A stretch of 53,356 nt of DNA, counting the filler, from Jimgerdemannia flammicorona (taxonomy: Eukaryota), in the NCBI GenBank assembly GCA_003990765.1. It is 3 parts of 3 records of this genome, joined end to end, with 100 filler letters (N's around TTAATTAATTAA, not from the genome) between each part and the next. Parts side by side here need not be neighbours in the genome. Positions count along the whole stretch, not along the records: positions 35,644 to 53,356 come from RBNJ01002442.1; 2 more parts are not named here. The stretch is one strand, 5' to 3'. The notes beneath the pieces are model-generated. The model saw only the letters and a program-made list of their open reading frames with translations. It had not been told where the DNA came from and did not search any database. This document shows positions 1-53,356 of this stretch, one piece after another. The translations under genes were made by a program, and so were the position numbers. Within the stretch, counting starts at the first letter, position 1; each line of letters starts with the position of its first letter.

Positions 1-293
1 GAAAAAAAAAAAAAAAAGAGATCAACCAAAAGGAATGAAAATAATTTTACAAGAAAGAGGATTATAGAAAGATAATTTATTAAAAATTTGTCAACTATAT
101 ATTAAAAATAAAAATAAAAAATTTAAGTAATAATTGTTATGCATAAAGAATTTTAGAATTACAACCTAATTTTCTTAATCAAAAGTATATGCTTGAAGAA
201 ATTATTACTGTAGCTGGTCATAAAATTATTTTTTATCCTAAATTTCATTATGAACTTAATTATATTAAAATGTTTTAAAGAGCTGCAAAATTA

Positions 294-1485
294 CTCCTTT
301 CTCTGCTACCTTACCAGTCACAATAGTTTGGTAGACAATCTTCTAAGTCTACTTTCCATAATTATTACCCTCTCTACCTTGGGTTGGTTTGCTGTACCTA
401 TTGCAGAACAGTAGGAGGGAGGCAATGGTGATGAGTTGCCTCTTTATCAGTGTCTGATCAGTATCTTCTTCACTTTTTCACAGTTTCTGATACCTTTGGC
501 TGTATCTGGAGTATATCTATTTTAGTGTGGTACCTTCTTCCTTTTGCCATCACCAATAAGGTATTGTCTTGGTATATCTTAGGCTATATAGGAAGTCAGC
601 TGATCTTAGGCATCAAGTGCTCAGTATAGGTTACCTGCAGGTCCTCAGTGCCTATAGTGGAGCCCTTTGGCTTTGGTGAGCTTTCTGGTGAGCATAGTTC
701 TGACATAGGTAACTGCTTTTCAGGTATTGTTGAGATGGGAGGGGAGATGGCCATTACAGATAGGAGAAAGGGTGATAATAGTAAACCAGTAAGATGCCAG
801 ACTGGGGGTAATCATTGGAACTAAGGTGAGTACTACTTCAGTGGGGCCTTTTGATTAGTGTGGTATAGTTAAGTGATAGGTATCACTCTTGGCTTCTTTT
901 GGTGATTTGGCAGATTGGGCTCTAGTCATCAGGAGGGATCAGAGGGTCTGAGGCTATCCATTTCAGATATCTTGGCTACACTCAACTAGAACTGGGAGCT
1001 GATATGGCAACATAATCAAGGCCTACAGACTTGAGTAGTGGAGTATTGGAGGTCTCCTCCCACCTCATATGTAAGTCCTTTATTTGCCTCAACTGAGAGA
1101 ACTAGGCCCTACCCACTGTGTTGTGCTTTGATGAGGGGTTTTCTTTACCTGTTATTCTCTTTGGAGTGGTAGAGGCTATTCTATTTGGCTCAGGTATGGC
1201 CTTGTATATATATTGGATTCTCGGGCATATACTTTCAGTCATTGGCACATGGCTGAGTTTTCTCTAATGGTAGGGAGAGCATGGTGTGCAGAATGAGGTA
1301 TAGGCTGCCATAGGCTCTGCTATACCTAGTATGGTCAAGCTGCTGGATAATAGCTAGTCTAAGTTAATAGGGGGGCAGTGCTTGATGGGTGGTGGGGGAG
1401 GGTTTTAGCCTATAGTCTAGGTTCTCTTCTAATAAAAATCTGTAAGATATTGAGTCTGTTAAAAAAAAAAAAAAAAAAAAAAAAA
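294..1485 (+). mobile_element. 5'-truncated L1-like non-LTR retrotransposon with poly(A) tail
   Basis: 13-bp TSD AGCTGCAAAATTA at 281-293 and 1486-1498; AATAAA at 1431; A-run from 1461; decayed zf-RVT-like C-terminus WELIWQH...EYWR...YPLCC...FLYLLFS at about 993-1170. Confidence 0.88.
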
Positions 1486-1619
1486 AGCTGCAAAATTATT
1501 TATAAGAGAATATTGTGATTATACTTAGAATGGTTTAAATGAAATTGTTCCTCAAGCTTTAGATAGTATTAAATTATCAACTATTTAAAAATATGCTAGA
1601 AAATCTTTTAGATATATAA

Positions 1620-3187
1620 TGTCACATAGTGGTCACTGAGTCCTTCAAATATACCAGATTCTCTTCAAGATGTATCTCTTAGACTAACTCAAGTTTGTTA
1701 TAAGCAAGTTCTTATTGGAGTACCTTTCCAAGATCTTATAGTTCTCAAACTTCTTATCTTTAAACTGTCTTGTTATCTCTTAGATTGCTTGCAAGGAAGT
1801 GTGTGTATTGTACTGAGAGGAACTGACTTTATTTCAGAGGAAATAAGAGGGGTATTTATACAAAATATAATTTAATGGTTGCTAAGATATAAAGCTAAAT
1901 ATAAATTTCAATAACTAAAACTACTAAGTTCCAGGGTTGGCACTGATGGTTGTACAGGTTCAGAATATTGATATTATTTAGTATTATATCAAAATACCAG
2001 TACTAGAACAATTCTGTGTCACCTCAGAATATCAGTGCTGGTATTATCCAGTGTTACATAAGAATACCAATGCTGGCATTATCCAGTATAACAAAGAACT
2101 TAGAGCAGAAAGTTCAAGATCATGGGGGCTTCATTATCATCATCACTGAAGGAGATGAGATCTGTGAATTCATCATGTAGGTCACATGTTTCATATACTT
2201 TGCATGCTTCATTACGCATCTCGCATATGTCGAAGTCATGTAGGATGATGTCATCGCTGATGACATCATCATGTTCAGTGGCAGGAAAATCGGAAACAAG
2301 ATCTGAAGCTCTCCAGTCTATGAAGGTCTCTTCCACAAAATAGGGGACAAATGTGGGGTCTTGGGGAGATCTAACCTAGATGCTTGGGCCTTAGAATACT
2401 GAGATCAATCCTTGCAGAAATTGGTCTGGATTGTCCTGAAGGATAGAATGCCAGAAGTCTTCTATTTCTTCGCTGTTGAGAGTGATAGTAGACTGGACTT
2501 CTGTAGCCACTCTGGCTTCTAGTATATTGATACGGCGGGATGACAGATCTCTGAAGTCTGAGACTCTAACATACTCCAAGTTGGGGATCAACTATGGTGT
2601 ATACCTGAAGATCTAATAGATCTTCTTAGCTGTCCTTGCTTTGCATATATCCATGAGAGTGGCATCTTATAGCTCTTGGGTGCTGGCCTGTGGGAACTCC
2701 CAGCAGAGAAGGTTTCCTATTTCATACTCCTGTCACATTTGGAGGTATTCGGTAGTAATGGTGATCCTTGTTTCCATTTCATGGTAGTAGAGAATAAAGT
2801 GATAAGGGTCTGCAGTACCCAGGTTGATACTAGGAGTCCTTCTTGAGTAGGTCCCCATGACTCTTCTGATGTCTTAGAACATCTTTTCCTCGACTGGGAT
2901 ATCTTGATGATTCCTTGACCTTGAGGTTTGGCAGGCAGCAGGTATTTCATTTGTGGTAAATCTTTGAGCTATTTTGGGATTGGTGGTTCTTATTGATTAC
3001 TGCTACTGCAGTTCCTTGATTCTTCTTTTATATTCTTTGGGATGCTTATACTGTGGTCACAATGACTCACAGTTAGTCATCATTGCTCATCTTATATGCT
3101 GTAAGATCTTCTTATACTCTAATCTGGTAGCTTGCAAGGAAAGGCTGTCTCCTGTGCTGATGTCATCATTCTGAGGTCACCGTTACA
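1620..3187 (-). mobile_element. Long solo LTR (1568 bp) carrying an internal ORF
   Basis: Termini TGTCAC...GTTACA; 4-bp TSD ATAA (1616-1619, 3188-3191); the interrupted transposase reading continues across it; minus-strand TATAAATACCCC promoter motif at about 1849-1860, as in the paired LTRs of this window. Confidence 0.85.
2100..2945 (-). pseudogene. LTR-borne accessory ORF (about 281 codons, single frame, several premature stops), unknown function
   Basis: (M>I)PAACQTSRSRNHQD...EYLQM*QEYEIGNLL...AKKIY*IFRYTP*LIPNLEYVRVSDFRDLS...FWHSILQDNPDQFL...DEFTDLISFSDDDNEAPMILNFLL. Track ORFs 2391-2591 and 2100-2336 are in this frame; homologous copies at 20349-21193 and 43386-44209. Confidence 0.8.
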
Positions 3188-3901
3188 ATAAATATATATA
3201 ATTAAGGATTAATAGAAAAAAAATAGAATATATAGTAAAAAAATATCATTCTTATCATTGAATTTCTAAATAATAATAAATATATAATAAATAAATTAAT
3301 TAATATCTGCCTTAATTGTCTATGTATGTATGTCTATCTTTTAATTATCTGTCTGTATGATATGTATATAGTTTCATTAGTATTATAAAATTTATATAGT
3401 ATTATAAAATTTATATGATGATTTCCTTTTTAAGATGTATGTGACTGGCGCCATAATCTGACTCAACATAATATAAATTATTTTTTTTAAAATTATATAG
3501 AAATATGAAAAAAAAATTAAATGAAAATTCTGGCTCTATTACATTGTAGTAAATCAATCAAAGAATCATTTTATAGAATTAGATTTTTAATACATATATT
3601 TTTTGTTATGTTCTATTCCTTCAAAGTTTGTCAAAAAATTTTGAGGTTTATAGATGCGCCGCACTGTATTAAGGCTGCGGAAAGATGTTCAATTTTAGCC
3701 CTGATTGGAGGCCCGCGGAAATGTGTGGGCCACAAGGCCGATCACTATGTCGTAGGTGACGTAATCCGCAATTTCTGTTGCGTGTCAAGGTATCGGGCAC
3801 TCCACACTGGCCAGCACTGGGGTTGTGGCCAGGCGCTTAATAATACGACGGACTGAATTAGTATCGCCTCTTTTTTTTTTTTTTTTTTCGTGCTTTATTT
3901 T

Positions 3902-4240
3902 TTAGAATTGTGTCAAACAGTCGGTCAACACCGGAAAGGGTTCGTCACGTGCGTTAACGCTAGTGAGATTTAAATCCACGTGTGCCCTGATCCCTTTCCA
4001 CGCGTTAAAATATGCGAAACCTCCAGCTGTGTCTGACGATATTATCAGGAGAAAGTTAATTGAGTAGGGGAAGGGAGAAAAATCTCTAGTGTCATCGCAA
4101 AAGAATTCAACCAAAGACGGATCCAGGTTGTCGAAATGTAGTAGGAACCCCCACATATCCACATACAGCTTATCCCCCTTTCTATTTCCACACTCTCATA
4201 AAATGCGAATTGTTCATGATATTTGTACAATAACCCTCCA
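3902..4240 (-). pseudogene. Possible terminal exon relic of an unknown gene (frameshifted), followed by AATAAA and an A18 run
   Basis: Track ORFs 4045-4230 and 3902-4162 join with one frameshift; minus-strand AATAAA just after the stop; T-run 3871-3888. No recognisable domain. Confidence 0.3.
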
Positions 4241-4284
4241 CTAACGAAGTGGTTGAGGATGCATGTGCTATATATACAAAATTT

Positions 4285-4811
4285 CTATTCCAAATCGTGG
4301 AATTGAAGTTGAAAGCGAATCAACCGCATGTCGGGGTCCTTCGAATGCCAATACACCGAGGGATTCACCTTTGTAATGATGTGGCCTACACTGAGCCGGC
4401 CCCTATTCACCTCTATCACAAGCTCCAACTTGAATCTTTCGAACTCCGCCTCGGTCTCGTCAAAGCGCTCTTCGACGAAGTCCCAGAATTCTGCCCAGTT
4501 CAGGCGGTCACAGGCGCTGCGCTCCACGGATTTGAGATTTTTCAACATCTCCTTTCGATTCTTACTGGACCCTTTACCGTGGCCGCTACCAGCCTCTCCG
4601 GCTCTGAGTTCGCGAACCGTAAATCAAGAACCACGAAGCTGCCCCAACGTTTTCGATTCTTCACCAGGACGTGATCGTAGATCATCTGGATGAAGCGCAC
4701 TATGAACACACCGTACACTTCCATCATAGGCCTAAGGCGAGATACCTCATCTTCAGGAGGTGCGTAGGACCGACGTTTTGAGGCATGGCGGCGAGAGAAT
4801 ATGTTTCCCAT
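4285..4811 (-). pseudogene. Frameshifted paralog of the orphan N-myristoylation-motif gene at 8771-9304
   Basis: MGNIFSRRHASKRR...; a 7-nt deletion near 4567 relative to the intact copy splits it into track ORFs 4542-4838 and 4285-4548; duplicated TATATAAACC box upstream (about 4851-4890). Confidence 0.85.
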
Positions 4812-6753
4812 GTCAGAGTGTAAAATTAATGGATTCAAGTTGTTTCAGAAGGTTTATATATATATTCAGAAGGTTTATATATATATATATAAAGTTTATT
4901 TGACATTCTAGACTGATGTATGTGTGATGCGATTTATGAGGTCATGGAAAGTATATTTTTCGGAGGAGAACGGGGCGGGTATGTAGCGTAATAATGTGAC
5001 TGCTGCCGAACGAATCATTCCACTTGCCAGGAGAAATGTTACTGCAGCATTCATGACTCGTCCTCTCGACTTATCCGGCCAGGTACATGTTCCAGGGCGT
5101 CGTGAGAGACGGAGGGGAGGTGACGCAGTCCGCTTGACTCTACACGCTGACACAGCGGGAGAGACACTGCAACTCACCCCGTGGGACAATGGCTGCTGGT
5201 TGACACTTGACCCGTGATTTCTCCTTGTGTGGAAAAATAAATAAAAGGCGTCAAAATAAGCGGTTCTGACTTGACCGATGCGAGTGGCGGGTGCCGCACC
5301 CGCCGCGTAAGGGGAGGGGGGCCAGTGTCAAATAAAAGGTTTCGACGGAAGCTCGGGAAAGTACGAACGATGAACACAAAGCACGAAGGACCACCTGAAA
5401 CCTCCCGTTACGTCAGATTTAATGCGCATATCCGCGTCATTGAAGGCAGAAGATATTTCTCGTCATGTGATGGCTCCGTTAATCGAAATGGTTGTTTTCT
5501 ATGACATGAATATATATTTAGACTCACTGTCAGGTTACACCCTACCTAGCTGTAAGCATGTAGCTCAGAGGCATTCATTTTGGAATTTCTTTCGATTTTA
5601 AGTTGATTTCATTCATCTCTGGTGGCAGGCGTATACTTTTGATGTCGCTAGTGGATCCTTTTGGGAAGGCATCGTGGATGACGTTTTTGTAAAAAGTTTC
5701 ATTAAACCATTTAGCATGTTGTCCTTTGAACCTTTCTCATCCTCGGGGTCATTGATCCGCGCGATATGAATGCGGAGTAGTACATTCAAAGATTCATATA
5801 GTTATTCTTTATTTTTTGTGGTGGTTACACACGAAGTGGAGACAGTGAGATGGTGACGTCTCCATGGTGATACCACGATAGTGACGCCCAGGCTCGATAA
5901 TGACGTCACATTCTCAATGGTGACGTTTCAATGGTGACATGAAACGTGCCCCCCCCTTGGGAGAATTGTTTAGAAGGTGATGGTGCAAAAGCATTCTTCA
6001 CCGTCAAAGTCGATTTTTAGGTGTAGCTGCAACTTTACGTAGTATGTATATACGCGTGAATGAAGTCAAAATTCAAAATGAGACGGACGACAAAAAAAAA
6101 AAAAAAAAAAAAAAAGAGCAGAACCCAGATGTCGGCGACTTACATATTCATTCGGTACAATTGACACATTTCCATGAAGAGCGATTGGATTAGTGAGATT
6201 GGCGTGCCATCAACGCTGCCGAGATAACTCGACTTGAAAATCCACGTTGGACACAACTGCGCGCTGTTAGCGATAATGCACTTTGGTGATGGACCCCAAC
6301 GACATTTTGCTCGTTCAACAACTCTAAGCGTACATCAATCCATTTGTTTTTTGAGAAATTCCCGGCTGGCATGCGATCTGGGAGTAAAAAAAGGAAAGCT
6401 CTAATCACAAACCTTTACAACATGTATCTTCCAAAATCACATATAATAGTGGGAAACAGCACTTGAGGGATCAATATGAACACGCCAGGAATTTTATGGG
6501 GAAACCCAGATTTCATTTCTATCAGAGATGCGATGGGTTCGATCCATTCTGACCTTCGGTCTGGTAATCCGTCGTGGTGAACCTCATTTCGAAAATCTAT
6601 GCCGATATCATCGACTGTGCACCACCTTATCGAAACTTACCATTGATCCTTGCAAGACCTAATCACAAACCATCGCTTTATTTTGTTCTTTTATTCATTA
6701 TGCATAGATCATCGTTTTATATTTATTTATTCTAAGACCATGAGGCTCGTTTT

Positions 6754-8293
6754 CTAGTTAGGACAAACGTTCAATCTACTGGTCAGCTCATCCTGCACGG
6801 CACATACCACGCCGTATCTCTTCTGGCGCTCGCACTCGTCGCGGCTATGTCTATCGCTGTCACATCTGAACTCGTCACGATGCTTCTTGAAGGCGATCAG
6901 GACTCCTCGTCTAGGATGTCGCGGAGGCCACCTGTACGTAAAGAGAAGAATTTAGCAGAAATATATTGAACGTAATAAGGATCGCTACGCAGATTCGTAG
7001 ACGGGGCATACGTACCAGAAGTTAAATCAATAACACCAAACTTTACGTACTCGATAGTTTTGGTGAGGTGCCTTCTAAGTGGCCTGCGGTGACGGAACTT
7101 GCCATTACGATCGCGGTCGTCGTCGCGATCCTTCCTATCATCATCGCGACGCTCATCGTCTCGACGCTCGTCTCCGCGTCCAAGCCCCAGAGTGAGCAGA
7201 ACTATCTGCTGTCTACCGTGTTTCCCATCCTCGTCGCGCCACCTCTCCAGCTTCTTGTTCATTTTACGTTCTCGAACCGGATCTCGCGCTCGCCGATCGC
7301 GTCGCCGAGAATACGTATCAGTGGCGTCGGAGCCTGTGAGGCAGTACACGCGGCGGTGGTGGTGCTCGTCCAAGGGGACCCAACGGAAGCCCTGCGAGGT
7401 GCCCTGGCCCTAGGAAACTGCGACTGGGGTCTGGGCTTCGCCTTGAGCACGGCGGTCGTCACAGCCGTTGTCACCGCCGCGGTGGCGGCGAATCAGATGA
7501 TGTAGGTGGCGCGGCAAACGTCGAGGATGTTGACGGGGGGGACGCGACCGTCGCGGCCGGTACTCATCTTGAGGACGTGCTCGTTTTCAATCGCGAGGGC
7601 CCAAAGGAGGAAGTACTGGAATTTGCGCAGCGAGGGAATGGTTAGATGTGTTTGACGTTGACATGTGCGTGAACAGCCTAATGTGAAATGAGAATATATT
7701 ACCTAAAGATATACCACCTCCCCCTGGTAAAGCTGTCCTCGAGGCACCTCTCAAGTTCCCGGAATTCACAGAGATTTCTGAGTTCCCCGTCATTGGCCGC
7801 GGGGCCGATCCTAAAAAGCGAACCGAGGGAACATTAGTGACTAAATCACCATCTCAGTCCGACAGAATATCCTGTTTTTAAGAGCTCACGTGGAAATAAT
7901 GAGGAAACGGCGAACGTTCTCGTGCTCCATAGCATCGATGGCCATGGCGGACCCTGTTGCGAGTCATGTCCAGGACGAAGATGACGTACTCGCAGTTGCG
8001 GAAGGCACGGCGGAGGGACTTGCGGTTTTCGTAGTCATTTTCCTATCCAAGAACATCTACATTAGCATCTAGTAATCATTTATTCGGTCCTCATCAATAA
8101 TCATAAAAAATAATATATATATGCCAATAACACTTACAATGATCTCGGTGCTCAAGTCCTTCAAATTGTCGTGACAGAACAGGACGCAGATGTGGTGTAC
8201 TCGTTGTGATGGTCATGGCCATTGCGCTCGGACTCGCGGAGCAGGTAGGTGGGCGGTGCTGACGCTGGCACTGGGGCTGGCGGAGCGGTTCCA
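6754..8293 (-). pseudogene. NmrA-like / atypical SDR NAD(P)-binding protein pseudogene with Asp/Arg-rich insert
   Basis: Segments EII|ENDYENRKSLRRAFRNCEYVIFV..AIDAMEHENVRRFLIIS, FQYFLLWALAIENEHVLKMSTGRDGRVPPVNILDVCRA, HHHRRVYCLTGS, ILGDAIGEREIRFENV and DLTSG|GLRDILDEE..FKKHRDEFR follow NmrA-family motif order. GT-AG introns at 8043-8137 and 6932-7015 with branch sites; multiple frameshifts. Confidence 0.72.
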
Positions 8294-8684
8294 TTTTTTT
8301 TTTTTTTATGTTGCAGGGGAAAAGGTACCAGCTTTTTACACGACCAAGCCACCTAGACAAAGTCACGTGGTCTTACATCGAGACATAGATTGCGATATCA
8401 CTTATCAAAAAAGAAAAAGAGGGAGCTTTGTAAAACTTTAACTTTAATGTAGAATGTGTGATTGGAAGCTGAACTAGATATCCTAATTCACGTGAAGTGG
8501 CTACCAGTTAAAAATAGTAATATTTCCACGTGAGTCGCTTTGCTAAAGATCTTTAACTTTAAAGTGGAATATGTGATTGGAGGATGAACTAGCCGAACTA
8601 CCCATTTTATTTTCTTTTAACGCCGGCCTATTACAATGAACTCTCTCCGTGGTGATCATGGTTTTACAGCCAAAAAAAACTCGA

Positions 8685-8695
8685 TTATATAAACC
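8685..8695 (+). promoter_or_regulatory. TATA box (TATATAAACC) upstream of the 8771 gene
   Basis: Lies about 80 bp upstream of ATG 8771; the same TATATAAACC motif precedes the inverted paralog. Confidence 0.55.
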
Positions 8696-8770
8696 CTCAA
8701 TTTCCAAAAAAAAAAAAAAAAATTGAGCTCGACTATTTATACGCATTCCTCTCCTTTCAGCCAATCCAAC

Positions 8771-9304
8771 ATGGGGAACATATTTTCTCGTCGTAGTGCC
8801 TCAAAACGTCCGTCCCGCGCACCTCCTGAAGAAAAGGTATCTCGCCTTAGTCCTATGATGGAGGTGTACGGAGTGTTCATAGTGCGCTTCATCCAAATGA
8901 TCCACGACCAAGTCCTGGTGAAGAACAGAAAATGTTGGGGCAGCTTCGTGGTTGATTTGCGGTTCCCGAACTCGGAGCCGGAGAGGCTGGTGGCAGTCAC
9001 AGCAAAAGGTCCCACGGACAGTAAGAATCGAAAGGAGATGTTGGCAAAGCTCAAATCCGTGGAACGCAGGGCCTGTGGCCGTCTGAACTGGGCAACCTTT
9101 TGGGACTTCGTCGAAGAGCGCTTTGACCAAACGGAGGAAGAGTTGGAAAGATTCAAGCTAGAACTCATGACAAAGGTGAATAGGGGACAGCTCAGTATCG
9201 AACACATTGTTACAAAGGCGAATCCCTCGGTGTACTGGCCTTCGAAGGACCCCGACATGCGCTTGATTCGCTTTCAGCTCCATTTTCAACCAATTCATCC
9301 ATGA
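8771..9304 (+). CDS. Intact intronless 177-aa hypothetical protein with N-myristoylation motif and polybasic N-terminus
   Basis: MGNIFSRRSASKRPSR fits MGxxxS; conserved along its full length with the paralog at 4285-4811; CpG retained; TATA box upstream. Confidence 0.8.
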   Translation: MGNIFSRRSASKRPSRAPPEEKVSRLSPMMEVYGVFIVRFIQMIHDQVLVKNRKCWGSFVVDLRFPNSEPERLVAVTAKGPTDSKNRKEMLAKLKSVERRACGRLNWATFWDFVEERFDQTEEELERFKLELMTKVNRGQLSIEHIVTKANPSVYWPSKDPDMRLIRFQLHFQPIHP

Positions 9305-10973
9305 GTACAAACAACATTATAAACAATACACTATTCCAATATGTCTAAGCTTATATACTGTTCGACCATGCCGTACCAATATCTTTCGGTATTCCGGTGT
9401 TTCCTATGTAGTGAATTCAAGGTGCTCGATCGAGTCAAAAAATATGCCGTAAATCGCAATATGTCAAAACCATGTAAAATTAGAATTATCTTTTGTATTT
9501 ATTTTATGACATTTTAATATATGGTTATGGCTAATATTAAAATATGCAACTCTCGTGTGAATTAATATTCTGTATTTTTCAAGAGGGTGTCAGGTATGTC
9601 ATGAATATGACTCAGAGTGATGAGTTTATGAGCCTACAGGGTTTAAGATAGGGGTAGTTGCATGACAGGTATTAAAGCTTGGACTTTGGAGAAGGATGTC
9701 GGTTTTAGAAGAGAATGGCTGAACGAACTATTCAGATCTAGGTCCGTGCACGACTTTAGCACAGTGTCCAGCCAAATGGTATCTTGTCCAAACAGCGAAT
9801 TGTTGATGGGCGATTCTGCCGAACGGGCCTTAAACAGTGCTAATCTAACACAATTAAGAAGTGAATATCAAACTCAGCAATTACAAGCAAACATTCAAAT
9901 CAATAACTAATTTGATTCCATTCACACCACGTGCGTGCTCGCGGGACCGCCGACTACCTCTACGCTCTTGTCAAAAAGAATGAGCCCGGTATGCAATCTC
10001 TGAGCCCGAGTCCAAGACTGAACGAAGGCGTGCAGCTATGACGGCCTACGGCGCATGAGTGTAATTACAATAAATGCGCAATCATGCCGGCGAGAGAGAT
10101 CCATATGTGAGCGGGATCTTTTTGGTTACTCTGAAAATAAATGACATAAAACTTAGTCATTTCCACCATGTCCGACAGCCTGGAACGGCGGGACGTCAAT
10201 CGTTTACTTGGAAATTTTAAAATGACAATCTATTGTATATACGTAAGTCTTAGTGCTTTGATCGATCGAGATTGTGTGACGTTATCAGAGTAGACGCCAC
10301 CGTCGAGACTAGTTTAGTGTATATACGTTCGCTAGTCAGTTCCGTCCACCAGCCATCGTTCAGTCCTCATTTGTTCGTCCAGTTTATGCATACTAGACTG
10401 TTTATCGTTTGCTCTTCGCTCGTCCAGTCGACGTTTGCTCGTCTAGTCTACAGTCGCTCTTGCTCGCCCATTGCTTGGCCGTCCATCGTTCTCTTAGTAG
10501 TCCACGTTTGCTTGTCCGGACCACGCTCGCTAATGAATTTCTTTTCCTAACCACCCCTTCACTTCAACCCGCCGATTAGCAACGTCATATCGTGTGCAAA
10601 ATCTCTCATGTTCATGTGTCGTCCCTTTCCGGATTTCCTGCATAGAAACAGCGAGTTTGGTCATAGGAAATGATGTCGTTTGTGCCTTGTGGTTCAAGCG
10701 TTGCCACCGACCAACCGAGACCACAAGATATATAAATAGCGGCGAGCTACGGGAAGGCGATCAAGGAACGAATCTTCGTTTTGGAATTCGATCTATTTTT
10801 AAATGTGATTCAGGTATACGGTGAAAATGTCTGTGCTGAGAAATGTTTATTTATTTATTTATTTATTTTATGTGATTGGACGACCACGGAATGGACGTCT
10901 CGGATCGATCGGTCGGGACGTCTCAATCAAGGCGATGCCTAAATCAAATGTCATTATTATACAATGGTGAACT

Positions 10974-10975
<2 letters not shown>

Positions 10976-11010
<35 letters not shown>

Positions 11011-11011
11011 A
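10976..11011 (+). mobile_element. Poly(A)-only retroposed insertion
   Basis: A33GAA flanked by a perfect 17-bp duplication ATACAATGGTGAACTGC (10959-10975, 11012-11028). Confidence 0.75.
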
Positions 11012-11226
11012 ATACAATGGTGAACTGCGACCATTGACAGAACGACGATCGGCAGAACGAACTGCATTTCTATAAGATCGTCCCGATAGTGATATTGAGA
11101 CCGTGACGTCCCGTTCAGGGGACTATTTTAGGGGGAGGACTACCCCATACTGATGTATGGGCTATAAATCTCGATTAGATATGGATTTACAACTCGTTAT
11201 CAATGTAATATATACAAAGCGTGTGT

Positions 11227-11315
11227 AAATTGCTTTCCGCAAACCTGTTGGTTAGCTTGCACCCCAGCCATAAAAATTGCTTTCCGCAAAACTGTTGGTT
11301 AGCTTGCACCCCAGC
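11227..11315. repeat. Direct duplication of a 42-bp unit
   Basis: AAATTGCTTTCCGCAAA(C/A)CTGTTGGTTAGCTTGCACCCCAGC at 11227 and 11274. Confidence 0.85.
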
Positions 11316-11984
11316 ACAAAATGAAGGATGGAGTATCACAACGCATAGTGACTAGTATAGTGCACCACGCCTATAATCATCTACTTCCTTTTAAAAATTC
11401 TATTTCTAAACAATGAACTTATTAAAAAAATATATAACTTTACAGGTTAACAAACAACCCTTTTTATTTTATTCCTATAGAGAGCTTTTTTATTATTTCT
11501 TTTTATATTTATAATAATTGTTTTTTTTAAAAAAAAATATTTCTCAAATCCGCAGAATTTGTGGCTTAGAGTTATATCATGTGACTTTGTTTGTTTCATT
11601 TTATCTCCACTTCCACGCCTATACTCGATGATTTTTAACTCCTCCTTTAAATTGCTATTTTTTTATAATAACAAAATTATATATATATATATATATATAT
11701 ATTGAAAGATAAATAGCATGGCTTCAATGCTATGGAAAGTTTTTTTTAATTTTGTCATATTTATAGTCAGTAATAGCTGTTTGAAATTTTACTTAAGTGT
11801 TTTTTTAACTTCAATTCCTCTATAATGGTTGTATAAAAAAATTATATAATGATATATATTAATCCAAAATCTTTCTAGTATTAAAGCTATAGAGAGTTTT
11901 TTTTAAAAAATATTAGCAGAAACCACAAGCTTCTGCCAATGATCCTCTATCAAGATTTTACCAATGTGGTTCTCTATCAGCAAG

Positions 11985-13090
11985 CCTCCATCAATGAGAA
12001 TTCAGCAGCAACGAACCTCCATCAATGAGAATTTAGCAGCGACTAACCTCCATTGACTATACACAGAAGTTGCACATAATGGAGTGGGCCGTCGATTACT
12101 CTAATGGAGGCGGGTGATTGCTGCGGGCGGTCAATTGCTCTTAGAGAGGCAGGCGGTCGATTGCTCTAATCAAGGCATGTGGCCAATTGCTCTAATGGAG
12201 GTGGGCGGTCAAATGCTCTAATAGAGGCGGGCAGTTGATTGCTCTAATGGAGCAGGTGGTCGATTGTTCTAATGGAGCGGATGGTCGATTGCTCTAATGG
12301 AGCAGGCTGATTGCTCTGTCTCTCATCGATCGAGCCATCAACATTTTCATGTAATGGGGCTCTGACACAGCCGCCTACATCCTCAAGCACAAGTACATGG
12401 AAGCCGGGGTCTCCTTCAATAATCTAAATGAAAAGCTCATGCCCGAAGATGAATTAGAAGGAGGTGAGCCTGATGATGAGGAAATCAAAGTGACGGGAAA
12501 TGAGTCGATTGCTCTAATAGAGTGGGCGGTTGATTGTTTTAATGGAGCAGTGGTTGATTACTCTAATGGAGGTGGGTGGGCTGCAGGCAGTCAATTGCTC
12601 TAAGGGAGGCAGGTAGTCGATTGCTCTAATGGAGGTGGGCAGTCGATTGCTCTAATGGAGGTGGGAGGTCCATTGTTCTAATGGAGGTGGGCGGTCGATT
12701 GCTCTAATGGAGTAGGCAGTCAATTGCTCTAATAGAGTGGACCTATCTCATCGATTGAGCTGTTGACATTTTCACATACTGGGGCCCAGCCCCCTATGGA
12801 AGCCGGGGTCTCCTGGACAGGCTTAATGAGGAGCTCATGCCCGAAGATGCATTGGAGGAGGCAAGCCTGATAGTGAGGAAATCGAGGTGACAGGAAACGA
12901 GCCGATTGCTCTAATGGAGTGGGTGGTTGATTGCTTCGGGCAGTTGCTGTGAGCAGTCGTTTGCTCAAAGAGAGGCGGGTGGTCGATTGCTTTAAAAGAG
13001 GTGGGTGGTCGGTTGCTCTAATAGAGGCAGGTGGTCGATTTCTCTAATAGAGGGGGCAATCGATTACCCATGCTAATGGAAATGGAGTGG
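11985..13090 (+). repeat. Minisatellite array (about 24-26-bp unit GTCGATTGCTCTAATGGAGGCGGGCG) with an approximately 400-bp higher-order repeat
   Basis: Many degenerate copies; spacer block ATGGAAGCCGGGGTCTCC...GCTCATGCCCGAAGATG repeated at about 12397 and 12796. Confidence 0.85.
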
Positions 13091-13356
13091 GCCGATTCTA
13101 CACAGCCAGGGCCAAAAGAAATTTTAGCCTGCATCCTTTTGGGGGCTGATAGAAAAACAGAGTCGATGGCGACGTTCTCCTGTGGGATTTCAGCGAAGTG
13201 CTCCAACGTCAGGTCTGTCGGGTAGAACTTGTTAGCATGGTCGTCGTCCTTGACAAGATTGAGCAGGCACACCCCAGACAGCATCATTTCGAGAGGAGCC
13301 ACTTCGTCACCAGGTCCTCTCACTTGGTGCCGGTGACCTGGCCTGACACTGCTGGC

Positions 13357-13785
13357 CTCTGCCGAAATCCCCTATGCCGAAGTCTCCTCTGCTGAAGTCC
13401 CCTCTCTTGCTGAAGTCCCCTCTGCTAAAGTCCTAGTCGCCACGAAGGAAATCGAGTACCCTTCGGCAGAGAGGACTTCAGCAGAGGGACTTTGGTAGGG
13501 GATTTCGGCAAAGGGAACTTCAGCAGAGAGAACTTTGGCAGAGGGAACTTTGGCAGAGGGGACTTCGGCAGATGAAACTTCGGCAGAGGGAACTTCGACA
13601 GTGGGGATTTCAGCACAGGGGACTTCAGCAGAGGGAACTTCGGCAGTGAGGACTTCGGCAGAGGGACTTTGGTAGAGGAGACTTCAGCAGAGGAAAGGTG
13701 ACTTCGGCAGAGGGGACTTCGGCAGAGGGGACTTTGGCAAAGGAGACTTCAGTAGAGGGGACTTTGGCAGAGGAGACTTTGATAG
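13357..13785. repeat. Foldback-arranged 15-bp minisatellite (GGGGACTTCGGCAGA and its reverse complement)
   Basis: TCTGCTGAAGTCCCC-type copies at 13357-13433 face more than 15 GGGACTTCGGCAGA-type copies at 13462-13785. Confidence 0.85.
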
Positions 13786-14544
13786 AGTATGATATTTTTA
13801 TTTTATTTTATAACATATAAATTATATTTTATAAGAAATTTCTCAGTTTGTGTAAAGCATTTGTACTTCTAGTATGATATGGTAATTGGTCAAGATGATA
13901 CATTCGGGCTTCATGTATAGAACTTATTTTCAATTTTTTATAGATTTTAGATTCTTTCCTTTGCCAGATATATATATATACATTTCTGGATTTTCAAAGT
14001 TTGCGAATGAGTGCTCGTTCACTTGATACATTAGCGATATTATTGATCAGAGGTATTTCGATTATTCATGAGCTCTATTTTAATGTTCATAATGTTGGAC
14101 AAGTTAGAATATTGACTGATAATTTATCAGAAGCATCTAGGGGTTATGACAAGAATGTTGACGCCATCTAGGCTCAGAGGGCTCTTTCCGAAGAAAGATG
14201 TTGAGATGTTTGTTGGGCAGATGTGGTTCCCATTCCTTTTTTTTTTTTTTCCATATTTATCTTATTCTTGGGCTTACTTTGTAAGCATCTCTTTTTGAGA
14301 CTCACCCCCAAATTCCTATGAATTAAACCACCATCTTTTTTTACTAAATAAATTACAATTGATCATGCATGGGTCTCAACATTTTTCTCATTTCCATCTC
14401 GCTCCCCTCCCCTGCCTGCTCCCACTCCCGCTCCCTCGCCCTTCCTGCTTCCTCGCCCTTCTGCCTTACGGTCCCAACAGCTACTTTGAATAGATCAGAA
14501 AGCATAAAAGTCAGAATGATGGAAAACTAGTCATCAGTTCCGGT

Positions 14545-15000
14545 GCCGGCGGCGTTGGTATCATTGGCGCCGTTAGTGCCGTTGGCAGCATTGGTAGGTG
14601 GCATTGGTACCGTTGGACCGTTGGCGGCATTGGCGGCGTTGGTACCGTTGGCGGCATTGGTACCATTGGCGGCGTTGGTACCATTGGCGCCGTTGGCGAC
14701 GTTATTACCGTTGGAGCCGTTGGAGCCGTTGGAGCCGTTGGTACCGTTGGAGCCGTTGGTACCGTTGGCGCCATTGATACCGTTGGCGCCATTGGTACCA
14801 TTGGCGCCGTGGTACCGTTGGTGCCGTTGGTACCATTGGCGCCGTTGGTACCATTGGCGCCATTGGTACCGTTGGCGCCATCGGTACTGTTGACACCATT
14901 GGCAGCACTGGCGCTGCTGGCGCTGCTGACAATGCTGGTGATGTTGGCGGCGATGGCGGCGCTGGAAGTGCTGGAGGCGCTGGAGGCGCTGGTGGTGTTG
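14545..15000 (-). repeat. 9-bp tandem repeat (CCAACGGTA/CCAATGGCG), Pro-x-x coding on the minus strand
   Basis: Long run of CCGTTGGCG/CCGTTGGTA/CCATTGGCG units giving [10 protein letters not shown]. Confidence 0.9.
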
Positions 15001-15488
15001 GTGAACTCGAGTCATGTTTGTTTAGAAACAGATAATCCCATGACACATCTTTAAGCCACCACCACACCCATCCGACTGGGGAAAAAACACCCCTTAGCCT
15101 AATTTAACCCATACTTCCACTATAGTCTGGTGCAGTAGTGTCCTCTCCACCCTGAATTCAGCCGCGAGCAATTCCATGATATCAACATACCTGTTCTCAG
15201 TGGCTCGGTGCATCTATCGTTGGTCCTTGGCCTGCTGGTATCCGCACTACGAACAGTCCCACCGACCTGACATACCTTCAGTGGCTCGGTACATCTATGT
15301 CATGAGCTTCCCATCATCGGACTGTACACAGATGCCATTATGACAACCAGTCATTTGGCAAATCTCCAAAATGCAACCTCCGAACCCACACATTGCACAG
15401 GTTATTCCGTTAATTGAGCCAATTCGATAACCTTATGAGGGGAAGGAGAAGGAGGAGAGGGGAGTTAAATGCCATGTTAGTTTCGAAT

Positions 15489-15872
15489 GTCAAATTGACT
15501 GAGGACAATAAAATCGGCACGAGATAATATTTGCAGTTCAATGGAATGAGGCTTAAGAACACCTGTCAAATTGACTGGAGTTCACTTCAAATCCAATTAC
15601 AAATTGCCATCTGTCAAATTGACTGATGGGCAATGAAATCGGTACAAAATAATATTGCAGTTCAATAGGATGAGATATATGAACCTCTGTCAAATTGACT
15701 GAGGACAATAAGAATGGAACCAACACTATAAAATCATCATGCGAAGTGTATGAAACACTTGTCAAATTGACTAGAGTTTCACCTCTGTCCACAATTTAGA
15801 CAGAATCTCACTATGGCTTCTGTCAGATTGACTGAAGGCAATAAGATGGTCATATAGCAATGTCAAATTGAC
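15489..15872. repeat. Seven spaced copies of the near-palindrome GTCAA-A-TTGAC
   Basis: Starts at 15489, 15565, 15613, 15689, 15761, 15822 (GTCAGATTGAC) and 15862. Confidence 0.85.
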
Positions 15873-16409
15873 TCTGCCAACCTTGATGATTGAAACCCTT
15901 TTTTTTAAAAAAAAGAGAGAGAGAGATTAAGAACCTTATTATCATCTTTGTAGCATGGGGGTTTGACCTCAGTCTTCCTTCGTTTATGACTTTTTTGCCG
16001 TCTGCTTTGTCCTCACCATTCTGTTCAGTAAAATCAAAAAAGGTCAGCAAAGGGGTGGAGGGAGTGCATCCAGAAACGAACTGCGAATGATTACATGAAC
16101 AGACTGAGCAGACCGGAATGTGTGAAGGAAGAAAAAGAGAGAAACGCGTTCTTGTTGCCAGTCCAAAACGGTCGTACGTGTCAAAAAGCAGTCATTGCTG
16201 TTTGGACAGCTATGACTGCTTATTCGGTGGCTTGGATGGAGATCACCGTGAAAAGTAATAAAGACTGTATATTTTCCTAAGCCTTTTCCGATTGCTACAA
16301 ATTCCTATCTTTAATCCCTAATTTTCTTATTGAATTTCTGAAGTTCTGTCGTCACCCTGTAATTATCATCTGATAACCTTAAATACCATTAACCATTACA
16401 AATTCGCCG

Positions 16410-16785
16410 CGAGAATTCAGCAGTGACGAACCTCTCCTTCGACAGCCTCAATGAGGAGCTCGTGTCTGAAGATAAATTGGAAGGGTTGATTGCTTTAATG
16501 GAGCGGGCGGTCGATTACTCTAATGGAGATGGCAGTTGCTGCAGACGGTCGATTGGGAGGCAGGCAGTCGATTGCTCTAATGGAGGCAGGCGGTCAATTG
16601 CTCTAATGGAGGACCTGGGCTCGATCAATGAGAGACAGAGTAATCAGCCTGCGATTGACTGCCAGCTCCATTAGAGCAATCGACTCTATTAGAGCAATTG
16701 ACTGCCTGCCTCTATTAGAACAATCGACTGCCTGCCTCCGATAGAGCAATCGATCACCCGCCTCCCTTAGAGCAATCGACCACCC
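16410..16785. repeat. Second copy of the GTCGATTGCTCTAATGGAG array, switching to inverted orientation
   Basis: Shares the GAGAATTCAGCAG..ACGAACCTC lead-in with about 11996; forward units about 16485-16610, reverse units (CTCCATTAGAGCAATCGAC) about 16665-16785. Confidence 0.8.
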
Positions 16786-16989
16786 AGAGGGCGACATTGA
16801 AATTTGGTATATATATATATATATATATATGCCAATAAAAATATCAAGAACTGCAAAGTTCAGTTTCGATGAGAATTCAGTAGCAATTGGATTGCCAACA
16901 TAAAATTTAGCTGTCGGACTTAGAAATAATTGATTTGTGTCAAAATGTGTCAGCATTAACCTACACCCTAGCCCCAATTACAACAAATT

Positions 16990-17722
16990 CCTTGGGATTC
17001 AGCCTATGCACCCACTCTCCTATCACTTGACATGGAGTGCGCTCGCCTCGCACAACCTAAAACTTCCAAACCCCGCCATCTTGATTCCCTACTTGCACGG
17101 CTCACTTCGCTCGACAACCTCAGTGAATCGGTAGCAGAAATCATCCATCGCCTCAAGCTCCAGTTCCCAGATCCGCGCCAAACCTTCAGGCTCATCTCTC
17201 TCAACTCATCTGGTTCCCCACCGAAAAATTCACCAACATTGACTTTATTGGTGAAGGCGGGTTCGCCAAGTTTACAAAGGAACTGTCGCTGACAACGAGG
17301 GCCGCGATGCATTTTGCACTCAAAGAGTTGAAGCAAGGAATGGAATTCGAAGCTCTCGCTCGTTGCAATTTTAGCTTGTAAATAATTGATCTTTAATTTT
17401 ACAAATAACGTCTCTTTCATATGCACAGCTTGCCCTCAACACTTACCTGACGACCAATGGCCAAGGTTCCCTGACTGCCCCCTCCTTGACCCTTCTCAAC
17501 ATCCTACAACCTACGCCTACCTAATGGTCTTTGCTTTCACACACTATAGCACGCTCGAAACTCCTCCCGCGCACCAAACAACCGACTGGTTGCAAATCGC
17601 GCACAAGTCCACGCTCCTCGCCTCGATCTCCATCACTTTGGCTACAGCCACCACGACCTCCACCCCGGCAATGTGATGTACGTTCAGCAAGACACGCCGG
17701 TTCCGATCGACGTCGGAATTTC
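16990..17722 (+). pseudogene. Protein kinase (TKL-like expanded fungal family) pseudogene, truncated by the assembly gap
   Basis: LIWFPTEKFTNIDFIGEGGFAK.YKGT (Gly loop), FALKELK (VAIK lysine), acceptor near 17428, YLMV, HHDLHPGNVM (catalytic loop), IDVGIS (DFG equivalent); several frameshifts. Confidence 0.85.
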
Positions 17723-17822
17723 NNNNNNNNNNNNNNNNNNNNNNNNNNNNNNNNNNNNNNNNNNNNTTAATTAATTAANNNNNNNNNNNNNNNNNNNNNN
17801 NNNNNNNNNNNNNNNNNNNNNN
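17723..17822. other. Assembly gap with artificial TTAATTAATTAA linker
   Basis: 44 N, 12-mer with stops in all frames, 44 N; identical construct at 35544-35643. Confidence 0.97.
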
Positions 17823-20033
17823 CGGAGACCTCCTCAAGAAGGCAGAACAGTTATGAAATCAAGCCCAAGGACAGATTATCAAAGCCCAGGAAAGACAAAA
17901 GAAGTACTATAACCAAAAACAGAAAGATCAGGAGATCAAGATTGGAGATCAAGTCCTAGTCTGGAGAAGCATGATTGAGACAAACTTTGCTGCCAAACTG
18001 GAACCAAAATGGGAAGGACCATACCTTGTACACAACATCAGAGGAACCAGCATCTATTTAAGAAGCATGGATAGATGAACCCTAAGAACACCAGTACACA
18101 TCAATCGCCTCAAACTATATTTCCCCTCCACACTATGAGCCAAAGGATTGATCAGCACCTCCAGACATTGGTCCTCAGCTCTTTCTAAGCCTTACCTGTT
18201 CCTCTACCCCAATTCAGCCAAGCCAATGGAAGCCCCCTCCAAAGGATCCAAGCTCATCAAGAAAATCTTCCCTTGGCCCGATGCCTACTACAAGTCCACC
18301 AACTGCAGGCCTATTATGCAATCGGTGAACAATTGCAGAACCTCCCAGCCCCAGAACAGACCTACATCAGAAACACTATGGGTCTGACCAGAAGAGACAC
18401 TACTGCTGCAAACGAAATTTCACAGCCCTGACACAGGCACAATTCTCCCTGAATGATATTCAAGGAATGAACCCCATCACCTATCTGAGCATCATCAACT
18501 CTGTTGAAATCCTATTCCCTGAAGAAGAAGAAGAACCCCTAGAATGGAGTAACCCCAGTACAGACAATAAAGATGATGGAACAGGTATAGATGCAGAAGC
18601 AGTCTATGCTTATTGGGATGATGACTGAAGAATAGTCTGAGACAGACTACTCTTCAGTGGGGGCTGATGTGACAAGCCAAGATGTACCACCCGAATCATA
18701 TCTTAACCAGATGACGTGAACAAGATGACATGAACACTCAGCTTAGTAACCAGCAACCCTTGCTACAGAAACTGTATAAATAGCCAGACATACCAGAAAG
18801 GGTCTGTTTACCTGTACAGACTCTGTACACCATACAGACTCTGTACACTGTACAGGTCCTGTCCACCGTACAGTCTCTGTACACCTGCCATAAGTAGCAG
18901 ATCTATAGTTAGCCACATAGTAACCAGATAGCAACCAACTTGTATAAATTACCCCAGAGGCAAGAGTGAATAAAAACCTCAGTCCAAATTGAAGTGCAAA
19001 CCAAAGAAGCCTCTAAAGATTGAGCAATTGGTCCCCTTATTCCCACTCTGGTCCACTTTCCGATACAAAGCTGATTTTGCCGCCTAAGTTCAAGGAGAAC
19101 TTCGCCGCCTTTTGAAGAACCTGCCACTTAAAGGAATAAGCCCCGCTATTGGTATGCTTGCCAGATAAGCCTGAAGATTTGCCACCCAAGTTCAAGGAAG
19201 AACTTCACTGCCGCTTCCTAGAAGACCATCATATTCAAGTTATCCTCCACCTTCCCAAGAAAGCTGCCTTGCTCAAGCCAGTTTCTGACACAACTTCACA
19301 GTGATTCGTCATGCAAACGAAGCCAGTCTTTGACGTAACTTTGCCAAGAGACCCTTTCCCAAAGAATGCCACCAGTTTTATCCGTCGTATTCCCAGTTAG
19401 AGCCGCCGATTCAGGAAGAATCCATGCCATTGTATTCCCAGAAGAACCATCCGAGTTATTTCCCAGAAGCCTGCCGATTCAGGAGAATCCGCGCCATCTG
19501 CCGTTTTCGAGTTATCCACATTCCCAGAAAACCCACGCCATTTGAGTAGTATTCCCAGTTGAAGCCGAAACCGCGACATCCGAGTCATTCGTCATTCCCA
19601 GTGAGCCTAGGAAGAATCCATGCCATACGATTCCCAGTGAGCCAAATTGAGTTATCCGCCAAATTATCAGAATGTCCCGCATAAGGAAACCGCCATGCTA
19701 CACAGAGATCATCATGCAGAAATCGCATAAGGAGAACCACTAGATTGCCAGACCGTCATACCCAGAAATCGTATACTTTTGGAGATTGTCACGCTACACA
19801 AATTGTACCATTCCCAGTTGACCCAAGAAGGAAGTCTATTCATATACAAATCGCCACTACATCCAGAGAACCGTCCCAAAAAGGAAACCGCTCACACAGT
19901 ATCCAGATCTTGACTATTATACCACTAAATACCAAGATCATTTTGTTGCTTTTAACAAAGTAACTGGGGGCTCAAGCCAAACTACATCAACTCCCAACCT
20001 TGTAATTTGCCTCCATTGAGCCGGCACGTTACA
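17823..20033 (+). mobile_element. 3' end of a Ty3/Gypsy element: integrase C-terminus, accessory ORF, PPT, 3' LTR (18668-20033)
   Basis: IGDQVLVWRS...KLEPKWEGPYLV...PVHINRLKLY (GPY/F module) ending at 18138; purine tract AGTGGGGGCTGA before TGTGAC at 18668; LTR ends GTTACA at 20033; TATAAATTACCCC at about 18943. Confidence 0.88.
18135..18628 (+). pseudogene. Accessory ORF downstream of integrase (one stop, one frameshift)
   Basis: ATG overlaps the pol stop (ATGA). MSQRIDQHLQ..PVPLP..SPL..HQLQAYYAIGEQL aligns with one gap to the N-terminus of the 48131-49228 ORF; acidic tail PEEEEEPLEW...YWDDD. Confidence 0.7.
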
Positions 20034-21450
20034 ATATGTAAGTGAACTAGAACTGACTTTATTTCAGAGGAAATAAAAAGAGTATTTATACAAAATATAA
20101 TTCAATAGTTACTAATATATAAAGCTAAATATAAATTCCAATAACTAAATAAAATTCTGAAATACAGAAAACTGCTAAATTCCAGAGTTAGTACAGATAG
20201 TTGTACAGATTTAAGATACTGGTATAATTTCAGTGATACAGGAAAATGGTGCTGGAATAATTCTGAGTCACAAAAGGTCAGAATGCTGATGGAGGAATAG
20301 CTGTTACACAGGAAAAGGATACTGGAATAATTCAGTATAACTAAGGGACTTAGAGCAGAATTTTCAGAACTACAGAGGCTTCATCTTCATTATTGCTGAA
20401 GGAGATGAGATCTAATAATGTTTCATTCATCTTGTTGCATAGGTTGCACATTTTGTATATATCATGCATTTTGCATGCTTCATGCATATTATGCAATGAT
20501 GTCATCACTGATTAAATTATCACATTCAGTAGCAGTGAGATCAAGGAGGTCTGGAGCTCTCCAGTCTATGAGGTTCTCTTCCACAAAATAGAGAACAAAT
20601 GTGGGGTCTTGGAGAGATCTAACCTGGATGCTTGGGCCTTGGAATACTGAGATCAATTCTTATAGGAATTGATCTAGGTTGTTCTGGAGGATGGGATGCC
20701 AGAAGTCTTCTACTTTATCACTATTGAGGGTAATAGTGGACTGGACTTCTATAGCCACTCTGGCTTCTAGTGCATTGATATGGCAGGCTGACAGATCTCT
20801 GAAGTCTGAGACTCTAACATACTCCAAGTTGGGGATCAACTATGGTGCATGCTTAAAGATCTGATGAATATTCTTAGCTGTTCTTATTTCATATATATCT
20901 ATGAGAGTAGCATCTTTTAGCTCTTGAGAGCTGGCCTGTGGGAACTCCCAGCAGAGAAGATTTCATATTTTATACTCCTGCCACATTTGGAGGCATTCAG
21001 TAACAATGGTAATCCTTATTTCTATTTCATAGTAGTAGAGAATAAAGTGGTAAGGATCTCCAGTGCCCAGGTTGAGGCTAGGAGTCCTTCTTGTATAGGT
21101 CCTCATAGCTCTTCTGATGCCTTGGAACCTTCTTTCTTCAACTGAGATATCTTGGTAATTCCTTGACCTTGAGGTTTGGCAAGCAGCAGGCATTTTATTT
21201 ATGGTAAGTTTTTGAGCTATTTTGGAATTGGTGGGTCTTGTTGAGTTGCTGCTACTGTGGTTCCTTGATCCTTCATTTATATTCCTCAAGGTGCCTATAC
21301 TGTGGTCATAATAACTCACAGTTGGTTATCATTAATCATCTCATAGCCTGAGTGAGTTATGCTATATAATCTTCTTGTGCTCTGATCTGATGGCTTACAA
21401 GGAATTGCTGACTCTTATACTGATGTCATCATTCTGATGTCACTATTATA
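20034..21450 (-). mobile_element. Second copy of the ORF-bearing long LTR of 1620-3187, cut by the Gypsy LTR ending at 20033; ORF relic about 20349-21193
   Basis: Collinear with about 1810-3187 (AACTGACTTTATTTCAGAGG ... TGATGTCATCATTCTGA); ORF starts MPAACQTSRSRNYQD at 21193. Confidence 0.88.
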
Positions 21451-21519
21451 ATAGATATATTTATTTAGTATTTGGAGATTAAACTATATTTTGAGATATT
21501 TCAACAATATTTTGAAATT

Positions 21520-22790
21520 TTGGAATTGGCCAGCTTATTGTCATACCTATATTCATGAATTGTTTCAAGGTCTAAAGTACCTCTTTTAGGTGCTATAAGA
21601 TCTTTATCTCTTAAAAAATACTCTCTATGAGTGTACTTATTACTGAGATAGCTAAATAGTCATATGTTATTTTTGCTAGATTTGAGTAATCTCCACTATG
21701 GCTCTAATATTCTCAATGAATTAAATCAAATTAATAATATTTTTAATTAGACCTATAATATTTCAAATTGGACAAACTCACTTACTACTAAGATAATATA
21801 TTAACTTCTAGTTGAAATTTAACAGTTTTACTTTTCATATAATTATTTAACTCCTCTTCAGAATTTATCATCAGTTCTTATCTTTTATTGTTAAATATAT
21901 ATTCAGATAGCTCAGCAATATCATTGATATCAATATCAATATCATCTTCTATTTCAGTTTAATCTTCAGAACTTATATAATAAACTGATAGAGAGGTATA
22001 ATTTTCATTATGAACTGTGCAAACAGTTGTTTCAACTACTTCAATCTAAAAGGTTTCCTAATTATGGTTTGAATAATATTGTAGTTTAAGCCTGAGATCA
22101 AGAACTGGATTTTATTCAAAAAATAAAATAAATTTTGAAATGAATTTATAGTTTAAAATTTCAAAATACTTTACCACTATCCTCCAACATATTTAGTAGA
22201 AAGTTGTAAATTGGACTAGCAGAATTAATTATTGGATATTCTTGCTAAATTATAAGATCTATTATATATTGAAAATTTTTTAACACTAAAATGATATCTT
22301 TTAGTAACTATTAAGTACAATCTCTAATAGTATAATATTACAAATCTTTATTAGCTATAACTGTTGAATTTAAGGGCTATTAATAAAATTAATTTATTAA
22401 ATTAGACTCAGGTATAATTATGGACTCATATCACCCATATGCTCAATAAACAAATTAAATATAATTAAATATAATTATCTCTGATAATTCAATAACCTGT
22501 TCAATAATTGAATATATTGAGTTCCACTGAGTCTTAATGTTCAAAATAAGTTCCTTTGAATTATTGATTCTATAGACTTTATATTATACAATAAATCTCT
22601 CATAATACTGTGATAATAATCAGATCTTGATAATACTTATTGAGAGGCTTGAACAGCCAGATTAATAATATGTATAAGCTATATAGTATATATGTCATAT
22701 TGACTGAATGTTGAGGCCTTGATCAAGCTCTATTCTAAATAATTAAAAAACATATTGTTGTTGGATCTATTGACTATTGTTATAGCTAAT
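21520..22790 (-). pseudogene. Highly decayed hAT transposase
   Basis: HIINLAVQA (about 22650-22675), ELILNIKTQWNSIY (about 22520-22555), VLDLRLKL (about 22082-22106), dimerisation domain LAKITYDYLAISVISTLIESIF...PKRGTLDLETI (about 21560-21680). Confidence 0.8.
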
Positions 22791-22829
22791 ATTTAGAGTA
22801 AAAATTGATAATGCAAAATATATAATAAC

Positions 22830-23060
22830 TATTTTTTGAAAACCTAACTTTATTAAAACCTGATATTTTCAAAAATCCAACCTGTTCCAAAAAGCCAAAC
22901 CTTTGTTGAAAATCTAATCTTTTTTGAAAAAAACCCAATCTTTTCTGAAAATTTGACCTTTTGACCTTTTTTGAAAATCTGATCTTTTTGAAAATCTGAC
23001 CATTTTTTGAAAACCCAACCTCTTTCAAAAAACTTGACCTTTTCAAAAACTCCTTTTAAA
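22830..23060. repeat. Degenerate TTTTTGAAAA-CCTAACC short-repeat cluster, probably belonging to the hAT relic
   Basis: About ten TTTTGAAAA/TTTTCAAAA motifs in 230 bp. Confidence 0.55.
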
Positions 23061-23249
23061 AGACTCACTCACTCTTTATATACCATTTTCTATATACCAA
23101 AATCTCAAATATAGCTCCTAAAGGCACCAGTAAGATCTTCACCAGAATGGAATCTTGATAGCTTAATAAAATCAATTAATATATAGTTGAGTTGTCAATC
23201 TTGACAAATCCAATATGCTTAATTCCAAGAAATGCATGTATTTTCAGTA

Positions 23250-23280
<31 letters not shown>

Positions 23281-26200
23281 GTTACTTGGACTCCGCCATT
23301 TATTACCCATCTATTAATAAAGTTATAGTTTATCCTCTCACTATCTGATCCCCATAGGAGTACCACTCCTCCTACTTACACAAACAAAGACCACTTTCTC
23401 ACCCACAACCCCAACCCTCCCCCCACTCTGTCTACAGATTTGTTCTACCAAATGATGCCTTCGACCCCCCTTCAACCCCCAACCAAGCCACCAGCCCATC
23501 AAGGTGTCTTCCATAAGGCTATGCCATCTCATCAGCCTGACCTCGGAGCCAAGTTTCCTCTCATCCTCAAAAACAAATAACTAGTGACTGGCCAGCCCCA
23601 CCCAAATGGCCAAAGCCCATCCTAATATCAGCCATTCCTTCCTCACCCCCCCCTCCAGTCTGCCCCTTAAATCCTCCCAATGCTCCCACACATCAGCTCC
23701 CCTACACACTACTCCCAGATGATCCCAAATGTTCTGCCAAAAGGTACTAAGAACCTCACACTCTCCTAGCCAATGTTCAGACATCTGTACATATCCCCCT
23801 TCCTGCCCTACATTATAACACTCTTTACAGTCAAAGCAGCCTCCCTCAATAAGGTGACCGGAGCAGAAGTTGAGCATGACATTTCACCTCAGCACATGCC
23901 ACCAGACCACCCAGTACTTCAGTGGCAACCACCTCCTCACCTTGGCACTCCAGGCCCATATGCTATACCAGTCCCACTCCTTGCTGATTCCTACACCCTG
24001 CCAACTGCTAGGCCACAGATCCTGGCCTGGTCCCTATTGGCATTCAATCCCATCACCAATATCAAACTCAAGTAAGGGAATGCCACCTAGTAACACTCAG
24101 TCCCATCTCCACATTGCTAGGTCCCAAGCCTTCTCTCCTTCATTTCCCTGCCACCTAATTCCAATGTGACGTGCCCCCTCTGCCACTCTCTACCAAAAGC
24201 CTTTGTACTGTAACTGTCCAGAGTTCTGAAGGCCCACAAGTGCTAGGAGATCACTCATCAAACCCCTTGGAGAGGACCTCATCTCCCAGACTTTCTGCAG
24301 TAGGGGAACCCAATCACCCCCTCTCAACTCCACTGCTCTCTTCAGCTATGAAGCTCTCAAGCAGTGCAGCCTCTTAGGAAAGTTGACCAGCCCAAGTCCC
24401 CCACTTGCCACCAGTAAGGACAGGACCTCCCAGTTGATCTGACTCTGCCTTCCAGCCCAGATCCACCCCTTGGCCAACTTCATCAATCACTTCACCACCC
24501 AAGCTGGGAAGTCCAGATGATAAGCCAGATACCACACCTTCGGCAGCCAATAGACATTCAGAATTGAAATGCATCCTACCAGAGACAATTGATGGCCCCC
24601 CCAACTCCACAGGGTCTCCTCCCAAATGCCAACCTATTGCTCCCACCAAAGTCTGGGCAGAACCGACCTATATACTGACAGATAGATACCCAAGTACCAT
24701 ACCACCTCACCAGCAGGGACAATTGCACCAATAATCTCCCTGCCCACTGGACCATTGTCTAACACCATTGTTTTGCACTTATGCCAATTAAGCCTAGCCT
24801 CAGAATTCATCTCATACCACTCCACTGTCTCCTTGAGCTTCTCAACATCTGCAACTGATCCCAGACTGACCGCTATGTCATCTGCAAATGCCCCTACTTT
24901 CCACAAGATGCCAAAGATAGAGAGCCCCACTATCTTCTGCCTGTTTCCATCCATGAAGGGCTCCAGAGACAAAGCATACAAAATGGGAGACAGTGGGTCC
25001 CCCTGGGGCACCCCCCTGTCCAGGAGAAATGCTACCTCTTTATGTCCATTACACATGAGTGCCACCCTACTTCCTTCTAGTAGGCTGACCATAGCAGTCC
25101 TGAACTGTCATGGGACTCCAATCTTATCCAAAACTTTCGCCAACCAGATCTGTCACACTTGGTCATAGGCCTTCTCCTGGTCCAAAGCACCCCTTCAATA
25201 ACACCATGTACCCATGCTATGCCATCCCTGATGAGCCAGCTCCAACAAAGCCCCACTGCTCCTCACCTAAGACTTTCTGGGCCACATTTTGCAACCTTGC
25301 GACCACCACTTTGGTAACCAACTTTCGGTCCATATCCAGTAGCATAATTGGCCTCCAGTTCTTCCAGTCCTCTTGGCTTCCTTTGTTCTTATAAAGCAAT
25401 CTCCCCATCTGTAGAATCCAATCACACAGTGCCATCATCTCTCCCACTATTCCAGGGACTCCCACCATCCTTTTCCAGAAGTCCCAGGGCAGACCATCCT
25501 CTCCAGGTACCATACCCAAGGTTGTTGTGGCAAGAACCTGGTAGATCTCCTCCTCTAGCACTGGTGGTACTAAGTCATCCAACCCAGCTGCTCAGGTAGG
25601 GTGCCAATCCTCTAAAGCTCAATCAATGTCCTCAGCACCTGCCCCACCCTCCTCCTCACTCCACAATCCACTCTAATGCTCTTTAACAATTCAAGAATAT
25701 CTTGTACCCCATGTACCAATGAACCATTGGCATTAAGCACCCCCTCCCACCTTTGCTGCACTCTTCTCGCCTGAAGGGCCCTTGTAAGAAACTTTGAGGG
25801 TTGCTCTCCTTCCTCCAGCCCCTGCCAACGAAGCTGTGCTGCCAGACCCTGGACCCTTGCCTCTTCCTCATTCCACAGCACCTGTTGTAGTTCAGCCACC
25901 TCTATTCATAACCTTATCAATCGCCAGTCCTTCTCTCCCTCCAATATCACCAGTCTTGCCCAGTCCTCCAAGAGTCTAGATAGTCTATGAGATGCCCACC
26001 ACACCTGCCACCTCCTCTGTCTCCCTGCCTCCATAACAGCCTCACTCCAGAAGGCCCTGGCCATCTCCTTCATTCTCATCCACTGAATATCAACTGTGAC
26101 ACCTTCCTGCCTCCAGTACTCCACCTGCATTTGAATGACTTTGGCCCATTTACCTCACCAAATCTTATCATCTAGTAGGGAGGAATTGAGATGCCAATGT

Positions 26201-29036
26201 CCAGGCCCATCCCCACTCCCCCCAAAATGTCCCTGTCCCAAAAGCCCCCAATGATCTGACCAAGGACACCATTCCACCTCTAGTGACTTCCAAACATCCA
26301 GGCCCCAGCAGCTGGCTGTCAGAATCCAATCAATCCTCATCCCCAGGCCCCTGGCCCAGTGTGTGTACACCCTCCTATTCCCCCAACATTCTCTACCCAC
26401 ATCCACCAGAGCACTAAGTCTTTCCACTTTCTCCCATGCCACCAGTCCTCTACTCTGACCCACAGCACCTTGTCCTCTATCAGTTCTATCTCTCAATATG
26501 TCTCGGACCATATTGAAGTCCCTGCCAAGCACATCTACCCCAACCTCTGCAAGAATTCCACTCTCCTGTAGGCCTGTCACCCAATTCACCCACTTGCCTC
26601 ATACCGCAGGGCAGTAACAGGAGCCCACCATGACTGGCTCCCAACCTGCATATATCTACTCTCGCCAGACCAATCTATCCCCCAGCTCTACACATCCTGT
26701 ATCTCCCCTCTACCCTTCCACACCAGAATTCCAACCTCGCCCTTCCAAACTGCCTCACCTCCCCACTCCTTCATCCATTCCAGTCTATCCAAGTCATCCT
26801 CACACCTGACATCCTGCAAGAGGAAGAGATCAGCCTCCAATCCCTTCAGCTAAGTCAAAATGTTCTTACATCAATAAGTATCCTGTAACCCATTCACATT
26901 CAAAGAAAAATGTTGGTAGTACTATTCATAAGAGAAATTATATAGTTTCAGATGCATCCTCTACTGCTCCATGTCCACTTCCTCCTATGCTCTATCCAGG
27001 TTGTGCTCAGCAATAGCTTCTGCTTCCTCGGTCCTCTTAGTCTCCAATTTAGCCAGGATTCAGCCAACTCCCCATCCTCTTTTTCCTCAAACTCCTCATG
27101 ATACTCCAAACAAGCCTCTTGCCAGAAATGCAGTCTATGCCTCTTAGTCCAACAGTGGGCAGCCCGCTCACCTGCCACAACTGCCAGAGCAGCTTCCCTC
27201 TCCTTATTTACCTCATACCCCTCCTCCTCCAAGTATACCACCAGAATTTCTGCCTTCAATGCTGCCACCACTCCATCGCCTTGCAGGATCCTTGCCCAAT
27301 GCTCATCGCTCATCACTCAGGGGTCAACTTTCCCCAGCTCTTCTGCTGCCAAGTTGTTCATCATTTGGCATACCCAGAGCAAGTTTCTCACCTCCTTCCC
27401 TCCTAGGGTCGCTGGCCTCCCTCCATCCAACATCATAGTATCAGCCCCTATACTTGCCGACTTATTCCATCCCTCCTCTGGGACATCCACCAATTCCTCT
27501 TCCCCAGTCGCCTCTACCAATCCCCCCTTCTCCACATTTGGGACTCCAAAGTGTACCTGCTGAGCACCGTGCATTGGCACATCCTCCATCACTCTACCTC
27601 TCACTGCCAGACCCCTTCTGATAAGGGGGGAGGGTGAAGGTAAATCCTCCCAGATTTTCTCCTAAACCTCCAGTGTGCCATCTTCATATGGATTCTTGCT
27701 TGGCACTTCCATGGTCTCCACCTGCCCCCCCTCCTCATTCCTTCCACTACTCACAGCCCAGACACTCACCTCAGCACCTCCAGTGGTTGCACTATCACTT
27801 GCCTTCCTCATCGCCTTCGCCCCCATTTTCACCAATAATTCCCTCTGCCTTCTGCACCCTTGGGACCTCTCCCACACCTCCTTATTGATGTAGACTCACT
27901 TTCCTCCAACCACCTCAAGATGTGTTACCTTCTCGAATACCTTCCATGCTTTCACCCTCCTCTCAACTGCCCTACTCAACTTCTCCAGCACTTCTAGCAA
28001 ATCCTCCTCCTCCTCCTTGCTCCCCTTTACTCTCATCACCTTGTACAAGATAGCCCCTCACACTATCACTGAGGGCCAGTCCCAAGCCTTCCCAGTAGCC
28101 TCCCGCCCAGCCAGCCAAATCCTGATGTCAACATCCCCTATCTGGAGGGAGGTTCCTTCCCATACTCTGAACCCAATATCGACTACCTCCCCATACTCTG
28201 CCATAATCTCCTTGACTCTCTTCCTTGTCTCTACAGTAGTAATAGTGGGAACTCCTTTCACCAGAAGCTGCATTACTCTTGGGTCCCACTGCAGGCATCT
28301 CACCATCAGTATGCACACCTTACCAACTTTCATCTCAGCCTTCAAAGCCTCTAGTGGCCCAGCCTCCTCGAATCCCACCTCCACCCCTTCTAGGCCCTTC
28401 AGGAACTTAACAGATACTGCACCACTCATCTGCTTCATGATTAGCCCCAGAACCATTTTTGCCATCACTGCTAAGCCCCAGAAACACACCATGACTACAA
28501 ATTCCAAGATCGACTTCTTGAGTAATGAAGCCACTGCCAGTCCCATTACACCATCTGCTAGGTCCCTGGGCCTCATGCCCTTCCCACTGCTTGGCTCACC
28601 ATCAGCAGTCCTATCTAGATTTTTTTCCAGATTGCCCATCACACCCCCATCAGCAGTCCCTGCCTCAGCCGCTACCCCCCCAGCTTCACCCCTATGGCCC
28701 TCCAGAGAGATACCCCCATGAGGTTGCTGCCTGATAGCCCTCACTGGTACCTTCCCCCCCCTGAGCCAGCTCTCCAACCTTCTCTGCAAAGCTCACCCTG
28801 TCAGACCCTTGACCTCCAGCTCCACCCCCTTCTCCACCATGTCCTCCCACCAGCAGGCCCCTCATACTTCCCCCCTAGCCAGAACCTCTTCCCACTTGCT
28901 GCCAATCAAATGCTCCAGAGCCACCCTGCCCAGTACGCACCTCAGGATGCTTTTGGTTGCCATGATACTAGTAGCTTGTCTCCAGAAACTGTGTCAAAAG
29001 TGTTGCCAAAAGATTTTGTAACCTGAATGTTACTGG
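23250..29036 (-). mobile_element. Full-length decayed L1/Tx1-like LINE (subfamily A): ORF1 about 28963-26948, ORF2 (APE, RT, zf) about 26929-23330, (TA)n 3' tail
   Basis: 5' end CCAGTAACATTCAGGTTACA shared with other copies; APE motifs DFN, RIDW, WSDH; RT WRPIMLL, GVPQGDPLSPILY, VGAFADD; CxxC..EHWLGEC; AATAAA and (TA)n at the 3' end. Confidence 0.92.
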
Positions 29037-29869
29037 AGAAAGGTTGGCTGAGTAATGTCTATATATTAACAGTGAAGGACATTTGACCTAGTATATTCTA
29101 TTTTGATTAATTTAAAATATTTGAATTGGTATTTAAAGTTAAATATTAAATCTTATCTATAGTATAATTTTGATAGTATTATGATTTCTTTAAAAGGCCA
29201 GTTTAATTTTACTTTAGAGTTCCAGTAGAAGGAATAGTAATGTTCTATTTCAGAAGGCAAAAAAGATCTCTCAGCTCTAAATTCTCAATAACTGTGAAAG
29301 GCTAGCTATTATAGATAATATAGTAAATAAGCATATCTTGAAATAATTTCATCGAAATTCTTGGCTATTTAATATATCAAATAGTAATAAATTAATAAGA
29401 AAAAAAAAACAAAAAACAAAAAACAAAAGAAGCAAATAAATAATATAAAAATCATACTTTTGAGGAAAATAATTCTAATGCTCCTGCTTGATATCTTTTG
29501 TAAAATTTGTCTAGATTTACCAGTAGATTTATTATAGAGCCACCAATAAACTTATATATCATTTTACATTAATTACCTTTGACTCTTCTAATGTCTCTAT
29601 TCTCTGTATACTCTTTTGTAAACTTTTTTCAAATGCTAGAGCATTCTTTTGCTTTTACTTTTCCTTTCTTAGACTATTGTATTGAGAACTTACTTATAAT
29701 AGCTATACTTATTAAAGTTGTACCTAATACTGAAGATATTATAATAGTATCTACCATAAGTTGTACTGTAGAAAATATATCTGATCTACTTGATTGAGAT
29801 ATACTTGATTGTATATATATATTATTATTATGAGTTATATTATATATGAGTTTTAAATTATCATATTTA

Positions 29870-30171
29870 GTTTTGAATTAAACTTTAGATCAAATTTTGA
29901 ATTCAATTCAAATTATAACTTGATTTTATTTGATTCAATTTGTAGTCAAGAGTCTTGACAAGATAAATCCAGTATAATAAAGATTATTAAATTTGAATGT
30001 TTTCATCAAGTTATTGAATTTTAAAAATTTAGATTTAAATTGAAATTCAAATCAAATTAGACCTTGATTTGAATTAAATTGAATTGAATTAGGCCTCAAT
30101 TCAATTTAAAGATTTCAAATTAAATTAAATTTAAATCTAATTTAATTTAATTCGATTTGTTGAGAGTACTA
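29870..30171. mobile_element. CpG-decayed terminus of a hAT-like element related to 35644-35895
   Basis: TTGAATT/TTCAAAT repeats, shared TTCATCAAGTTATTGA, and end GAGTACTA resembling GAGCACTA at 35895. Confidence 0.5.
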
Positions 30172-30354
30172 ATTATCAGTCTTAGGTTCTTCATCATCTA
30201 ATCAGGTGACAATCTTGTTGATAGTATAGTTCATATTCTCAAAGACTCCAGAAAGATGATTGATATAGAATTGAAGTTTTTTATTAGGTGATGTCATTTT
30301 TAGGGGTTTAATTTGTTTTTTATTATTATTAAATCTAGCTTATTAATATATATT

Positions 30355-30995
30355 TTACCTATACTTGTTATAATGTCTGAAGCTCTCAGCTTATGCTTAT
30401 TGCTTATAGACTTGTGAGCTTATACTTATTACAATATTCAAAGCTCTCAGCTTATACTTGTTGCTTACAAAATCATAGACTTATGCTTGTTGCAATATTT
30501 GAAACTCTTGTCTTATGATTATTGCTTATAGGATTGTGAGCTTATAGGCTTTTATTACTTATGGAATTGTGGGCTTATAGGTTTTTATTTCTCATAGAAA
30601 TGTTGGCTTGCACTTATTGCAATATTTGAAGCTCTTGGGTTATGCTTTTTGCTTACAGGATTGCAAACTTGTACTTATTACAATATTCAAAGCCCTTGGC
30701 TTATACTTTTTGTTTACAGGATTGTGGGCTTGTACCTATTGTAATATTTGAGACTTGTGGCTTATACTTATTGCTTATAGAGTTGTGGGCTTATACTTGT
30801 TACAATATTCAAAGCTCTTGGCTTATACTTATTACTTGCAGAATTGTGGGCTTATGGGCTTTAATTGCTTATGAGATTGAAGCCTTGCACTTGTTGCAAT
30901 ATTTGAAGCTCTCAGCTTAAGCTTGTTGCAATATTCAAAGCTCTAAGCTTATACTTATTGCTCATAGAATTGTGAGTTGTAAGCTTAAAACTTGC
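30355..30995 (+). repeat. Tandem array of alternating about 30-bp units
   Basis: CTTATACTTGTTGCAATATTCAAAGCTCTTGG alternating with CTTATACTTATTGCTTATAGGATTGTGGG. Confidence 0.85.
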
Positions 30996-31279
30996 AAGTA
31001 TAAGAATTTAAATATAGTGAGTAAGTATATATAATGTAAATTCTTAAGCTTTGAATATATTTGAAATTCTATATATTATACAATTTATGCTACTTATCAT
31101 CTATCTCTAGTGCTTCTAGGTCTATACAATGATATATCACTTATTTCATCAGGGCTAGAAATGATAAAAATTATATCCAAATATAACAATTAGATATATA
31201 TTCAGAAATTATATTCAGATATAGTGTATCTATAAGTGCTGGATCATGCTAGCATAATATGATACCTGAGTACTATATT

Positions 31280-31470
31280 TATTTAGTATTTCAAAATTTA
31301 ACTACTTTTTGAAATTTGGAATCAACTATTGTTATTGGAATACTAGACTAATCACCATATCTTTAAATATATATATTTGTGAATGATTTAAGGGTCTAAA
31401 GCACCTCTTTTAGCTACTACAAGATATTTACTACTTTAAAAAACTCTCTCAATTAGAGTAATTATCATTC
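31280..31470 (-). pseudogene. hAT transposase C-terminal fragment cut by a LINE
   Basis: GGTCTAAAGCACCTCTTTT...AAAAAACTCTCT parallels 21569-21627. Confidence 0.55.
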
Positions 31471-31475
31471 TTCCT

Positions 31476-33190
31476 CTAGTAATTTTCTGGTTATAAAACT
31501 TTCTGACAATACTTACAATACTATTTTTGGAGAAACAATACTAGTATCATGGTGACCAATAAGCATTCTTAGGTGTGTACTGGGCAGGATAGCTCTGGTG
31601 CATTTAACTGATAGTATGTGGGGAGGGGCCCCAGCTTGAGGGGAAGTATGAGGGGCCTGCTGGCAGGAGAACATAGTAGGAGAGGGGGTGGTACTGGAGG
31701 CCAAGAGACAGGAAGAGCAAGCTTCATGGAGAAGATGAAGGGGGGTCAGTAGGGAGCTGGACTGAAGAGTTGGCTAAGGGGGGGAAGGCAATAGCAAAGG
31801 CTACAGAGCAGAGGCCTCAAGGGGGAGCTCCTCTGAGGGGCCAGAGTAGTGGGGCTGGTGGTGTAGTGGCTGAGGGGATGACTGCTGATGGGAGTGTAAT
31901 GGGTGATCTGGAAAAAAATCTAAATGGAACTGCTGATGGTAGACCAAGTAGTGAGAAAGGCATAAGGCCTAGGGATCTGGCTGATGGTATAATGGGACTA
32001 GTAGTGGCACTATTACTCAAGAAGTCAATCTTGGAATTTGTAGTCACCCTATACTTCAGAGGCTTGGCAATGATGACAAAAATAGTTCTGGGGCTGATTG
32101 CAAAGCAGATGGAAGGCATGGCATCTGTTAAGTTCTTGAAGAGCCTAGAAGGGATCGAGGTGGGCTTTGAGGAGACAGGGCTGCTGGAGGAGGCACTGAA
32201 GGCTGGGTTGATGGTTGAGGAGATATATATGTGTCCCAATAGCATAGTGCTTGAGATGGGACCCCAGGGTAGTATAGCTCCTGGTGAAGAGAGTGTCTAT
32301 AGTGAAAGCTGTAGAGATGAGGAGGAGAGTAGAGGAGGTCATGACTGAGTATAGGGAGGTGGTTGATATAGGGTTTAGGGTCTGGGAAGAGACCACCTTC
32401 CAGATAGGGGATGTTGATATCTGGATTTGACTGGCAGGGAGAGAGACTACTGACAAGGTATGTGATTGGCCTTCAGTGATGATTTGGGGAGCCTTTGTGT
32501 ACAAGGTAACAAGGGTAAAGGAGAGTAAGGAGGAGGAGGAGGATCTATTGGAGGCTCTGGAAGAGCTGAGTGATGCAGTAAAGCAGATGACAAAGGCTTG
32601 GAAGGTGTATGTGGAGTTGATACACTTGGAGATTTTTAGTGGGAGGTAAGTCCATATTGACAAGAGACTGTGGGAGAGGATTCAAGATCACAGGAGACAG
32701 AGGGAGTTGCTGGTGAGTCTGAAGATAAAGAAGACAAGGGCTGCTGATGGAAGCAAAGATACTGGGGGAGCTTTGGTGAGTGTCTGGGCTGGGGGGCAAG
32801 GGAAGAATGTGAAGGTGGGTCTGGAGGAGGCCAGAAAGACACTAAGCAAGAACCCATATAAGAATGGTACATTTGAAGTCTGGGAGTAGTCTTCTATACC
32901 CACCCCTCTTATTAGACAGAGACTGGCTGTGAGGGGCTGCATGGTGGAGGATGTGCCCATACATGAGATCCAGCAGGTGCACTTTGGGATTCCCGAGGTA
33001 GCAAAAGGTGGACAAGTGATGGTAGTTGGTGAGGAGGAACTGGTGTATGTCCTGGAGAAGGGGCAGAATAAGGCTGCAAGTGTTAGAGAGGATATCTCAA
33101 TGCTGAGTAGAGGTTGGCCTGTGAGCCATAGGGGGAAGAAAGTGGGGAATCTACTGTGGATGTGCCATATGATGAACAATCTTATAGCTC
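31476..33190 (+). mobile_element. LINE subfamily A 5' part (ORF1 relic), interrupted by a subfamily B LINE
   Basis: Decayed 5' end CTAGTAATTTTCTGGTTATA; PRDLADG..LLKKSILEFVV; collinear with the minus-strand copy up to MMNNL. Confidence 0.88.
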
Positions 33191-33203
33191 AAAAACCCTC
33201 TCA

Positions 33204-35543
33204 CCGGTAACTTTCAGGTGACACAAGATTTGGACAACACTTTCCGCGAAGTTTTTGGTGAAAAGCTACTATCAACATGGCGAGCAACGAGCATACTGGT
33301 GGGCAGGTCGGCCAGGGGGGCAGCTGGGCCTTCGACTGGCAGCAGGTTGGGAGGAAACGAGGAGATGGTTTGGGGATGCCAGGGCCGTCTGTGGTGGGCG
33401 GTGGCACTGGAGGAGGAGGGAGAGGCGGACTGAGGCAGAGAGGTGGGGGGAGGGCGACCTTTGCTGACAAGGTCAGGACGGGGAAGATGGCCGCAGGGCT
33501 GGATGGTTGGTTGGGACTGGGGAAGGCGATGCCGGGTTCAGTAGGGGGGCAGGGAGGACCCCCCATGGGAGCCTCAGGCAGTGTGGGGGGAGGGGGAGTA
33601 GGGGTTGGAGATGTGACTGCTGATGGGGCTGTGACGGGGAATCTGGAAAAAAATCCAGATGTGACGGTGGTTGGCGGATCCAGTCAGAAGGAGGGCACGA
33701 GGCCCAGGGACCTGGCTGATGGCGTGACTGGCATGGTGTCGGCACCATTACTCAAAAAGTTGAGGTCAGAATTCGCGGTCACATTGTGTTTCCGAGGCTT
33801 GGCGGTGACTGCGAGGATGATCCTGGGGCTGGTGGCGCAGGAGGTGAAGGGGGCAGCTACGGTCAAGTTCATGAAGGGGAAGGAAGGGATTGAGGTTGGG
33901 TTTGAAGAAGAGGTGTCAATGCTGGAGGCTATGGAGAGAGGGGTAGTAGTGGGTAGAGTGGTAGTTCCTATGGCGAGGTGCATGTGCTGGGACCCGAGAG
34001 TGGTGCAGTTGACGGTGCTGGATCTTCCTACGGTGTCGCGGGAGAAGGCTAGGGAGTTGATTGTGGAGGTGGTGAAGGATTATGGGGATGTCATTGATAT
34101 CGGGTTCAAAGTCTGGGAGGGTACGGAACTTAGGACTGGCGACGTTGATGTCAGAGTGTGCTTGTTTGGTCGGGAGAACACGGGGAAGGCGAGGGACTGG
34201 CCGGCGACGCTGAAGTGGGGACCAGTGGAGTGCAGGGTCTCTCGGGTGAAAGGGACGCTAGAGGAAGAGGAGGATTTGCTGGAGGCTCTTGAGGATCTGA
34301 CGGGAGCTGTCAAGAGGAGGCGATTGGCTTGGAAGGAGTATGAGGCCAAGACGGTGGTGGAAATTGTAGAAGGGAAGAAGATCAGGATGGATCAAGGAGC
34401 TTGGGAGAAGATGCAGGGGAGGCGTATCCAGAAGGAGCTGCTGGAGAAATTGGGAGGCGGCGTGGTGGAAGGTGGAAAGGGAGGAAGTGGCATTGGATCG
34501 AGGGAAAGTGACTGGGCTGGGGAGCCCAGAGTGGATCAAAGGGTGGCCCAAGAGGTCTGTGGGGAAGGAGGGCAGGGCGGTATGGTGGAGGATGCTGAGA
34601 TGAGCGTAGAAGTACAGCCACAGTACGGGGTCCCGGGAGGAGTCGGAGGTGAGGAGGAGCTTCTTGATGTCCTGGAGGAGGAGTGGGATGAGTCAGGAAG
34701 GAGGATCGCAGTGGTGGACCCAGTGGTTGGGGGGGAAGGGAGTGCCCAGGGTGCCGAGGCAGTGGTGGAGGAGGAGAAGTAGCTGTGGAAGACTCTGGAA
34801 GGGGTGGCAGCTGAGGAGCTGGGAGGTGAGGACTTCTGGGTTATGAGTGATAGGCACTGGGAGGAAATTCTGCGTGGTGAGGAGGTGCCACAGAAGGTCC
34901 GGAATGAAATTCTGGCGGTGCTCCTGGAGTCGGTGGAGTATCAAGTCGATGATCAGCAAGAGGAGGAACTCCGAGTGATTGCGAATGATCGAGCAGCTTA
35001 CCTGTGGAACTCGAAGAAAGGGTTGGAGAAGTGGGGAGTAGTGTGCAGGGAGTATCGGACCGAATTCGAAGTAGTGGATGGAGCAGAGTGCCAGGAAATC
35101 TTGGAGGCGCTGGATGTGCAGGAGGTGATGGAGGACGAGTTGGAGGCTGAGCGGCGCCTGGATATGGAGGGAGACAGGAGGAGCATGGAGTTCTAGATTG
35201 TGATATCCCTACCAACATTATTCAATATGAACAGTATAACTAGAATCTTTTCTTTGAACGTCAATGGGCTAAGGGGGGCAAAACGGCGTAGAAACATTTT
35301 TAGCTGGTTGAAGGGTCTGGAGGCAGATCTCTTCCTATTGCAGGATGTGCGGTATGAGCCAGATGTGGACCTATTGGACTGGACTCGGGAATGGGGTGGG
35401 GTGGCTATTTGGATAAGGCAGGTGGGCATCCTGGTTAGAAAAGGGATGGGGGACATTGGGGACGATGGACATTGGGGGAGTAGGCTGGTGTGGGGAGTGT
35501 GGAGGAGGCCTGGTTGGAATGCTTTGACTGTTGGGTCGTGCTA
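33204..35543 (+). mobile_element. Youngest LINE copy (subfamily B): 5' UTR, ORF1 and start of ORF2, truncated by the gap
   Basis: 5' end CCGGTAACTTTCAGGTGACA; many CpGs retained; ORF2 from 35227 MNSITRIFSLNVNGLRG..DLFLLQDVR (APE endonuclease). Confidence 0.92.
33277..35196 (+). pseudogene. LINE ORF1 (about 639 codons, one premature TAG at 34780-34782)
   Basis: Track ORFs 33277-34782 and 34804-35196 are in frame; the paralog at 45867 has TGG at the stop position. Gly-rich N-terminus, RRM-like DLP...YGDVIDIGFKVWEGTELRTGDVDV, acidic C-terminus, no CCHC knuckle seen. Confidence 0.85.
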
Positions 35544-35643
35544 NNNNNNNNNNNNNNNNNNNNNNNNNNNNNNNNNNNNNNNNNNNNTTAATTAATTAAN
35601 NNNNNNNNNNNNNNNNNNNNNNNNNNNNNNNNNNNNNNNNNNN
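35544..35643. other. Assembly gap with artificial TTAATTAATTAA linker
   Basis: Same construct as 17723-17822. Confidence 0.97.
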
Positions 35644-35895
35644 GAAAGGCCTTATTAAGGGCTTTCAAATGACACCAAGATCATCAAATTTGGATGATTA
35701 TTCATCAAGTTATTGATGTAAACATTTAATTGTCTAATTTGGAAATCAAAACAATGGTTGATTCGAATCCGATTCGAATCCGATTCGAATTCGATTCGAA
35801 TCCATCCGGATGGGATTCGAATCCAATTCGAATCTGATTCGAATCCAATTCGAATCCATCCGAATCCCATCCGGATTGACTCGTTCGGAGCACTA
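35644..35895. mobile_element. Terminus of a young hAT-like DNA element with ATTCGAATC subterminal repeats
   Basis: Dense (G)ATTCGAATC(C) array 35758-35865 with intact CpGs; ends GAGCACTA (TAGTG on the other strand) and abruptly truncates an LTR. Confidence 0.6.
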
Positions 35896-36207
35896 TATGT
35901 GGCTAACTATAGATTTACTACTTCTGGTAATGCTTGGATGTGTCCTCTGGGTACAGGTGTATCCACAGGACATGAGTGTGTCCGCAGGACATGAGTGTGT
36001 CTGCAGGACATGAGTGTGTTCGCAGGACATGAGTGTGTCTTCAGGACACAGGTAAACAATTCTGATCTGGTGTCTTGGCTAATTATAAGTGTGGCAGGCA
36101 TGGGTAACTATGATACACTGGAAGTTACATCATGCTGAGTAAGTATGCTAATTGTTCACGTCATCTGGCTAAGTTATGATTCGGGTAGTATGTTTTGGTC
36201 TGCTACA
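35896..36207 (-). mobile_element. LTR fragment related to the 18668-20033 LTR, inserted in the chromovirus 5' LTR; contains a 19-bp tandem repeat (35966-36048)
   Basis: Minus-strand TGTAGC...CCCGAATCATAACTTAGCCAGATGACGTGAACA parallels 18668 onward; CAGGACATGAGTGTGT x4. Confidence 0.78.
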
Positions 36208-38689
36208 CTAGTAATTGAGGTCCTGATCACAAATCTCATTATAGTTATCAAATTAGTCACTCATACTTAGTCAGAAATCACAGACCAACTTGTATAAATA
36301 CCCCCCATTTCTATCTGATATAAAGCAGTTTTAGTTCAGTCCTTGATATAAGCATCAAGTTCCCCCCCCACACACACATTCCCCTGAGTCTTAGTAATGG
36401 TATCTAAGTGTCTCTAGTATTTCTGACTAAACTCCAGAAGCCTAGCTAACTTCTGCCAGAACTGAGACTGGTATATAAATCCCCAAAAACTTAAGTAAAC
36501 CCATTGAATCTGAATTCCAAGGCAAATTCAGTCTGTGTACAGCAAAGAACAAGACCCTTGAAAGATAGGACAAAAGAGAAAGACCTTTGAAAGATAAGGC
36601 ACTACTACTATAACTACTTTTAAGCAAGCACTTCCTCAAACTGAAGGCTTCTTGATACACATTGTATACTAAGTCCCTAAGTAATAGTCTTACTTCTCTA
36701 ATTATCCAAAGGATAAGTGAGGGATAGAAGTGAGAGTTATTACAACTTGGTAGCAGCAGGTTATCAGCCAAGAAGGTACCAAGAACACACTTCTGAGAAG
36801 TTGGAACAAGACCAACCTTAGACAGGAGTAACTTCCAGAACTAACTGTAGATCTCCAAACCAGAGCCAGAGAAGCCCTTGCCATTAGGACTAGGTGGTAC
36901 CAGGAAACCACAGACCCAGATACCTACCAGCTAGTAATTGACCAAGTTTACAAAGATCTATACCAGGCCTTTAGGACTTACCATCCAGGACTTAGGAATA
37001 TAGTCAGCCACCATAGGTTCTATGAACTTCTCCATAAACATATTGGAACTACTAGGACTCCAGAATCTACTGCTGTAGCTACTCAGAATTTTCTAAATTA
37101 TATCACACCCCCTGCTGCAAAAGAAGCAGCTGCCAAGTAGATTACATCTGATAGATACCATCATACTCCAACCAAGACCTCACTCTACTATAGGCTAGTT
37201 ATATACTATACCTCTGCCATAACCAGGTACAAGAATGAGCAAGCAGGCCACCCATCCCCTACTGCTGAACAAGGAGCAGGTCCATCTACTTAGCCAGAAA
37301 CTAATATCCTCTTTGAAGGACCTAGTCAGTATAAGGATACACTATCTCATCAGGAAAGGGAGTCAGATGAAGACTCTACAGGTTACTAGTTTGATGATAG
37401 CCAACTAGAAATAGCAGACCTAGAAATTTATCAAGGAACTATAGGTCAAGAAGATCAGACCCCAGAACAAACCCAGCCACCTATACAGAGGTTTGATTTA
37501 CCCTTTCTCACAGGACTCTTTGATCTGATATCTGGGAATTAAGTAACCCCAAGTTGTATAGCATCACAACTCTACTAAGCAGAACAATCTTCAGGAGAAT
37601 CTACCCCTACAGATAGTCAATACAATAGTAGATGCCAATATTGCAGCACTGACTACCTAGCTAGCTGTATTAGCAGGAATAGTAGGACAGATTACTGAAC
37701 AGAATAAGCCAACCAAGACCTTGTGAATTCCAACATTCAGTAGAAAAAACAGTAATATCAAAAACTTCATCAATATAGTTGATACAGACTACTGAGCAAA
37801 CCAATGGAATGACAACCAAGTATTAATAGGAATGCTCACCAACAACCAGAACAATATCCTCTAATAGTTATTTACCACATCAGTAGCATAAGTGGAAACA
37901 GTAGCTATATTTTTCACTGGAACAGCAGCTGAATTCTGGCAAACCTTGGCAGTATCCAGTAACCTGGGAAGACTGCCCTCAAGTCAATGGACAAGCACCT
38001 GCTAATAATAGACCAGGTTGGGATGACTATAAAGCAGGCCCAGGACTCAAGGCCCTGCTACTGACCAAATTCCAAAATGCAGTCTATATATAGAAACTTG
38101 GAACAAACTGTCCTAGATGAAGTTCTACAAGAATAGCAAGGAGGATCTAGAAAACTTTGTCACCAGAATGGATGCCTATCTCAAAACCATTAGACTTACC
38201 TACCAGGAGACCAATTAGGCCATCAATGGTACCAGAGCCAACCATCTCTTTGCAGCCCTACCAGACTGGCTCACCCAGAAGATTAAGAAACAAGGCCTCC
38301 CCCAAGGATGCCCCCACTACTCATAGTGCTTTGCCCAAGTACAAAGAAGAGCCCATGAAATCCTTGCTGCACAGGCCCTACAAAATCAAGAATACAAGAA
38401 GGATGACCAAGATAGGAGGAATCCCACCAGGAGAAATGATTAAAGAAGTAATCAAAGGAATGATCAAAGAAACCAGCAAAACCCCAGAGGACCAAGATCT
38501 CTCACTGAGGATAAAAAGAAGCAGCTCTGTGAAAAGAGATTGTGCTTCAACTGCAAGAAGGCAGGACATATCTCATTCAAATGCCCTAAAAAGAGAAACA
38601 GATTAGGTGAACTCAGTAACCAGAACATTACTGTTATTGGAGAAGGTCTAGAAAAGAAGAACCCCAAGAATATCATCAAAGTATAGAAG

Positions 38690-39085
38690 ATATGGTACAA
38701 GGCTATCATCCCTATTAAGGCTCACCCAACCAATGCTGGATATGACCTCTACAGTAGCCAAGACCTCACCATTCTACCAAGCACCAATGCTACAGTGTGA
38801 ACAGAGATTACAATACAAGCTCCCAAAGGTATATACATCCACCTTGCTGAGTGAAGCAGCCTAGCTAAAGAGTTCAACATTGGGTTAGGAGGAAGAATAA
38901 TTGACCAAGAATTTACTGGTGAAATCTGTATCATCTTGCAGAATTTTGGAGATACATCATTTGAAGTCAAAGCAGACCAAAGAATTGTCCAAGCAATCAT
39001 TAAAGAAATCTGTCAAGATCTCACTATTGAAGAAGTCCCTGAGCTCTCCCAAACAGACCATGGTAAGAAAGAGTTTGGATCAACC
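38690..39085 (+). pseudogene. Retroelement-encoded trimeric dUTPase domain
   Basis: AGYDL, E*SSLA (RSS motif), GRIIDQEFTGEI, DQRIVQAI, HGKKEFGST correspond to the five dUTPase motifs, between the Gag knuckle and the protease. Confidence 0.9.
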
Positions 39086-42000
39086 AATAAACCTCTCAGT
39101 CAAAAGGTCACCACTATGAAGGAAGATGATGAAAACTAGTATAAGAGAATTGTGAATGGTTATACACCATGTAGATGATGCTCTCATTCTATTTGAATGT
39201 ACTACATAGAACATATTAGTGAATGCCATGCATGTCTCTTCAAGGGTTTCAAAATCAATTCTAAAAGAAACCAAGTCCAACAGACTGAGAAACCCAAACA
39301 AGACAACCCTCCTTGTGAAGGATGGAGAGAAACTGACTTTGAGAAGACTGACAGCAATTGGAACAACAATGAAGATGAAGAGCTCAATACCATCAAGAAG
39401 GAGGACAGTTGCATCAAGTTCACAAGTCAAGTCCACAGATAGAATATCAATGTCTTGCTTGATAGCAGTACTACTAGAAACTATATCAGCACTAAGACTG
39501 CCAAGAGGATTGGAGCCCAAAGCAGACTATACCACTGACCAAGATCTGTGAGTATCTCTTACTCAAGATTGACAAATATCAAGAGAAGTTGGACTTCAGT
39601 ATTGTAGATCTTCCAGGACAAGACATTATCCTAGGAAAAGTCTGGCTGACCCAATACAACCCAGATATCAACTAGAGGACCAACAAGGTTAATCTGATCC
39701 ATGAAGGGAGAAAGATCACCCTGATACCCTAAGAAGGTACCAATCATCAAGGAATTGAAATCATCTCTGCCATCCAAATGAAGAGACTCTCTCAAAAAAA
39801 GGAAAACACCCACTTCATCTACACTATACAAGAAGTCAACAAAGCTACAAGTAGCCCAATCCCAACAGAAGCTCAAGAACTGTTTGAAGAATTCCAAGAT
39901 ATATTCCAAGATCCTCAAGGACTTCCACCCAAGCACCAAATCTAACATGGAATTGATCTCATTCTAAGATCTGAACCCCTATATAAGAGTATCTATCAAC
40001 TAGCCCAACCTGAACTCAAGACCCTCAAGGATGAGTTGATCAAACTACTGGTCCAAGAATATATTGAACCCAGCCACTCTCTATTTGGAGCTCCCATTCT
40101 ATTTGTCAAGAAGAAGGATGGCTCTCTGCAAATATATATTGACTATAGAGCTCTCAACAAAATCACTATCAAGAACTAGTATACCTTATCTAGGATTGAT
40201 GAGTTATTGCACCAAATCTTCAAGGCCAAGACCTTCTCCCTACTAGACTTGTGAAATGGCTACCACCAGATTCTTATTAATGAGAAGGATATTGAAAAGA
40301 CAGCTTTCTGAATACAGTTTAGACACTACCAGTTTCAAGTCATGCCTTTTAGTTTGACTAATATGCCAGCAACATTCCAGTATCTGATAAATGACATCTT
40401 TGGACCACTCCTCAACATCTGTATCCTTGTATATATTGATGATATACTAATCTACAGTGAAACAGTAGAGTTGCACTACACCTATCTCAGATAGGTACTG
40501 ACTCTTCTGCAAGAACACCAGCTCTATGCCAAGATGAGCAAGTATAAGTTCTATCAAGACCAGATTGAGTACCTAAGACATATCATCTCTGCTGAAGGTA
40601 TCAATGTGGACTCTCAAAAGGTATCAGCTCTCAAGAATATTCCTATCCCTACTATCCTCAAGCTACTTCAGTACTTTCTGAGTATTGCTGGTTACTACCA
40701 AAGATTTATCCAAGAATACTCTGCTATTGCAGCCCCACTAACCAGCCTGGCCTGCAAAGGAGTAAACATCAAGACTGAATGGACTTCCAAATATATCCAG
40801 GCTATAGACCATCTCAAAAGACTCCATACTGAGGCCCCAGTACTAATTGCACCTGACCCTACCAGGCCATTCACTCAGACCACAGATACCTCTGACATTG
40901 CTATTGGGGCAGTATTCAGCCAAAAAGACCACCCAGTAGCCTATCTTTCCCAAATGCTTAAGCCAGCTAAGATCTAGTATACTATCTATAATAAGGAACT
41001 CCTGGCCATTATTACTATACTCCAAGAATGGTACCATTTCCTTCTGAGATAACTATTTATAGCCTATACTGATTACTATGATCTGTGGTATATTCACACA
41101 CAGCCTATACTGACCCACAGACAAGCCCACTGGATGGAAATCATTACCAACTTTAATATAGAAATCAAGTATATCTCAGACAAAACCAACTATGTGGCTG
41201 ATGGTTTCTCTAGATACATAGAAGATGAACTTGTCTTCATGGTTGAGATAATTAGAGACCTTATCCAGATGATCAAGGATAGCTACTAGCAAGACAGCCC
41301 CCTGATGAAATTCCTTCAATTCTGCCAAGTCCCAGAGGCCAAGGTCCCAGAACTCATAAGGCAAATGTCCAAGAGATTCACTTACTGTGATGGACTTATC
41401 TACAGAGACCATGACAGAGTGGTTGTGCCCAACAATGATATTCTGTGGCTCAAGATTATACAGGAACTTTATAATACTCCTACAGTAGGACATTTTGGTT
41501 TCAAGAAGACCTATAACCTCCTCTCAAGAGAGTTCTACAGACCAAAGATGACCAAGGTTATTAAAGACTTTATAGCCTCATATAAGATGTATCAAAGGTT
41601 CAAAAGTAGTAATAAGCTACCAGCAGGACTTCTGCAACTGCTACTAATCCCAAGTCACAACTGAGATCAGATTGCAATGGACTTCATTGTCCAACTCCCC
41701 AAGACCAAGGCAAGATAGGATACCATTGTGGTATTCATAGACCACCTAAGTAAACAAGCCTATTTTGCATCCACCAAGACCACTGCTACTATACCAGAGA
41801 TTGCTGAGATTTTTCTCAATTAAGTATTCAGACTATATGGCATGCCTAGCACCATTATATCTGACTGAGATGCCAAGTTCACAAGTAACTTCTGAAAGGC
41901 ATTCTTCTCTCTCCATGGAACCAATCTGAAGTTCTCTACTACCTACCACCCTCAGACTGATGGTCAAACTGAGTGAACCAATAGGACTCTCAAGCAGATG

Positions 42001-43385
42001 CTTAGCATCTTCTGCTGTTACAAGCAGAATGATTGGGACAAGTACCTAGCCTATATATAACAACAGCCAGCAAACCACTATGAAGAAGACTTCATTCTTC
42101 CTAAACCATGGTCAATACCCAAGGACCCTGAGTACTACTGTGAAATCAGTAGTTCCAGTAGGTTGAGACCATTTCTGATCTTACCTAAATGACAAGAGAT
42201 GCTCTCATAGAAGCACAGGACTACTAGACCAAGTATGTGAACTTGAAGTGAAGAGAAGTCTCCTACAATATTGGTGATATGGTTATACTTAGAACAGATC
42301 ACCTCCACCCAGATACCCTAGCATAACAACTAGCTAAGAAACTCTCTACTAGAAGAATTGGACCATACAAGATTGTGGAAAAAGTCAGTGAAGCTAACTA
42401 TAAGTTGCAACTTCCTTACAATATCTAGTATACCCAGTATTTCATATCAGTCAATTGGTGGACTACTATGAGAATCTATTTCCCAAGCATATAGTTCCAC
42501 CACTACTCTCAATTAGAATCAATGATCCAGAGGAATTCAAAATTGAGGAAGTACTTGACCATAAGGTCTGCAAATATTTCAAAATAGTCAAGTGCTTTTT
42601 CCTCATTAAGTGGAAGGGTTACCATACCCATAATACTATCTGAGAAAAGGAAGAAACTCTGGAGAATACACATGAAGCCCTCTAGAACTATATGGAAACA
42701 CTTACTCTCTAGCAAAGGAAGGAACTATATATAGCTCTAAAGAATTAGAGCATATAGCAAATAAGGAGGATACTATATATTTTATCCAAAACATATAATA
42801 CTAAATATTGCAGAAAAAAGAAACATTATAGTTAACCAACAAGAAGAGGCTCAGGCAAAGGATAATCTTGCATAGTATAGCAAAACACATTTGAATAACT
42901 CCATTTCATACCATCTGTGTCATCTCTGCTAGATGATGATGAATGCTTTATATGGAACTTAGAAAAGCTGATGATGTTGAAACCAATCTAAGCCCATCTA
43001 TATAACAGATATTGTTACTAGGAATTGCCTTGGATTATAAGAAATTCTATTTCTGAGAGGTTTGAACCCCCAGCTATAATAATGGGAGCTCTTGCCCTAG
43101 ACAAGAATGGCCAGTCCTCACAAATGTACCAACTAGATAAAAAAAAAAGAGGACCAAGATCTGTTAACTCTGTGTAACTACAACTATAAGTGATGATATC
43201 TTTGAAATCAGGAGTTTCTCATATGACCAGCACATGCCCCACTTATAGCAACAGGTCACACATTTTGCTAGAAAGTATGACCAAAAAAAGGTCATACCAG
43301 ATAGGTGAATAAGTATAAATACCCAAGGCAAAAATACCCTGCAACTCTAATCCCCCTCTTCTTATAAAGAAAAGACAAGACAAGA

Positions 43386-44209
43386 ATGCCTACTACCTGC
43401 TGCCAAACTGTCTACCATAGCCAGTCCCTCTCAAGCCATATAGACCACCTTTTTGGACACATCCAGGTTGCTATCTAAGGAAGGAACTGCTGCTCTGAGG
43501 CCATTAATCTCTCTAGCCCAGACCTGACAATATGTCCTTGACTGCTGTGAACTTATCAAAAGAGCCTATCTTACCACCAGCCACCTAGAGATCTGGCATA
43601 AATACAAAATCAGCCACCAGCTTCTATAATATACAACTGGCCTACCCACTGACCAGGTCTCAGACTAGACTCACCTGGACAGACATAAACAGAGACTTAC
43701 CAAGAAGGTCTATTAAATAATGTGCCATGTACTCTTTACAATCCCCAACCTCAACTATATCCAACTGAAGGATTTCTAGAATCTCTCTTTCCCCAAGATT
43801 GATAAGCTAGAGATCAAGGTTGTCTAAGAAGCCCACTCCTGGATTATTTTCAAGTCTACTGACTGCAAACGCCACTAGAGTGCCCTCATGAATGACAATC
43901 CAGACGAATGGCTAAGGCCTCTCTGACCTCTTTGAAGGACCACCTATCTGAATAGATATTCCCAGACATAAGGATCAAGAACCCTACTTGGATGGTCTCA
44001 ACTGCATCAGATAGAGAACCCCTACACCAGTACTCATTCCAATACAAGAACTATTTGCAGACCTCATTGACTTCTCCATCCTGAACAGTGAGTCATCAGC
44101 AACCACCTCTCTTGCTACTGAAGAGGATGGCAATAATACTGAGGAAGACTCTCTACCTTTCTCTCTCCTAGTTCTCAATTTCCAAATCAATGAGGATGTT
44201 GATTTCTAA
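43386..44209 (+). pseudogene. Accessory ORF between chromodomain and PPT, homologous to the solo-LTR ORF at 2100-2945
   Basis: MPTTCCQT..HLEIWHKYKISHQL..KKVY*IM..IPNLNYIQLKDF*NLS..IDKLEIKVV..LMNDNPDEWL..ELFADLIDFS..LVLNF; TATAAATACCC at about 43313; stop abuts the PPT. Confidence 0.8.
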
Positions 44210-44982
44210 GGAGAGAAGGATGTAATAGAACAAATAAATAGACAAGATGTGATGAATGATCACATGACCCAGCAATGACATCATTATATAATTGAGTGCA
44301 ACATATGAATGATGAATGAATGAATGATGTGAAAAACAATATCCTGTTTATCTCTAACAATTGGCACTGTAGCAACTATTACCACAGCAACTGATTATTG
44401 CCTAGTAATTGAGGTCCTTATCACAAAGTTGTTTTTATCAAAAATTATCTGACAAAGGTCATAATCACAAACCTCATTATAGTTACCAAATTAGTGACTC
44501 ATACTTAGTCAGAAATCACAGACCAACTTGTATAAATACCCCCAGTTTCTATCTGAAATTAAGTAGTTTTAGTTTAGTCCTTAATATAAGTATCAAGTTC
44601 CCCCCATACACACATATTCTCCTAAGTCTTAGTAATGACATCTAAGTAACTCTGGTGTTTCTGACTAAACTCTAAAAGCCTAGCAAACTTCTGCCAGAAC
44701 TGAGACTGGTATATAAATCCCCAAAGACTTAAATAAATCCATTGAATCTGAATTCTAAGATAAATTCAGTCTGTGCACAGCAAAAAACAAGACTCTTGAA
44801 AGATAGGGCAAAAGAGAAAGACCTTTGAAAGATAAGGTACTACCACTACAACTACTTTTAAGTGAGTACTTCCTCAAACTGAAGGCTTCTTGGTATATAT
44901 TATATACTAAGTCTCTAAGTAATAGTCTTACTTCCCTAATTAGCCAAAGGATAAGTGAGGGGTAGAAGTGAGAGTTATTACA

Positions 44983-45724
44983 CCTTCTACTAGACAGTGA
45001 TGTTGCCCACCCTGGGGACTCCAACCAATCTATCAACCAGTCAGCAAATCTCCCATCAATCTCTCCCATCTCAATAGCTTCTCCTGTATACCTATCTGTT
45101 ATCCCTCCTTGAAAACAAAGAGCCAGTATCTAGCCAGCCCTACCCATACTACTAAAACCCACTCACAGTAAGCCAACCATTATCCACACTACCTACTAAC
45201 TGAGATCTCAAATCCTCCCAGCAATCTCTCTCTCAATATGGCCTCCTCTCTACCCCCAGCCAGTTCCCTACTACTATCCAAAAGTTCCCCAGAACCTCAC
45301 ACTCTCCCAGCCAATGTTCTGGTATCTGCACAAATCCCCCAACTTGTCCTATATTATAACACTCTCACAATCTAATTGGCCACTATCCACCAGATGTCCA
45401 GCATGAAAATTCAACATGACATTCCTCTGCAGCATCCACCACCATACCACTCAGAACTTAGAAGGAAGTCACCTCCACACCTCAGCACTCCATAACCAGA
45501 CTCCTGCCCAGTCCCACTCCTTACCAATCCCCACTACCTACCAACTACTTGGCCAAAGATCCTGGCCAAGACCTCACTAACACTCCATACTATCACCAAT
45601 ATCAAACTCAGTAAGTAGAATATCCCCCAGAAGCAGTCTGTCCCATTACCACATAGCTGAGCCCCATAGCATCTCCCACTCATTGCTTTGCCATTATAGG
45701 CTGATTCAGTATAGGCATCTTTTA
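44983..45724 (-). mobile_element. Fragment of LINE ORF2 C-terminus (related G-rich family)
   Basis: Minus strand encodes NIGQVGGFVQIPEHWLGECEVLG, as in the other copies; bounded by the Gypsy 3' LTR and a new LINE 5' end. Confidence 0.8.
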
Positions 45725-47454
45725 CCAGTAACATTCGGGTGACACAAGACTCTGACAACACTTTTTACAACGTTTTTGGTGCCTGATGACTAACAACATG
45801 GACAGCAACAATTGAACTAGTGAGCGTACTGGCCAGGGGGGTGATGGTGCCTTTGGCTGGCAGCAGGTGGGGAGGAGGGGAGATGGCTTGGGGATGCCAG
45901 GGGCCTCGATGGCTAGCCGAGGCCCTGGTGGCGGAGGGAGGGGCGGTCTGAGGCAGAGAGAAGGGGAGAGGTCAACCTTTGCTGATAAGGTCAGAATGGG
46001 GAAGATGGCTTCTAGGCTAGATGGTTGGCTGGGCCTGGGGAAGGCATCGATGGCTACAGCTGGGGGGCAGGGAGGTGTACCCTGGAGTACTTCTGGTGGT
46101 AGGGAAGGGGCCAGTGTAGGGGCTGGAGATGTGACTGTTGATGGGGCTGTGACTGGGGATCTGGCAAAAAATCCAGATGTGATGGTGGTTGGCAATTCCG
46201 GACTTGGAGTGGGCACGAGGCCTGGAGACCTGGCTGATGGGGTGATAGGCATGGTGTTGGCCCCATTACTCAAGAAGTTGAGGTCAGAATTCATGGTCAC
46301 CATGTGCTTCCGGGGCTTGGCTGTAATGGCGAGGATGATTTTGGGGCTGGTGGTACAGGAGGCTAAGGGAGCAGCGTCATTGAAGTTCTTGAAGGGAAAG
46401 GAAGGAGTTGAGGTGGGGTTTGAGGAGGAAGATGCCTTGTTGGCAGTCATAGAGAAGAGGGTGAGGGTTGGCGGCATTGTGGTCCCTATGGCCTGGTGCA
46501 TACACTGGGACCCCCGAGTGGTGCAGTGGACAGTGCTGGACCTCCCGACTGTGTCAAAGGAAAGGACCAGGGAGTTGGTTGTGGAGGTGGTCAAGGAGTA
46601 TGGTGAGATTGTGGATGTTGGGTTCAAGATCTGGGAGGGCACAGAGCTTAGGACTGGCAATATTGATGTCAGGGTGAGGCTGGCTGGAAAGGAGAGTATG
46701 GGGAAGTCGAGGGACTGGCTAGCAGCACTGAGGTGGGGACTGGTGGAGTGTAAGGTCACCAGGGTGAAGGGGACTCTGGAGGAGGAGGAGGACCTGTTGG
46801 AGGCTCTGGAGGACCTAGAAGGGGCAGTGGCAAGGAGGAGATTGGCCTGGAAGGAGTTTGAGGCCAGGATGGTAGTGGGGGAGGTGGATGGGAAGAGGAT
46901 CAGGATGGAGAAGGGGGCCTGGGAAAAGATGCAGGGGAGGAGGATCCAGAAGGAGCTGTTGGCGAAGTTGGGCAGGGGTGGGGCTGGTGGAAGCTCAGGG
47001 GAGGGAGTTACAGGGTCGCGGGAGAGCACCTGGGCTGAGGGGGGAGAGATGGCCCAGGGTGGTGATCAGATTGGAGGTGGGGAGGGGAGGGAGGGCAATT
47101 TGGAGGTGGATGCCAAAATGGGCGAGGGTGTGCACCCTCAGTATAGCATTCCGGGTGGGGCAGAGGGAGAGGAGGAGCTGATGGATGTGCCGGATGAGGA
47201 GTGGGATGAGTCAGTGAGAAGGAGTATGCTGGTGGACCCTGAGGTGGATGGAGGACAAATCGCTCAGGGGGCGGCGGAGGTAGTGGATGAGGAGAAGTGG
47301 ATGTGGAAGACCTTGGAAGAGGTAGCAGCTGAGGAGCTGGGGGGAGAGGACTTCAGGGTGTTGGAGGAGAAGCATTGGGAGGAGATCCTATGGGGAGAGG
47401 AGGTGCCGAGAAAGATGAGGAATGAGATCCTGGCAGTCTCCTGGAGTCAGTTAA

Positions 47455-49516
47455 TGTAAGAGGGTTGCTTTTTAGGGTAACCGTTACGTAGTTCTGGAAG
47501 GGTTTTCTGGAGGTTCTGGATATTCTGGAAGACTGTTTTCTTATGGCCAAGATCAATTTCATATGGAGTACATCCTCTATGCTTATTGATTTCAAGATTG
47601 AGTTGACATCTCAACCAAAGTCCTTTTTCAGACTAGTTCTGGATGTTCAGGATTTTCTGTATTTCAGGAAGTTCAAGAAACTAAGACCAGCTTAGTTGAA
47701 TTGGTGTATTGCTGCAGACAATACCCAATTAGGAAATTTCGTGATGGGGTTAGGAGTAGGACCTAACAAGGAGCGGATTTACTTAAGAGTGGTTTGTAGG
47801 TTATGGAATAGGTTTATTTGCTATTCATGATATTGCTACACTAGGAGTGGTTGTGTGAAGGGATATTGTGGGGAAGTATTCAGGAATGTTCTTGTGTATT
47901 CGAGTCTGAGATTCTGAGGTCTGGGGGAGGGGGTATTTATACTAGTGAGGGGCTATCTGGACTATGCTGAATATAAATATAGCACTAAGTGCCTTGCTGA
48001 GTTGGAATGCAGTCACATAGTACAAGTGTGATCTTACATATCAAGAGATTGTCTGACTATTGAGTCAGTTTACAGTCACATCGTACAATGCTAATCTAAC
48101 TATACTATGACTGCTAGACTATTTATGGGTTTAGGCGCTGTCTGGGTAGTCTTCAATGATATCACCATCGATTGTATCATCTCTGATGAAGTAGTCATCT
48201 AGGAAGAGTGGTTCACGGATTACTTCTCCTTGTTCACTGAGGTAATAGTACATTGGAACTTCATCTCTGTCCCACAAGATAGCATCGTTGGTCTCATAGG
48301 CTGGATAAGGTGTTGGTGGGCAAAGGATGGGTGTATTGTCTTCACTTTCGTCAGATTCACTGTCTGCATACCTTCTATAGGTTACAGCACTATGAGTTGC
48401 AGAATTATAGTAAGGTGGCAGCTATGGTTCATGTTGCTCATACTCAGGTGGTGGAGTGGTTGGTTCAATCTTGAGGGTTGTCTGGAGGTACAGGTTGTGT
48501 TCTCTGGTCTCCTCATTGTAGTTGAAGTAGTTGGGAGTGAACATGGGTTGGTATTCATACCAGTGGTCATTGTCCCAATAAGTCTCGTATGCAGTTATGA
48601 ACTGTTGCAAGTTCATTGGCAAGTTTGGCGGTATGATCAGGGTTGGCCGAGATCCTTGCCTAGAGGTCATGTCAGCATCAGAGGGATCATTGTCTTCTGC
48701 TTCATCTTTGTCGAAGTGGATTATATCATAGATGTCCTTCATGGTATATCCGACTTGAGGCATTTGCAGGATATGGTCATCAGGGTGTGGGAAGGTTCTG
48801 TCTGTGGTCTGGATGTATTCGAGATACTTGTGGTTGAGTTCTTGTATCATGTCGTTGATTTGGCCATAGGACAGGGTAGCAACCATTTCACTGGTAGTGA
48901 CTTGGAGGCAGGGAATAAAGGTGTTGTACTTATAGAAGAGTTCTCGATGTTTGTGGGTGATGAGCTTCTGGTGTTGAGACATCTGGGTAATGTCTATATC
49001 GTGGTGGTGTTCGACCATATCTTCCAAGAGGTGGCCAATCTGGTAGTAGCTTGAGATTTGTCTGATTCGGTGGACCTCACTAAGCATGTTCAGGGCATTC
49101 CATTGGACTTCCACAAAGTAGAGGGGTGCCAGGCTATGGATATTCATGAGGGGCAGAGGGGGTGTGGCTTGGTTGACAATGGCATTCCAAATGTCACCGC
49201 GGATATGGTTGTAGATCTCAGTGGTCATGTTTGTGTGTTTGGAAGTTATGGTTGTTATTTGTTTTGGTTTTCTGATTTGATGCATCTCAGTGCTCAGTAT
49301 ATATACATTTAGTCCTGATTGGTACGATTCTGTTTGTGTAAATCTTGTGTTCCGTGACTTCATATTGACTCAGCTTTGTGCACTGTGACTTCGGTTTGAC
49401 TCAGCTTTGTGATCAAGCAGGTGATTTCCAGATTTGTTCAGAGGTCGTGTGTAATTTCGGTGGCTTGTTCAGAGGGTGACATGTAATTTCAGTAGCTTGG
49501 AGGTTGTGCACTTACA
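47455..49516 (-). mobile_element. Long solo LTR (2062 bp) carrying an internal ORF
   Basis: Perfect TGTAAG...CTTACA termini; 5-bp TSD GTTAA (47450-47454) / GTTGA (49517-49521); LINE ORF1 resumes across it; minus-strand TATAAATACCCC at about 47930-47941. Confidence 0.88.
48131..49228 (-). pseudogene. LTR-borne accessory ORF, 365 codons with a single in-frame TAG (48422-48424)
   Basis: MTTEIYNHIR..PPLP..RQISSYYQIGHLLE..RELF..FIPCL..PPPEYEQHEP*LPPYY..DSESDESED..IIEDYPDSA; TATATATA at about 49298-49305 upstream. Confidence 0.82.
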
Positions 49517-52500
49517 GTTGAGTATCAGGTTGATGATCAGTGGGAGGAGGAACTTAGGAGAATTGTGAGTGACAGAGCACTTTTCTTATGGAATTCGAGG
49601 AAGGGACTGGAGAAGTGGCATGCTGTCTGCTTGGACTACAGGGCTGATATAGAGGAGGTGGACAGGGTGAAATGTCAGGAAATCTTTGAAGCACTGGAGG
49701 CTCAGGATAATGCTGAGGGTGAATTGGAAGCTGAGTGGTGCTTGGATCTGGCAGGGGATGAGATGAGCATGGAATTATAAATTGGGGTCTCTATTGCAAC
49801 ATTTCTTCAATATGAACAGTACAACTAGGATTTTCTCATTGAACGTTAATAGGCTATGGGGGTCAGCTAGGAGGAAGTATATTTTTGGTTGGCTTAAGGG
49901 ACTGGATGCAGACCTCTTCTTACTGCAGGATATTCATTATGAGGCAGATGGGGACTTACAAGATTGGACTAAGGAATGGGGGAGTGCAGTAGTTTGGAGG
50001 GGGAAAGTGTGTATTCTCATTCGGAAAGGGATGGGGGACATTGGGAACATTGGACATTGGGGGTCTCGGGTGGTGTGGGGAGTGTAGAAGAGGCCTAGAT
50101 GGGGCCCATTGATGGTTGGGTCTTGTTACTGCCCAGCTGAGAGAGGGGAGAGGGTGGAATGGATCCGCAGATTGAAAGAGGCTGGTGTGTTGGGAGGAGT
50201 TGGGTTAGACTGTATGGGGGGTGACTTTAACATGGTATGGGATAAGGAGTTAGACAGGACTGATGGAGGGAGAGGTATGTAGAGTGAAAGTGGTGGGTTG
50301 GGTGACTGGTTGGAGATGGAGAGATTGTGTTCTCTAGTAGACTCAGGAAGACATTTTTGGGCAGATCAGCGGATGTACACTCACTGGGCAGCAGGACTGG
50401 GCTCCAGGATTGACTGGGTTCTAATGGCAGAGTGTTGGGGAACTGATGTCTGGTTAGCACTAGAAGTCATTTGGTGTCCATGCTCTGATCACTGGGGGCT
50501 GCTTGGAGGGGAGAGGTTTGGGGGAAATAAGGATGGACCTGGACATTGGTGACTGAATTCTTCCCTGTTGGAGGATAGAGGGTTGTGGGAGGGATGGGAA
50601 TCAGAGGTGGTTGGAAATATAGGCAGGTGGTGGGAACAAGGACTGGGAATTGGGGACCGCTGGAGAAGGCTGAAGGTGAAGGCTCAGGAGTATTAGAGGG
50701 AAGCAGGGAAATGGAAGTGTGCCCAGTGAAGGCGGCAGGTGCTGTGGGCCTCACGGCATCTGGCAGCACTCATGGAGAGATGGGCAGGTGTGCTGGAGGA
50801 TGGGGCCATGACTGATTGGCATATTGCGAGGATCCGACAGGAGGTGGAGGAGCTCAAAGAGGTGCTATGTAGGGAGGAGGAGGAGCAGTTGCAGGGAATG
50901 GTGGCCCACCTGCCATGGCAGGGGCTTGAGGAGGGGGAGAGGTCAACCAGATTCTTGTCATGGTTGTTATAAGTACGATGAATGAGGCAGCAGTGGGAGG
51001 GAGTTTTGGATGAGAATGGCGAGCTGGTAGTGGAGACTCCGGCAATTCTAGACCTACTGCAAGCCCAGTGGGGGAATCTTTGGAGTGAGGAGGATGGGGG
51101 ATTGGATGCCCTGAACATTGAAAGACAGCTGGGGGATTGGCACCCAGACCCTGCAATGGGACTTGGGGCATTGGGGGACCCAGTGAGTAGTGAGGAGATT
51201 TGCAGGGTTGTGGCCTCAACGAGTAAGGGGACAGCTCCAGGAGAGAATGGGCTTCCCTGGGATTTTGGCAGAAGATGACTGGGGTGGGTGAGGTGCTAGA
51301 GGAGATGACTGCTATGTGTGATGGAGTTCTTCGGTCTGGTGTCTGGATTGGGGGACAGCACTTAGGGCTGGTCTCTTTGCTCTTTAAGGACAAGAGTAGG
51401 CAGGAGGACTGGAAGAACTGGCAGCCGATTATGCTTCTCGACATGGACCGCAAATTGGTGATGAAAATTTTGGTGATGAGGTTGCAAGGTGTCGCTCAGC
51501 AGGTTCTTGGTGTGGAGCAACAAGGGTTTGTTGGTGGTCAGTTGATTCGAGATGGGACAGCCTGGGTTCATGGAGTGATTGAAGGTGCCCGGGCATCAGG
51601 GGTGGATGGAAGATTGGTGTTTCTGGACCAAGAGAAGGCTTATGATAGAGTGCAGAGAATATGGCTGGAGGGAGTGCTGAAGCGGATTGGCATTCTGCCA
51701 GGGGTCCGAAGATCATTAATCAGCCTCTTGGAGGACAGTCAGGCAGTATTGGTCATCAATGGCCACCGGGGGGTGACCTTTCCCCTGGGGTGCAGGGTAC
51801 CACAAGGGGACCCCTTGTCACCCGTATTGTATGCTCTTTCTCTGGAGCCACTACTGGACAGGATTCGGCATAAGATTGGAGGCCTGAACATTTTAGGGGT
51901 GAACTGGAAGGTGGGGGCCTTTGCTGATGATATGGTGGTCGGGCTGGGCTCCTTGGGAGATGTAGGAGAGCTACAGAGGACTGTGGAATGGTATGAGCAG
52001 GGTTCTGGTGCTAAATTTAACTGGCACAAATGGGAGACACTGGTGCTGGGCACTGGAATTGTTGGTGGTGATATTATTGGGATGGTGGTACCAGTGGGTG
52101 AACCAGTGTGCTACTTGGGGATCTACTTCTCGGTGTTCAGATCTCTTCTTCTCCAGGCATGGTGGGACTGTAAACTTCTGGAGTGGGGTAATGTCTTGCT
52201 GAGATGGAGAGGCCGGCATATGTCCCTTGCTGGAAGGGTGATGGTGTTGAATGTGTACTGGATGCCAAAGCTGTGGTATGTTAGATATCATTTGGATTTC
52301 CCACCCTAGGTGGTTAAGGAGTTGTTGAAGATGGCGAGGTCATGGATCTGGAGAGAGTGGTGAAGCCAGGTTGGATGGGAGGTGCTCACACTGACCTTGG
52401 AAAGAGGTGGGCTGGGCCTAGTGGACTTTACTAAGCAGCTTCTATGCCTGAGAGCCTGGTGGCTGCAAAGGGCGAGCGAGCTCAGGGAGTGGGAGTGGGT

Positions 52501-53356
52501 GCCACTCATGCAGAGGTTGTGGGAGGTTTGATACTCCCCACATGGTGGCTCTGGGGATCTGCTTGTAATGGTGGCCATGGAAGGGAGCAGGAAGATGCGG
52601 TTTACAGGCTTTTGGTGGGGAGTGGTGGATGGTACTAAGAAGATTGGACTTTGGTGGTGAGGTGATGAAGCCGAGGAGGTTTGGGGACCGCGGATGTGGT
52701 GGTGGGACAGGCTTCTATTGGGTGGGGTCCTGGTGGAGGACTTTCAGCTTGGCGAGGGCCTGGAGTGTCTGCGAGGCCTAGGGGGGGACCTGTGGCCAGA
52801 AGCCTGGCAGAGGGTTGGAATTGGGGAGGAGTGGAATTGGATTGGACTCTGGCTTTGGAGCAAACGGGTGCGGCAGTGGCTGCCCCCCAAGTTCTGGGTG
52901 GTGTGGTGGAGGGTCTTGCGGCAGAATGTGATGTTGAACTATCAGTCTGGACACTTGGTGGAGGGTGGGGTATTCGAGTGTGAGGATTGTTTCAATGTTG
53001 GTCAGGAAGGAGGAGTGATACAAACACCTGAACATTGGCTTGGTGAATGCGAGGTTTTGGGGGAGTTTTGGGGAGGAATTATGGACAGGATAGGGATGGG
53101 TATCAGGGAGGGAGAGGAAGGGGGGAGATGGGGAGAGCTCCGCCGGTGACTAGTGGATGGAGTTGGGGATGAATGGCTGACCCTTAGTTGGGCTTTGGCT
53201 ATGTGGGTTGGACTGGCTGGGCATTAGGTTTATGTATTTGAGGAAGGATGCCAGGTTGGGGTGGGTGATAAGATGGCCAGGTGGGAATGGTTGATGTTGG
53301 ATATTTTGAATAGCTGGTGGCAGGGTTGGGGGATGGGTGGGGGGTACCGCAGGGGT

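Follow-up and report, generated by a model that had tools for sequence, protein, structure and literature searches.

Foamy viruses (spumaviruses) possess an internal promoter and a transactivator gene, tas (bel1). In MMTV, the type II membrane glycoprotein Sag is encoded by sag, an open reading frame (ORF) located in the U3 region of the long terminal repeat (LTR). Extra ORFs are also known from the Tat/Ogre-type elements of plants. In bdelloid rotifers, ORF3 is reported as an additional ORF of Ty3-type elements (PMC5408684).

Here, we describe five loci, termed A to E, in a window (the whole stretch of DNA analysed, 53,356 nucleotides) that is filled with decayed LINEs and Ty3-like LTR elements. 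We hold with modest confidence that the five loci represent a lineage-restricted accessory gene, carried in sense orientation downstream of pol by related Ty3/chromovirus-like elements. As in the extra ORFs of Ty3-type elements, the gene lies between pol and the 3' LTR and is common to several element families; unlike them, it belongs to a different sequence family with no described domain, and it occurs both within U3 and outside it. The host is presumably a soil eukaryote and possibly a fungus of Mucoromycota, the group named in an earlier, sequence-only reading of this DNA; this is a lead, echoed by a single look-alike Atlas cluster (score 0.89). An accessory gene placed before or inside the terminal repeat is unusual, and hints that these elements bring their own regulator. 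All five loci named by a previous, sequence-only reading of this DNA were present where it had placed them, and their strands are added here (minus for A, B and D, plus for C and E); locus C extends to about 44275, past the end at 44209 given earlier. The motifs quoted in that reading were likewise found, namely MPAACQT (in B, with IPAACQT in A), IPNLEYVRVSDFRDLS, DNPDQFL, YEIGNLL, YQIGHLL, YAIGEQL and YKISHQL. The coordinates of all features are listed in Table 1.

Table 1. Positions of the accessory loci, their host elements and associated signals in the window
Feature	Coordinates	Strand	Remarks
Locus A, family-1 accessory ORF, decayed	2100..2945	-	Family-1 HMM E 1.4e-128
Locus B, family-1 ORF, decayed	20349..21193	-	A matches B, E 1e-111; stops and a frameshift near the C-terminus
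Locus C, family-1 ORF, decayed	43386..44275	+	P0013 segments 43531-43923 and 43916-44275, E 6.6e-47; stops and a frameshift
Locus D, family-2 accessory ORF	48131..49228	-	365 codons; one internal stop, TAG 48424-48422
Locus E, family-2-like ORF	18135..18628	+	One stop, one frameshift near 18420
A unit, 1.38-kb TGTA..TTACA repeat with locus A; probable LTR	1809..3187	-	Orientation inferred from ORF sense
B unit, second TG..CA copy, with locus B	20037..21450	-	
Element C, Ty3/chromovirus-type LTR retrotransposon	36218..44986	+	531-bp LTRs, 90% identity
Element C RT_RNaseH_2	40495-40974	+	Pfam match
Element C Integrase_H2C2	41290-41661	+	Pfam match
Element C Chromo	42404-42640	+	E 1.9e-4, below Pfam cut-off
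D LTR, solo, TGTAAG..CTTACA, inserted in a LINE	47455..49516	-	2,062 bp; 5-bp TSD GTTAA/GTTGA
Integrase C-terminal end of 5'-truncated E element	17823..18134	+	Translation; KLEPKWEGPY..VHINRLKLY type
Putative 3' LTR of E element	18670..20033	+	Start GGGGGC | TGATGTGAC, end ..CGTTACA
TATA1 of A	3032-3025	-	-87 from ATG
TATA1 of B	21281-21274	-	-88 from ATG
TATAAATA, putative promoter of accessory gene C	43314..43321	+	-72 from ATG
TATATATA, TATA1 of D	49298..49305	-	-77 from ATG
A unit LTR-type module TTGTATAAATACCCC	~1860	-	AATAAA at ~1833
B unit TATA2 module	~20090	-	AATAAA at ~20063
D LTR promoter module TATA2 AGTATAAATACCCCC, downstream of ORF D	47934..47941	-	AATAAA 47818-47813
E putative LTR module TTGTATAAATTACCCC	18943	+	AATAAA at 18969

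Loci A, B and C, together with database relatives, form family 1, a real protein-coding gene whose members are homologous. The similarity of A and B to C, previously noticed by manual alignment, lies far above chance: tblastn of A against C gave E 4e-16 (32% over 161 aa), and of C against A within the window E 5e-17. About nine intact or partial relatives occur in public protein sets, where searches covered only proteins 0.55–1.75 times the query length. The intact ones lie on separate short contigs (P0007–P0011, P0014, P0015 and P0013) and share 43–95% mutual identity; P0007–P0011 were five matches among 149 candidates, and the search giving P0014 and P0015 yielded four matches among 2901 candidates. 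P0013, an intact ORF of 291 aa on the metagenome contig L001, matches C at E 6.6e-47, A at 2.2e-41 and B at 1.3e-39. Locus A has seven internal stops in addition to its terminal one, and its start codon is mutated to ATA; each of the seven falls at a Q, W or R codon of the intact relatives. Stops number seven or more in the window's own copies of this family. A and B differ at 21.5% of first, 11.1% of second and 22.2% of third codon positions, and at 21.4% of positions outside the ORF.

It could be argued that the ORFs are not genes, but conserved non-coding DNA of the LTR or 3' UTR that is open by chance, as stops occur throughout all window copies except D and weaker, DNA-driven matches appear in other frames (1e-6 to 1e-26 for L001 against C). 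We find this very hard to credit. The in-frame E-value of 6.6e-47 lies at least 20 orders of magnitude below those of the other frames; L001 and the window have no match by blastn, despite protein-level E-values of 1e-39 to 7e-47; and at least eight separate ORFs remain intact at 43–79% identity. The earlier proposal, that related LTR retrotransposons carry a real, conserved and unnamed third gene 3' of pol, is supported.

In element C, the gene is internal. The element has the primer binding site (PBS) TGGTAGCAGCAGG after its 5' LTR, followed by a zinc knuckle, dUTPase, RNase H, integrase and chromodomain, and its reverse transcriptase (RT) is the only one of an LTR element in the window. In its pol, RT is followed by RNase H and integrase, and a chromodomain stands at the C-terminus, which places it among the Ty3/gypsy chromoviruses; as this copy is broken, the chromodomain match does not reach the Pfam cut-off. 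Locus C lies between this chromodomain and the 3' LTR, which starts at about 44456, in agreement with its previous placement. Locus E is also internal and, as read before, directly follows the C-terminus of an integrase, its ATG overlapping the pol stop codon (ATGA). The integrase end gives a weak MLVIN_C match that does not reach the Pfam cut-off (E 0.0032); a search of 15001–18134 revealed no further pol domain, and no chromodomain follows the integrase. The repeat-like sequence downstream of E is presumably the 3' LTR of the same element, of which the window holds no second copy.

Locus D, in contrast to these internal copies, lies in sense orientation within U3 of a solo LTR, as target site duplication (TSD), empty-site contigs and the PBS and polypurine tract (PPT) flanks of other copies confirm. 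A LINE copy at 33203–35543 is collinear with 45724–47451 plus 49517–50128, that is, with the two flanks of the insert, and four contigs from three runs span these flanks while skipping 2078–2099 nt. Contig depth is about tenfold higher inside 47462–49486 and steps at both LTR ends. Loose ends left of 47455–47457 read ..CTGCTGCTACCAAGT; in reverse complement this is the PBS, ACTTGGTAGCAGCAG, which stands after the 5' LTR of element C; we take this PBS type, common to D and C, to be the initiator tRNA-Met site. Right of 49516, four X3 contigs read ACTCTCCCCTTCTT, a reverse-complement PPT. The orientation of the LTR is fixed by these PBS and PPT flanks, and ORF D, which starts 288 nt inside the LTR, falls within the interval from 49516, where the LTR has its 5' end, to the TATA2 module at 47941. 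The database relatives of D are P0003, 84% identical in the N-terminal part, and P0002, 66–67% identical in the C-terminal part; P0002 reads on through the position of the internal stop of D.

The arrangement in D resembles that of MMTV sag, in that a sense ORF resides in U3 (shown for D only among the five loci) and is copied in every LTR, and the D LTR is unusually long (2.06 kb) because the ORF is inside it. Unlike sag, the D gene has its own TATA box and begins well within the LTR, and its product has neither a hydrophobic segment nor a Pfam match. A Sag-like protein was rejected, as neither similarity to any Pfam family nor a membrane segment was found.

The A and B units are probably LTRs as well, judging from their TG..CA-type ends and common boundaries. 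They are 78.7% identical to each other while their outer flanks differ, and the B unit stands tail to tail with the putative E-element LTR, with 3 nt between. However, in the window no paired LTRs, TSD, PBS, PPT or adjoining pol were found for either unit, and the sequence after the LTR-type TATA is about 50 nt long, which would make an implausibly short R-U5. These features would suit 3' fragments of C-like elements, each made of the internal gene and the first ~125 nt of the 3' LTR, in which case family 1 would be internal only and the U3 position confined to D. The spacing from ORF stop to LTR-type TATA, 242 nt in A and 261 nt in B, is near the 256 nt between the C stop and the TATA of the 3' LTR, and thus an internal gene with a shortened LTR fits the two units equally well by this measure. 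We nevertheless regard such fragments as rather unlikely: both boundaries are identical in the two copies and the flanks diverge immediately outside, the ends TGTA(A)../..TTACA resemble the TGTAAG..CTTACA of the proven D LTR, and the upstream pol expected in a 3' fragment was not found.

In our reading, the side of the gene on which the PPT lies is all that decides between the two positions. With the PPT downstream, as in C and E, the gene is internal; with the PPT upstream, as in D and probably in A and B, it falls in U3, is copied to both LTRs and persists in solo LTRs. The sequence-only reading had held that the gene occurs both internally and within LTRs. This stands for C and E, which precede a 3' LTR, and for D, which is inside one; for A and B the location within an LTR is probable only. 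That the gene has moved between the two positions at least twice, as also proposed there, is not established, with a single LTR-element RT (that of C) in the window for an element phylogeny.

A feature not described before is a dedicated TATA box upstream of the copies that do not overlap pol, which may serve as their promoter. The motif TATA[AT]A occurs 72–88 nt before the ATG in 5/5 such loci (A, B, C, D and L001, at -80 in the last), while about 0.09 occurrences would be expected in a 31-nt interval, given that the window as a whole has 0.0028 of them per nt per strand. For E, no canonical TATA was found upstream, but only TATTTAAG at -80, within the integrase frame; hence the own promoter is not a universal feature. 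The leader upstream of the accessory gene is partly conserved across copies. A gene with its own TATA would constitute a separate transcription unit, ending at the polyadenylation signal of the LTR. For the LTRs themselves, a single promoter module is common to all four families: (T)TGTATAAATACCCC occurs in the A and B units, in the two LTRs of C and in the putative LTR of E, with AATAAA some 27 nt behind it, and the D LTR also has the (T)TGTATAAATACCCC module, with AATAAA farther away.

Next to family 1 stands family 2, consisting of D, E and two database fragments, with the same position, polarity and build. The match between D and E reported earlier was recovered in part: the two are reciprocal best non-self matches in the window, but their BLAST scores are weak (E 0.029 and 0.15). 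Their Smith–Waterman score is 58, compared with 33.7 +/- 5.2 for shuffles, of which 1/1000 scored as high, and the match covers about 70 residues at 24–25% identity. The relationship of D and E is suggestive, not proven.

The sequence-only reading had united all five loci in one family. A, B and C clearly belong together; their connection to D and E is not established, the hhalign probability being 35%, but homology of the two families seems to us fairly probable. Profile–profile comparison, which had been named as the check on this claim, gave a borderline outcome. A first hhalign of the two groups returned E 0.025 and probability 2%, with 1/200 column shuffles as high; with richer alignments it returned E 4.1e-4, probability 34.8% and 105 collinear columns, and the score of 31.5 exceeded 170/170 column shuffles (13.0 +/- 2.8; z ~6.7) as well as a reversed control (9.6), although column shuffling destroys helical periodicity and the significance may therefore be overstated. 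The shared stretch would probably comprise about 100 N-terminal residues with the pattern Y-x-I-G-x-x-L .. D-x-T .. K-x-H-x-x-F .. I-P-x-L .. L-S. Among six-frame tiles of the window, the next match of the family-1 HMM after A, B and C was D (E 0.065), and that of the family-2 HMM after D was E (0.35).

The alternative is that A/B/C and D/E are two unrelated families, which entered the same 3' slot by separate acquisitions, and that Y-x-I-G-x-x-L, I-P-x-L and the acidic tails reflect convergence or chance in helical proteins of similar composition. BLAST yielded no match between the groups at E below 1, and 7/8 cross-group pairs had local scores at chance level: against D, all four family-1 proteins, and against E, P0013, P0015 and P0007, P0008 being the exception (score 51, matched by 8/1000 shuffles). 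The low hhalign probabilities and the E-value of merely 0.065 at which the family-1 HMM reaches D point the same way, as do the replacement of the motif G by R in P0015 and the non-overlapping Atlas look-alikes of P0013 and P0001. On the other hand, the alignment is collinear over 102–105 columns, the addition of members raised its score from 23 to 31–35, and it surpassed every column shuffle and the reversed control. The first non-self match of each family HMM in the window tiles was counted as the other group's locus, and slot, strand, TATA spacing and LTR promoter module are common to both groups. Separate origins appear to us the less probable course.

The family-1 product has 250–340 aa, with a basic, Arg/Ser-rich N-terminus (the first 30–60 residues), a region predicted to be helical at about residues 20–185, and an acidic tail that contains a conserved F-x-D-L-I-x-F, presumably similar to acidic activation motifs, and ends in ..VLNFL. 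The pI values are 4.05–4.94, and the tails are acidic-hydrophobic. The slot, downstream of pol and before or reaching the 3' LTR, is that of retroviral and errantiviral env; unlike Env, the proteins lack a signal peptide-like or transmembrane segment by hydropathy, are acidic, predicted to be helical, and disordered, and match no env family. An env-like third ORF was therefore rejected, the maximum 19-residue Kyte–Doolittle mean being 0.59–0.97 in 6/6 proteins, which bears out the earlier view that the product has no transmembrane segment and is not env-like. Two AlphaFold models are helical at residues 18–186 with a disordered tail, but with a mean pLDDT of 35.0 and 40.6 they are unusable, and no fold is supported by them. 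The possibility that the family belongs to an already described transposable element domain, raised with the original claim, found no match in Pfam (E up to 5, for 4/4 family-1 proteins and P0002) or among PDB chains (E up to 10; 0 matches of the A5 profile); P0001 gave only GrpE and Ku_PK_bind in Pfam, at the chance level of E 0.2, and the accessory ORFs of the window likewise had no significant Pfam-A match.

With no known transposable element domain matched, the gene might be a piece of a host gene picked up by transduction, or a passenger without a role in the life cycle of the element, and LTR retrotransposons are reported to have captured additional ORFs (PMC5408684). We consider this improbable. 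The gene is intact across lineages with only 43% identity, and three or four element families at least have retained it, along with an upstream TATA that is conserved and a leader that is partly so. The relatives lie on contigs of 778–4848 nt and include no longer cellular protein, which is a weak counterpoint because of the length limits of the search.

For the gene as a component of the elements themselves, we tentatively suggest, from composition and short motifs alone, a nuclear regulator that would raise element transcription in a two-promoter circuit of the kind that foamy viruses form with Tas and their internal promoter, an idea that we regard as doubtful at present. As with tas, an accessory gene at the 3' end has its own TATA apart from the LTR promoter, and the product is small, non-membrane and has an acidic tail. 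Unlike the foamy virus system, there is no Pfam similarity (E up to 5), the gene of D, and probably that of A and B, is in U3, the elements that carry it are retrotransposons lacking env, and the second promoter is a putative one, seen as a TATA motif. Membership in Bel1/Tas was rejected, as no Pfam or PDB sequence match was found. It is more doubtful still, though conceivable, that a clade of chromovirus-like (probably fungal) elements encodes its own activator or anti-silencing factor under a dedicated second promoter, with the PPT shifted upstream in some lineages, where U3 would take in both promoter and gene and each LTR would carry them. If so, each solo LTR would be a free-standing regulator gene, acting in trans on the element family, and a retrovirus-style regulatory circuit would exist outside retroviruses.

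Two further observations concern the D LTR. Tandem repeats of 31 nt and 18 nt at 49345–49499 precede TATA1 of D, and contig depth jumps below ~47885 in two runs, which we guess to be RNA.

A conserved protein gene lies on the sense strand, 3' of pol, in the retroelements of this window; it is in U3 in one family and internal in two. The sequence-only reading had proposed five accessory open reading frames (ORFs), and all five are present with agreeing translations on the strands listed in the table. The proteins of loci A and B are 74% identical, and both match locus C (E = 4e-16 to 4e-13), as had been claimed; locus C runs on to about 44275. P0013, an intact ORF of 291 codons on the metagenome contig L001, matches C (E = 6.6e-47), A (2.2e-41) and B (1.3e-39). 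Given these mutual matches and those to P0013, A, B and C form one protein family (family 1) beyond doubt. No match was found between the DNA of L001 and that of the window by blastn. In a search of 5.8 billion proteins, further relatives were found on short metagenome contigs (P0007 to P0011, P0014 and P0015), all of them open ORFs, full-length or partial, and a cluster look-up added P0016 and P0017. The sole name for these relatives in any source is 'hypothetical protein'. A metagenome scan with query A2 returned 1 locus out of 257 pattern matches, and scans of viral contigs and of prokaryote genome contigs with the family profile (query A5) and with query A3 returned no relatives. The best look-alike clusters of P0013 in the ESM Atlas (0.92, 0.90 and 0.89) are all unnamed; one look-alike cluster is mostly Mucoromycota, which is a lead only.

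Coordinates of accessory ORFs, repeat units and retroelements
Feature	Positions	Strand	Content or basis
Locus A	2100-2945	-	family 1 ORF
Locus B	20349-21193	-	family 1 ORF
Locus C	43386-44275	+	family 1 ORF
Locus D	48131-49228	-	family 2 ORF
Locus E	18135-18628	+	family 2-like ORF
A unit, 1.38 kb	1809-3187		repeat unit with locus A
B unit, 1.41 kb	20037-21450		repeat unit with locus B
LINE copy	~23564-29042	-	endonuclease and RT remnants; self-comparison, Pfam
LINE copy	31470-35543	+	endonuclease and RT remnants; self-comparison, Pfam
LINE copy	45724-47451 plus 49517-53300	+	endonuclease and RT remnants; self-comparison, Pfam
Element C, Ty3/chromovirus	36218-44986	+	fairly complete; self-comparison, Pfam

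Locus D has 365 codons with one internal stop. When D was compared with 1.84 billion representatives using HMMER, 4 matches were obtained at E up to 0.001, two of them real. These two fragments, P0003 (84% identical) and P0002 (66-67% identical), are its only relatives, and they show that the frame runs on beyond the stop. P0004 and P0005 were rejected, since their matches fell in 6 short stretches of proteins with internal repeats. No ESM Atlas look-alike of the family 2 protein P0001 exceeded 0.83. The proposed match of D to E was borne out in part: the two are a reciprocal best non-self pair in the window, and their alignment score was attained by just 1 of 1000 shuffles, but the BLAST match is weak (E = 0.03 to 0.15).

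Both groups had been assigned to a single family. A first comparison of family 1 and family 2 profiles gave a probability of 2% (P = 0.025), and one shuffle in 200 scored as high. When the profiles were enlarged with the C-type intact proteins and E, the match reached E = 4.1e-4 over 105 collinear columns, but its probability was just 34.8%. A separate profile run scored 31.5 versus 13.0 +/- 2.8 for shuffles, none of 170 being as high, and 9.6 for a reversed control. On six-frame tiles of the window, the family 1 HMM ranked D next after A, B and C (E = 0.065), and the family 2 HMM ranked E next after D (E = 0.35). On these profile comparisons, distant homology of the two families across the N-terminal ~100 residues is probable, though not proven.

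The proteins carry no described transposable element (TE) domain: Pfam gave no match to the window ORFs or to six proteins (four of family 1, two of family 2) at E up to 5, apart from chance-level matches of P0001 to GrpE and Ku_PK_bind (E = 0.2). When the family profile was compared with PDB chains, none matched at E up to 10. The accessory proteins are acidic (pI 4.05-4.94) and, in agreement with the view that they are not env-like, have no hydrophobic segment. An env or gag identity was rejected for want of a TM segment and a zinc knuckle. In family 1 proteins, a basic start rich in Arg and Ser leads into a middle that is predicted to be helical and contains conserved blocks, and the tail is acidic. 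Among these blocks are W-x-E-Y-E-I-G, A-K-K-I-H-Q, I-P-N-L-x-Y-V-x-V-x-D-x-x-x-L-S, L-Q-D-N-P-D-Q-F/W-L and I-D/R-W-R; F-x-D-L-I-x-F and the terminal ..VLNFL belong to the tail. Family 2 proteins close with acidic, aromatic strings of a comparable kind. Two AlphaFold models, from alignments of 8 and 11 sequences, were of low confidence (mean pLDDT 35.0 and 40.6).

For locus D, two LINE copies were compared: 45724-47451 plus 49517-50128 runs collinear with the LINE at 33203-35543, so the second copy has gained a 2-kb insertion. The insert, TGTAAG..CTTACA at 47455-49516, is flanked by GTTAA and GTTGA, with a single such site in the intact LINE. Contigs of four public runs were aligned to the region: depth is about tenfold higher exactly within the insert ends, and in three of the runs a total of four contigs span the insert site and connect the two LINE flanks directly. 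In other copies, the sequence left of 47455 is the reverse complement of ACTTGGTAGCAGCAG, the string after the 5' LTR of element C, and that right of 49516 reads, in reverse complement, as the polypurine tract AAGAAGGGGAGAGT. From the ends, flanks, depth, empty-site contigs and PBS and PPT flanks, the unit is the LTR of a minus-oriented element, solo here, with ORF D in sense. The ORF starts 288 nt inside the LTR and ends 190 nt ahead of a TATA box, AGTATAAATACCCCC, at 47941, which is followed by AATAAA. D therefore lies inside an LTR and within its U3, as had been proposed, upstream of the TATA box and AATAAA. An antisense orientation of the ORF is ruled out by the PBS and PPT flanks, and a location within R-U5 by the TATA/AATAAA module downstream of it.

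Twenty public runs containing window words were among the matches listed, each holding less than a third of the sampled words; most are soil metagenomes and none is listed as an RNA run. In two runs guessed to be RNA, depth rises from ~100 to ~5000 just downstream of the TATA box at 47941, as would fit a start of transcription at this point; the RNA label of the two runs is a guess, and the aligned data are contigs, which carry neither strand nor true transcript ends and cannot show starts. Tandem repeats in the D LTR (49345-49499 and 47998-48100, minus strand) lie upstream of both of its TATA boxes and contain TGAGTCA and TGACTCA, which we take to be AP-1/Gcn4-type bZIP sites. TGAGTCA and TGACATCA strings, similar to the D repeats, occur upstream of the first TATA box in A and B.

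Loci C and E are internal, as had been read. C lies between the chromodomain and the 3' LTR, 640 nt past the chromodomain end and ~180 nt before the LTR. About 225 nt upstream of its ATG (43135-43175, plus strand), a purine run, AAAAAAAAAAGAGGACCAAGA, is followed by TGTTAAC, at the relative position of the TGTAA with which the units of A, B and D open. We consider it a possible polypurine tract and LTR start, either relic or latent; it is not present in the homologous stretch of L001. E directly follows integrase: its ATG overlaps the pol stop (ATGA) and is preceded by a typical integrase C-terminal end. The E element is truncated at an N run, no other pol domain is recognisable upstream by Pfam, and its putative LTR begins ~40 nt past E.

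For A and B, the proposed location inside LTRs was supported by the ends that the two units have in common, with TGTA..TTACA termini as in the D LTR and different flanks. No TSD, PBS, PPT or neighbouring pol was found at either unit, and read-through frames contain no Pfam pol domains. Only ~50 nt of each unit lies beyond the LTR-type TATA box. We hold the two units to be probable LTRs, the alternative being that each is an internal gene plus a truncated LTR. At 20033-20037, the B unit (TGTAAG..) stands tail to tail with the LTR (..CGTTACA) that putatively forms the 3' end of the E element, 3 nt away, which suggests repeated integration at one spot or end-directed targeting.

At every locus not overlapping pol, a TATA box (TATA1) precedes the ATG at a near-fixed distance (A -87, B -88, C -72, D -77, L001 -80). 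With a motif density of 0.0028 per nt per strand in the window, ~0.09 is expected per 31-nt window, and the chance of an upstream TATA in three independent lineages is roughly 6e-4. Although their proteins are only ~40% identical, A/B and L001 show partial conservation of the leader immediately upstream of the ATG. An LTR promoter module, (T)TGTATAAATACCCC, is common to all four LTR families, with AATAAA ~27 nt after it, farther in D; the four elements are thus relatives. The layout is TATA1, gene, then the LTR-type TATA module and AATAAA. The U3 boundary falls before TATA1 in D and probably in A/B, and after the gene in C and probably in E. A polypurine tract shift would suffice to turn the internal layout into the U3 layout, or back.

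Transcription of the accessory gene would begin at a promoter of its own, with polyadenylation at the signal in the LTR. Given the arrangement of E, a second expression mode must exist, by coupling to pol translation or by splicing. The favoured identity of the product, though tentative and rather doubtful, is a regulator that acts in the nucleus and, through its acidic-hydrophobic tail, would bring host machinery to the promoters of the element. Less likely, it could handle RNA or serve as an adaptor that diverts a pathway of host defence or degradation.

Locus A has decayed: 7 of its 7 internal stops fall on Q, W or R codons of intact relatives, and they derive from CAA, CAG, TGG and CGA-type codons. 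Differences between A and B are mostly transitions (205/266), and those between the aligned contigs and the window almost all are; in run X1, A>G was seen at 81 places, G>A at 74, C>T at 40 and T>C at 46, and each transversion at 2-4. Such a pattern would fit either a RIP-like process or the deamination of methylated cytosines. Divergence between A and B at second codon positions is half that elsewhere, a deficit that is a trace of past constraint and to which base composition could contribute.

Complex retroviruses are characterised by accessory regulators, which are, to our knowledge, hardly known in LTR retrotransposons of fungi; extra ORFs are known in Ty3-type elements of plants and rotifers. 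The layout resembles the internal promoter and tas of foamy virus, and D also the U3-encoded sag of MMTV. Since there is no sequence or topology match, the elements belong to neither group. Solo LTRs are usually regarded as dead promoters; those here could be protein-coding units, which matters for genome annotation because such ORFs are labelled 'hypothetical protein' in metagenomes. Full-text literature searches outside subscription journals, and passages of PMC3248453, gave no description of this family or of U3-encoded ORFs in fungal LTR retrotransposons, which is no proof of absence. The gene is a directly testable candidate for a retrotransposon-encoded regulator or counter-defence factor, and its occurrence both inside and outside U3 offers a natural experiment on polypurine tract relocation and on how genes enter LTRs. 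Even if its function is trivial, it represents a new TE protein family that merits a Pfam or Dfam profile.

Over its 53,356 bases, the window forms a nest of retroelements in decay, in which Pfam, tRNA and Rfam scans found no host gene, tRNA gene or Rfam RNA. Element C has LTRs of 531 bp (90% identity), with TGGTAGCAGCAGG directly after the 5' LTR, and encodes a zinc knuckle, dUTPase, RNase H, an integrase zinc domain and a chromodomain. The dUTPase (38855-39136, plus strand; Pfam E = 3.2e-12), an accessory pol domain in only some Ty3-type lineages, comes after the zinc knuckle of gag (38444-38683) and before RT/RNase H. The three LINE copies have a very strong strand bias (GC skew magnitude ~0.3 to 0.5) and a G+C of ~0.5 versus ~0.33 in the AT-rich spacers. 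They keep long ORFs (506, 547 and 360 aa) and may thus be younger than the LTR remnants around A/B. Four 44-N runs lie within 17723-17822 and 35544-35643, in an identical pattern of 44 N, 12 bases and 44 N (17723-17766 and 17779-17822; 35544-35587 and 35600-35643). Each pattern coincides with a retroelement break, namely the truncated 5' side of the E-element integrase and the end of the LINE alignment. An inverted repeat pair (4298-4813/8769-9288; 520 bp, 84.7% identity) encloses ~4 kb that has no Pfam match and in which both strands carry ORFs of 140-200 aa; a DIRS-like element is one possible identity of this unit, and a DNA transposon with long terminal inverted repeats another. Tandem and dispersed repeat blocks (12077-13065, 13461-13787, 14494-15103 and 16618-16786), with several open frames on both strands and weak collagen-like or extensin-like Pfam matches of Gly-X-Y type composition, are probably satellite-like DNA rather than genes.

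Follow-up and report, generated by a model that had tools for sequence, protein, structure and literature searches.

Why a near-copy of the histone H3 N-terminal tail should stand upstream of a cysteine-rich finger, with no histone following, is the question raised by a locus on the minus strand (about 16043-15094) of Jimgerdemannia flammicorona DNA. The window, i.e., the whole stretch analysed, comprises 53,356 nt, filler included, and joins three parts of assembly GCA_003990765.1; the locus lies in the part from RBNJ01002440.1 (positions 1 to 17,722). It had been proposed, from the sequence alone, that a chromatin reader was here fused to a mimic of its own ligand and that this copy is dead. 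We regard it as very likely that the locus is a dead member of a gene family combining the tail with the finger. The fuller account that we prefer, a dead copy of a gene for an H3 tail and a PHD-like finger in which the tail would be a built-in pseudo-ligand, is put forward tentatively.

Tail and finger remnants in the window

Positions 16019-15984 (minus strand) read ATG GTG AGG ACA AAG CAG ACG GCA AAA AAG TCA TAA, that is, MVRTKQTAKKS and a stop, and form the H3-tail-like start of the gene remnant. As the sequence-only reading had it, the peptide (16019-15987) resembles the start of H3, 9 of its 11 residues being identical to the 11-mer used there (MARTKQTARKS); it is also 9/11 identical to residues 12-22 of the relative P0010 (see below). 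From the six-frame residue frequencies of the window, 5.4e-6 positions with at least nine matches to the H3 11-mer were expected, and no other window position had at least six. Because a stop in the same frame lies 8 codons upstream, the ATG of the tail is the earliest possible start of this short frame. A pyrimidine-rich, acceptor-like stretch (16021..16045, minus strand), read from the sequence as a putative acceptor, ends with CAG one base 5' of the ATG, in keeping with the earlier description. The slightly longer stretch 15987..16043 (minus strand) aligned to P0010 residues 4-22 (11/19 identical by tblastn; local alignment z 5.5 against 100 shuffles). The reported lack of a histone fold downstream was borne out: the three forward frames of 16019-15433 gave no Pfam match at E<=10.

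The Cys spacing said to lie downstream on the strand of the tail, C-x2-C-x9-C-x4-C-x4-C-x2-S-x19-W-x-C-x2-C, was present exactly at 15399-15244, in a frame that differs from the tail frame and with two TAG stops inside. The Cys-rich finger exon remnant (15244..15431, minus strand) was 21/36 identical to P0007 by tblastn (E 8e-12, 15423-15316) and 15/35 identical to P0010 (E 6e-9); BLASTP of P0001 against P0007 added to the evidence for it (35/100 identical, pairwise E 1e-14). Judged by these alignments, the finger likeness in the window is not due to chance. The adjoining stretch (15094..15243, minus strand) aligned as a remnant collinear with the post-finger region of P0010 and P0007. It contains a weak ankyrin-like stretch (15213-15154), a likeness confined to a single run of 20-26 residues; an ankyrin reading of it was unsupported (five tblastn HSPs on 15222-15145, E 0.15-0.81; no Pfam Ank match).

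The frame 15432-15094 (minus strand) is interrupted by TAG at codons 46, 62 and 73, counted from 15432 (15297-15295, 15249-15247 and 15216-15214; span 15214..15297). In the tail frame, four further stops precede the later of two candidate donors (see below), beyond the stop directly after the tail. The sixth candidate zinc ligand is also lost. Here the sequence-only reading had to be amended: it took one ligand Cys to be replaced by Ser, but relatives carry N at that position, and the Cys conserved in them 4-5 residues later is gone from the window copy. With the stop directly after the tail, the further tail-frame stops, the three TAG codons in the finger exon and the missing ligand, the window copy, to go by its sequence, makes nothing, and the earlier verdict that it is dead stands. 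RIP was considered as the origin of the stops and ruled out (TpA/ApT 0.59 and (CpA+TpG)/(ApC+GpT) 1.49 at the locus). A direct repeat of about 30 nt (15298-15270 and 15217-15185, minus strand; 4-nt indel, 81 nt apart) overlaps this region (15185..15298); its score was 46, against a mean of 17.4 (sd 3.3, maximum 34) for shuffles, and it also appeared as repeat family D5.

The gene family and the interval between tail and finger

Searched with phmmer against 1.84 billion representatives, the window remnant had eight matches at E<=1e-3, with the finger covered by P0007 only. The ankyrin matches P0002, P0005 and P0006 were rejected, their strong E values being sums over repeats (7.7e-14 represents eight target repeats on one stretch), and P0003, P0004, P0008 and P0009 are repeat proteins judged spurious by eye. 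P0010 was reached from P0007 (65% identical, E 3e-46), and P0011 by a profile search (three proteins among 985 candidates). The finger relatives are these three proteins (P0007, P0010 and P0011), two of which are named J. flammicorona (Endogonales). No relative was found in metagenome contigs among 96 (alignment A1) and 258 (P0007) pattern matches, nor in viral contigs among 5, and 0/24 candidates qualified as longer relatives of P0007. As far as these sequences go, they appear to be a small family of genes, with members known to date from Endogonales fungi only.

In P0010 (NCBI hypothetical protein BC936DRAFT_142116, J. flammicorona, 197 aa) a single gene model comprises both MARTKQTTKKS (residues 12-22) and the finger (about residues 88-134). 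Over its residues 12-33 it shares 14/22 identities with solved H3 chains, and H3 tails make up 49 of the 51 PDB matches that it has at E<=10. Compared with H3, its tail retains residues 1-6 and 9-11, lacks K14 and K18, and has K in place of R8, a change common to the window tail and the P0010 tail. The sequence-only reading would have failed had no homolog joined the two segments in one ORF; P0010 does join them, and because it carries both in one gene model tail and finger are taken to belong together. Co-translation in intact members, for which this one automatic gene model is the support, is quite likely. The model starts 11 residues ahead of MARTKQ and, if that start is real, the N-terminus of the P0010 tail would be buried.

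To go by its splice-like signals, the interval between tail and finger in the window probably holds an intron (candidate, 15432..15967, minus strand). The donor may be GAG/GTCAAA (GT at 15967) or AAG/GTTCTT (GT at 15934), and the acceptor is AG 15433-15432. Either donor gives an exon 1 length of 1 modulo 3, which brings the tail frame into the finger frame; these are the 2 phase-compatible sites among 6 GT sites, and neither is a strong donor. The 3' splice region (15432..15481, minus strand) consists of ACTAAC (15481-15476), a pyrimidine run of about 28 nt and the AG, 45 nt past the branch A; ACTAAC was judged against the fungal branch-point consensus. Homology to P0010 and P0007 begins at the first codon past this AG.

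Inside the candidate intron lie seven copies of CAGTCAATTTGACA (15488..15874, minus strand), with the core inverted repeat GTCAA-N-TTGAC and a spacing of 40-76 nt. They are carried on units of about 124 nt (83.5% identity over 91 nt). Window-wide there are eight copies (0.67 expected; eight reached in 0/100 shuffles). The hairpin of these palindromic 14-mers is prolonged by differing yet complementary flanks in six of the seven copies. A search of 13000-17722 against Rfam gave seven matches, all under gathering scores and none within 15000-16100.

Among the alternatives to our preferred account, the one that survives best, although we think it rather unlikely, is that the family consists of chimeric debris without function: part of a PHD-type gene would have been fused to the 5' end of an H3 gene, by a duplication or by a mobile element that captures fragments, and the copies would have spread and be decaying, with P0010 the least damaged. 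Four copies are known, apparently from one fungal lineage, and no other relative turned up among the 1.84 billion representatives or in word-indexed searches. Two copies are clearly damaged (the window copy and P0011, in which one ligand Cys is Tyr), and the P0007 gene model starts just before the finger and has no tail, all of which fits a decaying, functionless family. The locus moreover sits among satellites and low-complexity repeats, being flanked by inverted 26-nt satellite arrays (12947-13052 versus 16684-16789) that are part of a larger satellite, and it is CpG-depleted (observed/expected 0.48, versus 0.85 for its contig). Against this, the searches of the window found no transposase, no locus-specific terminal repeat pair and no second copy of 14000-16440, its retroelement domains being found in the other two contigs only. 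All eight candidate ligands (C-x2-C-x9-C-x4-C-x4-C-x7/8-C-x10-C-x2-H) are kept between P0010 and P0007, together with the G and W of G-x-W-x-C-P, which are invariant in 4/4 family sequences. The tail is also far better preserved than the linker in two copies with fingers only 43% identical. Between the window and P0010 the tails are 9/11 and the finger cores 15/35 identical, whereas the P0010 linker has no similarity to the window in any frame (z -1.4 to 1.2), which suggests that the tail is under constraint; by our own arithmetic the probability of at least 9/11 at p = 0.43 is about 0.01. A likeness seen by eye between the P0010 linker and a shifted frame after the window tail was not significant (z at most 1.2).

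Class of the finger

The finger had been described as resembling the PHD part of an ADD domain. PHD fingers have eight zinc ligands in cross-brace order, classically C4-H-C3, and in ADD domains a GATA-like C4 finger stands directly before the PHD part. No second Cys cluster was found before the finger (P0010 residues 1-87 hold one Cys, P0007 zero), so that the finger is not ADD. Of the earlier description the ADD part is therefore withdrawn, and the likeness to PHD is kept as weakly supported by sequence matches in the PDB (E 0.24-2.1). The match to a PHD or ADD profile that had been looked for in the Cys segment did not appear: hmmscan gave no Pfam PHD or ADD match at E<=10 for the window remnant, P0010 or P0007, in searches where HMMER filters discard most matches above E of about 0.1.

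The three PDB matches of P0007 were all PHD fingers, none of them significant (KDM5A, E 0.24; PHF21A, E 0.86; KDM5A, E 2.1). P0010 had two non-histone matches, the PHD domain of ATXR5 (E 0.87, not significant) and a phospholipase A2 homolog (E 4.7). The PHD alignments are in register at ligand positions 1, 2, 4, 5 and 7 and along P-x-[VI]-x-x-G-x-W-x-C-P. The G-x-W-x-C-P portion aligns with ATXR5, KDM5A and PHF21A, and the PHD-type Trp two residues before the seventh ligand is present. KDM5A and PHF21A, among the best solved matches of the finger, belong with KDM5B to the readers of the unmodified H3 N-terminus (KDM5A/KDM5B PHD1 and PHF21A/BHC80; PDB 7klo, 2puy), and share with the family the C-x2-C-G-x-G start as well as the end of the motif in register. 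The family finger, read from sequence, differs from these domains in having no PF00628 match, in a Cys rather than a His as fifth ligand, in a sixth ligand that comes 7-8 residues on instead of 2 (a displacement of 4-5 residues) and in a His as the last. None of the KDM5A, KDM5B and PHF21A fingers has an H3 tail on its own chain. The ADD domains of DNMT3 and ATRX are alike in having an all-Cys PHD-type finger that reads the H3 tail, with a spacing similar to C-x2-C-x9-C-x4-C-x4-C; the family is unlike them in that it has no GATA-like Cys cluster, no Pfam ADD match, and a sixth ligand that is never at x2.

Another metal-binding or disulfide-rich module, whose PHD likeness would come from Cys and Gly composition, is an unlikely reading of the segment, and several observations have to be set against one another here. 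Besides the empty Pfam search, the irregular spacing at the fifth and sixth ligands and the phospholipase A2 homolog among the P0010 matches, a three-member profile (A3) matched formate dehydrogenase chains of the PDB, at their Cys-rich start, in 11/11 cases (E 1.1) and no PHD finger, and a profile including the window copy (A1) gave no PDB match. The formate dehydrogenase alignment is, however, limited to the first half of the finger and leaves the later Cys residues unplaced, whereas P0010 and P0007, searched separately, both had a PHD finger as best non-histone match, in alignments that span the whole finger with G-x-W-x-C-P. Structure prediction gave AlphaFold2 models with a mean pLDDT of 32.5 and 30.6 (unusable), and in the ESM Atlas a model with pTM 0.30, every structure match of which had TM <0.3, with no usable feature match. 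A complex prediction of P0010 residues 74-175 with two zinc ions and tail residues 13-45 scored 0.00 without controls and counts neither way. Overall, the balance tips slightly towards a PHD fold for the finger.

Possible relations of the tail to the finger

In the account that we prefer, the intact form, represented by P0010, would be a protein of about 200 residues whose first part was copied from the N-terminal tail of H3 (about H3 residues 1-21), followed by a Ser/Thr/Pro-rich linker and then by a zinc finger that is PHD-like but divergent and has eight candidate ligands. It would be one of those PHD fingers that bind the H3 N-terminus when this is free and unmethylated. Its own tail would be a pseudo-ligand that caps the finger of the same molecule, links molecules head to tail, or competes with nucleosomal H3. 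This self-ligand mechanism, taken by itself, is doubtful. In KDM5B PHD1, the amine of H3 A1 is held by carbonyls of P and G of a P/G-rich loop and by W, and A1, R2, T3, K4 and T6 are read while R8 makes no contact (PMC4225485). The family tail would fit PHD reading of H3, because the positions read there are kept (PMC4225485), and the G and W by which KDM5B PHD1 holds H3 A1 correspond to residues invariant in the family.

Two known systems come close. PAF15 (PCLAF) is an N-terminal H3 mimic that, like the window copy, has VRTK after Met; the UHRF1 PHD has much the same affinity for VRTK at a free N-terminus as for ARTK, and the PAF15 peptide binds it with a Kd of 2.2 uM, versus 1.5 uM for H3 (PMC7060239). 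PAF15 acts in trans on the PHD of another protein and, as described there, its detailed likeness to H3 concerns VRTK (PMC7060239), whereas P0010 has the finger on the same chain as the tail and is 14/22 identical to H3. In BAZ2B a histone-like stretch of the same polypeptide lowers the affinity of the PHD for H3 (PMC5663869), but this is an internal lysine-rich linker acting electrostatically rather than an N-terminal near-copy of the H3 N-terminus. Histone H3 itself is alike over its first 21 or so residues (14/22 identical in P0010, Met included) and differs in its fold, for which Pfam gave no match in P0010 or after the window tail.

The example of PAF15 on the UHRF1 PHD (PMC7060239) also shows that an N-terminal H3-like peptide can work in trans. 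The family tail might likewise engage enzymes and readers of the H3 N-terminus, as a decoy or a pseudo-substrate, or else serve as a basic tail for targeting or import, with the finger directed at DNA, possibly the palindromic 14-mers, or at another protein. The retention of H3 residues 1-6 and 9-11 while K14 and K18 are lost would suit such a role, as would the conserved palindrome array within the gene. Yet with K in place of R8 the context of K9 is different, and K9 methyltransferases generally need R8; the closest solved relatives of the finger are, moreover, readers of the H3 tail and not DNA binders, and we consider action in trans improbable. That tail and finger are mere neighbours and never one protein, P0010 being an automatic model mis-joined from an H3 first-exon remnant and a separate finger gene, is very unlikely: the P0007 model does begin just before the finger, and the window parts do differ in frame, with 563 nt between them and a stop immediately following the tail, but order and strand (tail upstream of finger) are identical in the window and P0010 loci, which have diverged, the derived R8 to K change is common to both tails, no histone fold follows the window tail, and the candidate splice sites restore the frame.

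Returning to the tail as pseudo-ligand, its boldest form is a speculation to which we give little credence. Exon capture would have equipped a PHD finger that reads unmethylated H3K4 with an H3 tail at its free N-terminus, making a natural single chain of reader and ligand that caps itself or polymerises head to tail and opens only on modification of its own K4 or T3. Alternatively, the product would be a selfish decoy that absorbs the H3-tail machinery of its host in a repeat-rich genome, one that, within this reading and judged from the CpG depletion, methylates its repeats.

The known forms of histone mimicry are two: short peptides that act in trans (PAF15 on UHRF1) and loosely histone-like linkers that act in cis (BAZ2B). 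No report of an H3 tail fused to a reader finger was found in open-access papers and bioRxiv. If the preferred account is true, the family would provide a natural, ready-made model for the auto-inhibition of chromatin readers, and would mean that exon shuffling can transfer a histone tail to a protein that is not a histone. If the family is decaying debris, it would still be a caution for gene annotation in Endogonales genomes.

The histone-like tail and a protein model that joins it to a finger

On the minus strand, positions 16019-15984 read M V R T K Q T A K K S and then a stop, with 9 of the 11 residues matching the start of H3. The frame cannot begin earlier than this ATG, since an in-frame stop lies 8 codons upstream. 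At the residue frequencies of the window's six frames, the expected number of positions with at least 9 matches is 5.4e-6, and nowhere else in the window are there as many as 6; the H3-tail mimic claimed by the sequence-only reading was thus confirmed. The absence of a histone fold after the tail was also borne out, as Pfam gave neither that fold nor any other domain for the tail-to-finger interval in its three forward frames. The Cys pattern of the same reading was located exactly at 15399-15244, in a frame other than the tail's.

The window copy is dead, as had been stated. The tail frame carries five stops on the minus strand, all before 15935, and TAG interrupts the finger exon at codons 46, 62 and 73 of the minus-strand frame 15432-15094. 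This exon also holds a 30-nt direct repeat (15298-15270 and 15217-15185), which suggests a small duplication.

The read-through translation of the finger remnant (P0001) was searched with phmmer against 1.84 billion representatives, giving 8 proteins at E<=1e-3. Three (P0002, P0005 and P0006) were ankyrin-repeat proteins that repeatedly matched one stretch of 20-26 residues; four of the eight were judged by eye to be unrelated repeat proteins. The finger itself was matched by P0007 alone, an unnamed JGI hypothetical protein of 125 aa (35/100 identical to P0001, pairwise E 1e-14), which tblastn placed at 15423-15316 of the window (21/36 identical, E 8e-12). A search from P0007 (2 proteins among 3 candidates) gave P0010, 65% identical (E 3e-46) and listed at NCBI under Jimgerdemannia flammicorona as hypothetical protein BC936DRAFT_142116. 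A profile search (3 proteins among 985 candidates) added P0011 (BC936DRAFT_142894, same species), an 82-aa fragment with Tyr at one ligand Cys. Longer relatives were sought and none found, and searches of metagenome contigs and viral contigs also gave no relatives. By the names of these proteins, the window probably comes from an Endogonales fungus.

P0010 is a single model of 197 aa that begins MPRPSTITEHL-MARTKQTTKKSTFGLAGRGSLK and continues through a Ser/Thr/Pro-rich linker into the finger. Searched against all PDB sequences, it gave 51 matches at E<=10, 49 of them histone H3 tails; when its residues 12-33 are aligned with H3 chain positions 1-22, 14 are identical. P0010 retains H3 residues 1-6 and 9-11 and has substitutions at K14 and K18; R8 has become K, as in the window tail. 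At the level of sequence, these comparisons establish that the tail derives from H3 and that two diverged loci link it to the finger. P0010 joins both segments in one model, contrary to the refuting condition of the sequence-only reading that homologs never do so. P0010 could instead be a mis-joined gene model, being an automatic prediction examined at the protein level, with a start 11 residues ahead of the MARTKQ Met; against this stands the same pairing at the window locus.

The tails of the window copy and P0010 are identical at 9 of 11 residues and the finger cores at 15 of 35, and no frame of the linker shows any likeness (z -1.4 to 1.2 vs shuffles). By our own arithmetic, the chance of at least 9/11 at p = 0.43 is about 0.01, so that constraint seems to have been tighter on the tail than on the rest.

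Identity of the finger

The candidate ligands in P0010 and P0007 are C-x2-C-x9-C-x4-C-x4-C-x7/8-C-x10-C-x2-H, and the W-x-C-x2-C of the sequence-only reading corresponds to W-[LI]-C-P-x-H in the family. Its claim that one ligand Cys had become Ser did not hold: the relatives carry Asn there, and the conserved Cys, lost from the window copy, lies 4-5 residues later.

That the finger is not a PHD finger is one alternative. Pfam gave no PHD or ADD match for the window remnant, P0010 or P0007, the profile that includes the window copy had no PDB matches, and the three-member family profile matched formate dehydrogenases only (11/11 matches, E 1.1). Two AlphaFold2 models had pLDDT of 32.5 and 30.6, too low to be usable. 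Nevertheless, all three PDB matches of P0007 were PHD fingers (a 59-residue KDM5A chain, E 0.24; PHF21A (BHC80), E 0.86; KDM5A, E 2.1), and the top non-histone match of P0010 was the PHD domain of ATXR5 (E 0.87), which reads unmodified K4. These alignments span the whole finger with ligand positions 1, 2, 4, 5 and 7 in register, as is the stretch P-x-[VI]-x-x-G-x-W-x-C-P, whose G and W are invariant in all four family sequences.

The same stretch occurs in KDM5B PHD1, where the carbonyls of the P and G hold the free amine of H3 A1, which packs on the W (PMC4225485). The same paper has BHC80 as an H3K4me0 reader, and PMC6327041 describes binding of unmodified H3 by KDM5A PHD1. The likely identity, short of certainty, is a divergent PHD finger from the class of readers of unmodified H3. 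Of the earlier PHD/ADD-like assignment, the PHD part is weakly favored by PDB matches at E 0.24-2.1, and the ADD part fails because no GATA-like Cys cluster precedes the finger in P0010.

Spacer and surroundings of the locus

The first aligned finger codon lies 563 nt from the tail. The 3' end of the spacer looks like a fungal intron end (minus strand; ACTAAC at 15481-15476, a pyrimidine run and AG at 15433-15432), and the alignments with P0010 and P0007 start at the codon right after this AG. Candidate minus-strand donors are GT at 15967 or 15934 (first exon 52 or 85 nt), both in phase to join the two frames; two in-phase GT sites of six does not exceed what chance would give, and both are weak as donors. 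Seven minus-strand copies of CAGTCAATTTGACA (core GTCAA-N-TTGAC) lie between tail and finger at 15488-15874 in units of ~124 nt; the palindromic 14-mer occurs 8 times in the whole window vs 0.67 expected, and 0/100 shuffles reached 8. In 6 of the 7 copies the flanks vary in sequence yet keep complementarity, forming a longer hairpin, which suggests selection for a hairpin or symmetric binding site. The copies may be binding sites for a dimeric protein or, alternatively, intronic repeats with a structural role.

Within the window, carriage of the locus by a transposon, still a possibility in the wider genome, lacks support, since there is no second copy, retroelement domains lie off its contig and the flanking arrays are satellite. 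Reverse transcriptase, RNase H and integrase fragments (24634-25107, 40495-40977, 41290-41664 and 51227-52309) were confined to contigs 2 and 3 (Pfam E-values: RVT_1 3.6e-12 and 4.6e-22, RT_RNaseH_2 2.2e-15, Integrase_H2C2 9.4e-14). The 26-nt arrays (GGAGGCAGGCAGTCGATTGCTCTAAT-like; 12077-13107 and 16496-16790), set within ~400-nt units, include an inverted one (16666-16790) that creates long imperfect inverted repeats around the locus; these flanking arrays are part of a larger satellite, and Rfam returned nothing for them beyond sub-threshold miRNA-like matches. The contig joins (17723-17822 and 35544-35643) consist of 44 N, TTAATTAATTAA and 44 N, and the locus is on the contig at 1-17722; as the three contigs are separate, neighborhood across joins is meaningless.

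CpG observed/expected was 0.48 at the locus vs 0.85 for contig 1, and RIP there was rejected because the dinucleotides show another pattern. On contigs 2 and 3, which are rich in retroelements, the values were 0.20 and 0.14 with TpG/CpA in excess, which fits loss of methylated CpG in repeats, not RIP. Those contigs also hold two long open frames related to each other (33262-34782 and 45816-47459), both blank in Pfam.

Two long tandem arrays also lie just downstream of the remnant (13356-13779 and 14548-15001). In one, a 15-nt unit recurs about 21 times; in the other, about 19-30 copies of a 9/18-nt unit encode Gly/Ala/Asn/Thr repeats when read in one of the frames. Near the contig end, the plus-strand frame 17127-17381 has IGEGGFAKF then ALKEL, by eye like the start of a protein kinase, and is blank in Pfam. 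Two diverged copies of one open frame lie in opposite orientation (8693-9304 plus, 4285-4623 minus); the former starts MGNIFSRR and spans 203 codons stop to stop, and Pfam matches were sub-threshold only.

A putative reader with its own ligand

The kept tail positions match those that PHD fingers read: PMC4225485 lists A1, R2, T3, K4 and T6 as read by KDM5B PHD1, with R8 making no contact, and these are the positions kept in the finger family. Val at position 2 of the window tail would be compatible with binding because the VRTK of PAF15 binds the UHRF1 PHD with a Kd of 2.2 uM vs 1.5 uM for H3 (PMC7060239). A same-chain histone-like stretch with a PHD finger has a precedent in BAZ2B, where it damps the finger (PMC5663869).

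A serious rival is that the family is a functionless chimera, given damage in two of its four known copies; the apparent constraint on the tail counts against it. The tail might also act in trans. Under the preferred reading, a finger with a PHD fold would bind the H3 N-terminus, and the protein's own tail would fill the finger, within one molecule or between molecules; alternatively, the tail may compete with nucleosomal H3. No description of an H3 tail fused to a PHD finger was found in open-access papers and bioRxiv. Histone mimicry on PHD fingers is already known, and the fusion of an H3 tail with such a finger would be new, on a case that is thin but coherent.

Follow-up and report, generated by a model that had tools for sequence, protein, structure and literature searches.

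The stretch of Jimgerdemannia flammicorona DNA analysed here (the window; 53,356 nucleotides, made up of parts of three records joined end to end) carries at 47455-49516 a 2062-bp insertion that interrupts ORF1 of a LINE-like element (Table 1). Its ends are sharply defined, TGTAAG at 47455-47460 and CTTACA at 49511-49516 forming a 6-base terminal inverted repeat (TIR) of the TG...CA kind. A paralogous copy of the LINE aligns on both flanks, 33203-34934 with 45724-47451 at 75.1% and 34933-35543 with 49517-50128 at 72.0%, so the paralogue is continuous across the insertion point, with the empty site at 34933/34934. The 2062-bp TG...CA element described in the initial annotation is borne out by these ends and by the empty paralogous LINE site; the 5-bp target site duplication (TSD) claimed with it is present but imperfect, GTTAA facing GTTGA with 4 of the 5 bases alike. 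In addition, four contigs among those listed from public sequencing runs join 47432-47438 to 49515-49533, and these are LINE copies without the insertion. The ends, the TSD and the empty paralogous site show directly that the insertion was precise. As regards the interrupted element, the nearest relatives of its reverse transcriptase are metagenome proteins (63-70% identity), and the named relatives, from fish (33-36%) and Agaricales (28%), do not decide the host grouping. Within the window the 2062-bp element has no second copy and there are no tRNA genes, and an Rfam scan of 47000-50000 gave no match.

Table 1. Features at the insertion and at the corresponding empty site; positions count along the window
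Feature	Position	Strand	Basis or remark
Empty (uninterrupted) site in the paralogous LINE copy	34929..34938	+	alignment
LINE-like host element, ORF1 part left of the insertion	45724..47454	+	
TSD, left copy, GTTAA	47450..47454	.	sequence; empty paralogous site 34933/34934
Probable solo LTR, 2062 bp, with 6-base TIR	47455..49516	- (LTR sense)	ends, TSD, empty site; PBS-like and PPT-like continuations in other copies
Short 9-nt-spaced repeats of the GTTCTGGA type, putative U5	47504..47661	-	
Sole AATAAA/ATTAAA on the LTR sense strand, putative poly(A) signal in R	47813..47818	-	motif
Second TATA box, TATAAATACCCC; putative genomic-RNA promoter, U3/R border region	47930..47941	-	common to LTR families A and B
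Pair of 40-nt direct repeats, 73% alike, with 63 nt between them	47998..48100	-	between ORF stop and second TATA box
365-codon ORF plus TAA, interrupted in frame by one TAG (48422-48424); product acidic, without a known family	48131..49228	-	homologues P0002 and P0003
First TATA box, TATATATAC, 77 nt upstream of the ORF ATG	49297..49305	-	motif
Two tandem 31-nt repeats, TGAGTCA in each; putative enhancer of the ORF promoter	49345..49406	-	
Pair of 18-nt direct repeats close to the 5' end of the LTR, with 32 nt between them	49450..49499	-	repeat search
TSD, right copy, GTTGA, 4/5 alike	49517..49521	.	sequence
LINE-like host element, right of the insertion	49517..53356	+	RVT_1 at 51227-52309, E 4.6e-22

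On the minus strand, the element contains an ORF that runs from an ATG at 49228 to a TAA at 48131-48133 and, just as first described, has 365 codons with a single in-frame stop, a TAG. This frame is open well beyond chance: it stays open for up to 315 codons, or for 412 if one stop is allowed, against maxima of 200 and 255 codons, respectively, in 1000 dinucleotide-preserving shuffles, and the coding frame has 1 stop, compared with 14 and 36 in the two remaining minus-strand frames. The reported absence of gag and pol from the interior also held, as Pfam returned no family for the ORF product at E values up to 10 and all other frames of the element contain at least 14 stops. The two control motifs that had been proposed, a TATA box of the ORF's own and, downstream on the same strand, a motif found in the paired LTRs of the window, were both located. 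The first is TATATATAC, with the tandem 31-nt repeats 40-100 nt upstream of it; the second is TATAAATACCCC, which lies 190 nt downstream of the ORF stop and is followed, 123 nt further downstream, by the single AATAAA, about 360 nt from the CA end, the U3-R-U5 order of signals being present as motifs. The TATAAATACCCC 12-mer has five sites in the window at no more than one mismatch, where 0.24 would be expected and none of 100 shuffles reached five, and these sites include the paired LTRs (36293 and 44531) and an LTR-like repeat (1849).

The identity of the element comes from its other copies. Contigs at least 80% alike to the 2062-bp stretch were counted in public runs (soil) and were present in all four runs examined (3602, 447, 414 and 309 contigs), their loose ends falling exactly at 47455/47457 and at 49516. 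One contig of run X3 runs on before 47457 with ...CTGCTGCTACCAAGTTA; in its reverse complement, ACT and TGGTAGCAGCAG directly adjoin the LTR end, and the resulting 15-mer of spacer and PBS is identical to 36745-36759 of the window, directly 3' of the 5' LTR of a chromovirus. The 13-mer TTGGTAGCAGCAG has exactly one occurrence in the window, and the exact PBS is found in one contig only among those listed, which also include two further X3 contigs with a different continuation, likewise starting with TTGGTA on the minus strand. At the other end, four of the listed X3 contigs, with an agreement of 0.98, extend behind 49516 with ACTCTCCCCTTCTT..., which on the minus strand places a run of 13 purines one base ahead of the TG of the LTR, as expected for a polypurine tract (PPT). 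The remaining flanks are diverse (agreement 0.59-0.6), as expected for dispersed insertions. Since other copies adjoin a PBS on one side and a PPT on the other, the 2062-bp element is an LTR, placed in minus orientation and carrying the ORF in sense. The initial annotation had proposed an ORF in the U3 of a solo LTR: the LTR, its orientation and the sense of the ORF stand on the PBS and PPT, and the placement in U3 is read from motifs.

Among the contigs listed, mostly pieces of less than 300 nt, none joins the ORF to a PBS or PPT in one piece, and no relatives were found in collections of metagenome contigs, viral contigs, genome contigs and plasmids. A 9601-nt contig of run X9 has only about 210 nt of ORF-like sequence (48323-48532) near its start and is unlike the window thereafter, so ORF-like sequence is present in another context too. 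In X9 and in X15, two runs that are only guessed to be RNA, contigs on 47587-47918 have a far greater summed depth than those on the ORF. A start immediately downstream of the second TATA box would be in keeping with this, but we do not count it as evidence, since contig depth is no measure by which parts of a gene can be ranked. None of the eight joints listed skips the ORF, and we give this no weight.

The chromovirus mentioned above (36208-44982; zf-CCHC, dUTPase, protease, RT, RNase H, integrase and chromodomain) has in common with the element the 15-base spacer and PBS beside the LTR and the TATAAATACCCC box, alike in 17 of 18 bases. However, its LTR is about 540 bp long and has no ORF, and the two LTRs are otherwise dissimilar (their local alignment scores 31, and shuffles reach up to 28). 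A chromovirus type bearing a dUTPase has been reported from fungi (PMC2864245). Membership of the 2062-bp LTR in Ty3/Gypsy, which would rest on the shared PBS, spacer and TATA box, is a possibility.

Relatives of the ORF are few. Among 1.84 billion representatives, four matches were obtained at E <=0.001, two of them true and two low-complexity chance matches, and a tblastn search found no homology to the ORF elsewhere in the window below E 0.02. The long part of LTR-B that resembles U3 holds no ORF, with 18 to 41 stops in every frame. Both true homologues are fragments: P0003 (128 aa, from a contig of 1180 bp) is 84% identical and has the same start Met as the window ORF, and P0002 (247 aa, from a contig of 998 bp) is 65-66% identical, is open across the column of the window's stop, has the same end and shows just two indels, both in frame. 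Conservation is patchy and protein-like, as in the identical block of 14 residues FPHPDDHILQMPQV. Both homologues owe their place in the database to being open, which brings an ascertainment bias. The window copy itself, to judge from its in-frame stop and from CpG decay, is dead: a single base change suffices for each of its 20 amino-acid differences from P0003, and in 16 cases this change is G>A or C>T in the direction of the window copy, 10 of these 16 being at CpG. Among the other copies, the nine variant sites listed within the ORF (5 changing the residue, 4 silent) give no signal either way.

The ORF product is acidic (pI 4.5) and lacks a membrane segment, the highest hydropathy over 19 residues being 0.86. 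Helices are predicted for its N-terminal half, and Asp, Glu, Tyr and Pro are abundant in its C-terminal half. AlphaFold2 gave two poor models (mean pLDDT 31.8 and 39.5), the Atlas model of P0002 (pLDDT 0.39) gave no usable match, and a PDB profile search brought up no solved relative, its best match being SKA1 at E 0.11. Our best guess is that the product is an intracellular accessory or regulatory factor encoded by the element.

Because the sense ORF is upstream both of the shared TATAAATACCCC box and of the only AATAAA, it most likely lies in U3. With moderate confidence, we read the whole as a solo LTR of a high-copy family, in minus orientation, with the ORF wholly in U3 and a promoter-ORF-poly(A) unit in every LTR. 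The element inserted in minus orientation into ORF1 of the LINE-like element, and its internal part would later have been lost via recombination between the LTRs. The order on the minus strand is the TGAGTCA repeats with the TATA box (49305), the ORF (49228-48131), further repeats, TATAAATACCCC (47941) and AATAAA (47818). If, as we propose, transcription of the genomic RNA is driven by the second TATA box, the ORF falls wholly in U3, and each LTR, solo or paired, would be a complete promoter-ORF-poly(A) unit. From such a unit, a monocistronic mRNA of about 1.5 kb would start downstream of the first TATA box and end at the LTR's own poly(A) signal. The promoter-proximity effect on a poly(A) signal is a retroviral one; by analogy, the genomic RNA, starting about 95 nt ahead of the poly(A) signal, may read through it.

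The chief alternative, itself an unlikely one, accepts the LTR and takes the ORF for a mere passenger, captured or born by chance, which has no role and is open via recent amplification of the family. A protein without a family, without a fold and with few relatives would suit it, as would the broken window copy, the entry of both homologues into the database only because they are open, and the 5 non-synonymous and 4 synonymous changes at the nine listed variant sites. Yet P0002, at 65-66% identity, keeps the frame over 247 residues with in-frame indels only and the same stop, P0003 has the same start, the conservation is of the patchy kind found in proteins (the FPHPDDHILQMPQV block being an example), and the ORF has a TATA box of its own and repeats upstream of it. 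Also unlikely, in our view, is a different use of the same LTR, with the first TATA box (49305) as the genomic promoter: the ORF would then be no U3 gene, and would sit in an R of about 1.5 kb as the first cistron of the genomic RNA, repeated at the RNA 3' end. The tandem repeats with TGAGTCA ahead of the first TATA box resemble the usual LTR enhancers, and with the only AATAAA downstream of the ORF, a transcript from that box would end there. Against this, the second box (ACTAGTATAAATACCCCC) agrees with its LTR-A counterpart in 17 of 18 bases, LTR-A and LTR-B have 44 nt in common around it, and in LTR-A the box is in sense, upstream of that element's PBS, which together mark out the second box as the likely core promoter throughout the family. 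To our knowledge, so long an R would be highly unusual.

We consider it very improbable that the element is no LTR and belongs instead to some other class of non-autonomous TG...CA elements, or is a small composite transposon with a gene. It is true that the window holds a single copy, that a paired copy was not seen, and that neither the window nor the listed contigs show gag-pol adjoining the 2062-bp LTR; but one end is joined in X3 to the 15-mer of spacer and PBS identical to that of the chromovirus, the other to the 13-purine run in four concordant contigs, and the 5-bp TSD and TG...CA ends fit an LTR. Scarcely credible, finally, is an artefact in which the open frame is the shadow of a plus-strand gene or an effect of composition. 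The plus strand is indeed open for 283 codons over the same DNA (48203-49054), but that frame has no relatives among the database matches, both homologues align to the translated minus strand and share its start and stop, and the shuffles never went above 200 open codons.

Beyond the placement of the ORF in the U3 of a solo LTR, we put forward, tentatively, a stronger proposal: in this family the LTR itself may be a gene, each LTR, with the many solo copies dispersed over the genome of an abundant soil eukaryote included, being an autonomous promoter-ORF-poly(A) unit for an acidic accessory protein under selection. Such a protein could, for example, regulate the element's own promoters or counter silencing by the host.

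An arrangement of this type is familiar from retroviruses. In mouse mammary tumour virus (MMTV), the U3 of the LTR contains sag, a superantigen gene whose product is a type II membrane protein. Both are sense ORFs of roughly 320-365 codons inside an LTR, upstream of the main promoter (in the window, the putative one), and would be present twice per provirus and once per solo LTR. In spite of this likeness, the two differ in several ways: (i) there is no sequence relation, the Pfam search giving no match at E up to 10; (ii) the window ORF product has no hydrophobic segment (as its hydropathy maximum of 0.86 indicates), whereas Sag is anchored in the membrane; and (iii) the 2062-bp LTR belongs to a retrotransposon of a soil eukaryote, whereas MMTV is an infectious retrovirus. 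Lentiviral nef and foamy-virus bel2/bet are ORFs that overlap the U3 of the 3' LTR and start in the internal region. There, too, DNA of U3 doubles as accessory coding sequence; in the present case, however, the ATG, the stop, the TATA box and the poly(A) signal are all inside the LTR, the ATG (49228) lying 288 nt in. Extra ORFs are also carried by LTR retrotransposons: env-like ones occur in Athila-type elements, and bdelloid elements have them too. Fungal Gypsy elements have an 'add. ORF' which, unlike the ORF described here, is drawn, as are the env-like ORFs, in the internal region and not in the LTR in the accessible portion of PMC2864245. What the Athila env-like ORF and the fungal 'add. 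ORF' have in common with ours is that of an extra ORF of unassigned function besides gag and pol.

LTRs are generally regarded as non-coding control DNA and masked as a matter of routine, and solo LTRs are usually counted as inert scars; an LTR with a promoter, a protein gene and a poly(A) signal is therefore unusual. In our search of the full-text literature, no LTR retrotransposon outside the retroviruses, fungal or other, was reported to have a protein ORF contained entirely in its LTR; apparent phrase matches in PMC6673714 and in bioRxiv 10.64898/2026.05.04.722472 have another meaning. The arrangement would offer a case of one poly(A) signal that, in a single LTR, serves one transcript and is passed over by another. 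If our reading is true, the family would have gained an accessory gene at double dose without a longer internal region, a layout that, as far as we know, has so far been linked mainly with MMTV sag. Repeat masking would then hide a whole protein family from annotation, an idea that fits the two fragmentary relatives found among the 1.84 billion representatives as against thousands of DNA contigs in the soil runs. If the ORF is conserved with its own promoter in the LTR, solo LTRs could express the protein from many loci, and the very recombination that deletes the element would leave an expressible copy of the gene behind.

The 2062-bp unit at 47455-49516 begins with TGTAAG, ends with CTTACA and is flanked by GTTAA (47450-47454) and GTTGA (49517-49521), which are still alike in four of five bases. 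Both flanks are parts of one gene, the ORF1 of a LINE-like element rich in G; the element's RVT_1 domain lies at 51227-52309 (Pfam, E 4.6e-22). A second LINE copy in the window matches the two sides (33203-34934 against 45724-47451, 75.1%; 34933-35543 against 49517-50128, 72.0%) and is continuous across the site that carries the 2062 bp in the 45724-53356 copy; among the matches listed, four contigs likewise bridge 47432-47438 to 49515-49533, representing LINE copies without the insertion. The uninterrupted paralogous copy and the flanking duplication therefore mark the unit as precisely inserted, with a target duplication of 5 bp, in agreement with the TG...CA unit described in the initial annotation; self-comparison found no second copy of it within the window. 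The LINE-like family itself has three window copies (23564-29042, minus; 31470-35543, plus; 45724-53356, plus) with a strong G/C strand skew and an ORF1 of about 500-550 codons that has no Pfam family. Two of them stand head to head (27354-29042 and 31470-33179, 70% alike), and the near relatives of the LINE reverse transcriptase are metagenome proteins only; a fungus is a plausible host.

Other copies of the unit were sought in four public runs, as contigs at least 80% alike over 47255-49716. Public runs containing the element are for the most part soil metagenomes, with two organisms besides. Short contigs were abundant in all four (3602, 447, 414 and 309); run X1 gave 501 contigs at 99% likeness or more, 915 at 95-99%, 1549 at 90-95% and 637 below 90%, and transitions were by far the majority of the differences from the window copy. 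Among the matches listed, contigs leaving the unit break exactly at 47455/47457 and 49516. A primer binding site (PBS) adjoins the 5' LTR of a retrotransposon and a polypurine tract (PPT) its 3' LTR, and the following continuations were seen among the matches listed for run X3: (i) one contig, reverse-complemented, carries ACT and TGGTAGCAGCAG immediately after the LTR end (before 47457), and the identical 15 bases lie at 36745-36759, immediately after the 5' LTR of element A, the full-length chromovirus of the window, the 13-mer TTGGTAGCAGCAG occurring exactly once in the window; (ii) two more contigs continue differently, likewise beginning TTGGTA; (iii) beyond 49516, four concordant contigs (0.98) go on into what reads on the minus strand as 13 consecutive purines, set one base before the TG of the LTR. 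The remaining flanks are diverse (agreement 0.59-0.6). A PBS at one end and a PPT at the other place the LTR sense on the minus strand, the same as that of the ORF, and, judged from sequence, identify the unit as an LTR with an ORF in sense orientation; no contig among the matches listed in the four runs holds a PBS or PPT junction together with the ORF, nor was gag-pol seen between two such LTRs. Another X3 contig joins 49516 to 48719, the LTR end being followed by ORF-like sequence around 48690-48719, and has the look of one LTR copy sitting within another copy's ORF. A 9601-nt contig from run X9 has about 210 nt of ORF-like sequence (48323-48532, about 80% alike) in ORF sense near its start and is unlike the window beyond it; sequence resembling the ORF is therefore also present in a different and longer context.

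Layout of the solo LTR (positions within the LTR numbered on the minus strand, position 1 = 49516)
Feature	Coordinates	Strand	Remarks
Two 18-nt repeats	49450-49499	-	near LTR 5' end
Two tandem 31-nt repeats	49345-49406	-	TGAGTCA in each
First TATA box TATATATAC	49305	-	position 212
ORF ATG	49228	-	position 289
ORF stop	48131-48133	-	TAA
Two 40-nt repeats	47998-48100	-	
Second TATA box TATAAATACCCC	47941	-	position 1576
AATAAA	47818	-	position 1699; sole AATAAA/ATTAAA on LTR sense strand
Rest of LTR	to 47455	-	about 360 nt; includes short GTTCTGGA repeats

The frame, as initially annotated, has 365 codons, broken by a single in-frame TAG (48422-48424), with a TATA box of its own upstream of the ATG. 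The longest open run in the LTR is 315 codons, or 412 allowing one stop, against maxima of 200 and 255 in 1000 dinucleotide-preserving shuffles; over the ORF span the remaining minus-strand frames have 14 and 36 stops, and the plus-strand shadow frame has 2. Searching 1.84 billion representatives exhaustively by HMMER with the ORF protein gave four matches at E <=0.001, two of them low-complexity repeats and two real, to which word-indexed searches added none. P0003 (128 aa, 84% identical) starts at the ORF's own Met; P0002 (247 aa, 65-66% identical) spans residues 115-364, is open across the column of the window copy's stop and has the same end point, with just two gaps, each of two residues and in frame. 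Blocks such as FPHPDDHILQMPQV are identical and set between variable acidic linkers. A frame kept at 65% identity with identical blocks speaks for coding constraint within the family; both homologues are fragments that are in the database because they are open. Of nine listed ORF sites at which other copies differ from the window copy, five change the residue and four do not, a split that points in neither direction. The protein is acidic (pI 4.46), particularly in its C-terminal 220 residues (pI 4.05; 46 Asp+Glu, 31 aromatic, 25 Pro), hydropathy gives no hydrophobic segment, and the N-terminal 145 or so residues are predicted to be helical in two low-confidence models (mean pLDDT 31.8 and 39.5). 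No Pfam family matches at E <=10, the best solved relative reaches an E of only 0.11, and a structure-atlas search with P0002 gave no usable match. As a working guess from composition and position only, the product would serve the element inside the cell, in an accessory or regulatory role.

The motif downstream of the ORF, on the same strand, indeed recurs in both LTRs of element A (LTR-A; 36293 and 44531), in sense orientation and upstream of the PBS. The window has five sites of this 12-mer at one mismatch or fewer against 0.24 expected, a number reached in 0 of 100 shuffles. Around it, LTR-A and LTR-B, an LTR-like repeat, have 44 nt in common, and the solo LTR agrees with LTR-A there in 17 of 18 bases, and nowhere else. 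The 12-mer is probably the common core promoter of genomic RNA in these LTR families; U3 would then run from 49516 to about 47910, enclosing the whole ORF, R from there to shortly after 47813, and U5 onward to 47455. Alternatively, the first TATA box, upstream of the ORF, would drive the genomic RNA and the ORF would lie within a very long R, which we consider unlikely. The initial observation stands, and the interpretation proposed for it has partial support: the LTR identity held up through the PBS and PPT continuations, and the U3 placement and U3/R/U5 borders are inferred from motif positions only; a solo LTR with its ORF in U3 is the best explanation as a whole, and a moderately probable one.

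The PBS, spacer and TATA box common to the solo LTR and element A suggest a related lineage. Element A (about 36208-44982) is a decayed full-length chromovirus with zf-CCHC, dUTPase (38855-39139), RVP_2, RVT_1, RNase H, Integrase_H2C2 and Chromo domains; dUTPase-bearing chromoviruses are reported from basidiomycetes and Tuber (PMC2864245). Its LTRs are 90% alike, nearly all CpG has been lost over 8.7 kb, and TATAAATACCCA at 43314-43325, which differs from the LTR box by a single mismatch, is placed in element A sense between chromodomain and 3' LTR, perhaps as an internal promoter or as what is left of an LTR. CpG observed/expected is 0.01 in element A and 0.33 in the solo LTR; the repeats of this genome therefore decay by C-to-T at CpG. 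All 20 amino-acid differences between the window ORF and P0003 can be explained by a single base change each, 16 being G>A or C>T toward the window copy (10 of the 16 in CpG context), and by its sequence the window copy is dead.

Other repeats were also present. The direct repeats of LTR-B (about 1.4 kb; 1820-3204 and 20050-21467, 78.7% alike, 18.2 kb apart along the joined stretch) include the TATAAATACCCC box close to one end, on the minus strand, and have no open frame (18-41 stops in every frame); copy 1 continues LTR-A-like beyond 1820 and copy 2 ends abruptly at 20050. Inverted repeats of about 520 bp (4298-4820 and 8762-9288; 85-88% complementary, about 4 kb apart) resemble DNA transposon ends, with no Pfam match in two ORFs checked between them. 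Tandem arrays (12091-13107, 13461-13802, 14548-14983, 16556-16789 and 30357-30974) have periods of 26, 15, 9 and 61 nt; an inverted occurrence of the 26-nt unit is present as well, at 16684-16789.

Known systems differ from this arrangement in several respects: (i) MMTV sag, as commonly described, resembles the window ORF in placement, but the window protein has neither homology to it (Pfam) nor a membrane anchor, and is thus not a member of that family. (ii) The nef and bet ORFs merely extend into U3, whereas the window ORF is wholly inside the LTR. (iii) A bdelloid element study reportedly describes additional ORFs in LTR retrotransposons, in the internal region; LTR retrotransposons with additional internal ORFs also appear in PMC2864245, whereas the window ORF lies within the LTR itself. 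Full-text searches, over literature with few subscription journals, turned up no description of a non-retroviral LTR retrotransposon whose LTR encloses a complete protein ORF, and the ORF-in-LTR arrangement is, provisionally, new for non-retroviral LTR retrotransposons.
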